From: Thermoanaerobaculia bacterium
GTDB taxonomy: Bacteria > Acidobacteriota > Thermoanaerobaculia > UBA5066
Assembly: GCA_963719225.1 (NCBI GenBank)
Contig: CAVRAY010000001.1
Span: 3,200,001-3,264,000, forward strand
Reading direction: 5' to 3'
DNA: 64,000 nucleotides
Shown: one piece after another, positions 1 to 64,000 of the stretch
Layout of the letters: every line of letters begins with the position of its first letter
How positions within the stretch are numbered: the stretch's first letter is position 1
Position numbers and translations under genes: made by a program
Notes under the pieces: generated by a model
The model's database searches: none
What the model was told of the DNA's origin: nothing
Seen by the model: only the letters and a program-made list of their open reading frames with translations

Positions 1-624
1 CCCGTCACTTTCCTCGCGGCCGCCCTCGGCCTGTCGCTCGTCGGTTGCGCGACGACGAGCGACGTCGACAAGAAAATTGCGGAATCGCAGGGCAAGACCG
101 ACAAGAAGATCGAGTCGGTCGAGACCCAGGTCGAGCAGCTCCAGGAGGGCCAGAAGGCGACCACGGGCAAGCTGGAGGAGCACGACAAGCAGATCGAGCA
201 GATCGGCCAGTCCGCCAAGGACGCGCTCGCCCGCGCCCAGGAAGCCGGCGTCCTCGCGAAGGGGAAGATCGTTTTCCAGCAGTCCTTCGCGGAAGACCGC
301 GTGCGCTTCAAGATCAATTCCTTCGAGCTGACGAAGGAGGCGAAGTCCGCCCTCGACGAGTTCGCAGCGAAGGTCAAGGGACTCGACAAGGGTGTGTACC
401 TCGAGATCCAGGGCCATACGGACGACACGGGCGGCACGGACTACAACGATCAGCTCGGCCAGCAGCGCGCCGAGGCCGTCCGCCGCTACCTCGCCCGCCA
501 GCACAAGATGCCTCTCGGCCGAATGTCGACGATCTCCTACGGCGACACGCTCCCGGTCGAGACGAACAAGACGGCGCTCGGCCGCTCCAAGAACCGCCGC
601 GTCGTGATCGTCGTGCTCGAGTAG
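1..624 (+). CDS. OmpA-family peptidoglycan-associated lipoprotein (5' truncated by window edge)
   Basis: Frame is open from base 1: PVTFLAAALGLSLVGC lipobox, coiled-coil segment, then an OmpA C-domain (GHTDDTG, NDQLGQQRAEAV, NRRVVI). Confidence 0.9.
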   Translation, partial: PVTFLAAALGLSLVGCATTSDVDKKIAESQGKTDKKIESVETQVEQLQEGQKATTGKLEEHDKQIEQIGQSAKDALARAQEAGVLAKGKIVFQQSFAEDRVRFKINSFELTKEAKSALDEFAAKVKGLDKGVYLEIQGHTDDTGGTDYNDQLGQQRAEAVRRYLARQHKMPLGRMSTISYGDTLPVETNKTALGRSKNRRVVIVVLE

Positions 625-652
625 GAAAAAGAGAAAGCAACGGGGGATTCTG

Positions 653-683
653 CAGCGGGCGCTCACGGGCCCGCTGATTTCTA
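653..683 (+). terminator. Probable intrinsic terminator between convergent genes
   Basis: CAGCGGGC (653-660) / GCCCGCTG (669-676) stem followed by ATTTCT. Confidence 0.5.
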
Positions 684-1610
684 AGAATTCTTTCTCTTCT
701 TTCTTTTCCTCAATTCCTCTAACAGCCTCTGAAAGTCCGCCGGAGGATCCGCGTCGAGCGAGACTTTCTTGCCTTCCGCCGTCGACCAGCCGAGGTGTCC
801 CGCGTGGAGCGCCTGGCGCTGCAGCGACACGGGAAAAGGCGGCTTCTTCGGGTCCCGGTAAACCGGGTCTCCCACGAGGGGATGGCCCGCGCTCGCGAAG
901 TGGACGCGGATCTGGTGCGTGCGGCCGGTCTTGAGGCGGGCCTCGACGAGAGTGGCGAGGCCGAAGCGCTCCATGACGGTCCACTCCGTCACCGCGCGAA
1001 TGCCCGCTTCGCCCGGCTTCGCGACGCCACGACGACGGTCGCCCCGGTCCTCGACGAGATCGCGGTCGAACGTCCCCGCGTCGCCCGCGAGGTCTCCCTC
1101 GACGACCGCGCGGTAGCGCCGCTCCATCGTGTGCGCCCGGAGCTGCGCCTGCAGAGTGATGAGGCCGCGCCGGCTCCGCGCGAACACGAGGATGCCGGAC
1201 GTCTCCTTGTCGAGCCGGTGAACGACGGACACGAACGTCCGGTCCTTTCCTCCGTGCCGCCTCTGCACGTATGCCGAGACCCTGCCGAGAAGAGTGTCCA
1301 CCTCTTTCGCCTCGGTCGGATGCGTGAGGAGCCCGGAAGGCTTCACGACCGCGATGGCGTCGTCGTCCTCGTAGAGAACGGCGAGGGACGTCTGGACGCG
1401 ACGCTCCTTCCGGAGGTTGCGGTCCCACCGCAGCGCCACGTCCCGCGAGATGATCGCTCCCGGGTCGTTCACGACCGTCCCGTCGACGGTCACCTGACCC
1501 TCGAGGACCGCCCGTTTGAGGCGCGTCGCGGACTCTTCGGGATAAATCGTCTGGAGGCGGCGGACGATGCGGAGGCTGCCCTCGGCGTCCGCGGCCGGGC
1601 CGCTCTTCAT
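681..1610 (-). CDS. RluA/RluD-family RNA pseudouridine synthase with S4 domain
   Basis: VVKPSGLLTHP, VHRLDKETSG (catalytic Asp) and TGRTHQIRVH motifs. Start placed at MKSGP (ATG 1610); the longer ORF in the track is a shadow of pepP. Confidence 0.92.
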   Translation of the reverse strand: MKSGPAADAEGSLRIVRRLQTIYPEESATRLKRAVLEGQVTVDGTVVNDPGAIISRDVALRWDRNLRKERRVQTSLAVLYEDDDAIAVVKPSGLLTHPTEAKEVDTLLGRVSAYVQRRHGGKDRTFVSVVHRLDKETSGILVFARSRRGLITLQAQLRAHTMERRYRAVVEGDLAGDAGTFDRDLVEDRGDRRRGVAKPGEAGIRAVTEWTVMERFGLATLVEARLKTGRTHQIRVHFASAGHPLVGDPVYRDPKKPPFPVSLQRQALHAGHLGWSTAEGKKVSLDADPPADFQRLLEELRKRKKRKNS

Positions 1611-1661
1611 CCCGCCATCGTCGCACGAACGGCGCGCGCTCCTCACGCGTAGACTTCCCCC

Positions 1662-2933
1662 ATGACCCGCTCTTTGGTTTTCGCGCGGCGCCGCGCCCGT
1701 TTCTTCGACGGAATGAAGGAGGGGGTCGCGCTGCTCTTCGCGACACCCGAGGCGGCTTACGGCCACGACGTTCATTACCGCTATCGGCCGGATCCGGACC
1801 TCTTCTATCTGACCGGGTTTCCGGAGCCCGAGGCCGCCGCGCTCCTCGACGCGGAGCGCCGGACGCTCACTCTTTTCGTCAGGCCGAAAGACCGCGCGAA
1901 GGAGACCTGGGAAGGCCGCCGCAGCGGTCCCGAAGGGGCCGTACGCGATCATGGAGCGGATCGCGCGTACGCGTTCGGAGAGCTCGCGAAACGCCTCCCC
2001 GACCTCGTCCGGCGCGCGAACGTCCTCCATTACGCCTTCGGCGCCCACGCCGAGGGCGACCGAATCGTCGCCTCTCTTCTCGCGCGATTCCGCCGCGAGG
2101 CCCGAAGCCCCAGGCGCGGACCGTCGGCCGTGGCGGATCCGACGGACCTCCTTCACGCCATGCGCCTCGTGAAGGGGCCGGAGGAGATCGCGCTCATGGA
2201 GCGCTCCGCGGCCATCGCCGTCGCCGCGCACCGGGAAGCGCGCCGCCGCGCGAAGCCCGGCCTCTTCGAATTCCAGCTCGAGGCCGCGATCGACGCGCGA
2301 TTCCGGGCGATGGGCGCGAGCGGGCCCGCCTATCCCACGATCGTCGCGTCCGGGGAGAACGCGACGATCCTGCATTACACGGAGAACCGGCGGCGCATCG
2401 GCGCCGGCGACCTGGTTCTCGTGGACGCGGGCTGCGAGCTCGAGGGGTACGCGTCCGACGTGACGCGCACCTTTCCCGCTTCGGGCCGCTACACACGTCC
2501 GCAGCGGCGGCTCTACGACGCGGTCCTCTCGGCGCAGCGCGCCGCGATCGCGGCCGTCAGGCCAGACGCGGCGTGGGACGCGCCGCACGACGCGGCGCGC
2601 GACGTTCTCCTCGACGCGCTGCTCGAGGCCGGGATCCTCCGCGGCAAGCGCGCGACGCTTCTCAAGAAGAACGCCGTCCAGCGCTTCGCCCTGCACCACA
2701 CGTCGCACTGGCTGGGCCTCGACGTCCACGACCGGGGCCGCTATCGGGACGAGGCCGGAGCCGCGCGGAGACTGGAGCCCGGCATGGTCCTCACCGTCGA
2801 GCCCGGCCTCTACGTCCGCGCCGACGAGACGGGCGCGCCGAAGGAGTACCGCGGGCTGGGCGTCCGTCTTGAGGACGACGTCCTCGTGACGGAGACGGGC
2901 TCGCGCGTCCTGACCGAAGGCGCCCCGAAGTAG
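1662..2933 (+). CDS. pepP: Xaa-Pro aminopeptidase (M24B)
   Basis: AMP_N domain (YRPDPDLFYLTGFPEP); metal ligands in DAG, SDVTRT, HWLGLDVHD, TVEPGLY, RLEDD. Confidence 0.92.
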   Translation: MTRSLVFARRRARFFDGMKEGVALLFATPEAAYGHDVHYRYRPDPDLFYLTGFPEPEAAALLDAERRTLTLFVRPKDRAKETWEGRRSGPEGAVRDHGADRAYAFGELAKRLPDLVRRANVLHYAFGAHAEGDRIVASLLARFRREARSPRRGPSAVADPTDLLHAMRLVKGPEEIALMERSAAIAVAAHREARRRAKPGLFEFQLEAAIDARFRAMGASGPAYPTIVASGENATILHYTENRRRIGAGDLVLVDAGCELEGYASDVTRTFPASGRYTRPQRRLYDAVLSAQRAAIAAVRPDAAWDAPHDAARDVLLDALLEAGILRGKRATLLKKNAVQRFALHHTSHWLGLDVHDRGRYRDEAGAARRLEPGMVLTVEPGLYVRADETGAPKEYRGLGVRLEDDVLVTETGSRVLTEGAPK

Positions 2934-2934
2934 G

Positions 2935-4209
2935 TCATCTCGCCGGCAACCGCGCGGGCTCGGCCCAGACGTCCTTCCTCAGCTCCGTCGCGACGCCTCC
3001 GCGGTTCTCGAGCAGCGCCCGCGCGGAAAACAGAATGTGCCCCGAGGCTCCGACCTGCGCGCGCGTGCGGCGGATCTGCTCGGCAATCTCGGCCGCCGGC
3101 CAGCCCTTCCCTTCCTCGCCCACCCGGCTCGCGGCGAGGCCGGGCCAGAGGAGACGTCCCTGGGTGTTCTGTCCCGCCCACCACGCGAGGAGCGCGGGGA
3201 AGCTCTGCTCCCTCTGGTCGATCGGCCAGTAGAGCTGCGGCGCGAGATAGTCCACCCAGCCGCGCTGGAGCCACGTGCGCGCGTCAGCCGAGATCTCCTC
3301 GTACGCGTCGAATCCCTTGACCTGCGCCGGCCGCCCGGGCCGCCAGATCCCGAAAGGGCTGATCCCCACACGCACGTTCGGCTTCAGCGCCTTCACGTCG
3401 TCGTGAAGGTTCTTGACGAACTTGTTCACGTTCCAGCGGCGCCAGTCTTCGTGGCCGAGAGCGCCGCCGGAAGCGACATACGCGGCGAAGCTCCGCTCGT
3501 CCGGAAAGTCCACGGCATTCCCGGCCGCGTTCTTCTCCGGATAGGGGTAGAAATAATCGTCGAGGTGGATGCCGTCCACGTCGTAACGCCGTACCACGTC
3601 GAGGATCACGGCGCGTGCGTGCGCCGCGACGTCCTCCTCGCCGGGGTCCATCCAGAGCTGCTTCCCGTAGGCTCTCACGAGGTCCGGACGCCGGCGTGAG
3701 ACATGAGCCGGCGCCGCAGGCGAGATCGGGCTCGCCGTCCGCGCGCGATAGGGATTGAACCAGGCGTGAAGCTCCATCCCGCGGCCGTGAGCGCTCTCGA
3801 TTGCGAAGGCGAGCGGGTCCCAGAGCGGCTCCGGTGGAACGCCCTGGGTGCCGCTCAGCACCTCGGACCAGGGCTCGAGCGCGGACGGATAGAGTGCGTC
3901 GGCGGCGGGCCGCACCTGGAAGATCACCGCGTTCGCGTTCAAGGCCGCGAGGGTGTCGAGAAGGGTGGTGAGCTCCTGTTTCTGTCGTGACGTCGACAGG
4001 CCGGGTGCCGATGGCCAGTCGAGATTTCCGACCGTCGCCACCCAGACGCCGCGAAGCTCCTGGCACGCCGCGGTGCGCGCGGGAGGGGGCGTTCGCTTTA
4101 CGGCCGGCACGACCGACACCGGGACGGGCGCAGGAGCCGGCGCCCCGCAGCCGGCCAAGAGCACGGGCGCGAACGTCGCCGAAAGCCTGAGTGCCCTGGA
4201 GATCTTCAT
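2935..4209 (-). CDS. Glycosyl hydrolase-like family 10 (YddW/DigH-type) lipoprotein
   Basis: Lipobox LLAGC; ELRGVWVATV, FQVRPAADALYPS, LHAWFNPYR, YDVDGIHLDDYFYP, DYLAPQLYW. Confidence 0.9.
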   Translation of the reverse strand: MKISRALRLSATFAPVLLAGCGAPAPAPVPVSVVPAVKRTPPPARTAACQELRGVWVATVGNLDWPSAPGLSTSRQKQELTTLLDTLAALNANAVIFQVRPAADALYPSALEPWSEVLSGTQGVPPEPLWDPLAFAIESAHGRGMELHAWFNPYRARTASPISPAAPAHVSRRRPDLVRAYGKQLWMDPGEEDVAAHARAVILDVVRRYDVDGIHLDDYFYPYPEKNAAGNAVDFPDERSFAAYVASGGALGHEDWRRWNVNKFVKNLHDDVKALKPNVRVGISPFGIWRPGRPAQVKGFDAYEEISADARTWLQRGWVDYLAPQLYWPIDQREQSFPALLAWWAGQNTQGRLLWPGLAASRVGEEGKGWPAAEIAEQIRRTRAQVGASGHILFSARALLENRGGVATELRKDVWAEPARLPAR

Positions 4210-4213
4210 GGTC

Positions 4214-5734
4214 TCAACGTTGAAGTTGCCGGAGCCGCGTGGGACCGCCCTCCCGCGCGGCGTCGGAAGGCAGCCATTCTCGGACGACTCCGTCGTCCGT
4301 CACGAGACACTGCGGCCCCGGCATCGAGCGCAGCCGGGCCGACAGCGTCCGGTTGCGATCAGGGCTGTGATAAGGAATGAACCGGACGCGCTCGTCGCTC
4401 AGGAACTGGAGTACGTAGGCCGTGTCGTAGCCGCCGTGGCAGACCGTATAGCCTCCCTCGGCGATCTTCCCGAGTGGTGCCCGGAGGTCGGGCTCGGAGA
4501 GAATTCCGGCGACGACGGCCCGGGCCTGCCGCGCCAGAAAAACCACGAGAAAGAGGGCGAGCCCCGAGGAGGCGAGCGCGAGGAACCAGGCCGGGATCCT
4601 GCGCCGCAGGCGACTCACGGTTTCGGCGAAGATGACGATGAGGAGCACGAGCGCGGCCGGGAGGGCGGGCGTCAGGAACCGAAGCTGGGACGATGTGATG
4701 TCCTTGAGGAGGAAGACTGCCGTTCCCAGCGCGACGATCGCCACCACGAGATCGAGACCTTCGAGCCTCGGCTCCTCCGTCCGGAGAGGAAGCTTCTCGC
4801 GGCGCACATACACGACGACGAGAAGGGTGACGAAGGCGAAGGCGACCGCAGCGAGAAACAGCGGCGGCACGAGACCTTCGAGCCCGACGATTCGCCAGGA
4901 ATCCGTTCCGAAGAACTGAACGAGGCGGGCGAGGCTGCCGGAACGGCGCCACACCGGCACGACGGGACCGAGGGACGGCTCGTACCACCCCGCGAGACGC
5001 CCCATCCAAACAGGTGCGTAGCCGACCACGAAGCCCGCGAGCACGAGGACGATGAAGCGCGCCCCGTTTCGCCAGCAGCGAAAGAGGACGAGCGAAGCTA
5101 CCGGCACCAGGACGAAGACGATCGTCTGGTTCATCCACCAGCCGATTCCCGCGAGAAGCCCGAAAAGGAAGTGTCCGACGGGGCGGTCCAAGAAGGGACG
5201 GGGCCGCGTCAGAGCTCCGGTGGCCAGGAAGAACAGCACGGATGCCAGCGCGAACGCCATCTCGGGCCCCAGTTCGCTCCCGTGTACGGCGGACAGGCGG
5301 ATGAGGTGAGGCGGACCGATCGCAAGCCAGAGACCGGCGGCCGTCGCGATCACGCGACCGAAGAGTCTCGTCAGCCCCTGGACGAAGAGACAAATGCCGA
5401 AAGCAAGCTCGCTCATGCTGGCAAGACGCAGCGAAATCGGGCCGCCCTCGGCTCCGACGCCAGCAGGATCCAGGATCGCCCTGCGGATGACAGCGGCAAG
5501 AGCGGGCGTCAACGGCCCCTGGTAGTTCTGGCCCCAGAAGAAGACGTCGAAGCCCTTGCCGTCGTGGATCTTCTTGGCCATCAGGCCGAAGATCGCGCTG
5601 TCCCCGTTCCAGCCGCGAAAGGCGGCTTCCTTCGTGAGGAGCGGGAGCCGGACGAGGACGAAGACGGCGAGGATCGCTCCGATCGACGCCGTGCTCCAGG
5701 CCGCCGACGTCCAGTCCTTTCCTCGAGACGACAC
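4214..5734 (-). CDS. Polytopic membrane protein, probable GT-C (ArnT/PMT-like) glycosyltransferase
   Basis: Many hydrophobic helices; WNGDSAIFGLMA..FFWGQNYQG first loop resembles GT-C acidic-loop families. Confidence 0.6.
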   Translation of the reverse strand: MSSRGKDWTSAAWSTASIGAILAVFVLVRLPLLTKEAAFRGWNGDSAIFGLMAKKIHDGKGFDVFFWGQNYQGPLTPALAAVIRRAILDPAGVGAEGGPISLRLASMSELAFGICLFVQGLTRLFGRVIATAAGLWLAIGPPHLIRLSAVHGSELGPEMAFALASVLFFLATGALTRPRPFLDRPVGHFLFGLLAGIGWWMNQTIVFVLVPVASLVLFRCWRNGARFIVLVLAGFVVGYAPVWMGRLAGWYEPSLGPVVPVWRRSGSLARLVQFFGTDSWRIVGLEGLVPPLFLAAVAFAFVTLLVVVYVRREKLPLRTEEPRLEGLDLVVAIVALGTAVFLLKDITSSQLRFLTPALPAALVLLIVIFAETVSRLRRRIPAWFLALASSGLALFLVVFLARQARAVVAGILSEPDLRAPLGKIAEGGYTVCHGGYDTAYVLQFLSDERVRFIPYHSPDRNRTLSARLRSMPGPQCLVTDDGVVREWLPSDAAREGGPTRLRQLQR

Positions 5735-5750
5735 GTCCCGCGGCGGCCTT

Positions 5751-7886
5751 CTACTTCGCGATTCCGAGCTGCGCGAGGACGAACGCCGTGGAGAACGCGG
5801 CCTCGTGCAGGCTGTCGTAACGGCCCGAGGCGCCGCCGTGTCCCGCAGCCATGTTCGTCTTCAACAGGAGCTCTCTCGCGTCGGTCTTCAGCGTCCTGAG
5901 GCGCGCCACGTACTTCGCGGGCTCGTGGTAGAAGACCTGGCTGTCGTTGAACGATGTCATGACGAGCATCGCGGGATAAGGGCCCTTCTTGAGGTTGTCG
6001 TACGGGCTGTAGGTCTTGATGTACTCGTACTCGTCCTTCTTTGCGGGGTTTCCCCATTCCTCGTATTCGCCCGCCGTCAGGGGGAGCGTCGAGTCGCTCA
6101 TCGTGTTGAGGACGTCGACGAAAGGCACCTTCGCGACGACGGCATGGAAGAGGTCGGGGCGCATGTTCGTGACCGCGCCCATGAGGAGGCCGCCCGCGCT
6201 TCCGCCCTCGATGACGAGCCGGTCTTTTGCCGTGATCTTCTGCGCGACGAGAGATTCCGCGGCCGCGATGAAGTCGGTGAATGTGTTCTTCTTCTTGAGC
6301 ATCTTCCCGTCGTCGTGCCACTTCTTCCCCATCTCCCCGCCGCCGCGGATGTGCGCGACGGCGATGATGGCGCCTCGATCCAGGAGAGGAAGGCGGTTCG
6401 AGGAAAACGTGATGGGGTACGACAAGCCATAGGAGCCGTAGCCGTTCAACCAGGTTGGAAACGGGCCGTCCTTGAGCGAGCGGGTCCTGCCGTCGGCCGT
6501 CTTCGAACGCCAGACGAGCGAGATCGGAATTTTCGTGCCGTCCGACGCCGTCGCCCAGAGGCGCTCCGACTTGTAGAGCGTTCGGTCGTATCCGGGGACC
6601 TCCTGTTCCTTGAGGAGCTTCGCGGTCTTCGCGTCCATGTCGTAATCGAAGACGGAGTTCGGCGTGACGAAAGACTGATAGCTGTACCGGAACAGCTTCG
6701 TGGCGAAGACGCGGTTCGTCTCGCTGAACGCCGAGTACACCGGTTCGGGGAACGCGACGACGTGCGAGGAATGCGTCGTGAGATTCGTGATGGTGAAGCG
6801 CGGAAGCCCGTTCGACCTCTCGTGGAGGACGAGGTGGTTCGCGAAGAGATCGACGTCCTCGAGCATCACGTCGGCCCGATGCGGGACGATCTCCTTCCAG
6901 TTCGCCCGGCCGGGCGCGGTGACGGGCGCGGTGACGAGCCGGAAATTACGGCCTCCGGAGTTCGTCCGGATGTAGAAGAGATCGCCGCGGTGGTCCACTT
7001 CGTACTCGTGCTCCTGCTCGCGCGGGGCAACGAGCGTCCATTCGCCCGTCGGCGCGTCGGACTTCAGGACGCGGTCTTCGGACGTCGTATGGCTGTGCGC
7101 CGAAAGGACGAGCCACGCACGGCTCCGCGTCCGGCCGATGTACGCGTTGAAGCGCTCGTCTTTCTCCTCGTAAACGAGGACGTCGGCGCTCTGTGGCTCG
7201 AGGAGGCGGTGGCGGTAGATCCGGTACGGGCGCTTCGCGGAGTCCTCGACTCCGTAGAAGATCGTCATGTTGTCCGCCGCCCAGACGGCGCTCGTCGTCT
7301 TCTCGATCCGCTCGGGCCAGAGAGCGTTCGCGCGGAGGTCCTTGATGAAGAGCGTGTACTGGCGGAAACCCGTGTTGTCCGTCGAGTAGGCGAGGAGGTT
7401 TCCGTCGTCGCTCACGGCGTACCGTCCGAGGCCCATGAACTTCTGGCCCTTCGCGAGCTCGTTCAGGTCGAGGGTGACCTGCTCGGGTCCGTCGGGGAAC
7501 TTCTTCCGGCAGTAGATGCGGTACTGCTTCCCCTTCTCGGTCCGGAAGTAATACAGCCAGTCGCCTTCGCGGTACGGCACGGAGAGATCCGTCTCCTTGA
7601 TGTGCGAGAGCATCTCCGCATACAGGGCGTCCTGAAGCGGCTGAAGCGGTTTCATGACGGCGGCCGTGTACGCGTTCTCGGCCTCGAGGTAGGCGGCGAC
7701 TTCCGGTTTCGGCTTGTCCCGCAGCCAGAAATAGGGATCGGGTCGCGCTTCGCCGTGCAGCGTCACGACCTTCTCGATGCGGCCGGCCACGGGCGGCGCC
7801 GGCGCGGGCTCCGCGACGGATTCGGCAAGGGCGGGGCGGGTGGTTGGTGTCATGGCGAGAACCATGAGGAGGGACGTGAATCGCAT
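5751..7886 (-). CDS. ptrB: Oligopeptidase B (S9A) with signal peptide
   Basis: DPYFWLRD, GYGSYG, HIRGGGEMG, GGSAGG nucleophile elbow, AGHGGASGRY. Confidence 0.93.
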   Translation of the reverse strand: MRFTSLLMVLAMTPTTRPALAESVAEPAPAPPVAGRIEKVVTLHGEARPDPYFWLRDKPKPEVAAYLEAENAYTAAVMKPLQPLQDALYAEMLSHIKETDLSVPYREGDWLYYFRTEKGKQYRIYCRKKFPDGPEQVTLDLNELAKGQKFMGLGRYAVSDDGNLLAYSTDNTGFRQYTLFIKDLRANALWPERIEKTTSAVWAADNMTIFYGVEDSAKRPYRIYRHRLLEPQSADVLVYEEKDERFNAYIGRTRSRAWLVLSAHSHTTSEDRVLKSDAPTGEWTLVAPREQEHEYEVDHRGDLFYIRTNSGGRNFRLVTAPVTAPGRANWKEIVPHRADVMLEDVDLFANHLVLHERSNGLPRFTITNLTTHSSHVVAFPEPVYSAFSETNRVFATKLFRYSYQSFVTPNSVFDYDMDAKTAKLLKEQEVPGYDRTLYKSERLWATASDGTKIPISLVWRSKTADGRTRSLKDGPFPTWLNGYGSYGLSYPITFSSNRLPLLDRGAIIAVAHIRGGGEMGKKWHDDGKMLKKKNTFTDFIAAAESLVAQKITAKDRLVIEGGSAGGLLMGAVTNMRPDLFHAVVAKVPFVDVLNTMSDSTLPLTAGEYEEWGNPAKKDEYEYIKTYSPYDNLKKGPYPAMLVMTSFNDSQVFYHEPAKYVARLRTLKTDARELLLKTNMAAGHGGASGRYDSLHEAAFSTAFVLAQLGIAK

Positions 7887-7950
7887 GCGTCCTCCGTGCT
7901 CGGACGTGACAGATTACCCCAACCGGGGACTCGCGAGTCGCCGCGACCTT

Positions 7951-8238
7951 TCAGGCGCCGGGAAGGCCGCGGATCTGGAGCTCCATGGCCTCGAGCCCGT
8001 CCAGTACCCGGAGGGTCTGCACGCAGCGGTCGCACTCGCCCGGAGCCTGAGGGCACGGTTTTTCGGGGCAGTACGGCTCTCGCGCCGCCTCGAGGAGCGC
8101 CGCGACCACCGTCTTCACCCGTCCGCGAATCGCCGACGGCGAGCTTTCACGCAGGAGACGAATGAGCGCCATTTCCGCGGGGCTGAGCATGGCGACGACG
8201 GGCTGGTTCACGGCATCCTCCCTTGGCGTCTCGATCAT
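7951..8238 (-). CDS. Small hypothetical protein with Cys cluster (about 95 aa)
   Basis: MIETPREDAV...YCPEKPCPQAPGECDRC...; fills the gap between co-directional genes. Confidence 0.5.
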   Translation of the reverse strand: MIETPREDAVNQPVVAMLSPAEMALIRLLRESSPSAIRGRVKTVVAALLEAAREPYCPEKPCPQAPGECDRCVQTLRVLDGLEAMELQIRGLPGA

Positions 8239-8276
8239 CGAATGAGACTCGTCTCGACGTAAGAGAAGCAGATGAA

Positions 8277-9452
8277 TCAGTACGAGCTGCTCGCGCCCCC
8301 GCCCCCGAAGCTCCCTCCTCCGCCCTGGTAGCCCGGCTCGGCCGGCGGGGCTCCGGGGGCATGCGCCGCCACGACGGGCACCAGCTCGAACGCACGAAGC
8401 CGGCGTTCGTCGGCGAACAGCGGCTCGGCCGTGAAACCGCGTCGCTCCTTGCCGGAGCTTCTCGCGAGCCAGCGGTGGCAGCCGAGAGCGAGGAGGAGCA
8501 GGCCGGCGCCCGCGAGGATCAGGAGGAGCCACGTCGCCGCGAGATGGACGTAGAACCGGAGCGTGAGAAGAGAGAGAGCCGTCAGGACGAGTCCGATGTC
8601 GAGCGCGAACACCCGGCGTGACCGGATTCCCCAGAAGACGATCGCGAGCGGAACGAGCGCCGTCAGCACGATCGACTCGATCCTCTCGCCGAAGCGCGGA
8701 CCGGGAGAGTCGGACCCCGCGCTCCCGAGCCCTTCGACGAGCCGATGATCGAGCCCGTACAGGTTCACCGCGGCATACACCGCCACGAGTCCGACGGCGA
8801 CGAGAACGGCCGCGCCCCTTCGATGGGAAGGCGGCGGCTTCGGACGGTCCATGAGTCGCTCGAAGGCGAACGTCATCGCGACGCCGCCGGCGATCCAAAG
8901 GACACGTCCCAGGGGCGCACGCGCCAGAAGGAGAAAGAACGAGATCCCGGCGAAGCCGGCGTAGACCGGGCTGCCCCAGCGCCACGCGGCGAGCGCCCAG
9001 AGAGCGAGCGAGGCGACGACGAGGAACGTCACGCCGCTTTTCTCGCGAACCTTCAACGTTTCCTCGAGGAAGAGGAAGAGGCCGACGAGCAGGAAGAGAA
9101 TTCCCCAGAAGCCGGTCGCGCCCGCCCCGCCGCGGAGGGCGAAGCGCGGCGAAGTCTCCTGCGCTTCCGTGGCGACGAGACACGCCGCCCCGAAGAAGAG
9201 CAGGAGGGCCGTGATGGTGCCGATCCCGCCGCGCGTGCCGAATGCACATGCTCCGAGAAGGAGGAGCACCGCCAGGGAGGCGAAGACGAACACGAGGACG
9301 CGCCAAAGCAGCGCGGGCAAGGCTCTCGGCTCGGGATACCTTCGAAGGATTTCTTCGAAGGTGCCCGCGCCGATCGCGCCGCCTCTCTTCCAGCCGCAGG
9401 CGGCGGCGCGGACCTCCTCGACGCGCTCGGCCTCGGTCCAGGCCCGTTTCAT
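8277..9452 (-). CDS. Multi-pass membrane protein with Gly-rich C-tail (DUF2157-associated)
   Basis: Start MKRAWTEAERVEEV overlaps the upstream stop (ATGA); about 10 hydrophobic segments; GGGGSFGGGGASSSY tail. Confidence 0.75.
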   Translation of the reverse strand: MKRAWTEAERVEEVRAAACGWKRGGAIGAGTFEEILRRYPEPRALPALLWRVLVFVFASLAVLLLLGACAFGTRGGIGTITALLLFFGAACLVATEAQETSPRFALRGGAGATGFWGILFLLVGLFLFLEETLKVREKSGVTFLVVASLALWALAAWRWGSPVYAGFAGISFFLLLARAPLGRVLWIAGGVAMTFAFERLMDRPKPPPSHRRGAAVLVAVGLVAVYAAVNLYGLDHRLVEGLGSAGSDSPGPRFGERIESIVLTALVPLAIVFWGIRSRRVFALDIGLVLTALSLLTLRFYVHLAATWLLLILAGAGLLLLALGCHRWLARSSGKERRGFTAEPLFADERRLRAFELVPVVAAHAPGAPPAEPGYQGGGGSFGGGGASSSY

Positions 9453-10417
9453 GGAATCTTCATCTTCCGATGCGCCGCGACGATGAGAACCAGCGCGCCA
9501 GCGGCCGTCATCGCCGAAATCAGGAGAGCCCCTTCCGGCGCTGCGCCGGAGCCCTCGAAGACCGGCCTTTGAAGGCCCAGCCAGATCGCGACGGCCGCGA
9601 GAGCGAACGGCACCGTACGGGCGTTGCGGAACGCCGCGAACGCGACGGCGGAAGAGACGAGAAGGAGAGCGAGAAGCCATGCCCCCCAGCCCTCTCCCCG
9701 TTTCACGAAGACACCCGACAGGAGGCCGCCGAACGCCAGGAGGAGTCCCGCGTCCACGTACACACCCTCGAAGTGCGGCTTCTTTTCCGCCCGCGCCGAC
9801 ACGAGGCCGATGACGACGAAGAGCACGCCCGTGAAGAGCGCCTCGACGCGGAGGCGCGCGGGATCGCCCGCGCCGAGAGAGGTCCTCTCGAGGCTGACCG
9901 AGATTCCCCGCCAAGCGGCGAACGATGCGAGCGCGAGCGACAGCAGCATTCTCGAATCGAACCGGTAGGCGAGGAGACCGTAGAAGACGGCGACGACGAG
10001 GAGGTGCCAGGGCCAGGCGGGTCCGAGCAGCGCGAACCGGGTCTCGAGGTACGCGAGGTCCGTCGCGGCGAGAAGCGCGCCGAGAAGCAGGACGTAGTCG
10101 AACCCCGCGTGCGCGGAGGTCGTCTCGCTCCAGGCGAAAGGCGCGGAACGACGCACGGCCCAGGCGAGGCATGCGGCCGCCCCGAGGCCGATCGCGACGC
10201 CGATCGCCGCCGGGCCGATCCGCTCGTGGTTCTCCTTGACGAACAGGCCGACCCCCGTCGCCAGAAGGAGGACGCCCAGGTAGAGCGCGGCACGAATCTC
10301 CTGCCGCACGGAGACGAGCTCCCGCCGCGCGACGCGCCCGAAGAGAGCCGACGCGCGCTCTCCGAGGACGCCCTCCTCGCCAAGGCGCTCGACGGCGGCG
10401 GCCACGTCCGGATTCAT
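9449..10417 (-). CDS. DUF2157-type membrane protein
   Basis: ELVSVRQEIRAALYLGVLLLATGVG and YRFDSRMLLSLAL; many TM helices. Confidence 0.75.
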   Translation of the reverse strand: MNPDVAAAVERLGEEGVLGERASALFGRVARRELVSVRQEIRAALYLGVLLLATGVGLFVKENHERIGPAAIGVAIGLGAAACLAWAVRRSAPFAWSETTSAHAGFDYVLLLGALLAATDLAYLETRFALLGPAWPWHLLVVAVFYGLLAYRFDSRMLLSLALASFAAWRGISVSLERTSLGAGDPARLRVEALFTGVLFVVIGLVSARAEKKPHFEGVYVDAGLLLAFGGLLSGVFVKRGEGWGAWLLALLLVSSAVAFAAFRNARTVPFALAAVAIWLGLQRPVFEGSGAAPEGALLISAMTAAGALVLIVAAHRKMKIP

Positions 10418-10463
10418 CGGTTGATCCTGTCAGACCCTTCGCGGCCGGGCCGCGTGGGCGAGT

Positions 10464-11717
10464 CTACCCGCCGGCACCGGCGACCAGGCTGACGTTGTGC
10501 CCGCCGAAGCCGAACGAATTGGAGACGGCGTTGCGCAGAGATGCCCGGCGGGAGGCGCCGGGCACGAGATCGAGGCCCTCGCACCCCTGCGCCGGTTGCT
10601 CGAGATTGATCGTCGGCGGGCAGACCTGGTCCACGAGCGCCTGAACGATAACCGCGAACTCGAGCGCACCCGACGCGCCGAGGAGGTGGCCCGTCATGGA
10701 CTTGGTGGAGCTCACGAGGAAGTCTGCGCGGCCGGATCCGAAGACGTTCCTGATCGCCTGGGCCTCGATCTCGTCTCCGACGGGGGTCGACGTCGCATGG
10801 GCGTTCACGTACTGGACATCCGCCGGCGAGAGCCCGGCGTCGCGCAGCGCCCACGTCATGGATTGCGCGTAGCCCCGCCCGTCGGGATGGGGACGCGTCC
10901 GGTGGTGGGCGTCCGTGCTGGAGCCGGCACCGCGAAGCTCGGCGAGCGGGCGGGCTCCACGGCCGGCCGCGTGCTCCATCGTCTCGAGGACGGCGATCGC
11001 GCTTCCCTCCGCCATCACGAAGCCGTCCCGGCCCGCGTCGAACGGGCGCGAGGCCGCCGTCGGGGCTTCGTTGCGGAGGCTCAGGGCCTCCATGGCGCAA
11101 AAGCCGCCGATCCCGAGCGGCGTAATCGAGGCTTCGGCGCCGCCGGCCACGACGACGTCGGCGCGCCCCGCACGCAGGAGGTCGAGTGAGATCGCGAGCG
11201 CGTGCGCGCCGCTCGCGCATGCCGAGACGGGACAGACGCTGAATCCCTGAGCTCCGATCTCGATCGCGATCTGGCCGGAAGCCGAGTTGGCGAGCAGCTT
11301 GGGGATGCCGATCGGGCTGATCGCGCGCGGCCCGCGCGCTTTCAACCGTTCGTACTGGCGTTCGACCTCGACGATCCCTCCGACCGCCGAGCCGACGACG
11401 ACGGCCAGCCTCTCCGGGGCCACCTGGCCCGGCGCGAGGCCCGCCTGTCGCAGCGCCTCCCGCGCGGCCGCAAGGGCGAAGACCTCGACGCGCTCCAGGC
11501 GATCGGCGGTCTTGGGATCGACGTAATCCGTCGGCTGGAATCCGCGCACCTCGCCGGCGACCCGGGAGCGATAGGCCGAGGCGTCGAACAGCGTGATCGC
11601 TCCCACGCCGCTCCTCCCCTCGAGCAGCGCGCTCCACGTTCCCGGCCAGGTGAGGGCGAGCGGGGAGATCGCGCCGAGCCCGGTGACGGCGACTCGGACG
11701 GGGTGCGCTCCGGACAC
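10464..11717 (-). CDS. fabF: 3-oxoacyl-ACP synthase II
   Basis: RVAVTGLG start; catalytic SACASG, NAHATST, TGHLLGA; SNSFGFGGHN. GTG start at 11717 after GGAGG. Confidence 0.92.
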   Translation of the reverse strand: MSGAHPVRVAVTGLGAISPLALTWPGTWSALLEGRSGVGAITLFDASAYRSRVAGEVRGFQPTDYVDPKTADRLERVEVFALAAAREALRQAGLAPGQVAPERLAVVVGSAVGGIVEVERQYERLKARGPRAISPIGIPKLLANSASGQIAIEIGAQGFSVCPVSACASGAHALAISLDLLRAGRADVVVAGGAEASITPLGIGGFCAMEALSLRNEAPTAASRPFDAGRDGFVMAEGSAIAVLETMEHAAGRGARPLAELRGAGSSTDAHHRTRPHPDGRGYAQSMTWALRDAGLSPADVQYVNAHATSTPVGDEIEAQAIRNVFGSGRADFLVSSTKSMTGHLLGASGALEFAVIVQALVDQVCPPTINLEQPAQGCEGLDLVPGASRRASLRNAVSNSFGFGGHNVSLVAGAGG

Positions 11718-11737
11718 TCGGATCCCTCCCGCGCCGT

Positions 11738-12013
11738 TCAGGCCGCCGGCTCGGGATTTGCATCCCCGCGCGCCGTCTTCTCCCGGAGGAGCTCCTCGAT
11801 GTGAAGGAGGAGGTCGGACACCGTGCGGTACGTGCGGCTGCGCTCCGGGACCGTCAGGTCGAAGTGCTCTTCGATCTCCATCATGATGAGGCTCGCGTCG
11901 AGGCTGTCGGCTTTCAGGTCCTCGAAGAGAAGCGATTCGCGCTGGACCTTTTCCAGCGGCACCTTCAGCACGTCGCTCAGGATGGCCGCGAGCTTCCGGA
12001 AAGTCTCGTCCAT
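11738..12013 (-). CDS. acpP: Acyl carrier protein
   Basis: DLKADSLD phosphopantetheine site, EIEEHFDL; directly upstream of fabF. Confidence 0.88.
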   Translation of the reverse strand: MDETFRKLAAILSDVLKVPLEKVQRESLLFEDLKADSLDASLIMMEIEEHFDLTVPERSRTYRTVSDLLLHIEELLREKTARGDANPEPAA

Positions 12014-12103
12014 GACGCCCCGATCCTAAGCGAGCGGGCTGCCGGCGAGAAGAGGTTCGCGGGCCGAAACCCTCGCAACGCCTCTTGCCCCGGGCGGCGG
12101 CGC

Positions 12104-13018
12104 ATGTCACGCTGGGGCGTGCCGCTTCGCATCTTCGTGACCGGAGCCGGGGGCCAGCTCGGCCTGACCGTCGTGCGCGAGCTGCGCCGGGGAGGCCACG
12201 AGGTCGCGGCCCTGACGCGTGCGGCGCTCGATCTGACGCAGCGCGAGCAGGTGCTCGAGCGGCTCGTCAAGCTTCGCCCGCAGGCGGTCGTGAACACGTC
12301 GGCGTTCGGGGTCGAGGAATCCGAGCAGGACCCGAAGGCCGCGCTCGCCGTGAACGCCTTCGCGGTCCGCACGCTTGCCGAAGCCTGCCGGAGCGCCGAA
12401 GCGACGCTCGTGCACTACTCTTCCGACTTCGTTTTCGACGGCAACGCGACGTCGCCGTACCGGGAGACGGACCGGCCCAATCCCGGCAGCGTCTACGGCG
12501 CCACGAAGCTTCTCGGCGAGTGGTACGCCGCGGGGGCGCCGCGTCACTTCGTCCTGCGCGTCGAGAGCCTCTTCGGGAACCCGGAGGGAAAAAGCACGAT
12601 CGACCGGATGTGCGCGGACATTCGCGCGGGGCGCACCGTGAGCGCGTTCTACGACCGGACGGTCTCCCCCGCCTACATGGTCGACGTCGCCGCCGCGACG
12701 CGGCGCCTCCTCGAGGGAAAGGCGGCGTCCGGCGTGTACCACTGCGTGAACGCGGGTTTCACGACGTGGCACGAGCTTGCCATGGAGCTGACCCGGCAGA
12801 TCGGAAGCCCCTCGAAGGTCGCGCCCGTCTCCGCCGACAGCGTCGCGAGCAAGGTCTTCCGCCCCAAGTTCGCGGCCCTCTCGAACGAAAAGCTCGCGAA
12901 CCTCGGCATCGAGCTGCCCTCGTGGCAGAACGCGATCGGCCGCGCGCTCGCCGCGCCGCTTCCCACGGCGACGCCCATTCCGCAGTCGGGCGTCCGCCCG
13001 ATGAATTCCCGCGGCTAA
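12104..13018 (+). CDS. rfbD: dTDP-4-dehydrorhamnose reductase
   Basis: VTGAGGQLG, HYSSDFVFDG, YRETDRPNP, YGATKLLGE, GVYHC. Start is approximate. Confidence 0.88.
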   Translation: MSRWGVPLRIFVTGAGGQLGLTVVRELRRGGHEVAALTRAALDLTQREQVLERLVKLRPQAVVNTSAFGVEESEQDPKAALAVNAFAVRTLAEACRSAEATLVHYSSDFVFDGNATSPYRETDRPNPGSVYGATKLLGEWYAAGAPRHFVLRVESLFGNPEGKSTIDRMCADIRAGRTVSAFYDRTVSPAYMVDVAAATRRLLEGKAASGVYHCVNAGFTTWHELAMELTRQIGSPSKVAPVSADSVASKVFRPKFAALSNEKLANLGIELPSWQNAIGRALAAPLPTATPIPQSGVRPMNSRG

Positions 13019-13392
13019 CGGCCCGCCGCGACGAGGAAGACCCAGTTCGCGGCGAGCGCGAGGGCGAGCGCCGCGCGAAGGGCCGAAGTCGGGCGCGGAG
13101 CTTCCACGCCCCGCCCCGCAAGCGCCGCGCCGAGCGCGGCGAGGCCGCCCACGACGAGGAGGATTCCCGCGGCCGCGGCGAGCGGGTTCCACGAGAACGC
13201 GCCGACGACGTCGAAGCGCGCGAGGTCGAGCAGCGCCCGCGTGCTGCCGCAGGTGAGGCAGGGAATTCCCGTGAGCGCGCGGAACGGGCACGGCGCGAGC
13301 CCCTGCGCGAGCGCCGGCGCCCAGGGCGCGGCCGCGACGCTCACGAGCGCCGCGCCGCCCCAAAGGAACGCGAGCTGCCGTCCCGGTCTCAA
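13015..13392 (-). CDS. DUF2752 membrane protein
   Basis: CPFRALTGIPCLTCGSTRA...AFSWNPL signature. Confidence 0.85.
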   Translation of the reverse strand: MRPGRQLAFLWGGAALVSVAAAPWAPALAQGLAPCPFRALTGIPCLTCGSTRALLDLARFDVVGAFSWNPLAAAAGILLVVGGLAALGAALAGRGVEAPRPTSALRAALALALAANWVFLVAAGR

Positions 13393-13399
13393 GTCGGGT

Positions 13400-14113
13400 C
13401 TAGCGGCGGAAGGCCGAGAACATCGCCGCTCCTGCGAGGGCGATCCCGAGGATCGCGCACACGCAGCAGAGAGCCACGGGCAGGAGGATGCCGAAGAGCG
13501 CCTTGCTTTGTGTGGTCTTGTGGAGCTGCTGGGCGCCGACGACCATCAGGTAGATGCCCCAGACGGCCGCGGCGAGCCCGCCCAGGATCGGGATCACGTT
13601 CGCGACGTTCGAGATGCTGGCATATGCGCAAAGCCGGAACGTCCCTTCGAACTGCGACCTCGAGCCCTTGAGGGCTCCCACGATCATGAACGACACGTGC
13701 AGGATCCCGGCGAAGATGAAGAGGCCGAGCGCGATGAAGAGCGGTCCCAGGATGATCTGCGCGACGATCCCGCCGCCCGCTCCATGCATGTACATCCGGT
13801 ACTGCTCGGGCACGTATCGCAGCCAGGGAGCGCCGAACATGGACCCCCACAGGGCGCGAAACACGAGTCCCACCCACCCGATGATCACGCCGAAGAGAAG
13901 AGGGCGCATGAAGTCGCCCGTCTCTCTCGTCAGGCGCCAGGCCTGATCGGGCGCCGTGATGAAGAGCTTCGCCGTCTCGAAGAACGATTCCGGTCCGAGC
14001 GCCTTCGTCTCCCACGGCAGGCCTCTGGAGGGCGGAGGGGCGTACGGTGGCTGAGGCGGCGGAGGGGGAGGGGGCGGGACAAATCCGGGACCCTGCGGGG
14101 GCACGCTCGACAT
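13400..14113 (-). CDS. Yip1-family membrane protein with Pro-rich N-terminus
   Basis: GLPWE..FFETAK, five TM helices, FEGTFRLCAYA; ATG at 14113 after AGGAGG. Confidence 0.8.
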   Translation of the reverse strand: MSSVPPQGPGFVPPPPPPPPQPPYAPPPSRGLPWETKALGPESFFETAKLFITAPDQAWRLTRETGDFMRPLLFGVIIGWVGLVFRALWGSMFGAPWLRYVPEQYRMYMHGAGGGIVAQIILGPLFIALGLFIFAGILHVSFMIVGALKGSRSQFEGTFRLCAYASISNVANVIPILGGLAAAVWGIYLMVVGAQQLHKTTQSKALFGILLPVALCCVCAILGIALAGAAMFSAFRR

Positions 14114-14199
14114 GGGAACCTCCTGATGAACCCGGCTCGACTTTGAAGAAGGGATCCTATCGCTGCTACGCTCACGCGACGAAATACCCGGGGGGCTAC

Positions 14200-16272
14200 A
14201 TGCGATCTTCATCACAGGTCTTCGCCGTCCTGCTCGCGGCCTCGTCTGTGTCGGCCGCCGAGCCGGCGAAGAAGAAATTAGGCGTGGACGAAATGTGGGC
14301 CGTCTCGCGCGTCGGCGCGCCGGCGCTTTCTCCGGACGGCAAGCGCGTGGCCTACACGGTCGCAACCTACGACATGGAGGAAAACCGCTCGAACGCGGAC
14401 ATCTATCTCCTCGATCTCGCGGGCGGCCCGCCGCGCCGCCTCACGACGAACAAGGCGTCTGACACGTCCCCCACGTTCAGCCCGGACGGCCGCCGGCTCG
14501 CGTTCCTTTCCAAGCGCGACGGCGACGCCGTCACCGAGCTCTACGTCATTCCCGTCGACGGAGGCGAGCCGGAACGCCTCACGGACATGCCCACGTCCAT
14601 CGCGAATCCGAAATGGTTTCCCGACGGGAGGAGGATCGCGTTCCTCGCGAACGTCGTGGCCGGCGCCGAGTCCCCGGAGGAGACGAAGAAGGCCCTCGAA
14701 AAAAGAGAGAAGGCGAAGGTGAAGGCGCACGTCACCGAAAACCGCCTCTACCGCTACTGGGACCGCTGGCTGACGGACCAGGAGTCCACGCACCTGTTCG
14801 TCGCGGACGTTTCGACGAAGAAGATCACGGACCTTACCCCCACGAGCCGCCGCCTCCTCGGCCTGGAGGAGGGAGGTTCCTTCGACATCTCCCCGGACGG
14901 CCAGTCGCTCGTCTTCGCGGCGAACAGCTCGCCCGAGCCCTACAGGACGCTCAACTGGGACCTCTACCTCGTCTCCGCGGCGGGCGGCGACGCGAAGAAC
15001 CTCACGCCCTCCCGCGAAGCCGACGACAACAACCCGGTCTTTTCGCCCGACGGCAGGACGATCGCCTTCGGGACCCGCCTGAAGGCCGATGGCTGGCCGG
15101 ACTACACGCGTCTCGCCCTCCTCGACGTCGCGGGCGGGGTGGTCACGCTCCTGACGGACGGGTGGGAGAAGCCGGCGGGAGGCTGGGCTTTCGCGAGGGA
15201 CGGCTCGGAGCTCGTCTTCACCGCGGAATCGCGTGCGCGCACGAACCTGTACGCGGTGGCCGTCTCGGGCGGGACGCCGCGCGAGATCTGGAAGGGCGGC
15301 ACGGCTTCGGGCCCGGCCGTGACGGCGGGGGGTGACGTCGTCTTTCTGAGACACGACCTGAATCACCCCCCCGAGCTGGCGGCGGTGAAGCGGGACGGGA
15401 GCGCGTTCCGTCCGCTCACGAGCGTGAACGACGCGCTCGTCGCCACGTGGGACCTCGGCGCGGTGGCGGACCTGACGTTCAAGGGCGCGGGCGGCGACGA
15501 CGTCCAGATGTTCGTCGTCACCCCGCCCGGCTACGACGCGCGGAGGAAATACCCGCTCGTCCAGCTCGTCCATGGGGGGCCCGTCGGCACGTTCGGCGAC
15601 GCGTTCTCGTTCCGGTGGAACCCGCACGCCTTCGCCGCGCCCGGCTACGTCGTCGCGATGGTGAACTTTCACGGGTCGTCGAGCTTCGGGCAGAAATGGG
15701 TCGAGTCGATTCTCGGTGCGCATCCCGACAAGCCTTTTCTCGACGTCATGAAGGCCACGGACTTCCTGATCGCGCGCGGGGGCGTCGACGAAAGCCGGAT
15801 GGCCGCGGCCGGAGGCTCGTACGGCGGCTTTCTCGTGAACTGGATCGCGGGCCACACGGACCGCTTCAAGTGCCTCGTGAGCCACGCGGGCGTCTACGAC
15901 CTCATGGCTCAGTTCGCCTCGGACGTCACGTTCGGCCGGCAGCACAGCTATGGTGGCACCCCGTTCCGGAACCGCGACAACGTCGAGAAGTGGAGCCCGA
16001 ACCGTTACGCCGAGAGCTTCCGGACGCCCGTCCTCATCCTGCACGGCGAGCGCGACTACCGCGTTCCGATCGGGCAGGGCCTCGAGTTCTACGGCACGCT
16101 CGCGGCGAAGGGTGTGCCCGCCCGCCTCGTCGTCTACCCGGACGAGAACCACTGGATCCTCAAGGGCCAGAATTCGAAGCATTGGTACGGCGAGGTTCAC
16201 GGCTGGCTCGCGCGGTGGCTGAAGCCGGAGTCCCAGCCGGAGACCAAAGCGGAGACCAAAGAGTCGCGATGA
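14200..16272 (+). CDS. S9C dipeptidyl aminopeptidase/acylaminoacyl peptidase, secreted
   Basis: Signal peptide, PD40-like SPDG repeats, VHGGP, GGSYGG, HGERDYRV, YPDENHWI. Confidence 0.92.
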   Translation: MRSSSQVFAVLLAASSVSAAEPAKKKLGVDEMWAVSRVGAPALSPDGKRVAYTVATYDMEENRSNADIYLLDLAGGPPRRLTTNKASDTSPTFSPDGRRLAFLSKRDGDAVTELYVIPVDGGEPERLTDMPTSIANPKWFPDGRRIAFLANVVAGAESPEETKKALEKREKAKVKAHVTENRLYRYWDRWLTDQESTHLFVADVSTKKITDLTPTSRRLLGLEEGGSFDISPDGQSLVFAANSSPEPYRTLNWDLYLVSAAGGDAKNLTPSREADDNNPVFSPDGRTIAFGTRLKADGWPDYTRLALLDVAGGVVTLLTDGWEKPAGGWAFARDGSELVFTAESRARTNLYAVAVSGGTPREIWKGGTASGPAVTAGGDVVFLRHDLNHPPELAAVKRDGSAFRPLTSVNDALVATWDLGAVADLTFKGAGGDDVQMFVVTPPGYDARRKYPLVQLVHGGPVGTFGDAFSFRWNPHAFAAPGYVVAMVNFHGSSSFGQKWVESILGAHPDKPFLDVMKATDFLIARGGVDESRMAAAGGSYGGFLVNWIAGHTDRFKCLVSHAGVYDLMAQFASDVTFGRQHSYGGTPFRNRDNVEKWSPNRYAESFRTPVLILHGERDYRVPIGQGLEFYGTLAAKGVPARLVVYPDENHWILKGQNSKHWYGEVHGWLARWLKPESQPETKAETKESR

Positions 16273-17252
16273 AGTACACGACCCTCGGCCGCACGGGCGT
16301 CACGGTCTCGCGGCTCTGCCTCGGCTGCATGAGCTACGGAACGCCCGAATGGCGGCCATGGGTCCTCGACGAGAGCGCCGCGCAGCCATTCTTCCGCCGC
16401 GCCCTCGAGGCGGGGATCAACTTCTTCGACACCGCAGACATGTACTCGCTCGGCGTCAGCGAGGAGGTCACCGGCCGCGCGCTGCGCACGTACGGAAGGA
16501 TGGAAGAGATCGTTCTCGCGACGAAGGTCAATTTCCCCATGGCGCCGGGTCCGAACATGGGAGGGCTCTCGCGAAAGCACGTCGTGCAGGGTTGCGAAGC
16601 GAGCCTGAAGCGCCTCGGCGTCGAGACGATCGACCTCTACCAGATCCACCGCTTCGACCGCGCCGTGCCCCTCGACGAGACGCTCCTCGCGCTCGATCTC
16701 CTCGTGAAGCAGGGGAAGGTGCGCTTCATCGGCGCGAGCTCGGGGCCCGCGTACCGCTTCGCGAAGGCGCTCGCGCTTTCGGACGCGAAAGGGTGGGCGC
16801 GCTTCGCGTCCATGCAGAACCACTACAACCTCCTGTATCGGGAAGAGGAGCGCGAGATGATTCCCCTGTGCGAGGCGGACGGCATCGCGATCGTTCCGTG
16901 GTCTCCGCTCGCGCGTGGCCTCCTGGCGGGGACGCGAAAGAGCGCCGCCGATACGGCCGCGACGCCGCGCGCCGCCTCCGACGACTACGCCCGGAACCTC
17001 TACGACCATCCGTCGGACGACGCCGTGATCGACGCGGTCAAGAGCGTCGCGCACGCACGCGGCATCGAGCCCGCCGCCGTCGCGCTCGCCTGGCTGTTGT
17101 CCCGGCCCGCGGTCACCGCGCCGATCGTCGGCGCGACGAAGCTCGCGCACCTGGAGACGGCCCTCTCCGCTCTGGACGTCACGCTCGCCGACGAGGAGAT
17201 CCGCGCGCTCGAGGCCCCTTATCGCCCGCATGCGGTGCGCGGCTTCAAGTGA
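16269..17252 (+). CDS. Aldo/keto reductase
   Basis: LCLGCMSYG, GINFFDTADMY, LATKV, IDLYQIHRFD, WSPLARG; ATGA overlap with upstream gene. Confidence 0.92.
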   Translation: MKYTTLGRTGVTVSRLCLGCMSYGTPEWRPWVLDESAAQPFFRRALEAGINFFDTADMYSLGVSEEVTGRALRTYGRMEEIVLATKVNFPMAPGPNMGGLSRKHVVQGCEASLKRLGVETIDLYQIHRFDRAVPLDETLLALDLLVKQGKVRFIGASSGPAYRFAKALALSDAKGWARFASMQNHYNLLYREEEREMIPLCEADGIAIVPWSPLARGLLAGTRKSAADTAATPRAASDDYARNLYDHPSDDAVIDAVKSVAHARGIEPAAVALAWLLSRPAVTAPIVGATKLAHLETALSALDVTLADEEIRALEAPYRPHAVRGFK

Positions 17253-18094
17253 CGCTCTTCGCCGGGTCGGCCTGGCTCGGCGCAATCGCCTTCCTCGCGG
17301 GCCTCGCGGTCGGATGGGCCGTGCGGGCGTTCCTCGCGCGCCGGTCCTCTGCTTCCGTGCGCGCGCTCGAGGAAGAGCTGAAACGCCGCGACGAGGAGCT
17401 GAAGGAAACCCAGACCCTTCTCGCCGAGACGTCGCTCACGGACTCTCTCACCGGCGCTCACAACCGGCGCTTCGTCGATGCCGCGATCGGAATGCTGCTC
17501 GCACCGGCCCGAAGGTTCTCGCGAGGAGGGGATCCGCCGCCGGAGCACGCCGTGCTGATGCTCGCCGAAGTCGACGACTACGACCGGATCGACGCGGGCA
17601 GCCGCGAGGCGGGAGACGCGCTCCTGCGCGACACCGTGCGCGCCCTTCAGCCGGTCGTGCGGGGCGGCACCGTAATCGCGCGCTGGACCGAGATCGCGTT
17701 CCTCGTCGTCGCGCGCATCCGGTTCGCCGGCGAGGCGCGTTCGCTCGCCATGCGCCTCCGGGCCGCGGTCGCCGAGAACGTGCGTACGCCCCCCGGACCC
17801 GGCGGGCGACCCGTGTCGCTTTCCCTCGGCTTCTCGATCGAGCCTCTTTCGCGCGCGCATCCCCATCTCGCCTCGTTCCGCGACCACCTCGGACTCGTCG
17901 ACGCCGCCCTGCGCCGCGCGCAGGCCCAGGGAGGGAACCGCGCCGTCGGCTGGCGCGTGAACGAGGACGCGCTGGAGCGCGCGATCGCCGCGCGGGGCGA
18001 AGCCGGTGTGGCGGCGCTGCTGCGCACCAACCCCGACGCCGCGGAGGCCGAAGGACTTCTGAGCCAGACCGTCGAGCGCCGCGACCCGGACTGA
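17249..18094 (+). CDS. Membrane-anchored degenerate GGDEF-domain protein
   Basis: GTGA overlap start, TM helix, coiled coil, TDSLTGAHNRRF, GDALL; the GGDEF position reads RWTEIAF. Confidence 0.75.
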   Translation: MTLFAGSAWLGAIAFLAGLAVGWAVRAFLARRSSASVRALEEELKRRDEELKETQTLLAETSLTDSLTGAHNRRFVDAAIGMLLAPARRFSRGGDPPPEHAVLMLAEVDDYDRIDAGSREAGDALLRDTVRALQPVVRGGTVIARWTEIAFLVVARIRFAGEARSLAMRLRAAVAENVRTPPGPGGRPVSLSLGFSIEPLSRAHPHLASFRDHLGLVDAALRRAQAQGGNRAVGWRVNEDALERAIAARGEAGVAALLRTNPDAAEAEGLLSQTVERRDPD

Positions 18095-18098
18095 CTCA

Positions 18099-18204
18099 GC
18101 TAGCCCGCGGATCGCTTCGCGATCTGACCGAGAACAGGCGGGCTAGCATCTGCTAGCGGTGGGGGAAACACAGTCGGTGTTTCCCCCCGACCCCCTTCAC
18201 CGCT
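18099..18204. repeat. Structured intergenic palindromic element (REP-like or bidirectional terminator)
   Basis: GCTAGCCCGC/GCGGGCTAGC (18099-18147) and GGGGGAAACAC/GTGTTTCCCCC (18161-18187) within AGCGGTG/CACCGCT. Confidence 0.6.
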
Positions 18205-18231
18205 CGAGAAACGCCAGTTTGTTGACGAGGA

Positions 18232-19215
18232 TTACTCAGACAGCCCCCTCGGCAGGAGCAGCACCTTCCCCGAGGTCTCGCGCGCCTCGAGCGCTCGGTG
18301 CGCCGCGGCGGCCTCGGCAAGCGGATAGGTGCGGTCGACGCGAACGGGAAGCGAACCGGCCTTCACCCAGGAGAGGACGTCTCCCGCGCGCGCGACGAGC
18401 TCCTCGCGGGAGGCGACGTAGTGGAAGAGCGAGGGCCGCGTCAGGAAGATCGAGCCCTTCTGGTTGAGGACCTGGGGATCGATGGGGCCGGCGGGGCCGC
18501 TCGACTGGCCGAAAAGCACCATCATCCCGCGCGGCGCGAGCACGTCCAGCCCCTTCTCGAACGTCGTCTTCCCCACCGAGTCGAAGACGGCCTGGACTCC
18601 CCGGCCGGACGTGAGGCGCTTCGTTTCGGCGACGAAATCCGTCCGGGTGTAGAGGATCACGTCGTCCGCCCCGGCCTCCCGCGCTCGCGCCGCCTTCTCC
18701 TCGGTCGAGACCGTCCCGATCACGCGGGCCCCGCGGTTTTTCGCGACGCGGCACAGGAGGAGCCCGACCCCTCCGGCAGCGGCCTGGACGAGGCACGTAT
18801 CCCCCGTCTTCAACGGGTACGTGGCGGTCGCGAGGTAGTGGGCTGTCATGCCCTGGAGCATCACGGCCGCGGCCTGCCGCATCGAGACGCCCTCCGGAAT
18901 CGCGACGAGGCGGCTTTCCGGAACGATCACCTTCTCCGCGTAGGCGCCTGCCGCATTCACGGTCGCGACACGGTCTCCTGCCTTCGAGCTGACGCCCGGC
19001 CCGACGCTCTCCACGACGCCCGCGACCTCGCCGCCTGGCGTGAACGGATATCCGGCGGACTTGTAGAGGCCGAGCCGGAAGTAGACCTCGATGAAATTGA
19101 CCCCGATCGCTTCGGCGCGGACGACGACCTCGCCCGCCTTCGGGGACGGATCGGCGACCTCTTCGAGGCGGAGCGCCTCCGGACCGCCGGGGCCGTGAAT
19201 GCGGATGGCCTTCAT
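18232..19215 (-). CDS. qor: NADPH:quinone oxidoreductase (MDR/zeta-crystallin family)
   Basis: [42 protein letters not shown]. Confidence 0.92.
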
Positions 19216-19250
19216 GGCCGGGAGTCTACGGCGGGCGCCCCGCCGCGGCG

Positions 19251-22200
19251 CTATTCGAAGTAGCCGTTGATGTCGATGACGAGTTCGACGACGCCGACGG
19301 ACTCGTTCAGGACGGCGATCGTCCCGGTCGCGTCCGTCGTGAGGCGCAGGATCGCGTTGTTCGCGCGCGTCCTACCCCGCGAGAAGCTGATGGCCGTCGC
19401 CGAGGGCGCGGTCCCCAGGTCTCCGGGATACACGTGGAGGGCCCCGCTCGCCGTCGGCAGGACGACCGTGAGATTTGCCGAGACGGCCTTCGCCGTCGGG
19501 GGGACGCCGCAAGCCGAGAGGAGGTTGAAGAACCTCAGGCCGTTCGCCTGGAGCGGCGGCGCGCCGAAGGGGCCCGCCGCGTTGCGCGTGTCGACCGCCC
19601 GGCACGGTGCGAGAGTCGAGAGTCCGCCACAGAGCGTCTGGACAGGAATGGAGGCCGAGCCGCTCGCCGAGCAGGCGCCCGAGACGACCGTGACGCCGAG
19701 CGTCGTCGTCCCGACCGCAGCGACGCTGAACGTGATCGACGCGGTGCCCTGCCCGCCCGTGATCGCGCCGTTCGTGATCGTCCACGCGTACGAGGCGCCG
19801 ACTCCCGCAGCGGGGACCGACGCCGTGCCGGTGTTTCCGCCCGCCAGGCAAACCCGCGAAGGAGCAGCGATCGCGGCGGAGACGGCGTTCACGACGGCCG
19901 TGGTCGAGCCGGCCGGGCCCGTGCAGCCGTTGACGGTCGCCGTCACGTAATAGACGCCCGCCGCGGCGCCCGGTGCGTTCGGGATGGACGGGTTCTGCAG
20001 AGCCGAGGTGAAGCCGTTCGGTCCCGTCCATGCGTACGTCGCGTTCGCGATCGTCGAGGCCGAAAGTGTCAGCGTGCCGCCGCCGCAAACGGGCCCGCCG
20101 TTCGAAGCGGCCGGCGCGGGCGGCGGGGAGCTCACGAGGACGGCCGTGCTCGCGGCCGTGGAGCAGCCGTTCACGGTCGCCGTCACGACGTAGGTTCCCG
20201 AAGCGGCGGCCGTCACGTTCGCAAGCGACGGATTTTGAAGGGTGGAGCTGAACCCGTTCGGACCCGTCCACGCGAACGTCGCGCCCGCCACGGTTGCCGC
20301 CGTGAGCGCGAGCGTCCCTCCCGCGCAGATCGGGCTGTTGCCGCCGGCCACGGGGACTTGCGGGGACGCTCTGACGAGCCCCGAAGTGCTCGCGGTGGAA
20401 ATCTCGCCCGCGTACGTCCGGGCCACCGTGTACGTTCCCGTCGCGGCCGGCGTCGCCGCTGCGATCACCGGATTCTGGAGCGGTGACGTGAAGCCGTTCG
20501 GGCCGGTCCATGAGAACGCCGCACCGGAGATGGAGGGTGAAGCGAAGAGCGCGAGCGGCGAGCCTGCACACATGGGCCCGCCGTTCGACGCGACGACCGG
20601 CGGCGCCGCCACGACGAACGTCGTGCTCGTCGAGATCGCGTAGCCGCTCAATGTGATCGTGAACGTGCCGGGGCCGGTGAACCGGAACGTCGTACCCTGG
20701 CAGCCCGTCCCAGAGCAGGTCGCAGGAGAGGCGGACGGGCCGAAACTCCAGAGCGTCGCGGGAGGCGGACTCGCGTCGATGGCCCCGTTGATGATCGCGT
20801 AGACGGTGATCGTGTCGCCGATGTTGGCCGGAATGCCGTCGGTGCAGAGGCCGCCGGGCCCGACACAGGGATTGACGCCATTCACACGTGCCGCGATGTA
20901 TGGCGGCGCGGGGGTGACGACGATTGGCCACGCGGTGGGGTCGGAGACGCCGGAGACTGCGGGAACCCAGGACGTCGCGAGTGGAGACGTGCACGACCCG
21001 GTCGTGCTGTACGAGTAGCGGATGCGCAGCCAGTAGGTGCCCGCGATCGATCCGGCCGGGATCGAGGCGGAGCCGAGGGTCCCGAGCGAGGAGCTGAGGG
21101 AAAGCGGCTGCCAGGTGGCCCCCGCGCAGAACCCCGCGGACGCGTCGCACAGGCTGTACTGCAGGCCGGGGCTGCACGAGGTGGCTCCCGCCGCCACGCT
21201 CGACCCGTCGGTCGCCGTCACCGAGTTGCCGGCGACGACCGTCGTCGCGACACCGGAGAACGCGAGAGACACGTCCGTGACGGAGAACGACCCGAGGCTC
21301 TGCGTGCAGTTCGGAGCGCCGGGGCAGTCGGGGCTCGTGTAGCCGGTCGGATACGGCACCGTGAGCCAGTAGTAGTACGTCCCCTTCGCGTCGTAAGGCG
21401 CAGGCGGCGCGCAAGTGCCGCCCGTGCAGGAGGGCGCGAGCGTGAGCGATGAAGGGCTCGCCCCGAAGTACCACTTGTACCCGGTCGAAAGAGGCGTGCC
21501 TTCGGCTCCGCTCTGGAGCTGCTGTCCGATCAGGATGTTCGGGTTCACGAGCCGCACAGCCGGCACCTTCCAGAGGAGCGGGAAGGTCTTCGTGCTCCCG
21601 GCGCCGAGATCGTTCGAGGCTTCGAGAGCGAGACTGAGTGACTTCGTCGTCCCGGCCACGGGGCTCGCGGCGAAGTCGCCGTTCGCGGTCACGGACGCCC
21701 AGCACCCGGTGCCCGTCGAAGGGACGCCGCCCGAGCGCGGATCACAGGGTCCGTAAAGCGAGATCGTGGCGGGAGGGTTTGCTCCCGAGCCGGGATACGC
21801 GAGATCGGGGTTCTTGAGGAGCGGGGCGGAGCCGTTGGCTTCCGACGGGGTGTGCCAGTCGAAATCGAAGCGCCAGTCCGTCAGCGAGTGAAGGGAGAAG
21901 GCCGTCGGCGTGATCCGGACTTTCGTGCCGACGAAGACGGCGTCTCCCGGGTTCAGCAGGCACGAGCCCGTGCCCGGACAATTGTCGTACACGACGGAGA
22001 GATCGTCGGTGGGAGGCGCGGGCACGGTGACGCACGACATCGAAAGCGCGTACGCCGTGTTTCCGGTCGCGAGGTACGCGTACACCGAGTTGCCGGCGGC
22101 GCCGAAGCCGCGCATGGCGTAGTTGAGGCCGAACGAGGGGTACGAGTTGGAGTTGATGTCGAACTGGCCCGGTGTCGCTCCCCAAACCGGTACGCTCGTG

Positions 22201-23285
22201 GAAAAGAGACGGTAAATGACCGGGGAGCCGAACTTCTTCGCCCACATGAGGGCGACGAGGGCGTTCCCGCTGCCGTTCGGAATGAGGGCCGAGACGCCTC
22301 CCGCGACCCAGGTTTCCCCGCTCGGCTGCGGGATGGTGAAGGTCTGCGGGTTCACGGTCTTGACGCCGCCCTTCACAGAAACGAGGGCGTACGAGAGGGG
22401 GTTCGAGAGCTCGACGAGGAGCCAGACCTTCGTCGAATCCGCGGGGTCCGTCGCCGCCGAGAAAGACGTCGGGACCCGGCCCCCGAAATCGGCGCTCGAG
22501 AGCGTGGTGAGCGCGAAGTTCCGGCTTATGTTCCCCACGGGACCGGGATTCGAAGCGTCGTAGATCCGGATCGTGTTTCCCGTGTCGAGATAGAGGACGT
22601 TGTTCCCGGCGACCGTCAGGTAGATGCCGCCCACGCCCTCGACCCGCTCGGAGCTCACGTTCGTGGGAGCGAGCGGCCCGGGGATGTTCGTGACGTCGGC
22701 GACCGAGAGCGCTCCCCACAGGTAGGTGAGCGAGTACGCGAGGTAGCGGCTCCCGACGCTCTGCACGACCGTCGCCGCGTTGCGCGGCGTGAAGCCGGCC
22801 GCCATGGAATTGAAACCGAGCCCGTTCGCCGTTGCCGCAACCGATCCGTACGCAGGCGAAGCGTTGCCCATCAGGCCGAGCGCGAGGCGCGCTCCGTCGG
22901 GAGAGACGCCGACCGAACCGACGTAGCTCTGGCCGTCACCGACGGCAGCAATCCCGTCATTGAAACGCGTGTCGTTGTAGAGAAGGGCCGTCGGGCTCGC
23001 GGGGTTCGCCAGATCGAGCACCGAGTAGCCGAAGGTCTCGATCATCACGAGGCGCCGCGAGGCCCCGCTCGAGTAGAGCTGCACGTCGCTGTTGTGGCCG
23101 CCATAGAGATTCCACGGTCGAGCGGCCCCCGGGGGGCTCGGCTCGAACGCGAGCGGCGGGGAGACGAGCGTGCACTGTGCCTCGGCTGGTCCGCCAGGTA
23201 CGGCGATCAGGGCGGCGATCACGAGTAATCCCGCGAACGCGCGCTTCGCGAGGCAGGAGGTGTTCGACTTCAGACGCATTTCCAT
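19251..23285 (-). CDS. Large secreted surface protein with Ig/PKD-like repeats and C-terminal PCR..DTR/DINGYF domain
   Basis: Signal peptide (..[21 protein letters not shown]); S/T/G/P/C-rich beta content; three WTGPNGF repeats. Start at 23285 or 23279. Confidence 0.85.
19890..20595 (-). repeat. Three tandem Ig-like repeats of about 78 aa (SNGGPxC...[13 protein letters not shown])
   Basis: Visible in translation and DNA; boundaries approximate. Confidence 0.8.
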
Positions 23286-23305
23286 GAGCAACAAGGCTTT
23301 ACAAG

Positions 23306-23320
23306 GCAAGGGGGATGCCA
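23306..23320 (-). promoter_or_regulatory. Sigma-54 (-24/-12) promoter
   Basis: Minus strand TGGCATCCCCCTTGC = TGGC-N7-TTGC with exact GG-N10-GC spacing, about 20 nt upstream of the surface-protein start. Confidence 0.7.
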
Positions 23321-23562
23321 CACGGCGACGGGAATCGTCTCGATACGTCATCGAATTTCCGGGTCTCGTTGGAAGTGAAATGACCCAACAGCATAACGCC
23401 TGCGTGAGCGCTCTCACGTCCGCGAAGCGAAAAAGGGGCTACCGTGAACCCATGGCCCGGTTCGCCTCCCGACATTTCTTGGTGGACGCGCCCATGGAAC
23501 TGACGAAAAAACGGAGGGAAGCCTAAGATCGTCCGCCCGTTCCCGGGCGTGAGAGGGACGCC

Positions 23563-24954
23563 ATGGCGACACGGATCGAGAAGGACACGATGGGAGAGAT
23601 CGCGGTCGCGGCCGACCGCTACTGGGGCGCGCAGACGCAGCGCTCTCTCCAGAACTTCGAGATCGGCGAGATCCGATTCACGCGCCCGATGATCAAGGCG
23701 TTCGGCATCCTGAAGGAGGCCGCCGCCCAGGTGAACCAGGAGCTCGGCCTCCTGCCGGACGATCGCGCGAAGCTCATCGCGGCCGCCGCGCAGGAGGTCA
23801 TCGACGGGAAGCTCGATGCGCACTTCCCTCTCGTCATCTTTCAGACGGGAAGCGGCACGCAGACGAACATGAACGTGAACGAGGTCATCTCGAACCGCGC
23901 GATCGAGCTGGCGGGCGGAGCCCTGGGCTCGAAGAAGCCCGTCCACCCGAACGACGACGTGAACAGGTCGCAGTCCTCGAACGACACGTTTCCGACGGCG
24001 ATGCACATCGCGGCCGTCTCCGAGATCGAGGAGAGGCTGCTGCCGGAGGTCCGGAGGCTGCGCGACGTGCTCGACGGAAAGGCCCGCGAGTTCAAGGACG
24101 TCGTGAAAATCGGCCGCACGCACCTCCAGGACGCCGTGCCCCTGACGCTCGGCCAGGAGATCTCCGGCTGGGTGTCGCAGCTCGACCACGGGATCGCGCA
24201 CCTGAGGCAGGCGCTCCCCCACCTTCTCGAGCTCGCGATCGGCGGCACCGCCGTCGGCACCGGCCTCAACACGCATCCCGAGTACGCCGTGAGGGTCGCC
24301 AAGCGCGTCGCGGAGATGACCGGCCATCCGTTCGTCTCGGCGCCGAACAAGTTCGAGGCGCTCGCGGCGCACGACGCGCTCGCGTTCGCTTCCGGCGCGC
24401 TGCGCACCCTCGCGGGCTCGCTGATGAAGATCGCGAACGACGTGCGCTGGCTCGCCTCCGGCCCGCGCTGCGGCATCGGCGAGCTCCGCATCCCGGAGAA
24501 CGAGCCGGGAAGCTCGATCATGCCGGGCAAGGTGAACCCGACCCAGTCCGAGGCCCTCACGATGGTCGTCGTCCAGGTCTACGGCAACGACGCCGCCGTC
24601 GCGTTCGCCGCGAGCCAGGGGAACTTCGACCTGCACGTCTTCAAGCCCGTGATGATCCACAACGTGCTCGAGTCGACGAGGCTCCTCGCGGACGCCTGTC
24701 GGAGCTTCCGCATCCACTGCGCCGAGGGGCTCGAGGCCGATCGCACGCGCATCGACGAGCTCATGAAGAAGTCGCTCATGCTCGTCACGGCGTTGAATCC
24801 CCACATCGGGTACGACAAGTCGGCCGCGATCGCGAAAAAGGCCCACGCGGAAGGCCTGACCCTCAAGGAGGCCGCCCTCGGTCTGGGGTACGTCACGGCC
24901 GAGCAGTTCGACGCGTGGATCGATCCCTCGAAGATGGTGGGGCCTGGCGACTAG
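23563..24954 (+). CDS. fumC: Fumarate hydratase class II
   Basis: [45 protein letters not shown]. Confidence 0.97.
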
Positions 24955-26431
24955 ACACGGAGCGGGCGGACGGCTCGTCGAGGCCCGGGTCGTCCTCGCC
25001 CTCGTCGGCCTTGCGACGCTCACGGGCCGCGCCGCGCCCGTCGAGACGCGCTTCGAGGTTCGCGCGCCCGAAGGAATGGTCACGGGGAGAGTGCGCCTTC
25101 AGGCGGTGACGCGCGACGGCGATGTCGCGTTCGTGAAGTGGCAGATCGAGGACTGGTCGCGGACCACCCCGCGCCCGTTCGAGGTCTTCCTCGACGTGGG
25201 GCCCCTGCCACACGAGAAGAACGTCGTCGCGCTCGCCCTCGACCGCGACCGCAGCCCGCTCTACCGCGTCGAGACCCTTCTCAACGCGGGGGGCCGAAGG
25301 CTCACGCTGCAGTTTCTCGTGCCGCTCGACGGCCAGCGCGTCTCGGGACCCGTGACGGCGCTCCTGCGCGCGGTCGCGCCGGCCGCCGACGCGCTGGCCT
25401 CGGTCACGCTCGACGTCGACGGGCGGAACGTCTCCCTCGAGGGCGACGGGGACGTCCGCAGCGCGTCCGTTCACGTGCCCGCCTCACCGGCCGTTCTCAC
25501 CGCGCGCGTGAAGACGGCGCTCGGCCGCTCCGCCGAGCGCTCGATCCTCCTGAACGGCCGCGGCCTGCAGGCTTCCCTCGACGCCCACGTCGTCGAGCAG
25601 ATGGTTGCCGTCGTCAAGAACGGCGAGCCCGTGGAGAACCTCCACGTCGGCGACTTCACGGTGAAAGACGACCGCGGGACGTGCGAGATCCGCGAAGCGC
25701 GTCTCGTGCGCGAGGGAAGCCTCGCGATCGGGATCGCGATCGACACGTCCCAGAGCCTTCTCTACACGCAGGAGCTCCGCAACACCGTCGCGCACCGGTT
25801 CCTCGCGTCGCTCGGGCCGCGGGATACGGCATTTCTCCAGCGGTTCGGGGTGACCGTGGGTCACGTCCTCGACTGGACGACGTCGCGCCCGTCTCTCGAG
25901 GAAGCCGTTCTCGGGCTCGGGGAGGACCCGGTTCCCGGGACGCTGTTGCACGCCGCCGTCGTCGATGCCCTTTATCAGCTCCGGGGAGGCGAAGGCGCGC
26001 GCGCCCTCCTGCTCGTCACGGACGGAAACGCCTTCGAGGACGACGTCACCGAACAGCACGCCCTCGCGTTCGCGCGCCAGGCCGGCGTCCCGATTTTCGC
26101 CCTGGCCCTCCCGTGGATCGTGGAGATCCGGAGCGTGAAGAGGCACACGGACGAAGAGGGAAAGCCCGTCGAGGAGGTGATCGTCAGACGCGTGACGCAG
26201 CCTCCGAACCGCGCCGTGCTCGACCGCTTCACGACCGCGACCGGCGGACGGACGTACGTCGTCCCGAGCGCGGGCGACCTGAACGACATCTTCGCGAAGC
26301 TCGAACGCGACCTCAGGACGCGCTACCTCGTCTCGTTCGTGAGCAATGCGAAGCGCACCGGCTCCTTCCACCCCGTCGAGATCCGCGCCGCGCGCGGCAC
26401 CGTTCGCACGGCCGCGGGCTTTCTGTACTAG
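24944..26431 (+). CDS. Secreted VWA-domain protein (Acidobacterial VWFA-related type)
   Basis: MIDAS DTSQS, LLVTDG, ATGG, YLVSF. Frame is open upstream of ATG 25076 and encodes a signal-like segment, so the start may be CTG 24944. Confidence 0.8.
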
Positions 26432-26524
26432 TAAAGATGGAACGACCGGCCCAATTCGCGAGGCCGTAGATTACGCCGCGAGTTGGAGTCGTAGCGCAGA
26501 GCTACACGCGAAAGGAGCCGGTCG

Positions 26525-27669
26525 ATGAAGAAGAATATCCGATACGTGGGACTGGACGTGCACGCCGAGACGATCGCGGTAGCGGTGGCCGAGGTGGGCG
26601 GAGAGGTGCGATCGCTCGGGACGATTCCGAATCGGCTCGAGTCCGTGCGTAGGCTCGTCAAGAAGCTCGGAGTGTCCGAGAGTCTTCGCGTCTGCTACGA
26701 GGCGGGGCCGACGGGATACGTGCTTTACTGGCAGCTGAGCGAGCTGGGCGTGGCCTGTGAGGTCGTGGCTCCGAGCCTCGTGCCGACCAAGCCTGGCGAC
26801 CGGGTGAAAACCGACCGAAGGGACGCCGAGAAGCTGGCCAGAAGCTACCGCAGCGGCGACCTGACCGCGGTCTGGGTGCCGGATGGCGCGCACGAGGCGC
26901 TGCGAGACCTCGTTCGTGCCCGAGAAGCGGCTACCCAGGACCGTCTCAGAGCACAGCAGCGGCTCAAGAAGTTCCTGCTTCGGCGCGGCCAGCGCGCCCC
27001 CGAGGGAATCGGGAGTTGGACGCTGAAATACCACGAGTGGATGAGGGCGCACGTGCGCTTCGATCATCCGGCCCAGGATGCGACTTTCTGGACTACCTCT
27101 GCGAGGTCGAGCATGCCGTCGAGCGCATTCAGAGACTGGAGAGGGCCATCGACCAGGCGATGGAGGGTGTTCCGGAGCGGATGCGCGCCGTCATCGATGC
27201 CCTGCAATGCCTGCGAGGCGTGGCCAAGATCGCCGCCGTGACGATCGTGGCCGAGCTCGGCGAGCTGTCGCGCTTCGAGAGGCCCCGGCAGCTGATGGGC
27301 TACGGCGGCATCGTCCCGAGCGAGCATTCCACGGGCGGCAAGGCCCGGCGTGGCGCCATCACGAAGACAGGCAACGCCCATCTCAGACGAATCGTCGTGG
27401 AAGCAGCCTTCCCCTATCGACACCGGCCGGCGATCGGTTTCGCGCTCCGCAAGAGACAAGAGGGACAGAGCGAAGACGTCAAGGAGATCGCCTGGAAAGC
27501 CCAGCACCGCTTACACGGTCGCTACCGAAAGCTCCAGGCCAGAGGCAAGCCGCAGCAGCACGTCGTCACGGCCATCGGCCGGGAGCTCCTGGGCTTCATC
27601 TGGGCCATCGGAGTGAGAGTCGAGCGGAGGTTTCAGACCAGGGCCACGGGTCGTCGGACCGCGGCGTAG
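26525..27669 (+). pseudogene. IS110 recombinase/transposase split by a 1-nt frameshift near 27085
   Basis: RuvC-like GLDVH, CYEAG, KTDRRDA in the first frame; GIVPSEHSTG, TKTGNAHLRR in the second. Adding one base gives QDATFLDYLCEVE. Confidence 0.88.
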
Positions 27670-27719
27670 ACAAGGAAAGAAACGGAGATCAGACGAAGTT
27701 GAGGCGAGCAGCCAGCGGC

Positions 27720-27875
27720 CGAGAGGCCCACGGAGGAGAATCCTCGAGCCCGCTATGCGACAGGGCTTCACGGCCCGGACCCGCGCGTCTAGTAAGAGGC
27801 AGCTCCCGACGAATCACTTTCATGAAGGCGGGCTCTGCCCGATCCTCGAATATCAGGGTGATCAACCGTCGAGAA
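27720..27875 (+). ncRNA. Putative bridge/seek RNA with target- and donor-binding loops
   Basis: Two stem-internal loop-hairpin modules; loops contain GCCCGCTA and CTAG (match target) and ATATCAG (matches donor junction). Ends approximate. Confidence 0.75.
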
Positions 27876-27962
27876 AACCCTCTCGGTCGCTGACTGGTCG
27901 ACTCACGAAAGGAACTTCGAAGAATCCGAAAAACTCATCCCAACTCGACCCGTCGTTCCATA

Positions 27963-28340
27963 TCAGCGGGCCGGTATGCCCGGCTCATGAATAGAATCCA
28001 TCTTTCCGTTGAACGTGAGCGCCTCTGTGGCGTCGACTCCACCAAGCTGGAACGAAGAAATCAGCGCGTCGGAAATCTCGATACGTTTGAAAACTCCCCC
28101 GTTTTCTCTTGCGTAATCGATGACCGCGAGAGACACATGTCGTCCGGAGCGACATATGTCATAAAGCTGCCGCGAAGTGCTGTCGGCCACCTTCCTCAGG
28201 GAGATCTCTCCTTTCCCCTGCGGATTCGCGCTTATCAGTTCGATCCAGGAGTGGTGAGCGGGCTCCTTCACTTCACCTTTGATATCTCCGACTTTGAGGT
28301 ATATGAGTAATTTAACCCCCGCCCCCGTCGTCCAACCCAT
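27963..28340 (-). CDS. Orphan Hcp-like (T6SS tube family) protein
   Basis: IYLKVGDIKGE..H..WIELIS, K.AD.TS.QLY..C.SG, I.ISDALISS, E.LTF follow the Hcp1 pattern; strong GGAGG RBS; low GC. Confidence 0.7.
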   Translation of the reverse strand: MGWTTGAGVKLLIYLKVGDIKGEVKEPAHHSWIELISANPQGKGEISLRKVADSTSRQLYDICRSGRHVSLAVIDYARENGGVFKRIEISDALISSFQLGGVDATEALTFNGKMDSIHEPGIPAR

Positions 28341-28457
28341 TGCGTCCTCCCGCTATCAGGAATCAGTCTCAGTTAGTTTACCAGCCTGACTCTGCGGGAT
28401 TTGGGGGAAGCCGGGCCGTCGCCGGCCCTCGAGCCGGTCACCTAGAATCCCCGCACG

Positions 28458-29978
28458 ATGCCCGCCGTTCGCAACGAGAGAGCCGGGGGCGGCTCCGCCT
28501 ACCCCTGGTACGTTCTCGTCGTCCTCGTTCTCGTCTACGTCGTCAACTTCATCGACCGCCAGATCGTCGCGATCCTCGCCGAACGCATCAAGGCCGACCT
28601 GAAGCTCACCGACGCGCAGCTCGGCTTTCTCTACGGCACGGTCTTCGCCGTGTTCTTCGCGGTCTTCGCGATTCCGCTCGGCCGCCTCGCGGATGCCTGG
28701 GACCGGCGGCGCCTCATCGCATGGGGTACGGCGTTCTGGAGCCTCATGACCGCGCTCTCGGGCCTCGCGCGCGGCTTCGGACCGCTCGCGCTCGCGCGCA
28801 TCGGCGTCGGGGCGGGCGAAGCGACCGCCGCGCCCGCTTCCTATTCCCTCCTCTCGGACTGGTTTCCCGCGGAGAAGCGCGCTGCCGTGCTCGGTTTTTT
28901 CTCGAGCGGCATCTTCATCGGAGCCGGCCTCAGCCTCGGAATCGGCGGGCTCGTCGTGGACCGCTGGGACGCGGCGTTTCCGGCCGGGACGGCTCCCTTC
29001 TCCCTTCACGGCTGGCAGGCGGCGTTTCTCGTCGTGGGTCTTCCGGGCCTCCTTCTCGCGCTGTGGGTGCGCAGTCTCGAGGAGCCGCCGCGCGGCGGCT
29101 TCGGAGCGCCAGCCACTCACGTCGAGCCGCATCCGTTTCGGCTCTTCGTTCGCGAGGTCGCCTCCCTCCTGCCGCCGTTCACGTTCTTCTCCCTCGCGCG
29201 GGCGGGTGCGGGGGCAGAGGGCCTCGCGCTCAACTTCGGGGCCGCTCTGACCCTCGCCCTCGCCGCGGTGGGTCTGACCCGCTTCCTCGGCAACCCGCCG
29301 CAGTGGGTCGCGCTCACTGCCGCGCTCTATTCCGTCTTCTCGTGGATCCAGGGACTGAGGCTGAAGAACCGTAAGGACTTCGACCTCGTCTTCCGGAACC
29401 CGCCCCTCATCCTCACGAACCTCGGATTCGGCCTCGTGACGTTCGGGACGTACGGCACGACCTTCTGGATCGTGCCGTTCTTCCTCCGCGTCCACCGACT
29501 CGACGCCGCGCGGGCGGGGCTCCTCCTGGGCGGGATGCTCGCGGCGGGCGGGTGGCTGGGGGCGACGTGCGGCGGACTCCTCGCCGACGCCTGGCAAAAA
29601 AGGACGCCGCGCGGGCGCCTCTACGTGGGCGTCGTGACGGCCGCGCTGTCGATTCCCCTCGGCTTCACTCTCGTGTCGCTTCGCTCACCTTCCGCCGCGC
29701 TCCTCCTGACGTTTCCCGCCGTCGTCCTCACCGGCCTCTGGATCGGGCCCGCGGCTTCCACCGTGCAGGGGCTCGTGCCCCCGCGCCTCAGGGCGACTGC
29801 GTCCGCGGTCTTCATCCTCCACACGACGATCCTGGGCCTCGCGATGGGCCCGTACACGATGGGGCGCCTGAGCGTCGCGACGGGCGATCTCAAGTTGGCC
29901 CTCCTCCTGGCCCTGCCGGTCCAGGCGGTCGCGGCGGCTCTCCTCTTCCTTGCCGCCCGGCGGCTCCCCCGGGCGTGA
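28458..29978 (+). CDS. MFS transporter (spinster-like)
   Basis: NFIDRQI, GRLADAWDRRRL motif A, RIGVGAGEA. Confidence 0.9.
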   Translation: MPAVRNERAGGGSAYPWYVLVVLVLVYVVNFIDRQIVAILAERIKADLKLTDAQLGFLYGTVFAVFFAVFAIPLGRLADAWDRRRLIAWGTAFWSLMTALSGLARGFGPLALARIGVGAGEATAAPASYSLLSDWFPAEKRAAVLGFFSSGIFIGAGLSLGIGGLVVDRWDAAFPAGTAPFSLHGWQAAFLVVGLPGLLLALWVRSLEEPPRGGFGAPATHVEPHPFRLFVREVASLLPPFTFFSLARAGAGAEGLALNFGAALTLALAAVGLTRFLGNPPQWVALTAALYSVFSWIQGLRLKNRKDFDLVFRNPPLILTNLGFGLVTFGTYGTTFWIVPFFLRVHRLDAARAGLLLGGMLAAGGWLGATCGGLLADAWQKRTPRGRLYVGVVTAALSIPLGFTLVSLRSPSAALLLTFPAVVLTGLWIGPAASTVQGLVPPRLRATASAVFILHTTILGLAMGPYTMGRLSVATGDLKLALLLALPVQAVAAALLFLAARRLPRA

Positions 29979-29991
29979 TACCTTTTCGCGC

Positions 29992-30558
29992 ATGAGAAAA
30001 CACCTCGCCCTCGCGCTCTCGGGAGCGCTTCTTCTGACCGCCACCATGAAGGGAGCATCCCCCGTGAAGAACCCGACCGTCGTCATGAAGACCTCCCTCG
30101 GGAGCGTCACGATCGAGCTCTATCCCGACAAGGCGCCCGAGACCGTCAAGAACTTCCTGCAGTACGTGAACGACAAGTTCTACGACGGCACGATCTTCCA
30201 TCGCGTGATCAGCAATTTCATGGTCCAGGGCGGCGGCATGGACAAGGCCATGAACAAGAAGCCGACGCGCGCCCCGATCGCGAACGAGGCGGCAAACAAG
30301 GTGAAGAACGAGCGCGGGACGGTCGCGATGGCGCGGACCTCGGAACCGAACAGTGCGACGGCCCAGTTCTTCATCAACGTGAAGGACAACGGCTTTCTGG
30401 ACTACCGCGACTCGTCTCCTCAGGGCATCGGCTACTGTGTGTTCGGGAAGGTGACGTCCGGGATGGACGTCGTGGACAAGATCAAGGAGGTCCCCACCGG
30501 CGCCCAGGACATCCCGAAAACCCAGGTCGTCATCGAGTCGATCCGCGTCGCCCCCTGA
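29992..30558 (+). CDS. Cyclophilin-type peptidyl-prolyl isomerase with signal peptide
   Basis: APETVKNF, FYDGTIFHRVI, GTVAMART, SATAQFFIN, VFGKV. Confidence 0.93.
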   Translation: MRKHLALALSGALLLTATMKGASPVKNPTVVMKTSLGSVTIELYPDKAPETVKNFLQYVNDKFYDGTIFHRVISNFMVQGGGMDKAMNKKPTRAPIANEAANKVKNERGTVAMARTSEPNSATAQFFINVKDNGFLDYRDSSPQGIGYCVFGKVTSGMDVVDKIKEVPTGAQDIPKTQVVIESIRVAP

Positions 30559-30577
30559 CCGGAGAGAGCGTTTCTCC

Positions 30578-31759
30578 GTGTCGAGCGCCCCGCCCCCGGT
30601 CGGGTATCCGCCGCCGCCTCCTTCCGTGAGGCGGCGAAGCGTCCTCGGCCCGCTCCTCGTCGTCCTTCTCGCGGGCTGGGGAGCGTTCTATCTCCTGCGC
30701 GCAGGAGCCGTGAAGCGGGACGGCATCGGTGCCGCTCCCCCGAAGCTCTCGGGCGGCCCTGCCGCCGAGCCGCGGGCCGTCGTCGCCCGCGGCGATCTTG
30801 CCGAGGACGAGAGGGCCACGATCGCGCTCTTCAAGAACGCGAGCCCCTCCGTCGTCTACATCACGACGCTTTCGCGGCGCGCGGTCAACTTCTTCGAGAT
30901 GACGGAGGTGCCGCAGGGCACCGGCTCGGGCTTTCTATGGGACCGGCAGGGACACGTCGTCACGAATTCCCACGTCCTCGTCGGTGACTCCTTCGTCGTC
31001 ACGCTCTCGGACCAGTCGAACTGGAAGGCCACCGTCGTCGGCGTCGAGCTGGACAGGGACCTCGCCGTCCTCAGGATCTCCGCTCCTCCGGAAAAGCTGC
31101 CGCCGATCCTCGTCGGCACGAGCAAGGGGCTGCAGGTGGGGCAGAAAGTCTTCGCGATCGGGAACCCGTTCGGCCTCGACGAGACGCTCACGACGGGCGT
31201 CGTGAGCGCGCTCGGACGCACGATCCAGTCCCTGAGCGGCCGCAAGATCCAGAACGTCATCCAGACGGACGCCGCGATCAACCCCGGGAATTCCGGCGGC
31301 CCGCTTCTCGACAGCGCCGGGCGCCTGATCGGCGTGAACACGCAGATCGCGAGCCCGACCGGCGCGAGCGCGGGGATCGGCTTCGCCGTGCCCGTCGACA
31401 CCGTTAACGAGGTCGTGCCCGAGCTCATCGCGCACGGCAGGATCGTTCGCCCCCGGCTCGGCGTCGTGCCCGCCACCGAAAACATCACGCGCCAGCTCGG
31501 CGTCTCGGGCGTCCTCGTCCTCGCCGTGCAGGACGGGTCGGGTGCCGCGAAGGCCGGGCTGCGCGGCACCGAACGCGATCGGGACGGCTCGCTCGTCCTC
31601 GGCGACATCATCGTCGGCGTCGCCGGCAAGGACGTTACGAGCTACGACGACCTCGTCACCGCGCTCGAGAAACAGAGCATCGGCGACACCGTGCCCGTGA
31701 AGATCCTGAGGAACGACCGAACGGTGACCCTGAACGTGACGCTCACGGCGTCGCGCTGA
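30578..31759 (+). CDS. HtrA/DegP-family serine protease with one PDZ domain
   Basis: GTGSGF, TNSHV, DLAVL, TDAAINPGNSGGPL; N-terminal TM helix. Confidence 0.93.
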   Translation: MSSAPPPVGYPPPPPSVRRRSVLGPLLVVLLAGWGAFYLLRAGAVKRDGIGAAPPKLSGGPAAEPRAVVARGDLAEDERATIALFKNASPSVVYITTLSRRAVNFFEMTEVPQGTGSGFLWDRQGHVVTNSHVLVGDSFVVTLSDQSNWKATVVGVELDRDLAVLRISAPPEKLPPILVGTSKGLQVGQKVFAIGNPFGLDETLTTGVVSALGRTIQSLSGRKIQNVIQTDAAINPGNSGGPLLDSAGRLIGVNTQIASPTGASAGIGFAVPVDTVNEVVPELIAHGRIVRPRLGVVPATENITRQLGVSGVLVLAVQDGSGAAKAGLRGTERDRDGSLVLGDIIVGVAGKDVTSYDDLVTALEKQSIGDTVPVKILRNDRTVTLNVTLTASR

Positions 31760-32141
31760 GCTCCGGCGGCGGCGCCGGCACCTCCCACAGAGCGACCTCG
31801 ACCCGCGCCGCGACCGGGGTCGAGCGCTCCACGACGCGTCCCACGGACACGATCCTCTTGCCGCCGGACGGCAGCTCGTCGGCATGGACTTCGATCTCGC
31901 CCCCCGCGAGCTTCATTCTCCCGGCGGGCAGCTCCCCCTTCTCCATGAGCCACGCGCGCGCCCAGTCCATGCCGGAGCGCGCAAGCTCGACGGCGTAGCG
32001 GTCGTTCGCGCGGCGCCGCGTCGCGCGGAGATCGGTCAGGAGGATCGAGGCGAGGACGCCGAGGACGAGCGCGAAGACGACGAGGATCCCCATCACGAGA
32101 AGGAGCGAGCTTCCGCGCTCGCGCCTCGCGGCGGACCTCAT
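31743..32141 (-). CDS. PilX/GspK-like minor pilin
   Basis: RRERG|SSLLLVM.. lacking E5, then A.ELARSGMDWA typical of PilX N-termini; ATGA-coupled. Confidence 0.7.
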   Translation of the reverse strand: MRSAARRERGSSLLLVMGILVVFALVLGVLASILLTDLRATRRRANDRYAVELARSGMDWARAWLMEKGELPAGRMKLAGGEIEVHADELPSGGKRIVSVGRVVERSTPVAARVEVALWEVPAPPPELSATP

Positions 32142-32677
32142 CGGGCCTTCTCCGTCGGTCGGCCGCAGGCCAGCGCGATCAGCTCGGTCCGGTCGCCCTC
32201 GCTCCACTGCAGGAGGAGGCGCCCGTTCGCGAGCTCGGCCGGATCGAGGGAAAACGTGCCCGGAAGCGTCCAGGTCGAGGTCGCGCTCACGACCTCGCCG
32301 TCCGGCTTCTTTCTCGACGACGTCCGCTCGACCTTGCTCCCGTGCACGTTCCACGAAATCTCCGGATCCTCCTCGCGGAGCGGCACGAGGTCCAGCCGGA
32401 AGGCGGCCGAGGGAAACGGCGGCGAGACCGCGGCGGCGGACGCGCGCGCGAGGTCGGTCGAGAGGCGCTCCCAGAGAAGCGGGAACATCTCGACGCTCAG
32501 GCGTTTCGCGTCGAGGCCCGCCTGCTGCCTCAGGAGTCCGAGGGCCACGGGCAGGAGCGAGAACAGGAGGACCACGCCGATGAGGACGACGACGCACAGC
32601 TCGACGAGAGAGAAACCAAAGGCCAAGCCAAAAGCCAAGCCGTGAGCCAAGCCGGGTACCGGGCGCGGCGCCCTCAT
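32138..32677 (-). CDS. Prepilin-type (PilW/GspJ-like) minor pilin
   Basis: G|FSLVELCVVVLIG class III signal; LSTDLARA segment. Confidence 0.72.
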   Translation of the reverse strand: MRAPRPVPGLAHGLAFGLAFGFSLVELCVVVLIGVVLLFSLLPVALGLLRQQAGLDAKRLSVEMFPLLWERLSTDLARASAAAVSPPFPSAAFRLDLVPLREEDPEISWNVHGSKVERTSSRKKPDGEVVSATSTWTLPGTFSLDPAELANGRLLLQWSEGDRTELIALACGRPTEKAR

Positions 32678-33084
32678 GGCGGCGGCGGCAGCGTGCCCGC
32701 GCCGCGGAAGACGTAGCCTTCCTGCACGAGCTGCTTCGCCATCTTCTCTCCGAACCCGATCTCGAGGTGGACGAAGAAGAGCCCGTCGACCTCCGTCGAT
32801 TTCACCCTCAGAAACGGATTTCGGGGGTCGAGCGCATCAACGAAGTCGCCCGGTCCCACGAAGGGCCGTCGGTCCTTCGGATAAACGTCGCTCCGAAACG
32901 GCCCGCGCAAGTAGATCCACTCGCTGGCGAGCGCGCGCACCGCCCGCTCGCGATCGAGACGCTCCCGCTCGAGAGAGCGGCGGCGCGCGAGGAACCCCGC
33001 GCCGAGCGTCAGGACGACCCCGAGGATCGCCAGGGAAACGAGCGCCTCGAGGAGGAAGACGCCGCGGGAGCGCCGGTCGCTCAT
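32674..33084 (-). CDS. Prepilin-type (PilV/GspI-like) minor pilin
   Basis: MSDRRSRG|VFLLEALVSLAILG class III signal. Confidence 0.75.
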   Translation of the reverse strand: MSDRRSRGVFLLEALVSLAILGVVLTLGAGFLARRRSLERERLDRERAVRALASEWIYLRGPFRSDVYPKDRRPFVGPGDFVDALDPRNPFLRVKSTEVDGLFFVHLEIGFGEKMAKQLVQEGYVFRGAGTLPPPP

Positions 33085-33102
33085 CGTGTCCCGCGCGGCC
33101 GG

Positions 33103-33720
33103 TCAGCGCAGCGACGAAACGAGCTTCTTCACGGCGCGCTCGGCGGCGTCCTCGGCGGCCTGAGCTTCCGCCTCGGTGTCGAGGGTGCTCACCTGGGAGG
33201 TCCCGTTGCGGCCCGTGACGTCGATGGCCTTCCCGGGCGTGCCGGGCGCCGTCACGATCGAGACGCTGACGGAGCAGTCGGCCTCGTACGAGACGACGAT
33301 GTTCTCCACGCGCACGGGCGTGCCCGTTCCCGGGTTCACCTGGCGGTCGTAGATGCGGCCCTCGTGCCGCTGGATCCGGCACGGGGAGAGCAGGATGCCG
33401 AGGTACACGTCCGCGGGCCAGGCCTTACGGAACTCCGCTCCCGCCTCGCCGGGCACGGCCACGTCGGCGAGACGCGCGCCCGAGAGCCGCGCGTCCACGA
33501 TCGCCCCGAGGCCCCGGTCGCTCGCCGTGGAGAGAAAGCGAGGCACGAAGCGGTCGAGCTCCGGCGCATCGCCTTTCGCTTCCACGAGGACGATCGCCTT
33601 TTTCGGCGACTGGGCCGGCGCGGCTCCGGACGCGGCGGAACCGGACGGCGACGGAGAGGAAGCGCAGCCGGAGAGCGCGAGGAAGGATGCGAAGACGGCA
33701 AGAGGACGCATGACCTGCAT
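33103..33720 (-). CDS. Hypothetical lipoprotein
   Basis: Lipobox LALSGC, Ser/Ala linker. Start 33720 or 33711. Confidence 0.7.
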   Translation of the reverse strand: MQVMRPLAVFASFLALSGCASSPSPSGSAASGAAPAQSPKKAIVLVEAKGDAPELDRFVPRFLSTASDRGLGAIVDARLSGARLADVAVPGEAGAEFRKAWPADVYLGILLSPCRIQRHEGRIYDRQVNPGTGTPVRVENIVVSYEADCSVSVSIVTAPGTPGKAIDVTGRNGTSQVSTLDTEAEAQAAEDAAERAVKKLVSSLR

Positions 33721-33759
33721 GGCGCCGAAGTGTACGCCGCCTCCCGTTATCCTCCATCC

Positions 33760-34791
33760 ATGGAAACCGCGGCCGATCCCGTCGATCTCCTCGTCGTCGG
33801 GGCGGGTCCGGTCGGTCTCGCGTGCGCGCTCGAGGCGGCGCGCCAGGGTCTCTCGCACGTCGTGATCGAAAAGGGCGCGCTCTTGGACACGCTCGTACAC
33901 TGGCCCACGTACACGGTTTTCTTTTCGACTCCGGAGCTGCTCGAGATCGGCGGCCATCCGTTCGTCACCGCCTCGGCCAAGCCCACGCGCCGCGAGGGCC
34001 TCGTCTATTACCGGAAGGTGGCCGAACGCGAAGGGCTGAGGGTCCGTCTTCACGAGCGTGTCCTTTCGGTGGCGAAGGAAGATGGCGTCTTTCGCGTCGC
34101 GACGACGGGCGGCGTCCATGGGGCCCATGCCGTGATCGTCGCGACCGGCTTCTATGCCACGCCGAACCTCCTCGGAGTTCCGGGGGAGGAACTCCCGAAG
34201 GTGTCGCATTACTACACCGAGCCGTTCGCGCACGCGCAGACGGACGTCCTCGTGGTGGGCGGTAAGAACTCGGCCGTCGAAGCGGCGCTCGACCTCCATC
34301 GGAACGGCGTTCGCGTCACGATGGCGGTACGCAAGAGGGAGTTCGGGACGAGCGTCAAGTACTGGCTCAGACCCGACATCGAGAATCGGGTCAAGGAGGG
34401 CTCGATCCGGGCCCACTTCGAGACGACGGTGAAGAGGATCGAGGAACACCGCGTCGTCCTCGAGACGAAGGGCACCACCTTCGAGATCCCGAACCACTTC
34501 GTCTTCGCGCTCACGGGATACCGGCCCGACTTCCCGCTCCTCGACGCCTGCGGAATCGCCGTCACGGGCGACTTCGAGGTCGTTCACGACCCGGAAACCA
34601 TGGAGACGAACGTGCCCGGCCTCTACGTCGCAGGCGTCCTGGCCGCGGGCGCCCGGATCGGAAAGCTCTTCATCGAGAACGGCCGCCTCCACGCCGTCGC
34701 GATCGTGAAGCACGTCCTCGCGCGCAAAGGCAGCGCTCCCGCCGCGCCACTCCTTGCCCCCCGCCTCCGGAGGTTCCAGGACGGGGACTAG
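33760..34791 (+). CDS. YpdA-family putative bacillithiol disulfide reductase
   Basis: GAGPVG, FFSTPELLEIG, KPTRREGLVYY, GGKNSAVEAAL, KYWLRPDIENR, FIENGRLH. Confidence 0.88.
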   Translation: METAADPVDLLVVGAGPVGLACALEAARQGLSHVVIEKGALLDTLVHWPTYTVFFSTPELLEIGGHPFVTASAKPTRREGLVYYRKVAEREGLRVRLHERVLSVAKEDGVFRVATTGGVHGAHAVIVATGFYATPNLLGVPGEELPKVSHYYTEPFAHAQTDVLVVGGKNSAVEAALDLHRNGVRVTMAVRKREFGTSVKYWLRPDIENRVKEGSIRAHFETTVKRIEEHRVVLETKGTTFEIPNHFVFALTGYRPDFPLLDACGIAVTGDFEVVHDPETMETNVPGLYVAGVLAAGARIGKLFIENGRLHAVAIVKHVLARKGSAPAAPLLAPRLRRFQDGD

Positions 34792-35267
34792 GACGGCGAC
34801 GCGGGGGAAGGCGGCGCGTTCCAGATGTCGACGACGCATCTCCACTGCCCGTCGGCGTCCAGGCGCCAGACCGTGATGCCCCGCCCCGGCAGCGTCCGCG
34901 GCACGCCGTCGGCCCCAGGCACGGTCATTTCGTTCGTGCTGCGCATGTAGGCGAGCTTGCCGTCCGGCGAGAAGACGACCTTCTCGGACTTCCAGTGGAT
35001 CTGGAAGCCCGGGATCTTGAGACTGTCCGCGACGAAGCCGCGGAGCGCGGTCTTTCCTTCGACCGCCGGCTGCCCTGGCGGAATGACGAGCGCGTCGTCG
35101 GTCCAGTACGAGACGATCTTCTCGACGTCCTTCCCCGCCGCCGCGTCGGCCGCCCACTCCGCGTCCCGCTTCAGCACCTTCGCCTCCTCGGCCTTCGCGT
35201 TGAAAGCCGGCCGCGCGCAGCCCGCGGCGAGCGGGAATCCAACGACGGCTGTGGCACGACGATGCAT
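34788..35267 (-). CDS. NTF2/SnoaL-like (DUF4440) lipoprotein
   Basis: AAGGAGG RBS, LAAGC, YWTDDALVIPPG, ITVWRLDADGQWRCVVDIWN. Confidence 0.8.
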   Translation of the reverse strand: MHRRATAVVGFPLAAGCARPAFNAKAEEAKVLKRDAEWAADAAAGKDVEKIVSYWTDDALVIPPGQPAVEGKTALRGFVADSLKIPGFQIHWKSEKVVFSPDGKLAYMRSTNEMTVPGADGVPRTLPGRGITVWRLDADGQWRCVVDIWNAPPSPASPS

Positions 35268-35293
35268 GGGGCCTCCTTCGACGAGAATCCCGG

Positions 35294-36314
35294 TCACCCG
35301 CCCGCCGCCTTCGGCGCTGCGGGCTCGGCGTCCGGAAAGGGGTTCACCTTGTGCTCGATCGGCGCGAGGGTGTTGAGGAAGTCGTACAGCATTCCGAGGT
35401 CGTCCTCGGTCATGCCCGAAAGCGGGAGCCACGGCATGACGGTGTTGCGGCCTTTCGGCGCGGGCGGGGCGTTGTCGCCCGTGAGCGCGACGAAGGACTT
35501 GAAGCGCCCGATGAACTCCGCCTTCGTGGCCTTGCCCATGTACGTGTCGGGGTGCGGCGTGAGGTTCGGCGTGAGGTTGCGTCCCCACGGCCCCTTCATC
35601 TCCCAGCCGCCGGAGTAGTCCTTCCCCGGGAGGCGCTTTCCCTTGTCGTCGTGGGGCGAGTGGCATTCGCGGCAGTTGGCCACGACGGAGAGGTAACGCC
35701 CGTATCCGATGCGGTCCGTCTTCGGGTCGGGGGCGGACACGGGGCCCTCGAGCGGCTGGGGCTCGAGCTTGACGAGGAGGTTGACCGGGAAGTCGAGCTT
35801 CCGCGCGGGCACCGCGTGTTTCACCGGGGCGAGCGTCCGGATGTAGGCGACGACCGACTTCGCGTCCTCGTCCGAGAGAGAACGATACGACTTGTACTGC
35901 ATCATCGGGAAGAGCGCGTTGCCGTTCTTGTCCACCCTCTCTCACGGCGCGCAGCACCTCGCCGTCCGTCCACGTGCCGATCCCGTTCTCGGGATCGGGC
36001 GTGATGTTCTGCGCGCAGACGACGCCGGGAACCGCGTAGTCCTTGCCGAACGGGAAGCCGCCCTGGCCCGCGGTGCCGGGCTTGACCGGCACGCCGTAGC
36101 GGTCGGCCCGGAGGTCCGAGTGGCACCCGAGGCAGTCCACCACGTGCTCGACGAGATACGTGCCGCGTGCGAGGCGCTCGGGCGTGCGCTCGATGCGCTC
36201 GGCCGAAGGCGGCCGCTGGGCGGGACGGCGAAGGGCGAGGGCCGCGACGGCGACACCGGCGACGACGACGAGGCCGAGGGCCAGGATGAGGATCACCCGC
36301 ATCAGTTTTTTCAT
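35294..36314 (-). pseudogene. Membrane-anchored di-heme cytochrome c, 1-nt frameshift near 35937
   Basis: CLGCH and NITPDPENGIGTW in one frame; LFPMM, CRECH, NLTP, MPW in the other. One extra base restores VREGVDKNG. Confidence 0.85.
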
Positions 36315-37693
36315 GGGCGGGGATTATTGCGCGAGAGCGGCAGCTTCAGGATCACGACGTCCTCGAGCTTCTCGGCGGGCAGCTCGCCGTCTCCGATCAG
36401 GTCCGACTGGCTGTTCGCGATGAAATAAAACACGCCGTCCGCAACGACGCCCCGCGTCGGCCCGTGGAACTTCGGATGACAACATTCGAGGACGTCACCC
36501 TCTTCGAGCGCCATCCCGTCCGCCGCCACCCGCCATCGCGCGACGCGCCCGGCGCTCACGACGTTCATGATCCCGAGGATCGATCCGTCGTGAAGGACGA
36601 GGCCGCCCAGGCCGGCCGGGAAGATACCCGGGACCTGGTCGACGGCCTGGACCTCGCCCGTCGCGGGGTCCACGTGGAAGAGGCCCTGCGCGATGTCGGC
36701 CACGTAGAGGTGTTTCCCGTCTGCGCTCATCGCGATCCCGTTCGGCGCGACGAACGGGCCCCTCTTGACGAGCGTCTTCAGCTCCGCGCCACCGGCCTCG
36801 AGGACCAGAACCTCGGCGGACTCGGTGTCGGTCACGTAGACGTTGCCGGCGGGATCGAGGACGAGATCGTTGAAGAGATGCGTCAGGGGCCCCGGCACGG
36901 AGATCCTTCGCACGAGCTTTTTCGAGACGAGGTCGTACTCGCACAGGGCCGAGCGTCCGTAGGCCTCGGATTTGAAGCCCTTCATCTCCGGAGCGGCGGC
37001 GCTCGCGGCCCAGAGGCGGCGGCGCACCGCGTCCACCTTGATTCCGTGCACGGCGTCCAGCTCGTCCGCGCCCTCCTCCACGAAGTCCGACACGACGGCG
37101 GGCGCGCCGGGACGGCCGGGCTTCACCTTGACGACCTTCCGTTTCCAGAGGCTCGAGAGGTAGAAGACCTTCTCGACGGGGTCGTACGCGAGACCCTCCG
37201 GCACGAGGTCCCTCTCCGTCACGGTGAACGCGACGACGGAACGGTGTTGTTTCGCGGCCTGGGCGCGGATGATGGCGTCCGCGTTCTTGAAGGCCGGCTC
37301 GCTCTCGATCGACGCGAAGGACTTCGGGCTGGGCACGAGGCAGCTCCCGAGCTGCCAGAGCCGCTGTAGCCACTCGAAGGATGCCTCGGGCTTGCGCGCG
37401 CGGACCCAGGTCGCCGCCGAAAGATAAGCGGCGACGTCGTCCTTCGGGTTTGCCCCGTACACGCGCGAAAAAGCCTCCGACGCTCCCCGCCAGTCGCCTC
37501 GGCTGAAGGCCCGTTTGCCCGCGGCGTAGTTGTTTTCGATGATGCTGATCTTCGCCTTGCCCAGCCGCGGCGCGGCCGGGGCGGAGCCGGAAGGGCGCGA
37601 TCCGGCGCACCCCGGGATCTCCCCGAGGAGCGCCACGGCGAGAAGCGTCGGAAAAGCACGGTTCGGGCGGCTATGTGGCGTCATCGTCTCCAT
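36311..37693 (-). CDS. Secreted TPR + SMP-30/gluconolactonase-like beta-propeller protein
   Basis: Signal/lipobox-like N-terminus, helical domain, PEGLAYD, FNDLVLD, PNGIAMS. Confidence 0.75.
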   Translation of the reverse strand: METMTPHSRPNRAFPTLLAVALLGEIPGCAGSRPSGSAPAAPRLGKAKISIIENNYAAGKRAFSRGDWRGASEAFSRVYGANPKDDVAAYLSAATWVRARKPEASFEWLQRLWQLGSCLVPSPKSFASIESEPAFKNADAIIRAQAAKQHRSVVAFTVTERDLVPEGLAYDPVEKVFYLSSLWKRKVVKVKPGRPGAPAVVSDFVEEGADELDAVHGIKVDAVRRRLWAASAAAPEMKGFKSEAYGRSALCEYDLVSKKLVRRISVPGPLTHLFNDLVLDPAGNVYVTDTESAEVLVLEAGGAELKTLVKRGPFVAPNGIAMSADGKHLYVADIAQGLFHVDPATGEVQAVDQVPGIFPAGLGGLVLHDGSILGIMNVVSAGRVARWRVAADGMALEEGDVLECCHPKFHGPTRGVVADGVFYFIANSQSDLIGDGELPAEKLEDVVILKLPLSRNNPRP

Positions 37694-38429
37694 TTTCCCA
37701 GAGACTTCGCTGAAGCTCCCGGGGAGGCTGCGCGCGCTTCGGCGGCTTCGAAGGGAGCGGAGCGGCGACGTCGAAGACCGACGGGTCGTCGATTTCGGGC
37801 GAATTGACGCGCGGCGACACGTCGAACGCATCGAGCGTGCCCGCGGAAAGAGGGCGCAGGACTTTCTCGAGGGATGCCGGGTCCTCGACACTCGGATCGA
37901 GCCACAGGTCTTCGGCGCCGGGTTCGAGGATGACGGGCATGCGGTCGTGCACGTCTGCGACCTCCGGGTTCGCATCCGTCGTGAGCACCGCGAAAGTGCG
38001 CAGCGGCGGCCCCCCCCGCGGACGCCACTCGTCCCACAAACCCGCGATCGCGAACGGCTCTCGCGACTTCCTCCGGAATCCGAACGGCACGGCCTTGTTT
38101 CCGTAACGCCTCCACTCGAAGAAGCCGTCGGCGGGCACGAGGGCGCGCCGCCTTTGGAAGGACTCGCGGAAGCTCGGCTTCGCGGCGGCCGTCTCGGCGC
38201 GCGCGTTGATCGGCCGGCCAGCGTCCGCGGGATCCGACGCCCATGCCGGCACGAGACCCCAGCGCATGAGCTCGAGACGGCGCTCCCCCGCTTTCCCGAC
38301 ACGGATGACCGGGAGATCCTGTCCGGGCGCGGCGTTCCAGCGCGGCATGAGGGGGACCAATTCCCCTCGAACGCGGAAGCGCGAGACCAGGACGTCGGCA
38401 GGCGACGTGATCCAGTACCGGCCGCACAT
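37671..38429 (-). CDS. SRAP (YedK/HMCES) abasic-site cross-linking protein
   Basis: N-terminal MCGRY, RWGLVP, INARAET, GFFEW, HDRMPVIL. Confidence 0.93.
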   Translation of the reverse strand: MCGRYWITSPADVLVSRFRVRGELVPLMPRWNAAPGQDLPVIRVGKAGERRLELMRWGLVPAWASDPADAGRPINARAETAAAKPSFRESFQRRRALVPADGFFEWRRYGNKAVPFGFRRKSREPFAIAGLWDEWRPRGGPPLRTFAVLTTDANPEVADVHDRMPVILEPGAEDLWLDPSVEDPASLEKVLRPLSAGTLDAFDVSPRVNSPEIDDPSVFDVAAPLPSKPPKRAQPPRELQRSLWENGDDDAT

Positions 38430-38446
38430 GACCCGATGCCGACGTC

Positions 38447-40048
38447 TCAGCCCGCCGCGGCCGCCGGCGGCGTGATGCGGGTTCCGTCTTCGTCGTTTTC
38501 CGCGTTCCGCTCCGGAGCCTTGACCGGGATCGCCGCCGCTCCGTTGCGGCTCCACCACCGTTCGGCCAGCTCGCGGGTCCAGGGCTCCTGAAGGACGAGC
38601 CCGGCGAGGCGTGCGTCGAGCACCCGCGCGCTCTCGGGCCTTTCGTCCGGGTCCTTCGCGAGACAGTCGAGGAGAACCCGCTCGAGCTCCGGTTCGATCG
38701 GCGTCGCGACGCGTTTCGAAGGCGGGATCGGCGTCGTCGAGGCGTGGTCGTGGATCGTCTCGAGAGCCGTCTTCCGGTCGAAGACCGGGAGGCCCGTGAC
38801 GAGCATGTATCCGACGGCACCGAGCGCGTAGAGATCCGTCCGGGCGTCCACCGCGCGCCCGAGCGCCATCTCCGGCGCCATGAACGCAGGCGTGCCCGCG
38901 AAGAAGCCTGTCTGCGTGATGTCGGCGGCCGAAGCCGCGAGCGTCTTCACGAGGCCGAAGTCGAGCACCTTCACGAAATCGGGATCGCCGCCGTAGCGGC
39001 AGGTGAAGATGTTGCCGGGCTTGACGTCGCGGTGGACGAGACCTGCTGCGTGCGCCTCGGCGAGCGAGTGGCAGACCTGCCGGAGGAGGTGCACGACACG
39101 CCCCGACGGAAGGGGCCCGAAGCGGCGGACGACGTCCTCGAGCGTGAAGCCTTCGAGAAGCTCCATGACGTAATAGAACGCGCCGTCGTCCGAGCGCCCG
39201 AAGTCGTAGAGCTGGATCGTATGCGGCGAGCGGAGAGCGGCGGTGGCCTTCGCCTCGCGCTCGAAGCGCGCCATCATCTCGCGGCTCGACGCGTCCGTGC
39301 CGCCGCGCACGAGCTTGATCGCCGCGTCGCGCGCGAGCATGCGGTGCTCCGCCCGCCACACTTCGCCCATGCCGCCGTGGCCGAGAAGCGCGACCAGCCG
39401 GTAGCTCCCGAGCTCCCGCGCGCGGCCTGCCTCCTCCGAGAGGCGGTAGACGATGCGCGACCCCACGATCGCGACGACCGCCGCGACCGCAGTCGGAAGG
39501 AACATCGCGACCACCATCGCGGCGGGCGGCGCGGGCCGGTACAAGAGCGCGACGAGGAGTCCGATCGGGTCCATTGCGGCTGTCGCGAGCGTCGCGAGGA
39601 CCGTCTTCCCCCGCGTGGACGGCACGAGCAGCGGAAACGCCAGGATGAGGACCGCCACGGACGAGAACCCCTTCGGGAGGAAGCCTGGTGCTTCCGGGAT
39701 GGAATGGTAGATGGCGGCGAGCAGGAACCCGATGAAGACCTCGTACACGAGCGCGCGGTCGAGGAGCTCGGCCGCGTCGAGGCCGGCACGGCGCGTGAGC
39801 GCGTACATCCCGAGCGAGACGACGACGACCGCGACCTGGCCGAAGAGGACGATCCCCGCGAACGGGCGGACTCCCGCGGCCGCCGCAACGACCCTCTCGA
39901 CGACGGCAAAGACCAGGACCAGCCCGGCGATGAGCAGGGCGACGGCGCCGAGGCGGCGCACGCCTGCGGACAGCAGCTCCGGGGGCAGCGTGCGGGGCGC
40001 GCGGGAGACGGTGGGCGTGGAGTCGGCCTTGCAACAGGTCCGCGTCAT
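38447..40048 (-). CDS. Hanks-type Ser/Thr protein kinase with N-terminal multi-TM sensor
   Basis: GHGGMGEV, AAIK, HRDVKPGN, DFG, MAPE, DLYALG; 5-6 TM helices. Confidence 0.92.
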   Translation of the reverse strand: MTRTCCKADSTPTVSRAPRTLPPELLSAGVRRLGAVALLIAGLVLVFAVVERVVAAAAGVRPFAGIVLFGQVAVVVVSLGMYALTRRAGLDAAELLDRALVYEVFIGFLLAAIYHSIPEAPGFLPKGFSSVAVLILAFPLLVPSTRGKTVLATLATAAMDPIGLLVALLYRPAPPAAMVVAMFLPTAVAAVVAIVGSRIVYRLSEEAGRARELGSYRLVALLGHGGMGEVWRAEHRMLARDAAIKLVRGGTDASSREMMARFEREAKATAALRSPHTIQLYDFGRSDDGAFYYVMELLEGFTLEDVVRRFGPLPSGRVVHLLRQVCHSLAEAHAAGLVHRDVKPGNIFTCRYGGDPDFVKVLDFGLVKTLAASAADITQTGFFAGTPAFMAPEMALGRAVDARTDLYALGAVGYMLVTGLPVFDRKTALETIHDHASTTPIPPSKRVATPIEPELERVLLDCLAKDPDERPESARVLDARLAGLVLQEPWTRELAERWWSRNGAAAIPVKAPERNAENDEDGTRITPPAAAAG

Positions 40049-40066
40049 CGCCTTATTCTCTCTCGG

Positions 40067-41002
40067 ATGCCCGAGCTGCCGGATGTGACCATTTACCTCG
40101 AGCACCTGGACCGACTCGTGGCGGGTCAGGTCCTCCGGAAGGTCCGGCTTGCGAGCCCGTTCGTCCTGAGGTCGGTCGAGCCGCCGCTCAGGGACCTCGA
40201 GGGCCGAGCGCTCGAAGCGGTATCACGCCTCGGCAAGCGACTCGTATTCACATTCGAAGAATCCCTTTTCCTCGTTCTGCATCTCATGATTGCGGGCCGA
40301 TTGCGATGGCGCGAGTCGGGAGCCCCCATTCCAAAGAGAATCGGCTTGCTCTCTCTCGATTTCGACTCCGGGTCCGTTCTTCTGACGGAGGCGAGCCCGA
40401 AGAAGCGTGCGTGGGTGCGGGTCGTCGCGGGACGCGAGGCGCTCGCCGCCCTCGATCCCGGCGGCCTCGAGCCGCTCGAAGCGACGCGCGAGGCCTTTTC
40501 CGCGCGCTTGAGGAGCGAGAACCACACCCTGAAGCGCGCCCTGACGGATCCGACCCTCTTCTCCGGTATCGGAAACGCCTACTCGGACGAGATCCTCCAC
40601 GCGGCGAAGCTCTCCCCCGTCGCCCTCACGGCGCACCTCTCCGACGGGGAGGCCGCCCGTCTCCACGACGCGACGAAAACGACGCTTCTCGACTGGACGG
40701 AACGGCTGCGAAGGGACGCCGGCGAGAAGTTCCCCGAGAAGGTGACCGCGTTCCGTCCGGAGATGGCCGTGCACGGGAAGTTCGGCGAGCCGTGCCCCGT
40801 CTGCGGGACGAAGGTCCAGCGCATCGTGTACGCCGACAACGAGACGAACTACTGCCCGGCGTGTCAGACCGGCGGCAAGCTCCTGGCCGACCGCTCCCTT
40901 TCACGCCTTCTCCATGGCGACTGGCCGAAGAGCCTGGAAGAAATGGAGGAGCGGAAGACGAGGGAGCAGCTCGTCAGATCAACTCGGCCATCCGCCTCCT
41001 GA
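40067..41002 (+). CDS. Fpg/Nei-family DNA glycosylase/AP lyase
   Basis: MPELPDV N-terminus, HLMIAG, GIGNAYSDEIL (H2TH), CPVC..CPACQ zinc finger. Confidence 0.93.
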   Translation: MPELPDVTIYLEHLDRLVAGQVLRKVRLASPFVLRSVEPPLRDLEGRALEAVSRLGKRLVFTFEESLFLVLHLMIAGRLRWRESGAPIPKRIGLLSLDFDSGSVLLTEASPKKRAWVRVVAGREALAALDPGGLEPLEATREAFSARLRSENHTLKRALTDPTLFSGIGNAYSDEILHAAKLSPVALTAHLSDGEAARLHDATKTTLLDWTERLRRDAGEKFPEKVTAFRPEMAVHGKFGEPCPVCGTKVQRIVYADNETNYCPACQTGGKLLADRSLSRLLHGDWPKSLEEMEERKTREQLVRSTRPSAS

Positions 41003-41885
41003 GCTTTTGGTCCGGCAGCCGGCCGAACGCCGCGTCGAGATCGTCGTCCAGGTGCGCACGCTTTCCGGTCGCGGGAATCGCGCACGTGACGGCGGGGTTC
41101 GCGAGAATCCACTTCAGGAAGAACTGCGGCCACGAGGAGCAGTCGAGCTCGGCGGCCCAGTCGGGGAGAGGCCGCGAGAGGACGCGTTTGAGGGCCTCGC
41201 CTCCCGCGAAAGGGCGGTTCACGAGGACGGCGACGCCTTTCTCCCGCGCGAGCGGGAGAATCCGCGCTTCCGCCTCGCGCTCGGCAAGCGAGTAGTTCAC
41301 CTGGAGGAAGTCCAGCTTCTCCCGGAGAAGAACGCGCTCGACGGCCGGATACGCGCTCGCCGTGTAATGCGTGACGCCGATGTAGCGCACGCGACCGGCG
41401 TCCTTCAGCGCCCGAAGCGTCGCGAGATGGGTCTCGAGGTCGAGCAGGTTGTGCACCTGGAGGAGATCGAGGCGCTTCGTGCCGAGAAGCCGCTCGGACG
41501 CTTCGATCTGGCGAAGACCCGCCTCGCGTCCGCGCGTCCAGACCTTCGTGGCAAGAAAGAGCTTCCCGGTGAGCCCCCGCTTCTTCGCGATCGCGCCCAC
41601 CACCTCTTCGGACTGCCCGTACATCGGCGAGGAATCCACGAGCCGGCCGCCGCGCTCGACGAACCGCGCGAGGACCTCTTCGAGAGGCGTCCGTTCCGCT
41701 GCGGACGACCCCACGTCGAACGTCGACCAAGTCCCCAGCCCGATGACCGGAATCCGCTCACCGGAAGACGGGATCGCGCGAAGCATCTGCTCGGCCGACG
41801 CGCCCGCGCCGGACGCGCCGAGAAAAGCGCCCGCGGCGGTCGCTCCGAAGACGCGCAGAGTGTCGCGCCGCGAGAGATCCCCCAT
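40974..41885 (-). CDS. Aldo/keto reductase with Tat signal
   Basis: LSRRDTL twin-arginine leader, IGLGTW, DSSPMYG, LATKVW, LLQVHNL. Confidence 0.88.
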   Translation of the reverse strand: MGDLSRRDTLRVFGATAAGAFLGASGAGASAEQMLRAIPSSGERIPVIGLGTWSTFDVGSSAAERTPLEEVLARFVERGGRLVDSSPMYGQSEEVVGAIAKKRGLTGKLFLATKVWTRGREAGLRQIEASERLLGTKRLDLLQVHNLLDLETHLATLRALKDAGRVRYIGVTHYTASAYPAVERVLLREKLDFLQVNYSLAEREAEARILPLAREKGVAVLVNRPFAGGEALKRVLSRPLPDWAAELDCSSWPQFFLKWILANPAVTCAIPATGKRAHLDDDLDAAFGRLPDQKLRRRMAELI

Positions 41886-41887
41886 GG

Positions 41888-42433
41888 CTACTTGCCTTTC
41901 TGGTACGTCCCCATCAGCTGTGCCTCGGCGAGGACGTGGCCCTTCATCGCCGCCTCGAGCTTCGCCTTCGTCGGCTTGCCGAGGTCGGGGAGGACGGAGT
42001 CGAGGGCGTAGAGCTTGAAGAAGTAGCGGTGGCGGCCGATCGGGGGACACGGGCCGCCCCACCCGGTTCGCTTCCAGTCGTTCGTCCCTTCCAGCGTGCC
42101 CTTCGGCAGGTCTCTGGCCGCGACGGCCTCGGGAAGCCCCGTCGCCGACGCCGGGAGGTCGTAGAGGACCCAGTGGACATACGTCATCTTCGGCGCCGCC
42201 GGATCGGGGGCGTCGGGGTCGTCGACGATGAGAGCGAACGACTTCGTTCCAGCCGGTGCGCCCGTCCACGCGAGCGCCGGCGAGAGATCAGCGCCTTCGC
42301 AGGTGTACTTCGCCGGGATCGCCCCGTTGTTTGCGAATGCGGTCGACGTGATTTGCATCTTTGCCTCCGAAACGGCCCGCATGGGCATGAGCGCGAAAAA
42401 GGCAGGCAAGAGAAGAGCCGCGAGCCTTTTCAC
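41888..42433 (-). CDS. YbhB/YbcL (PEBP) family protein, secreted
   Basis: YTCEG, DDPDAP, HWVLYD, GPCPPIGRHRYFF. Confidence 0.92.
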   Translation of the reverse strand: MKRLAALLLPAFFALMPMRAVSEAKMQITSTAFANNGAIPAKYTCEGADLSPALAWTGAPAGTKSFALIVDDPDAPDPAAPKMTYVHWVLYDLPASATGLPEAVAARDLPKGTLEGTNDWKRTGWGGPCPPIGRHRYFFKLYALDSVLPDLGKPTKAKLEAAMKGHVLAEAQLMGTYQKGK

Positions 42434-45400
42434 TTCTTCTCCTCCCTGGGCATCGCCGCCACGGGCGGGATGCCCTGTTCCTGAACCGTCTTGTTGAAGT
42501 CCGCGAGGTCGGTGTCGAGAACGTTCTCGAGCTGCTTCTTCAGGTCGGCGAGGCGAGCCTTCAATTCCGCGAAATAGGCGATCGCGGCCTTCGAGGGCGC
42601 CGCCTCGCCCGAGGAGACGACGCTCGCCACGCCGACGAACTGGTGATCGAGCTGCGGCGGGAAATTCAGGACGTCCTGCTCGCTCTTGACCTTCGGGTTC
42701 ACGAGCTTGTCCTCGAGGGCCGAGAGCTTCTCGGACAGCAGCTTCGCCTTTCCCGCGAGAGGCTCCTTCTTGCCGAGCTTGGCCGCCCGCTCCGCGATCT
42801 CCTTCGCCTGGCGCTTGACGTCCCGGCAGGCGAGCGCCGCTTCGTGCGTGTCCGACAGGCGATCACGTGCCTCGGCGAGAAACTCCGCCTGCTTCTTCAG
42901 GTCGGCCGGTGAAACCCTGAGATTCGGATTCGCGCGCACCTCGAGCGGCTGAGACAGGCCGGTCTCACCCTTCCTCAAGCGCACCGTGTACGTGCCGGGC
43001 GCGACGCGCGGGCCGTTCTTGCTTCCCCACAGGATCGCCTTCGGAACGAGCGACGGCTTCCACATGCGAAGGTCCCACGTAAAACGGTTGAGGCCGACTT
43101 TCGGCTCGAGCGGTTTCTCGGCATCCTCGTTCCGGGCCTCCGGGGTTCCGGCGTCCTCGGCCGGCTTCTCGCTCGTGAAACGGCGGAGGACCTTGTCGCC
43201 GTCGAGGATCTCGATCACGACGGCATCCTTCGCCGCGGCTTTTTTCGGAGGCGCGTCCTTGAGCCAGTACGAGATCAGGGCGCCCCCGGACCGGTTCTGC
43301 CCGACGCCCCGCGGGAGGCCGCGCTCCGGGTCCCCCCAGTCGCCCGAGGAGCCGTACCGGATCGTCGGGCTCGGACGGAAGAGGTGCAGGTCCTTCTTCT
43401 CGACATCCGCGTTCCAGTTCTCGAGCGTCGCGAGGTCGTCGAGGATCCAGAACGAGCGTCCCTGCGTCGCGACGACGAGGTCTCCGTCCTTGATCGTGAG
43501 GTCCGTGACCGGCACGACGGGCAGGTTTCGCTGGAAGGGCAGCCAGGAGGCGCCGTCGTCGAACGAGAGGTAGAGGCCGGTTTCCGTGCCGGCGAAAAGC
43601 AGCCCGCGCCGCACGGGGTCCTCGCGCACGACACGCGTGAAAGCGCCGTCCGGGATGCCGCTCACGATCTTCGTCCACGTCTTTCCGAAGTCGCCGGTCC
43701 TGTAGAGGTACGGGCGCGTGTCGTCGTGCTTGTACATCGTGGCCGCGACGTAAGCGACAGCCGGGTCGTGCGGCGAGAGCTCGAGGGAGTTGATCTGGAT
43801 GCGCTCGGGCAGGCCTTTCGGGGTCACGTTCTTCCACGTCTTCCCGCCGTCCCGCGTGAGCTGAACCAGCCCGTCGTCCGTGCCCGCCCAGATCGTGCCG
43901 GCCTCGCGCGGCGACTCGGCGAGCGCGAAGATGACGCCGTATACCTCGACGCCCGTGTTGTCGTACGTGATCGGGCCGCCCGAGTAGCCCTGGGTTTCCT
44001 TCTCGTTCCGGGTGAGGTCCGGGCTGATCTCCTGCCACGTCTCGCCCTCGTCCGTGCTCTTGAGGAGGATCTGGGCGGCGTGATAGAGGGTCTTCGGATC
44101 GTGGGGCGAGATGAGGATGGGCGCGTTCCACTGGAAGCGGTACTTCAGGTCCTTCGGGGCCTGGCCGATCGCGAGCTGGGGCCAGGCGACGACGTCCCGG
44201 CCGTCACCCGTCCGGAAATCGTAGCGCTCGATCGCGCCTCCGTAACAGCCCGCGAAGGAGACGTCGGGGTCCCCCGGCTTCGGCGCGACCCAGCCGCTCT
44301 CGCAGCCGCCCACGGGATGCCAGTCGCCCGGGCCGATGCTCCGGCCGCGCGTCCGGCTCAGGATCTCGACGGTCGTGTTGTCCTGCTGCGCGCCGAAGAC
44401 GCGGTACGGAAAGCGGTCGTCGGTCGTGACGCGATAGAACTGCGCCGTCGGCTGGTTCAGGAGCGACGACCAGCTCCGCCCGCCGTTGAACGTGACGGTC
44501 GCGCCGCCGTCGTTGCCTTCGATCATGCGGCTCGGCTCGTTCGGATCGATCCAGAGGTCGTGGTTATCGCCGTGCGGCGTGCGGATGGACTCGAACGTCT
44601 TTCCGCCGTCGCCGGACCGGAAGAACCCGACGTTCAGTACGTAGACGGCGTCGGCGTTCTTCGGGTCCGCGTAAACGTGCGAGTAGTACCAGGCGCGCTG
44701 CCGGAGCTTGTTCTCGTCGTTCAGCTTTTTCCAGGTCTCGCCGCCGTCGTCCGTTCGGAAGACGCCGCCCTTCTCGGCTTCCACGATGGCCCAGACGCGC
44801 TCGGGCCTTGCGCCGGAGACCGCCACGCCGACGCGCCCCACGACGCCCTCGGGCAGCCCGCCTGCGAGCTTCTTCCAGGTGTCGCCGCCGTCCGTCGTCT
44901 TCCAGAGGCCGCCGTCCGGCCCGCCGCTCTCGAGTGACCACGGTTTCCTGCCGACCTGCCAGAAGCCCGCGTAGAGGACCCGCGGGTTCACCGGATCCAT
45001 GACGAGGTCGGACGCCCCCGTCCGGTCGTTGACGAAGAGGATCTTCTTCCAGGTCTTCCCGCCGTCCTGCGACCGGAAGACGCCGCGATCCGGATTCGGG
45101 CCCCACGTGTGCCCGAGCGCGGCGACGTAGACGAGATCGGGGTTCTTCGGGTGCACCCGCACGCGCGGGATCTGCTGCGTCTCCTTCAGCCCCGCGTAAA
45201 CCCAGGTCTTGCCCGCATCCGTGGACTTCCAGACGCCGTCGCCCGCGGAGACGTTGCCGCGGATGCAGCCTTCGCCCATTCCCGCATAGACCACGTTCGG
45301 ATCGGACTCGGCCACGGCGAGAGCTCCCACCGAGCCCGTCTTGAAGAACTTGTCCGACACGGCGTCCCAGCTCGCGCCTCCGTCCGTCGTCTTCCACACC

Positions 45401-45618
45401 CCGCCGCCCGTGCCGCCGAAATAGAACGTGAGCGGCTGGCCCGGAACGCCGGCGACAGCCGTGACGCGTCCGCCTCGAAACGGGCCGATGTTGCGGAACT
45501 CGAGGCCCTGGAGCTTTTCGGAGAGGGTGGATGGGGATTGATTGGGCGTCGGCTCAGGCGACGCCTGCGCGCCTAGGGTGATCGCGAGCGCAGCCGCAAC
45601 GGTGAAAAGCCTCCCCAT
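42430..45618 (-). CDS. Secreted VPS10/BNR-repeat glycosyl hydrolase-like protein
   Basis: Signal peptide, FRNIGPFRGGR, repeated S/T-x-DGGxTW Asp-boxes, HGDNHDLWIDP, QFYRV. ATG at 45618. Confidence 0.9.
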   Translation of the reverse strand: MGRLFTVAAALAITLGAQASPEPTPNQSPSTLSEKLQGLEFRNIGPFRGGRVTAVAGVPGQPLTFYFGGTGGGVWKTTDGGASWDAVSDKFFKTGSVGALAVAESDPNVVYAGMGEGCIRGNVSAGDGVWKSTDAGKTWVYAGLKETQQIPRVRVHPKNPDLVYVAALGHTWGPNPDRGVFRSQDGGKTWKKILFVNDRTGASDLVMDPVNPRVLYAGFWQVGRKPWSLESGGPDGGLWKTTDGGDTWKKLAGGLPEGVVGRVGVAVSGARPERVWAIVEAEKGGVFRTDDGGETWKKLNDENKLRQRAWYYSHVYADPKNADAVYVLNVGFFRSGDGGKTFESIRTPHGDNHDLWIDPNEPSRMIEGNDGGATVTFNGGRSWSSLLNQPTAQFYRVTTDDRFPYRVFGAQQDNTTVEILSRTRGRSIGPGDWHPVGGCESGWVAPKPGDPDVSFAGCYGGAIERYDFRTGDGRDVVAWPQLAIGQAPKDLKYRFQWNAPILISPHDPKTLYHAAQILLKSTDEGETWQEISPDLTRNEKETQGYSGGPITYDNTGVEVYGVIFALAESPREAGTIWAGTDDGLVQLTRDGGKTWKNVTPKGLPERIQINSLELSPHDPAVAYVAATMYKHDDTRPYLYRTGDFGKTWTKIVSGIPDGAFTRVVREDPVRRGLLFAGTETGLYLSFDDGASWLPFQRNLPVVPVTDLTIKDGDLVVATQGRSFWILDDLATLENWNADVEKKDLHLFRPSPTIRYGSSGDWGDPERGLPRGVGQNRSGGALISYWLKDAPPKKAAAKDAVVIEILDGDKVLRRFTSEKPAEDAGTPEARNEDAEKPLEPKVGLNRFTWDLRMWKPSLVPKAILWGSKNGPRVAPGTYTVRLRKGETGLSQPLEVRANPNLRVSPADLKKQAEFLAEARDRLSDTHEAALACRDVKRQAKEIAERAAKLGKKEPLAGKAKLLSEKLSALEDKLVNPKVKSEQDVLNFPPQLDHQFVGVASVVSSGEAAPSKAAIAYFAELKARLADLKKQLENVLDTDLADFNKTVQEQGIPPVAAMPREEKK

Positions 45619-45674
45619 CTTCTTTCTCCCCTTTCTAAGAAAATTTCCTTCTCTTCTCTTCCTCTTCGACGATA

Positions 45675-46970
45675 TCAAGGCGTCGAGCGCGCCGAGGTCC
45701 AGTCGTAGTCGCGAATGAACTTCGCGCGCCACGCGACGATCGCGACGACCAGGAGAGTGCCGACGCCGCCGGCGACGACCGCGACCGAGGCTCCGAGCGC
45801 CACCGACGCGAAGAGGCTCGCGACGAACCCGGCCTCCAGCTCGCCGAGCTGCGGGCCGCCCATGAAGAAGATCATGTTCACGCCCGTCATGCGCCCGCGA
45901 AGCTCGTCGGGCGTGACGAGCTGCCGCACGGTCTGGCGCACGACGGTGGAGATCGTGTCCGAGAGCCCGACGAGGGCGAGCGCAATGAACGTGAGGGTGA
46001 AGCTCCGCGACAGGCCGAAGACGATCGTCGTGACGCCGTATGCCGCGACCGACCACAGGAAGACCTTCCCCTGCCGGCGCGGCAAGCCGCGCACGGAGCT
46101 CCAGACGGAGCCCACGAGCGCCCCGATTCCGGGAGCGGCGCGCAGCCAGCCGTATCCGGCGGGTCCCGCGTTCAGGATCTGGTCGGCGAAGATCGGGAGA
46201 AGCGACATCGATCCCGCGAAGAACGTGGCGAAGAAATCGAGCGTCATCGTCCAGACGAGGATCGGCGTCGTGAAGACGAAGCGCAGTCCTTCCTTGAGAG
46301 AGGCGATGGGGTGCTCGGGCGCTCCTTCCGCGCGGACGACCTCGCCCGACGTCTTCAGCGTGACGAGCGTCAGGAGAACGCCGAAGAAGGACGCCGCGTT
46401 GAGGAAGTAGATGAGCGCCAGGCCCCCGGCGTGGGCGTGCGACGGCAGCCCGGATCCGGCTCCCGCGGCGCCGGCGAGGACGAGGCCCGTGAGCGCGGGG
46501 CCTCCGATCGACGCGAGCTGAAACGTCGACAGCATGATCGAGAGCGCGCCGGGGAGGTCGTCCCTCGGGACGAGACGCGGAATGAGGGACTGGCGGGACG
46601 GGTTGTCGAAAGCGCCGGCGGCGGAGGTGAGCGCCGTCAGGAGATAGACGAGGCCGACGGAATCGCGCCCGAGGAGCGTCGCGGCTCCGAGCGCGAGCGC
46701 GACGAGCGTCATCGTGGACTGCGTGACGAGGAGGACCCGGCGCCGGTCGCGCCGGTCCGCCACGAGGCCGCCGACGAGCGAAAGGACGACGATCGGCACG
46801 ACGCGCACGAGGCCCACGAAACCGAGCGCGAGCGGCGAGCGCGTGAGGACCCAGACGTGCCAGTCGATCGCCGTGTTCTGCATTTGCGTGCCGACGAGCG
46901 ACACGAGCATCGCGACGGCCATGCGGCGGAAGTCGCGGTGCCGGAAGGCCTCGTAGGGTTTCGGCTTCAG
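45675..46970 (-). CDS. MFS transporter (MFS_3/EntS-like)
   Basis: AFRHRDFR, GLVADRRDRRR, TPDELRGRM, GGPQLGELEAG. Start is CTG 46970 or ATG 46922. Confidence 0.88.
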   Translation of the reverse strand: MKPKPYEAFRHRDFRRMAVAMLVSLVGTQMQNTAIDWHVWVLTRSPLALGFVGLVRVVPIVVLSLVGGLVADRRDRRRVLLVTQSTMTLVALALGAATLLGRDSVGLVYLLTALTSAAGAFDNPSRQSLIPRLVPRDDLPGALSIMLSTFQLASIGGPALTGLVLAGAAGAGSGLPSHAHAGGLALIYFLNAASFFGVLLTLVTLKTSGEVVRAEGAPEHPIASLKEGLRFVFTTPILVWTMTLDFFATFFAGSMSLLPIFADQILNAGPAGYGWLRAAPGIGALVGSVWSSVRGLPRRQGKVFLWSVAAYGVTTIVFGLSRSFTLTFIALALVGLSDTISTVVRQTVRQLVTPDELRGRMTGVNMIFFMGGPQLGELEAGFVASLFASVALGASVAVVAGGVGTLLVVAIVAWRAKFIRDYDWTSARSTP

Positions 46971-47830
46971 ATCTTCTTCAGCCAGTCCGACACGTCGGCG
47001 ACCATGCGGTCCCAGGAGGGGGACACGAAGAGCGTCTTCTGGTACTGCGTGGGGTCGTATGGCGTGCGCGACGCGACCTCGAGGTCCAGCGGGACGAGGT
47101 TCGGGTGCCTTTGGAGGTCGCCGAGCTCGCCGTACGAGGACAGGAGGCCCGCGCCCCACGCCTTGAGGTTCCCCTTCTCCTCGACGACACCGAACTCCAC
47201 GGTGTACCAGTACGCGAGCTCGAGGCGCTTCATCGTGGACTCGCCCGCACGCCGCGCGGCCTCGCCGAAGAGGCGGGACAGTCGGACGATGTCGGGATGG
47301 AAGAGGCCGGCGGCGTGGCCCACGAGCTCGTGGACGACGTCCGGCTCGGGCGTGTAGAGAGGCACGCTGTGATGCCTCACGTACTGCGTCGCGAGGAACA
47401 CGTCCTCGGCCATCGCGCCGAGGAAACCGCGCCCCGAGATGAGGCCTGCAACGGGGATCATCCGGAAGCCGGAGCCCGCCCGCAGCGTCTCGCTCACGTC
47501 CGCGAGCTGCGGCACCTTCGTGCGGTCGAGGGAAAGCGCGTCAGCGCTCTCCCTCCACGGGCTCGCCGCGAGGTGCTCGTGGAGGGGGCCGAGCTTCTCC
47601 CACACCGCGCGCCAGACCGCTTCCTCTTCGGGCGTGTACGAGACGCGCGGCAAGGGGTCGCCTTCGCGGTACGCGAGCGCCATGCGGGCGATCTCGTTGC
47701 GGCGCACGCGGTAAACCGCGTCGCGGAAGCCCGGATGGTCCGGATCGAGCGGCACGAGCTCGCCGGCGCCCGCGGCAATCGGCTTCGACGGAGCGGGGGC
47801 GTAGCGCGTCACGGCCGCATCTTCTCCCAA
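46967..47830 (-). CDS. phhA: Phenylalanine 4-hydroxylase (biopterin-dependent aromatic amino acid hydroxylase)
   Basis: TQYVRH, PLYTPEPDVVHELVGH, YWYTVEFG, GAGLLSSYGEL, YQKTLFV. Start is TTG 47830 or GTG 47812. Confidence 0.9.
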   Translation of the reverse strand: MGEDAAVTRYAPAPSKPIAAGAGELVPLDPDHPGFRDAVYRVRRNEIARMALAYREGDPLPRVSYTPEEEAVWRAVWEKLGPLHEHLAASPWRESADALSLDRTKVPQLADVSETLRAGSGFRMIPVAGLISGRGFLGAMAEDVFLATQYVRHHSVPLYTPEPDVVHELVGHAAGLFHPDIVRLSRLFGEAARRAGESTMKRLELAYWYTVEFGVVEEKGNLKAWGAGLLSSYGELGDLQRHPNLVPLDLEVASRTPYDPTQYQKTLFVSPSWDRMVADVSDWLKKI

Positions 47831-47868
47831 CGCGGATCTTACCGCCCGCGGTCAGGCGCCAGGAACTC

Positions 47869-48633
47869 TCACGGCGAGATCGTGACCGTCATCCCCGCGT
47901 GGACGAACGTGTTGAACTGTTGAAGGATGGGAAAGCCGACAAGCGCCCCGCCAATGAGCTGCCCGAGCGGGCCCTGCGGAGACGTCGTCAGTTCGAGGTC
48001 CGCCGTACCGATCCTGATGTCCGGCACCTGCGTTTCCATCTTGACGGCACCGGCGCCTGCCTGCCGCCACCAGTTGGCAGCGAACGAGCCCGACGGAGCG
48101 AGCGACTCGACCACCGTCCCGTCGAGCGAGAGACGTGGATTTCCAGGACGCCGTACCGTCACTTCGAAGGCAGCCGCCCCTCCTGTCGATTCGAAGTCGA
48201 CGTCGATCGTCTCGACGTGCTGGGCCGGGATGCCGAAGTCCTGGAGCGCGTGGGCCAGCCTCGCGTCCGAAGTCTCGTACCAGAAGGTGTAGTTGTTGAT
48301 GTCTCCGGTGAAGTCGGGCGGGACGATCACCGCGCCGATCTGTACGATCGCGCCGGGCTCGGCCTTGTGGCCGTCCACCGATATGCCGCTGCAACGGGAC
48401 GTGCGGACGACGAGAGGCGTCACCGGCTGGCCTTGTCCGGCGAGAACAAACCCGGAAGGAACGAGAGCCTGTGCGCCGTCGGTCGCGACCAGGGCCACGC
48501 CGATGCTCTCGATGCAACCGGTGAACTCGACGGTGAGCGTGGACGGCGGCTTGCCTTTCGACGGCGCGGCCTCCAGGCCAGACGTTGCCAAACCGATGAG
48601 GATGCAGACGGCCGGGACTTTCGAGAGGATCAT
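47869..48633 (-). CDS. Hypothetical secreted beta-rich protein
   Basis: AAGGAGG RBS, signal peptide, 254-aa ORF; no family recognised with certainty. Confidence 0.7.
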   Translation of the reverse strand: MILSKVPAVCILIGLATSGLEAAPSKGKPPSTLTVEFTGCIESIGVALVATDGAQALVPSGFVLAGQGQPVTPLVVRTSRCSGISVDGHKAEPGAIVQIGAVIVPPDFTGDINNYTFWYETSDARLAHALQDFGIPAQHVETIDVDFESTGGAAAFEVTVRRPGNPRLSLDGTVVESLAPSGSFAANWWRQAGAGAVKMETQVPDIRIGTADLELTTSPQGPLGQLIGGALVGFPILQQFNTFVHAGMTVTISP

Positions 48634-48661
48634 TTTCCATTCCTCCTTTGTCGTGAAGTCG

Positions 48662-49306
48662 TTAGAGCTCGCTCAGCAGAACCCGCCTCTTCTCCTGGTA
48701 CTCCGCTTCGGAGATCGTTCCCGCCTTGAAGAGGCGCTCCGCCTCCTTCAGACGTTCCTCGACCGAGGTGCGTGCGGTCGGTGCCGCGGCGGCGCGGCCG
48801 CCGAGCCCGTCCGATCCGGCGCCTTGAGGGCGGGTGTGCGTGAACAGGACGTTGCGAAACTCCTCCGGGTGGAGGATGCGCGGAAAGACCACGGTGCTGT
48901 CGCTTCCGGCGGTCTGCAGCTCGATGTCGCCGTACGACAGCCAGCGGCCGCCGAGCGTCGAGCGGACATTGATGTCCTGCACTTTTTCGAGCGGGATCTG
49001 GCGCACACTTCGCGTGACGAACCCGCTCTTCTTGATGACGCGAAAGGACGTGATGGCGAACTCGTCGAAGGAATCGACGAGAGCCCGCCCGGCCATCCCG
49101 AGGACGCCGGCGAGGAAGAGGACGCCGGCGACGACGAGGAGCGAGGCCTTGAGCGAAGACTCGGCCGGAACGAAAAGGCCGGCCGCCGCCGCGAGTCCGA
49201 CACCGAAAACGACGACCGATGCACCCGGGACGAACCTCACCCAGTGGTAGCGGGGCCGAAGCAGGATCTCCTCTCCCGGGGCGAGGTTCTTGGCGACGTA
49301 CGACAT
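48662..49306 (-). CDS. Bacterial PH-domain membrane protein with C-terminal SHOCT domain
   Basis: Two TM helices, FAITSFRVIKKSG..IPLEKVQDI..YGDIELQTAG, LFKAGTISEAEYQEKRRVLL. Confidence 0.85.
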   Translation of the reverse strand: MSYVAKNLAPGEEILLRPRYHWVRFVPGASVVVFGVGLAAAAGLFVPAESSLKASLLVVAGVLFLAGVLGMAGRALVDSFDEFAITSFRVIKKSGFVTRSVRQIPLEKVQDINVRSTLGGRWLSYGDIELQTAGSDSTVVFPRILHPEEFRNVLFTHTRPQGAGSDGLGGRAAAAPTARTSVEERLKEAERLFKAGTISEAEYQEKRRVLLSEL

Positions 49307-49369
49307 CGCGAAGCATCATATGAAAGATGCCGGGTCGCCCGGAGATCGCGCCGGCCCGCAGCCGGCGTC

Positions 49370-52300
49370 TTACCTGCTAATGGGGATGTAGCTGCCGTCG
49401 GAGTTGTGCTGGTCGTTGAGGACTCCGTACGCGGCCCAGCGCGAGGAGCCCGAGAGCCTCTCGACCTTCGCGAAGCCGGCCGCCGCGCCGCGCTCGGCGA
49501 GCGGCCCGTTGAACTGCTTCCACTCCCCCGGCGACAGCGTTGCCGTTTCGGGATTCGAAAGGAGCGATCCGTCGGGCCCGTAGTACGTCACGCGTAGCGT
49601 GATCGAATCGCCCGCGTCGCCGCGGTTCACGACGGCGAGGTTCGAGCGCTGGACGTCGTTCTGCTGCAGGCCGTTCACGTACGCGAGCGCCGTCGCGCTC
49701 TCGCCGAACGTCAGGCCGGGGTAGAAGAGACCGAACGTGCCGCCGCCCGCCGCGTTCGTGAACGTCCGCGCTCCGACTGCGAGCGAGGAGGCAGGCGTGC
49801 CAGAGGGAGCATTGACGAGGAGCGATCCTCCAACATTGCCGGAAGTGGGGATCGGGAGACCGAGATTCCTTAGAAAGGTCATGGAGTCGGCTTCTATCCG
49901 CTGTTCGCCCGCCGGCAGCGTGAACGGCACCATCCCCGAGCCCGCGGCCGAGAGCTGAGGCGAGCCGGTGTACGTCAGGCTCAGCGCGAGCGGCTGGTTC
50001 GTGAAGTTCGTCAGCGTCAGCTCGGTCTGATACCCGGCCGCGCTCAGCACGATCGGGACGAGGCGGTCGGCCCCGGAGCCGTCGCCCGGGATGATTGCCG
50101 GCACGAACGATCCGTCCGAAGTCCCCGCGTCGTTGAGGACGCCGTAGGCCGTGAAAGGCGAGGTTCCGGAAACCCTCGTCACGACCGCCAGCCCCGAAGT
50201 CGCCTTTCCGAGGAGCGGCTGGTTGAGCTGCGTCCAGCCCCAGCCGGGGAGGTTCTCGTCGGCAGGTTCCGTCAGCCTCTCGCCGTTCGCGCCCTCGAGC
50301 GAAACGCGCAGCGTGATCGGGTCCGGTCCCGCATTGATCAGGGCGAGGTTCGAGCGCTGCGCGGCGTTCTGCTGCAGTCCGAAAACCGTGGCTGTCGTCG
50401 TCGAGGTGGCCGCCGCCGTGTAGAAGAGCCCGAAGGTGCCGCCCGCCCCCGGCGTCGACGTGCGCGCGCCGATGAAAACGTCGCTCGAAGACGACGCGCC
50501 CTGGAACACGGCGCGCAGCGTCCCGATCTGCGCGGAACCATCCTGGGGAATCGCTAGCGACCGCGTGCGCAGGAACGCGATCACGTCGGGAATGACCCGC
50601 AGCTCGCCCGCTCCGAGCGTCAGGCTCGCGAAGCCGCTGCCCGAGCCGACGGAGGGTGTGTACTGGAGGAGGACCGTGACGGGCGCGCTCGCCTTCGAAG
50701 CCAGCGTGAGCTCGGACGTGTAATGCGCCCCGCCCGCGCCCGGCGTGTCGAGGACGACGGGCAACAGCTGCTCCGGCCCTCCGGTGAACGCGGGAGCGCG
50801 GACCGTGACGGTCGTCGTCGCCGTGGAGACGAGCCCGAGGGTGTCGCGCACTTTCAACGTCACGACGTACGTTCCCGGTGCCGCGAACGCGTGGTCCACC
50901 GGACTGCCCGAGCCGGCCGTCCCGTCGCCGAAATCCCAGGTCGACGTCGTCGGATCGTTCGGATCGACCTGCGTCACGTTCGCGACGAAGCGGACCATCG
51001 TCCCTGCGTCCACCGTTCCTCCGCCCGCGAGAGGCGCGATCGCCGCGCCGGGCGCGGAGTCGCCGGTGGGAGCCCAGGCCGAAAAGACCTCCGTGTTCGC
51101 GGGCGAGTCGTCCGTCCACATGACGAGGAGGTTGCCGAGCGCGTCCGTCGCGCCCGCGGCGCCGGTCGAGACGCCTGGATTCGCCGACAGGTTCACGGGT
51201 GGCTCGAACGTCTTCCCCCCGTCGGACGAGCGCGCGGTGAAGATGTCGCTCTGGTCGTTCCCGGTGTCGTCCTCCCAGACGATCGAGATGCCCCCGCGGG
51301 AGTCCGCAACGACCGACGGATAGAAGCTCTGCCCGGCGTTGTTAGAGACGTCGACCGGAGCCGAGAACGTCGCACCGCCGTCCGTGGATCTGATGAACAT
51401 GACCTCGCGGTTGAGGGACGAGTCGGCGTTCACGGTGCGGTTGTAGAACGTGACGAGGAGCGCGTCGCTCCTGTCCACGGCGACCCGGGGCGCGAACGAG
51501 TTCACGCTCGAGTCCGAGACCGTCTTCTTCACGGAGAACGTCGTGCCGGCGGGCGCGATCGCCATGCGGCACGTGAAAGGCGTCCCCGCCGAATTCGTCG
51601 TCGTCGACCAGGCGAGATAGGCGGCGCCCTTCGAGTCGAAGGCGAGCGAGAGCGGCTGAAGCGGGTTGATGTTGTTCTCGTCGGGCAGGGACTGGACCGT
51701 TCCGAACGTCGCGCCGGCATCCGTTGAACGCACGGCGTTGATGACGAGGAGGCTGTTCGCCGGATCCTGGTCGATGAAAGCCACGACGACGTTGCGGTTC
51801 GCGTCGACCGCGATCGCCGAGAGGTCGGCGTTCCGTCCCGCCTTGCTGACCCTGACCGGAGCCTGGAAGGTCGCACCGCCGTCCGTCGAGCGCGTCACCC
51901 AGATCTCTCCGATCGCGCCGTTCTGAGTCGTGAACGAGACGTAGGGGTTCCCCGAGGCATCCAGAGCGAGGACGCCACCCGTCGCGGCTGCCGTGTTCGT
52001 GGAGACCTTGAGCGGCGCCGACCAGGTGAGGCCGCGATCCGTCGACCGCCGGTAAACGACGTCCGAGCCCGTCACGTTCCGGGTGTCGTCGTCATAAACG
52101 AGGTGGATCGCGCCCGCCGAGTCGATGCGCGGCGGGCCCGCCAGGCTCGAGAAGCCCGCTGAGCGGCTCACGTTGAGCGGGAGCGACACGGGGCGGACCG
52201 CCGGCTGCACGTCGAAACGGACGTTAGTCTTTCGCGCGAAGGACGTTCCCGCGGCCGCGACGGTCACGAGATACGTGCCCGGAGGAAGGGACGGCGCCGC

Positions 52301-54039
52301 AAGAACCGTGAGCCGCGATGCCTGCCCGGCCGCCACCGTCGCGCTGGAAAACGTGTACGCAAGGCCGGGCACATTCGGCGAAGCGGAGAGCGAGAGCGAG
52401 CCCTGAAAGCCGTTCGCCGCGGTCGTCGTCACGTCGACCGTCGCGGACTCGCCGGCGCGCAGGGAAGCGTAGACCTGCCGCGCCGAGACGTTGAAATCGG
52501 GGCCGGCGGCGACCGTCGACGGAAAGAAGGCGTAGTAGACATCCGGATCGCTGCCCCGCTCGTCGCTCCACGACAGATGGAAAGTCCCCGCGTCCCCCGC
52601 CATGCCGTCGTAGTCCCCGTGGTAGCTCCCGAACGAGCTCGGTCCGAAAACCCAGTTGTGGTCGGTGACGCGGAGGTTCTTGCCGAACGTGGCGCCGCCG
52701 TCCGCGGAGACGCTCATGTAGACGTCGGTCAGGCTGTCGTTCACCGGGTCGTTGCGACGGTCCCACCACTTCACGCCGACGCGCGCGTCCGCGGCGACGG
52801 CGATCGCGGGCGACCATTGGCTCGTCGACGTCGCGTCGTCGTTGACGCGAACGGGAGCGCTGAACGTCGCCCCCCGTCCGTCGAGCGGACGTAGAAGATG
52901 TCCGACCGGTCCGCGGTCTGACCGGGCGAGACGGCCGCGTAGGCGAGATGGTACGTCCCGCTCGTGTCGACGGCGGTGACCGGGAAGGTGTCCGCCCGCA
53001 CGCCGTTGCCTCCCGGGAGGGTGCCCGCGATCTCCGTGAGCTTTGCGGCCGTCCGGATCGCCGAGAACGTGGCGCCTCCGTCCGTGGACTTCGTGACCGT
53101 GATGCCGGAGCTTCCGGAGTGGCTGTCGTTGTACGACACGTAGATTTCGCCGGCCGGACCGATGGAGATCGTGGAGTTCTGCACGAGGGTTGTTCCGTCG
53201 ATCGGCGAAAGAGCCAGCGGGCTGGAGAACGAGGCGCCCCCATCCGTGGACACCGCAAAGAGGATGAAATCGCCGCCGAGTGTCTGGGAAAAGTCGGTCC
53301 ACGTGACGTAGATCCTGCCTCGATACTTCGAGGACGTCGTGTCCACGGCGAGCCAGGGTTTGTCCTGCGTGTCGAAGACGTTCGCGGCGACCGTGCTCGC
53401 CTCGACGCAACCCCAGGAGACGGCGCCGTCGCTCGAGGAGCAGAGCGCGATGATGCTGACGCCGTCGCCCGCCGCGGCGAGCGTGGCGTAGGAGATCTCC
53501 CCGTCGGGACCGAAGGCGACCACGGGATTGCCGAAGTTCTGTCCGCCCCCGATCACCGGGAGACTCCCATGCCGGAACGTGCCGCCGCCGTCGGCGGAAA
53601 TGCCGTATCCGGACTCCATGACGGTGTTCGCGTCGTTGAAGCCGACCATCACGCTGCTCCCGCGTGCGGCGATCGAGGTCTCACTGTTCGTATGGCCGTC
53701 GACGTCGGTGGAGGGGTCGTTGACGCGGACGTTTTGCCCAGGCGCCGGCGTCGAGGACCGGAGCGTGCGCGCGAGCGGCGGGCGCGAAGGCCGCGCGCCC
53801 GGAGCCGGCAGCAGCCCCGCGGCCCGGAGGACGGCTCTCTGTCCCGCGGAGGAGAGCCGCCGAAACGCCTCGGGCTTCAGGAGAGGCGGCAGGTTCGCGC
53901 CTTCCTCGGCGAGCCGCAGAGCGTCGGCGTTGCGCGGGAGGGCGCCCGTGGAAACGCGCGCCGGCGGGACGGCTTCGATTCGTGCCGTGAGAAAAACGAG
54001 GGCGACGGCGGCCGGGAGAGTGGACGAGTGTCGTAGCAT
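49370..54039 (-). pseudogene. Very large secreted sialidase-like/BNR-repeat + PKD surface protein, 1-nt frameshift at 52870-52875
   Basis: Signal peptide at ATG 54039; many STDGGATF Asp-boxes in both frames; PKD WDFGDG; duplicated C-terminal domain. One extra G gives RSTDGGATFSAPVRVND. Confidence 0.85.
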
Positions 54040-54051
54040 CGGTTCTCGAGT

Positions 54052-55497
54052 ATGCGAAATAAGTGCCTCGTGAGGTTGGGTCTCGTCGCCCTCCTTTCCG
54101 GAGGTTCCGCCGCGCCGGCAGCCTCTCCTGCGCCTGCCGGGGAAGCGCGCACCATCGTCGAAGCGCTCGTCGCCTGCGGCACACGCCACTCCCTGTCCTC
54201 CTGGTCGGACACGAGGCGCGGCATCGGCTGCGGGCGCGACGTGGTCGTCCGCAATCTCGAAGCGGTCGAAAACGAGTCCGGAAAACGGATGCGGGTCGTC
54301 GTCGACAAATTCGAGACGACCGCGCCACGCACGAAGAACGCCGCCGTGCCGATGGAAAACGTCTACGCGATCCTTCCGGGCATCGATCCCGCGCGGGAGC
54401 GGACGGCGTTCGTCGTCTCCGGCCACTACGACTCGATGCCCTCCGACGTCATGGATCCCGCGACGGACGCGCCCGGCGCCGACGACGACGCGTCCGGCAC
54501 GGCGGTCTCGATCCTCACGGCGCGCGCTCTCGGCGCGACGCCCGCGCGCGCGACGCTGATCTTCGCGGCCGTCGCGGGCGAGGAGCAGGGCCTCCTCGGC
54601 GCGAAGCGGATGCTCGAGTGGCTCGGCAAGCACGGGTACGCCGTAGGCGGAATGATCACGTGCGACATCGTCGGCGCGACGAACGGGAGCACAGACCGCC
54701 GCGTGCGCGTCTTCTCCGAAGGCGGGCCCGACGGCGTCGACTCGCCGGGACGGCAGATGGCGCGCCTCGTCGAGGACGTGAACGGCAAGGACAAGGTGCG
54801 CCTCGTCTTCCGCCTCGACCGCTTCGGGCGGGGCGGGGACCACCGGCCGTTCACCGAGGCGGGCCTCCCCGCCGTGCGCTTCACGGAGCCGCTCGAAGAT
54901 TATCGCCACGAGCATCAGACCCCACGCGTCGTGAACGGAATCGAATACGGCGACCTCGTGAAATTCATGGACTTCGACTTCGTCGCGGACACGGCGAGAG
55001 CCGTCGAGAGGACGCTGGAGGAAATGGCGAATGCTCCCGCGCCTCCCCGAAAGGTGACGCTCGGCGGAGCCGTGACGCCGGACGCGAAGATCTTCTTAGA
55101 AAGTAATGAGGACCCGGAGCGCGCGGGCTATGAGATTCTGTGGCGAGAGACGACGGATGCACGATGGAGTGTCCTTCGAACGGTCGATCCCAGGTCGGCG
55201 CAGGCGGAGGCCGCTGCGAACGCCGCACCTGCGGCGGCGCCGGCTGCGCCGCAGGCCGCCTCAGGGGCCCCCCGCTCCCCCTCTCTTTCACTCGAAGAAT
55301 CTCTCTCCTCGGTCCTCTCTTCGATCTCCACGGACAACCATTACTTCGCGGCGCGGAGCGTCGGAAAGAACGGGAAAAAGAGCATCGCCGTGCCGGCGGT
55401 CGCCGCCGTGAGACTGCCGCCCGGATTCGTTGCGGCTGACGCGCCGAAGCCGGCCGCAGCTCCCGCGCCAACAGCCACGACAGTTCCGAAGAAGTGA
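54052..55497 (+). CDS. M28-family metallopeptidase, secreted
   Basis: SGHYDS, GADDDASG, AGEEQGL, DIVG, RGGDH, YRHEHQ. Confidence 0.9.
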   Translation: MRNKCLVRLGLVALLSGGSAAPAASPAPAGEARTIVEALVACGTRHSLSSWSDTRRGIGCGRDVVVRNLEAVENESGKRMRVVVDKFETTAPRTKNAAVPMENVYAILPGIDPARERTAFVVSGHYDSMPSDVMDPATDAPGADDDASGTAVSILTARALGATPARATLIFAAVAGEEQGLLGAKRMLEWLGKHGYAVGGMITCDIVGATNGSTDRRVRVFSEGGPDGVDSPGRQMARLVEDVNGKDKVRLVFRLDRFGRGGDHRPFTEAGLPAVRFTEPLEDYRHEHQTPRVVNGIEYGDLVKFMDFDFVADTARAVERTLEEMANAPAPPRKVTLGGAVTPDAKIFLESNEDPERAGYEILWRETTDARWSVLRTVDPRSAQAEAAANAAPAAAPAAPQAASGAPRSPSLSLEESLSSVLSSISTDNHYFAARSVGKNGKKSIAVPAVAAVRLPPGFVAADAPKPAAAPAPTATTVPKK

Positions 55498-55516
55498 GCT
55501 CCACGGCGGCTCGCGC

Positions 55517-57295
55517 ATGACCATCACGCCGCTCGACTGGGCCATCGTCGCCGCCTACTTCCTTCTCTCGATCGGCGTTGGAGTCGCCTTTACGAAGAGG
55601 GGCGGCGAATCGCTCGAGCAGTACTTCGTCGCGGGGCGCAAGGTGCCGTGGTGGCTCGCGGGCGCCGCGATGATCGCGACGACGTTCGCGGCGGACACGC
55701 CGCTCGTCGTGACGGGCCTCGTCGCGGCCCACGGGGTCGCCGGCAACTGGATCTGGTGGAACTTCGTCATGTCGGGAACGCTGACGGTCTTTCTCTACGC
55801 GCGCCTCTGGCGCCGCGCGAAGGTCATGACGGACGTCGAGTTCGCCGAGATCCGCTACAGCGGGCGGCCCGCGACGTTCCTGCGCGGCTTCCGCGCGCTC
55901 TACCTCGCGCTCCCGATAAACCTCATCATCCTCGGCTGGGTCACGCTCGCGATGGTCAAGATCCTCCAGATCTCGCTCGGGATCCGGCCGCTCTGGGCCG
56001 TCGGCCTCTGCTTCGTGATCACGGTCGGGTACTCCGCTGCCGCGGGGATGTGGGCCGTCCTCTGGACCGACCTCGTCCAGCTCGTCATCAAGATGACCGC
56101 GGTCATCCTCCTCGCGTATTTCGCGGTGAAGAAGGTCGGCGGCATCGCCGGGCTCGAGGACGGGCTCGCGAAGCACTTCGGCTCCGTCGACGCGGCGATC
56201 TCCTTCCTCCCGCCCGCGGGCTCGGCGTGGATGCCCGCGATCGCGCTCTTCACGTTCCTCGCGGTCCAGTGGTGGGCCGCTTGGTACCCGGGCGCCGAGC
56301 CGGGCGGCGGCGGCTACGTCGCGCAGCGCATCTTCTCGGCGAAGACCGAGCGCGACGGCATTCTCGCGACGCTCTTCTTCAACGTCGGCCACTACGCGTT
56401 CCGCCCGTGGCCCTGGATCCTCACCGGCCTCGCGACCGTCCTCCTCTACCCCGCCGGCGTCCTCGTGAACGGCAGGCCCGACCACGAGGCCGCGTACGTC
56501 CAGGCGATGGTCGACCTCATGCCCGCCGGCTGGAAAGGCTTCATGCTCGCCGGCTTCGCGGCGGCTTACATGTCGACGGTCGGGACCCACTTGAATTGGG
56601 GGGCTTCGTATCTCGTCGGGGATGTCTATAAGAGATTTCTCAGAAAGGGGGAGAGCGAGAAACACTACGTGGCCGTTTCTCGCTGGACGACGGTTGGTTT
56701 GTTTCTGCTCTCCATCCTCGTCACTCTGAATCTGTCGTCCATCGAAGGAGCCTGGCGGTTCCTCCTCGCGCTCGGGAGCGGGACGGGCCTCGTGCTCATC
56801 CTCCGTTGGTACTGGTGGCGCATCAACGCGTGGAGCGAGATCGCCGCGATGCTGACGTCGATGGTCGTTTCGCTCGCGGCTTTCGCGTTCGTCCCGACCG
56901 GTTCGGGCCCCGGCGCGGTGTTCGAGCAGCAGGCGATCGTGATGCTCGTGACGGTCGTGGCGACGACGGTCGTCTGGCTCGCGGTGACGTTCGCGACGAA
57001 GCCCGAGCCCGACGCGACGCTGGACGCGTTCTACCGCCGCGTGCGTCCGGGCGGGCCCGGATGGGCGCGCGTCTCGGCGCGGCTCGGCTTCGGGAAAGAA
57101 CCGATCCCCGGCGGGGCGATGTCCTTCCTGAACTGGGCTCTCGGGATCGTCCTCGTGTACACGGCGCTCTTCGGGATCGGGAAGATCGTCTTCGGGCAGC
57201 TCTGGCTGGGTTTCGAGCTTCTCGATGTCGCGGCCGTTTGCTTCATCCTCATCATGTGGAGCCTGAAGAGGCAGGAGAAGAAGGAAAAGACGTAG
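55517..57295 (+). CDS. Sodium:solute symporter (SSS family)
   Basis: YFVAGRKVPWW, ATTFAADTPL, YVAQRIFSAK, AAYMST; 13 or more TM helices. Confidence 0.92.
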   Translation: MTITPLDWAIVAAYFLLSIGVGVAFTKRGGESLEQYFVAGRKVPWWLAGAAMIATTFAADTPLVVTGLVAAHGVAGNWIWWNFVMSGTLTVFLYARLWRRAKVMTDVEFAEIRYSGRPATFLRGFRALYLALPINLIILGWVTLAMVKILQISLGIRPLWAVGLCFVITVGYSAAAGMWAVLWTDLVQLVIKMTAVILLAYFAVKKVGGIAGLEDGLAKHFGSVDAAISFLPPAGSAWMPAIALFTFLAVQWWAAWYPGAEPGGGGYVAQRIFSAKTERDGILATLFFNVGHYAFRPWPWILTGLATVLLYPAGVLVNGRPDHEAAYVQAMVDLMPAGWKGFMLAGFAAAYMSTVGTHLNWGASYLVGDVYKRFLRKGESEKHYVAVSRWTTVGLFLLSILVTLNLSSIEGAWRFLLALGSGTGLVLILRWYWWRINAWSEIAAMLTSMVVSLAAFAFVPTGSGPGAVFEQQAIVMLVTVVATTVVWLAVTFATKPEPDATLDAFYRRVRPGGPGWARVSARLGFGKEPIPGGAMSFLNWALGIVLVYTALFGIGKIVFGQLWLGFELLDVAAVCFILIMWSLKRQEKKEKT

Positions 57296-57304
57296 TGAGC
57301 CGCC

Positions 57305-58924
57305 TCAGGCGGCGCGCATCGCCGAGCGCACCGCGTCGGCGGGGGGGACGAGGCTCATCGCCCTCTCGGCGAGCGCCGTGATCGTGAGAGAAGGATTCAC
57401 GCCCGGGTTCGCCGAGATGGCCGAGCCGTCCACGACAAAGAGCCCTTCGTAGCCGAAGACGCGGTGGCGGGCGTCGATCACGCCGGTCGCCAGCGACGCC
57501 CCCATGCAACAGCCACCGAGGATGTGCGCGGTCGTCGGGATCCCGAGGAGCGTCTCGGTCGCGAGGCTCTCGGTATAGCCGTCGAGCTTCTTCTCCACGC
57601 GGCGCGCGAGCTCGGTGGCTTCCGGGACCCACGCCTTCGCCTGCGGCCCGCTCCCCGTTCCCGTCGTGAGGCCGCGCCGGAAGAGCGTCCGGATGCCGCG
57701 GCCGAGCTTCATGCGGAGCGTCCCCTCGGACGTGCGCATGTAGAGCAGGATCATCGTGTACCTCGCCCAGTCCGGCACGAACGCGGCCTTCAGTGTGGCC
57801 CACGGCTTCTTCACGAACATCGCCCCGGCGTTCAGGAGACGCGTGCCGACGGTGTCGCCCGGCGCGTGCGGCATCGCCAGCGGGCGAAAAAAGCCGGAGC
57901 CCGCGGGATAGCGCACGGGCTCGAGGTGGGAGTGCGCGTCCGTCTGCAGGATGGAGCCGATCGCGATGCCCTCGGAGAGGTCCACGTCGCGCCGCTCGGT
58001 CACGACGCCCATGAGGACTTCCGAGTTCGTGCGCACGAAATCGCCGAGACGGTCGGAGATGTTCGGGAGGCCGTGGGGGCTTTCCTTCAGCTTGAGGAGG
58101 AGCTCCACCGTGCCGAGAACGCCCCCCGAAAAAACGACGCTCCTGGCCGCGAACGTCCGCGTTCTTCGCAGGAAAGGAAACGGCGAGCGTCCGGTGCGCG
58201 CTGTGATGGCATAGCCGCCGCCCTCGAGAGGCCGCACCCACGTGACCTCCGTGTCGGCCTCGACCTTCACGCCGCGCCTCTCGGCGAGCCAGAGGTAGTT
58301 CTTGTCGAGCGTGTTCTTCGCCTCGTGGCGGCAGCCCACCATGCAGCCTCCGCAGCGCGTACAGCCGGCGCGCTCCGGCCCTTCACCGCCGAAGTAGGGA
58401 TCGGGCACCTTCACGCCGGGCTCTCCGAAGAAAACAGCGACGTCCGTGGACGACCAGCCGTCCTCGCGGCCGATGTCCCTGCCCACCTCGCGCAGCACCT
58501 CGTCGGGCAGCGTCGTGAACGGCACTCGCGTAGCGCCGAGCATCCGCTTGGCGGTGGCGTAGTGGGGCGCGAGCTCGGCCTTCCAGTCGGCAAGGTCTCC
58601 CCAGGACGGAGCGGAGAAAAACTCGTCGGCCGGAACGGGAAGCGTGTTCGCGTAGACGAGCGATCCGCCGCCCACGCCGACTCCCGAGAGAGCCGTGACG
58701 TGGGGAAGAAACGTCATCTTGAAAAGGCCGCGGCAGCCCAGGGACGGCAGCCAGAGCCATCGCTTCACGTTCCAGTTCGATTTCGGAAAGTCGGACGCGG
58801 AAAAGCGCGTGCCTTTCTCGAGGACGAGAACGCGATGCCCCTTCTCCGCGAGGCGTAGCGCGCTCACGCTCCCGCCGAACCCGGAGCCGACGATCACGAC
58901 GTCGGCGTCGAACTTCTCTTGCAC
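57305..58924 (-). CDS. Cholesterol oxidase-like (ChoD-type) GMC oxidoreductase
   Basis: GSGFGGSVSALRL, GVGGGSLVYAN, CTRCGGCMVGC, KNTLDKNYL, TAHILGG, GVNPSLTITALAERAM. GTG start. Confidence 0.9.
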   Translation of the reverse strand: MQEKFDADVVIVGSGFGGSVSALRLAEKGHRVLVLEKGTRFSASDFPKSNWNVKRWLWLPSLGCRGLFKMTFLPHVTALSGVGVGGGSLVYANTLPVPADEFFSAPSWGDLADWKAELAPHYATAKRMLGATRVPFTTLPDEVLREVGRDIGREDGWSSTDVAVFFGEPGVKVPDPYFGGEGPERAGCTRCGGCMVGCRHEAKNTLDKNYLWLAERRGVKVEADTEVTWVRPLEGGGYAITARTGRSPFPFLRRTRTFAARSVVFSGGVLGTVELLLKLKESPHGLPNISDRLGDFVRTNSEVLMGVVTERRDVDLSEGIAIGSILQTDAHSHLEPVRYPAGSGFFRPLAMPHAPGDTVGTRLLNAGAMFVKKPWATLKAAFVPDWARYTMILLYMRTSEGTLRMKLGRGIRTLFRRGLTTGTGSGPQAKAWVPEATELARRVEKKLDGYTESLATETLLGIPTTAHILGGCCMGASLATGVIDARHRVFGYEGLFVVDGSAISANPGVNPSLTITALAERAMSLVPPADAVRSAMRAA

Positions 58925-59002
58925 GCAAGCGAGTCTACGTCTGTTTCTTCGGCCGGATCGTGCCGAGACGCGTGCTACGCTGAGGACGCACTCGGAGGCC
59001 GG

Positions 59003-59455
59003 ATGCGCAGGTTCCTGATCGTCGCCGCCGCGATCGCTCTCGCCGTGTGGCTCTATCGGAAGTCGCACCAGGACGGCGCTCCGACCGCCCGGCCCGTCGG
59101 AGGCGAATCGTCTCCCGGCCCCGGCTGCCTGATGGCCGCCGAGAGCGCGAACGGCGCGTTGGCCGAGGCCACACGCCTCCTGATCTCGATGCCCGTCGAC
59201 TCGTCGAAGTGGAGCGATGCCGAGGGCCGAGCTTCCTCCGCGATCTCGCGGGCCGAATCCGCGTGCTCGGGCGGCGCGACGGAAGCCGAGCGCGCCGGGA
59301 TGGAATCGGCGCGGGAGGCGCTCACTCTCATGCGCGCGACTCTCAGGGAGGCCGCGCACGCCGCCCTCGGTGCGGGAGGTTTTCAGGGCGCGCTACGGCA
59401 GGAGGCGATCGACAACCGACTGGCCTCCGCGCGCGGGAAGTTCGGCCTCCGCTAG
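59003..59455 (+). CDS. Hypothetical membrane-anchored helical protein
   Basis: GGAGG RBS, N-terminal TM/signal segment, Ala-rich helices, two Cys. Confidence 0.65.
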   Translation: MRRFLIVAAAIALAVWLYRKSHQDGAPTARPVGGESSPGPGCLMAAESANGALAEATRLLISMPVDSSKWSDAEGRASSAISRAESACSGGATEAERAGMESAREALTLMRATLREAAHAALGAGGFQGALRQEAIDNRLASARGKFGLR

Positions 59456-59527
59456 CCTCACAGGGCACGGTTCGGTCGCAACATCCTCCCGGCGGTTTCG
59501 TAGAAACCCGTTAATAAGGAGGACGTC

Positions 59528-61054
59528 ATGCGCCGGAACCGATTCGTCGAACGTGTCCTGGTTCTCGGGCTTGCCGCCGGACTGTCGGCGGCGGGCTGCA
59601 CAAGGAAGGAAACCCCGACCCCCGCGGCGGCCGGCCCGGCTCCTGGCCCGACGGCGGTGGGCGGCGGGAAGATCCCGGTGACGACTGCGTCGGCCGAGGC
59701 CAGGGACGAGTTCCTGAAGGGCCGCGAGGACGTCGAGAAGCTGCAGATCACGAACTCCATCGCGCACTTCCAGAAGGCCGCTTCGCTGGATCCGGCCTTC
59801 GCCTGGGCCGAGCTCGGCCTCGCGAACTCGGCGCCGACCGGGAAGGAGTTCTTCGAGCACCTCAACAAGGCCGTCAGCCTGGCCGGCAAGGCGTCGGACG
59901 GAGAGAGGCTCCTCATCCTCGCCACGGAGGCAGGCGCGAACACAGACGCGGCGAAGCAGAAGGAGTATCTGGACGCGCTCGTCGCGGCGTATCCGAACGA
60001 CGAGCGGGCCCACTTCAACCTGGGTGGCTATTACTTCGGCCAGCAGCAATACGCTCAGGCGATCGAGCAATACAGGAAGGCGACGGAGATCGAGCCGGGC
60101 TACTCGACGGCCTACAACATTCTCGGCTACTCGTATCGCCAGACCGGCGACTTCGCCAGCGCCGAGAAGGCGTTTCAGAAGTACATCGAGCTGATCCCGA
60201 GGGACCCAAATCCTCACGACTCCTATGCCGAGCTGCTCCTGAAGATGGGCCGGTTCGAGGATTCCATCGCCCAGTATCGCAAGGCGCTGGAGATCGACCC
60301 CAACTTCCTCAACGCTCATCAGGGAATCGCCATGGACCTGCTCTATTCCGGCAAATCGGCCGAGGCCGAGGCGGAGCTGTCGAACATCACGAAGAAGGCC
60401 AGGACCGACGCCGAGCGCCGGACGGGCCTGCTCGCGCTCACGGTCGTTCACATTGACGGCGGAAAGATGGCAAAGGCGCTCGAGGACGTGGACAAGCAGT
60501 ACGTTCTGGGAGAGAAGACCAACGACGTCCCGGCGATGGCCGGCAACAACGGATTGAAGGGAAACATCCTCCTCGAGATGGGCAAGCCCGACCAGGCCCG
60601 AGCGGAATTCGAACGCGGCCTGAAGCTCGTCGAAGGCTCGAACCTCTCACCGGAGGTCAAGGCCAACGCCGGGCTCGTCAGCCACTACAACCTCGCGCGC
60701 GTCGCGGCGGCGAAGAAGGACCTCGCGGAGGCGAAGAGCGAGGCGGACGTTTTCCGGAAGGGCGCCGAAGCCAAGAAGAATCCGGCCCAGGTCAGGAACG
60801 CCCACGAGCTCGACGGGATCATCGCCCTGGCAGAGAAGGACTACGACCGGGCGATCGCCGAGCTCCAGCAGGCGAATCAGCAGAATCCCCAGGATCTCTA
60901 TCGTCTCTGTCTGGCCTACAAGGCAAAGGGCGACGCAGGGAAAGCGAAGGAGTCCTGCGAAAAGGCGGCGAACTTCAACTCGCTGCCTCAGGTCAATTAC
61001 GCCTTCGTTCGCACGAAGGCAAAGGCCGCGGCGCCGGCAGCCGGAAGAGGCTGA
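59528..61054 (+). CDS. TPR-repeat lipoprotein
   Basis: AAGGAGG RBS, LSAAGC lipobox, multiple TPRs (AYNILGYSY.., AIEQYRKA.EI.P). Confidence 0.9.
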   Translation: MRRNRFVERVLVLGLAAGLSAAGCTRKETPTPAAAGPAPGPTAVGGGKIPVTTASAEARDEFLKGREDVEKLQITNSIAHFQKAASLDPAFAWAELGLANSAPTGKEFFEHLNKAVSLAGKASDGERLLILATEAGANTDAAKQKEYLDALVAAYPNDERAHFNLGGYYFGQQQYAQAIEQYRKATEIEPGYSTAYNILGYSYRQTGDFASAEKAFQKYIELIPRDPNPHDSYAELLLKMGRFEDSIAQYRKALEIDPNFLNAHQGIAMDLLYSGKSAEAEAELSNITKKARTDAERRTGLLALTVVHIDGGKMAKALEDVDKQYVLGEKTNDVPAMAGNNGLKGNILLEMGKPDQARAEFERGLKLVEGSNLSPEVKANAGLVSHYNLARVAAAKKDLAEAKSEADVFRKGAEAKKNPAQVRNAHELDGIIALAEKDYDRAIAELQQANQQNPQDLYRLCLAYKAKGDAGKAKESCEKAANFNSLPQVNYAFVRTKAKAAAPAAGRG

Positions 61055-61104
61055 TCTCATTGCATCACTTCGACTTTTGCCGGACTCGCAATATGCTCTG
61101 ACGC

Positions 61105-62403
61105 ATGGCACGGCACGTCGCGATCGTCGGAGCGGGCGTCATCGGATGCGCGACTGCGCTGGAGCTCAAGCGGCGTGGGTTCGACGTGAGCGTCGTCGAC
61201 CGTAACGGCGAAGCCGGGCACGGCACCACTTCGGCGTCGTGCGGCGTCGTGCGGCGGTACTACTCCCAGCCCGGCATGATGGCGATGGCCCACGAGGCGG
61301 CGTCCATATGGGCGGACTGGTCTCGTTACCTGGGCCCCATCGACGAGGACCTCGCGGTGTTCAAGCGGCCGGGCATGCTGTTCATCCTGCCCCGCGTCGA
61401 CGAGACGGTCCACGTCCTCCTGGCCGAGATGAAGCGGGTCGGCATCAAGGCTTCCCTGCTTTCCCCCGACGAGGTGCACGAGCGGTTCCCCTATCTCGAC
61501 ACGGCGTCGCACTTCCCCGCCCGGCCGGTGTCGGATCCCGAGTTTGCCGAGTCTGGCAATCGCCCGATCGCCGGCGCCATCTTCGAGGAGGACTCGGGGT
61601 ACGTCGTCTCTCCGAGCATCGCCACCAGCAATCTGCGGCGGGCGGGCGAGCGTGAAGGGGTGCGCTTTCTCCTGAACCGGCGGGTCGCGAGCATCCGCCC
61701 GGCAGGCGGGCGGCGCTTCCTCCTCGAGACGGAGTCCCGCGGGCCGATCGAGTGCGACGTCGTCGTCAACGCGTCGGGTCCGCATTCCAGCATCGTGAAC
61801 CGGATGGCGGGCGTGACGCTCCCGCTGGAAACGCGACCGCTCCGCCGCGAGGTCCACATCCTTTCGAATCCGCTCTTCGGCCAGCCGGAGGGAGCCGGGG
61901 TTCCCGTGGTCGGCGACGTCGACGGAGGAGTCTATTTCCGGCCCGAGACGGGAGGCCGCGACATCGTGGTCGGCTCGACGGACCCCGAGTGCGACGCCAA
62001 GGAGTTCGTGACGGATCCCGACGAATTCGGCGACCGCATCACGGATCTCTACCGCGAGAGGCAATGCCTTCGGGCGATGCAGCGCTTTCCCGCGATGCGC
62101 CTCGGCCGTCCGCGCGGAGTCGCCTCGCTCTACGACGTCACCGTCCGCGACTGGTATCCGATCGTCGACCGGACGGACCTGCCGGGCTTTTTCGTGTGCA
62201 TCGGCACGAGTGGCTCCTCGTTCAAGACGGCGCCCGTGCTCGGCCGCCTCACGGCCGAGCTCATCCAGCGCGCGGAAGAGGGGCGAGACACCGACCGGGA
62301 CCCGGTCATTCTCGACCTGCCCCGCATCGGTACGTCGGTGGATACACGCTTCCTCTCCCGGCACCGCGGCGAGCTCGAGACCACGAGCACGGTCATCGGA
62401 TAA
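61105..62403 (+). CDS. FAD-dependent oxidoreductase (DAO/sarcosine oxidase beta family)
   Basis: [46 protein letters not shown]. Confidence 0.88.
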
Positions 62404-62432
62404 CACGCCGCCGCGATACGCTCCGTCGATCA

Positions 62433-63809
62433 ATGAGTGAGCCATCCGTGACGGGTGCGAGGTGGTCGTCGCGGTTCGCGTTCTATCTCGGAGTCGTGGG
62501 CGCGGCCGTCGGGCTCGGGAGCATCTGGCGATTTCCGTACCTGGCCGGGACTTCGGGCGGGAGCGCGTTCGTCCTGGTCTTCGTCCTGGCCATCGCACTC
62601 ATCGCGACACCGCTCCTCGCGGCCGAGTTCCTGATCGGGCGCCGCGCGCGGCGCAGCCCTCCGACGGCGGCCGGGGAAGTGGCCCGGCAATCGGGTCTCT
62701 CGGAACGATGGAATGCCATCGGTCTCCTGGGAACGGCCGCGGCGTTCCTCATCCTTTCCTACTACGCCGTCGTGGCCGGCTGGGTCCTGGCGTACACGTG
62801 GAAGTGCGCGAGCGGCGCGCTCTCCGGCCTGTCGCCCGCGGAGGTGTCGGCGCTCTGGCGCCGTTTCCTCTCCAGCCCCCTGGAGATGGGCGCCTGGCAC
62901 CTGGCCTTCATCGCGCTCGTGGCCTTCTTCTCGGCGCGCGGCCTGCACGGAGGCATCGAGCTCGCCACCAAGATCCGGGGACCCGCCCTCCTCGGCCTGC
63001 TCCTCCTGCTCGACGTCTACGCGCTGACGGCCGGCGCAAGCCGGCGCGGTCTCGTCTTCGCGTTCGCGCCGAACTTCCGCGCGATCACTCCCGAGGTCGT
63101 GCTCGTCGCGATCGGGCAGGCCTTCTACGCGACCGGAGTCGGCATGGCGATGATGCTCGCCTACGGCGCATACGTCTCGCGTGGCACGTCGCTGGTGAAG
63201 TCCGCCGCGATCATCAGCGCGTCGATTCTCCTGGTTTCCCTCCTGGCGACGCTCCTCGTCTTCCCCCTCGTCTTTCATTACGGGATGAACCCCGCGCAGG
63301 GGCCGGAGCTCGTGTTCGAAGTCCTTCCGAAGGTCTTCGCCGAGATGCCCGGGGGCCGGGTCGTGGGAAGCCTGTTCTTCCTCCTTCTCGTCTTCGCCGC
63401 TCTCACTCCTTCGATCGCGGCGCTCGAGCCCGTGAACGCGCACCTCCTGCAACGCACGCGTCTCCGAAGGGTCCACGCCACTCTGCTGTCGGCGGGCGCC
63501 GCCTGGCTCCTGGGCATCGCTTCCGTCCTCTCCTTCAGCGCCTGGGCGCGCTGGCGCCCGCTGGGATTCCTGCCGGGGTTCGGAGCGAAGACCTGGTTCG
63601 ACACCGCGGACTACGTGGCCTCGAACGTCCTCCTGCCGGTCGGAGCTTTGCTCACGAGCGTGCTCGTGGGCTGGCGCCTGGACCGCGCCGTCACGAGCGA
63701 AGAGCTCGCCGAGACGACGCCCTTCGCCCGGCGAGCCTGCATCTTCCTCTTGCGCACTGTCTGTCCGCTCGCGATCGTCGCCGTCCTCGTCGCCAAGCTG
63801 CTCGAATAG
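62433..63809 (+). CDS. NSS/SNF-family sodium-dependent transporter
   Basis: WSSRFAF..GAAVGLGSIWRFPY, LSYYAVVAGW, GQAFY, GPELVF. ATG at 62433. Confidence 0.92.
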   Translation: MSEPSVTGARWSSRFAFYLGVVGAAVGLGSIWRFPYLAGTSGGSAFVLVFVLAIALIATPLLAAEFLIGRRARRSPPTAAGEVARQSGLSERWNAIGLLGTAAAFLILSYYAVVAGWVLAYTWKCASGALSGLSPAEVSALWRRFLSSPLEMGAWHLAFIALVAFFSARGLHGGIELATKIRGPALLGLLLLLDVYALTAGASRRGLVFAFAPNFRAITPEVVLVAIGQAFYATGVGMAMMLAYGAYVSRGTSLVKSAAIISASILLVSLLATLLVFPLVFHYGMNPAQGPELVFEVLPKVFAEMPGGRVVGSLFFLLLVFAALTPSIAALEPVNAHLLQRTRLRRVHATLLSAGAAWLLGIASVLSFSAWARWRPLGFLPGFGAKTWFDTADYVASNVLLPVGALLTSVLVGWRLDRAVTSEELAETTPFARRACIFLLRTVCPLAIVAVLVAKLLE

Positions 63810-63877
63810 AGACGGGATCCTGTCGCGCAGGGGCTCGCCTTGTTGGAGTCCCACGTTCGGGGCGACACCAAAGGCAT

Positions 63878-63979
63878 GTGAAGCATTTCGCGTCGCCCGG
63901 TTTCTGGGCGTCCTTCGAGAAGCTTCCCGCAAATGTTCAGGATCTCGCGCGACGGCCTCCTCACTCCACGTACTTGTAG
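63878..63979 (+). pseudogene. Truncated ParE/RelE-like toxin remnant
   Basis: (M)KHFASPGFWASFEKLPANVQDLAR resembles the N-terminus of ParE-like toxins but stops after 33 aa. Confidence 0.5.
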
Positions 63980-64000
63980 CCCGTGCCCGTGTCGAAGACG
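63961..64000 (-). CDS. 3' end of a PLP-dependent enzyme, probably threonine synthase (partial)
   Basis: Minus strand reads VFDTGTGYKYVE-stop, matching the TGxGxKY C-terminal motif. Confidence 0.55.
   Translation of the reverse strand, partial: VFDTGTGYKYVE

Follow-up and report, generated by a model that had tools for sequence, protein, structure and literature searches.

A Thermoanaerobaculia genome carries about 850 copies of a directional 20-bp motif, most of which face a second copy in convergent pairs whose spacing peaks at 74–77 bp. We propose, with about even confidence, that these sites are the target of a putative DNA-bridging protein with two-fold symmetry, which would act on the half of the chromosome around the terminus. 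The window from which the analysis set out is a stretch of 64 kb of this genome, in which a sequence-only reading had described a dispersed AT-rich palindrome of 11 bases. This 11-mer is one variant of the longer motif, GRRGA-T(2-4)-CTT(A/C)GAA(G/A)G(G/T)RAA. The palindrome description does not hold, as the motif has a direction: G stands at +5 in 54% of sites, making it asymmetric, and a purine-rich arm lies on its outer side.

The motif is far more frequent than composition predicts. Its main variant, TTTCTTAGAAA, has 53 exact copies against 0.08–0.2 expected (Markov orders 2–4, genome-wide), and the 11-mer has 61 exact copies genome-wide. Enrichment over local composition persists after both window and synonymous-codon shuffling. 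The core occurs 364 times in the genome, compared with 0–3 after shuffling within 40 or 100 bp windows, and 238 times in genes, compared with 10–20 after whole-gene and 43–60 after 40-codon synonymous shuffling. Sense and antisense sites (235 each) yield the same matrix. A match at the 3' end of the 16S rRNA was judged to be chance, because that sequence is general in bacteria.

In the window, all seven copies reported by the sequence-only reading are present where it placed them (seven with at most one mismatch vs 0.42 expected; two of them exact vs 0.02 expected). Five belong to the motif, while those at 15343 and 59496 have negative matrix scores; the sites at 9355, 40257 and 55295 had been overlooked (Table 1). 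The abrupt changes of composition around the copies are equally real. Third-position AT reaches 0.33 vs 0.05 in the symporter gene, 0.41 vs 0.11 in the BNR-repeat gene (previously called sialidase-like) and 0.42 vs 0.16 in the M28 gene, and the pyrimidine fraction is 0.78 at 681–730 and 0.85 at 45619–45666. The sites at 55097 (left) and 55295 (right) form a convergent pair at 198 bp. According to the gene models, the 45637 site lies between the end of an MFS gene and the start of a BNR/Vps10 gene, and the 683 site falls between two convergent gene ends. At 56641 the site is translated as Lys-Arg-Phe-Leu-Arg-Lys, using the rare codons AGA and TTT, and its position is identical in all 24 aligned sequences (23 genomes). 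Neither this site nor the one at 49871 has a partner above 7 bits.

Table 1. Motif sites and associated features in the 64-kb window
Feature	Centre	Position	Strand	Score (bits)	Context
Borderline site with long outer arm	683	673..730	-	14.0	
Two overlapping opposite-strand sites	9355 + / 9345 -	9335..9365	.	21.9 and 16.8	
Site	40257	40247..40266	-	24.0	In Fpg/Nei glycosylase gene
Possible weak convergent partner of 45637 (uncertain)	45521	45512..45531	+	8.8	116 bp away
Site, strongest of the window	45637	45627..45646	-	30.5	
Outer arm of 45637 site		45647..45666	-		Pyrimidine tract on +, purine on motif strand
Site	49871	49862..49881	+	19.9	In BNR/PKD gene, antisense
Site	55097	55088..55107	+	24 (28.1 on simple background)	In M28 peptidase gene
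Site	55295	55285..55304	-	16.5 (19.4 on simple background)	
Site	56641	56632..56651	+	21.3	In sodium/solute symporter gene

Convergent pairing with its 74–77 bp optimum is the main feature of the sites, and it was absent from the sequence-only reading. A convergent partner exists for 584 of 852 sites and a divergent one for 26. Close neighbours (≤320 bp) number 299, against a local Poisson expectation of 47.5; 234 of these are convergent and 12 divergent, and label permutation produced at most 97 convergent neighbours. In a second genome, G019, 127 pairs are convergent vs 9 divergent, and the spacing mode is 75–79 bp both there and in G000. Spacings have a floor near 65 bp, the peak at 74–77 bp and a tail to 300 bp; among 116 perfect pairs (search range 65–95 bp), 55 are 74–76 bp apart. 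About one third of sites are partnerless at 14 bits, which counts against the bridging explanation; at 7 bits, 116 of 266 such sites have a convergent partner vs 20 with a divergent one.

Pairs at the optimal spacing also share sequence between the two sites. An extra GpC step, 22 bp inwards from each site (+22), is found in 50% of the 94 arms in 74–77 bp pairs, a level reached by none of 2000 rotations, and in 12–19% of arms in the wider spacing classes. Its frequency is 40% in G000 and 45% in other genomes, and 36% in genic and 42% in intergenic sites. The interiors are otherwise ordinary host DNA and bear no relation to one another, except in one 16-member kinase family and some small groups. 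They contain no IHF consensus and fold into hairpins no better than background. Compared with the loop-seq flexibility code, the interior gives no clear match (TpA is low and raw CpG unchanged), an observation that counts against our explanation. The spacings show no significant helical period (9.5–11.5 bp; p 0.56 and 0.59 for 10–11 bp), although a tight DNA loop would usually have one, which counts against our explanation. Nor do they show a significant period of 26–36 bp (p 0.16 and 0.06).

The sites favour the terminus. Within 1 Mb of dif their density is 16–23 per 100 kb of genes, compared with 6–10 beyond, and on the long contig of genome G044, 61 of 63 hits fall within the 1.02 Mb to the right of dif and two beyond. 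The bias is a broad threefold plateau of about 2 Mb, with sites near the origin too; in both respects it is unlike matS, which counts against our explanation. Strands are balanced in 100-kb bins. The sites are conserved at synonymous positions in relatives, with 96 of 126 retained in a distant congener. The sites arose in place via substitution: for the pair in the IleRS gene, every residue of the interior can be aligned with outgroups in which the sites are missing. Proteins are Glu/Lys-rich before and Ser/Pro-rich after each pair. An apparent avoidance of codon-typical genes proved circular and disappeared once site-adjacent codons were excluded.

The motif is confined to two sister genera, where all 36 genomes carry it; in the family's 27 others it is no commoner than chance predicts. 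It is sparse in one of the two genera and dense in its sister; site density is high in g1 and low in G046 and G080. Neither G056 (120 kb) nor G045 (310 kb, with 0 sites) showed a dialect of other sequence, viral contigs gave 0 matches to one pair pattern, and the literature listings searched showed no description of the motif.

Taken together, we picture two facing directional 20-bp sites, mostly 74–77 bp apart, that would be bound by a two-fold symmetric, sequence-specific complex. This complex would bridge both sites and bend the DNA between them, and the bridging would contribute to the organisation of the chromosome's terminus half. Wider pairs may be looser loops of the same complex, and the purine arms may be lower-affinity contacts under selection. 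Binding by a protein is suggested because the sites are conserved without covariation between the arms, and a single complex on both sites because the optimum is sharp and interior positions are fixed only at that spacing. The terminus bias alone points to a role that would be structural, like that of MatP on matS, a system that shapes a macrodomain and slows segregation. Somewhat more tentatively, the pairs may define a sequence-programmed chromosome particle new to bacteria. Such a particle would sit on facing asymmetric sites seven helical turns apart and shape the intervening DNA. Several hundred such particles would stand at fixed positions across the terminus half, roughly one per 7 kb, under selection strong enough to rewrite housekeeping proteins.

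None of the candidate binders tracks the motif. ParB2, a second ParB encoded beside dif, occurs at full score in 69 of 71 genomes of the order, motif-less genera included, and its recognition helix is invariant in g13–g16, which lack the motif. Topo IV ParC is present in all 5 genomes examined, with g13 and g16 among them, and IHF-beta-like and IHF-alpha-like subunits likewise occur in motif-less genera. An orphan helical protein (C1:3836045) is found in 54 of 61 family genomes, again including motif-less genera; it has no Pfam family over the cut-off, Atlas hits below 0.9 and no Foldseek match at E 0.001. A second HU is encoded by 34 of the 36 genomes with the motif, but 2 of the 27 others have it too, one of them G045. 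MatP (PF06303) has no match at E 0.1 in G000 (97% complete), with an E. coli control passing the cut-off, and the genes near dif include no binder-like gene special to g1 and g11. That no binder was found counts against our explanation. The nucleoid-protein role suggested by the sequence-only reading thus stays putative; what is supported of that suggestion is a genome-wide, conserved, terminus-biased site in double-stranded DNA.

Alternatively, each pair could be a place where two sliding rings or translocases are loaded, or halted, in head-to-head orientation, or could mark a bidirectional boundary, each half of which acts outwards on SMC, AddAB or FtsK. We consider this unlikely. The geometry has a precedent in budding yeast, where opposed ORC sites load the MCM double hexamer. 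According to the account in PMC12440816, those two asymmetric, oppositely oriented sites have a peak at 70–90 bp, still load efficiently at 300 bp and are insensitive to phase, which the spacing floor, optimum, tail and phase insensitivity seen here match. A purine gradient on the outer side of the pairs, declining over about 100 bp, would also fit. However, the analogy is geometric only: this is a bacterial genome with one skew-defined origin, and its single clean origin-terminus GC skew argues against active extra origins. The fixed interior positions of the 74–77 bp class fit one static complex better, and no lineage-specific ring ATPase was recognised by eye among 146 soluble P-loop proteins of at least 330 aa. 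In addition, KOPS-like polarity sits on another word of the genome, the strand-biased GGGGGAG. The motif resembles KOPS, SRS, AIMS (as defined in PMC5993296) and Chi in being directional, purine-rich and commoner near the terminus, but it is much longer, paired and without leading-strand bias (380 leading vs 391 lagging sites, with the same purine arm).

Less likely again is an uptake or recombination signal of the DUS/USS kind, spread by molecular drive and needing two facing copies, for example for a folded loop or a dimeric receptor. Uptake sequences act singly and are spread evenly, whereas the sites described here show obligate-looking convergent pairing, a spacing optimum, fixed interior positions and a threefold bias centred on dif that would be unexpected for such a signal. 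No uptake sequence is known to us that requires two copies at a fixed distance or is commoner in the terminus half. Other features agree. As described in PMC2817400, uptake sequences occur in hundreds of copies, two thirds of them in ORFs (65% for H. influenzae), fall at poorly conserved residues, form lineage dialects and are missing from genes without homologues. The present sites are similar in copy number and genic share (64%), fall at poorly conserved residues, differ between genera (A in g1, C in g11) and are absent from the acquired DNA checked (0 in 32 kb of accessory DNA vs 44 in 118 kb of core DNA near dif). Candidate ComM-, ComEA- and pilus-like genes were recognised by motif. Uptake sequences, as presented in PMC2817400, yield the same evolutionary pattern, which counts against the bridging explanation.

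The sequence-only reading had also raised a local change in mutation or repair. Here, the patches would be the footprint of recurrent nicking or blocked repair, with the motif or its arms unselected, which we regard as improbable. AT at fourfold sites does rise, from 0.105 to 0.18 within pairs and to 0.40 just outside, whereas coding DNA of equal divergence has 0.108; synonymous CpG is lowered and CA/TG raised inside, and poly-Ser TCT/TCC expansions grow on the outer arm. The core, by contrast, keeps A/T at fourfold sites in 68% of cases vs about 10% elsewhere, pair interiors show no increase in G-C transversion divergence (0.30–0.36 vs 0.35), and a mutational bias does not build a paired 20-bit motif. 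The idea thus fails for the core and for a general rise in rate inside pairs, and is compatible with the milder AT shift in flanks and interior, where a mutation bias may act as a side effect shaping arms and interior.

The inverted arrangement and the modal length would suit the ends of a MITE, REPIN or inverton, or else a stem formed in RNA or single-stranded DNA (attC- or RNase III-like), a reading that is largely refuted and very improbable. REP/REPIN, MITEs, NIME dRS3 and invertons share inverted copies tens to hundreds of bases apart, but the pairs described here have mostly unrelated, unique host interiors and arose in place, as the collinear IleRS interior illustrates, and inversion within IleRS or LeuRS would disrupt the gene concerned. 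None of the 15 of 452 joints listed (4 of 22 runs; mixed-relative contigs, at most 18% of words) is an inversion, which weighs neither for nor against this reading. Wobble-compatible positions are slightly over-represented (883 vs 812), but the arms do not covary, and those of a pair resemble each other no more than randomly matched ones do (z -0.2 to 1.2). Compared with shuffled partners, Watson-Crick matches (3287 vs 3307 ± 35) and duplex energy (-28.8 vs -28.9) are not distinctive, and the matrix is identical on both strands.

Least probable of all is the regulon of a global transcription factor with paired operators: density is about 75 per 100 kb in intergenic DNA vs 11–15 in genes, but the regions between convergent genes equal those between tandem genes and exceed those between divergent genes (77, 75 and 51 per 100 kb), pairs lie mid-gene, including in housekeeping genes, gene starts between paired sites show no excess (26 of 271), and the terminus bias is against it. 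H-DNA or an intrastrand triplex was rejected (the best of 37 mirror axes has z 3.8 on a broadly positive background, and 2.7 in intergenic DNA), as were histone-wrapped particles (no match to the histone fold, PF00808; no significant 30-bp spacing ladder).

The known bacterial architecture signals are single sites, either palindromes (matS, parS, NBS, SBS) or strand-biased words (KOPS, Chi). The systems of Noc/NBS, SlmA/SBS and ParB/parS resemble ours in having dispersed chromosomal sites; the present motif differs from these single palindromes in its pairing, and from NBS and SBS, which are depleted at the terminus, in its preference for that region. Its TTTC..GAA halves resemble the parS at C2:333827, but the second ParB has the same helix-turn-helix in motif-less genera. 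The closest parallels to the proposed structural role are with matS/MatP: as PMC11564523 describes that system, both are lineage-restricted, enriched at dif, located in and between genes and without strand polarity. However, matS sites are single and near-palindromic, at 3–6 per 100 kb in a domain of 0.5–0.8 Mb, with density climbing towards the terminus and 43 and 35 sites on the two V. cholerae chromosomes (PMC11564523). Here, about 850 directional sites in convergent pairs reach 20 per 100 kb over a plateau of about 2 Mb, with further sites near ori, and G000 has no MatP match.

For a paired, spacing-coded element in hundreds of copies we found no counterpart; the convergent pairing, the spacing peak and the GpC step in pairs of that spacing are new. 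As most of the family lacks the code, while the two sister genera carry it at low and at high density, it is seen arising and spreading through a proteome. The element accounts for the odd poly-Ser and Glu/Lys patches in proteins of the genus, and the bait for identifying the predicted binder is fully defined. If the particle reading is true, the pairs would be sequence-defined loop anchors or domain boundaries, and as such would offer fixed, predictable positions at which to ask what delimits kilobase-scale domains in bacteria.

The AT-rich 11-mer that the sequence-only reading had taken for a palindrome belongs to a consensus that is directional instead. All seven reported matches and their AT patches are present in the window; five are motif members (that at 683 is borderline), those at 15343 and 59496 are not, and three further window sites had been overlooked. 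Throughout the assembly (G000; 4.75 Mb, 68% GC, two contigs, C1 and C2, with the window at C1:3200001-3264000), the exact 11-mer occurs 61 times (59 on C1, 2 on C2), and the most over-represented 9-mer, TTCTTAGAA, was observed 273 times versus 6.7 expected. An iterated 20-column matrix settled at 852 sites for a 14-bit cut-off and 771 for a 16-bit one, its consensus being GRRGA, then a variable-length T run, then CTT(A/C)GAA(G/A)G(G/T)RAA. Since the reversed matrix returns 93 and 54 sites at these thresholds and permuted matrices 25-36 and 9-19, up to about one tenth of the matrix sites may be false. The enrichment exceeds what composition provides, as synonymous and local shuffles strip most or all copies. 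A match at the 3' end of the 16S gene is judged to be chance.

The sites face each other in pairs. Among neighbours 25-320 bp apart (n=299), 234 are facing and 12 point apart, and strand permutation never gave more than 97 convergent cases. A convergent partner accompanies 584 of the 852 sites, a divergent one 26; among 266 strong sites that look single, a weak partner (7 bits) lies in the convergent position for 116 and in the divergent position for 20. The sites fall into 474 clusters, including 192 plain + - pairs and 192 single sites. The related genome G019 has 127 convergent versus 9 divergent neighbours in 800 kb selected for site density. In both genomes, spacing has a floor of ~65 bp, a mode of 75-79 bp and a tail to 300 bp, with no period of 10-11 bp or 26-36 bp. 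A scan of 185,579 genomes returned 116 stretches with two perfect sites 65-95 bp apart, 55 of them spaced 74-76 bp; all 80 of those listed come from Acidobacteriota or Thermoanaerobaculia.

After removal of orthologues and paralogues (428 to 289 pairs), pairs spaced 74-77 bp carry G or C at interior position +22 in 95% and at +23 in 90% of arms. A GpC step at +22/+23 is found in 50% of this class (94 arms; 0/2000 rotations), compared with 12-19% in wider classes. This step was first spotted by inspection and tested afterwards, so the weight lies with the rotation test and the replicate, in which it recurs at 40% in G000 and 45% in other genomes, in genes and between them. The spacing of orthologous pairs shifts by whole codons, and the optimum is thus not obligatory.

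Pair interiors are unique host DNA, linked by BLAST only within a kinase family of 16 members and small groups of 2-5. By our own dicodon gene calls (3905 genes, 87.6% coding), 160/271 pairs lie inside one gene; the host genes, named by eye, include tRNA synthetases, DNA ligase and a UvrD-like helicase. From a distant background of 0.105, AT at fourfold sites climbs to 0.40 immediately outside a site and is 0.18 in the mid-interior of long pairs. Outside the sites, A is raised and C lowered on the motif strand, fading over ~100 bp, and the outer arm shows a 3-nt repeat (GAA/GAG) of no fixed phase. In the interiors, GpC steps and Ala codons are commoner and GA/TC rarer; at synonymous positions, CpG is lower and CA/TG higher.

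Genic sites are sense in 271 cases and antisense in 277, with an identical matrix, and 380 leading-strand and 391 lagging-strand sites have the same arm. The two arms of a pair resemble or pair with each other no better than random partners do. Conservation in relatives, a check suggested by the earlier reading, is evident: the symporter site occupies the same place in 24/24 aligned sequences (23 genomes; 3/26 loci left out as incomplete) and uses the rare codons AGA (2.6% of those for Arg) and TTT (10.7% of those for Phe). The IleRS alignment (23 genus sequences and 5 outgroups, after 4 partial or broken sequences were dropped) has one + site in 23/23 genus sequences and its partner in 22/23. 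These sites arose by substitution in surroundings alignable with the outgroups, and Ser runs are expanded on the outer arm. In G019, 43% of fourfold sites differ, yet 96/126 coding sites are conserved (105/138 in the reverse comparison), and amino-acid identity near sites is 0.58-0.68 versus 0.73 for the same genes. G-C transversions inside pairs are not raised, in a test limited by near saturation. These sequence comparisons indicate that the element is read as double-stranded DNA and that its sites are kept by selection.

Mapping relative to ori and ter, likewise suggested earlier, revealed a genic density of 16-23 sites per 100 kb up to 1 Mb from dif, falling to 6-10 farther out, a dif-centred profile that presumes that C1 and C2 join end to end. 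Background AT is flat along C1. G044 has the same right-hand density edge ~1 Mb from dif, as kin and so not independently. In G019, a single contig (C2) carries both dif (at 108 kb) and dnaA (at 838 kb), 730 kb apart, with site-dense DNA nearly to dnaA, which may reflect rearrangement or misassembly. Near dif, 32 kb of accessory DNA in three stretches contain no sites, versus 44 in 118 kb of core DNA. One pair flanks dif on each side in G000, an arrangement that varies across the genus. The strand-biased word GGGGGAG flips at dif (for one octamer up to 400 kb away, 54 versus 7) and is a likely KOPS of the lineage.

Among 63 family genomes, copies of a 13-bp pattern number 74-372 in genus g1 (28/28) and 5-58 in its sister g11 (8/8; mostly the C variant), compared with 0-3 in the other 27. 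No class genome outside these two genera has more than 4 copies of a 12-bp pattern (251 genomes). DnaN cluster members of G000 are named Thermoanaerobaculia or Acidobacteriota. The outgroup row G025 is an unpublished genome, and no claim depends on this row by itself.

The predicted binder was not found among the few candidate proteins compared. MatP and the histone fold are absent from G000, and ParB2 (the second ParB), Topo IV, two IHF-like subunits and an orphan basic helical protein also occur in motif-free genomes. A second HU beside ftsK is present in 26/28 g1, 8/8 g11 and 2/27 other genomes; it was not found in g13 (0/17), g12, g14, g15, g16 or g95, genera without the motif. Since G045 has this HU with 0 sites in 310 kb, it could be an accessory at most. 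The orphan protein, modelled with a pLDDT of 72, comprises two three-helix domains and an Arg/Gly/Pro linker, and its C-terminal segment is conserved. It finds tandem helix-turn-helix DNA-binding domains as its best weak Foldseek rows (E 0.3-0.6) and is a candidate nucleoid protein.

Coordinates of features in G000 (window positions where stated)
Feature	Location	Remark
Fpg/Nei DNA glycosylase gene	window 40067-41002	motif site inside
16S 3' end and spacer start	L001, C1:905530-905556	matches motif reverse strand; only assembled 16S gene
dif	C1:2037570-2037597	presumed, by match to the dif consensus
Second parA-parB pair	L074:9865-11524 (C1:2037865-2039524)	directly adjoins dif; ParB2 order-wide, beside dif in 26/30 loci (by pattern), recognition helix unlike that of origin ParB
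Short conserved element ending ATTCGG/GTTCGG	L101-L111	~20-35 bp right of dif in g11, g13, g16 loci (by eye)
dnaA	C2:326 kb	
parS-like palindrome	C2:333827	
GC-skew minimum; maximum	C2:369 kb; C1:2.10 Mb	
Two HU genes	L177 (C1:2995921-3001495)	flank rsmB-fmt, upstream of ftsK
Orphan basic protein, 164 aa	L171:11045-11539 (C1:3836045-3836539)	family-wide
IHF-like subunits	C1:2066464; C1:1862341	one extra arm-tip residue (RNPK-R/K-), that of the beta-like subunit also in g11, g13
Ser/Thr kinase paralogues	C1:2293328-2319700 (tandem array) and 9 other places	same 93-bp pair in N-lobe (16 copies)
Two Rho paralogues	C1:953702; C1:3852363	
Two Ku-like genes	C1:1296575; C1:1891480	
parC and parE		split, 2.7 Mb apart
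Four Lys-rich ORFs (45-57 aa)	C2:201373-206069	common KPxKGGxVRGG segment; resemble precursor peptides

The paired cis-element is real and lineage-specific, and it fails a defining test of each known family tried, NBS, SBS, Chi, REPIN, dRS3 and inverton features being part of the comparison. No description of it turned up in the literature searched, which was mostly open-access; a motif table in a supplement might mention it. Published accounts of opposed ORC sites (PMC12440816), matS/MatP (PMC11564523), AIMS (PMC5993296), DNA uptake sequences (PMC2817400) and loop-seq flexibility (10.1101/2020.08.22.262352), and of one further source (10.1101/2025.10.21.683783), also served as comparisons. 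Two sliding rings loaded head-to-head, as at opposed ORC sites, would fit the absent helical phase and the long spacing tail, and we regard this as unlikely. Uptake-sequence drive, with which the evolutionary pattern agrees, seems less likely still.

Taken together, we propose, at about even confidence, that each pair is bound by one two-fold symmetric complex with a structural role at the terminus. The pair is conserved, strand-indifferent and non-covarying, which points to two protein contacts on duplex DNA, and the sharp optimum at about seven helical turns, the one spacing with fixed interior positions, suggests a single symmetric complex. Such a complex would hold both sites and shape the 50 bp between them. 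By geometry, a fold at the midpoint would bring the two sites alongside each other, purine arms included and all pointing the same way, like the apex of a loop. Given the terminus bias, the complex may play a structural part similar to that of MatP.
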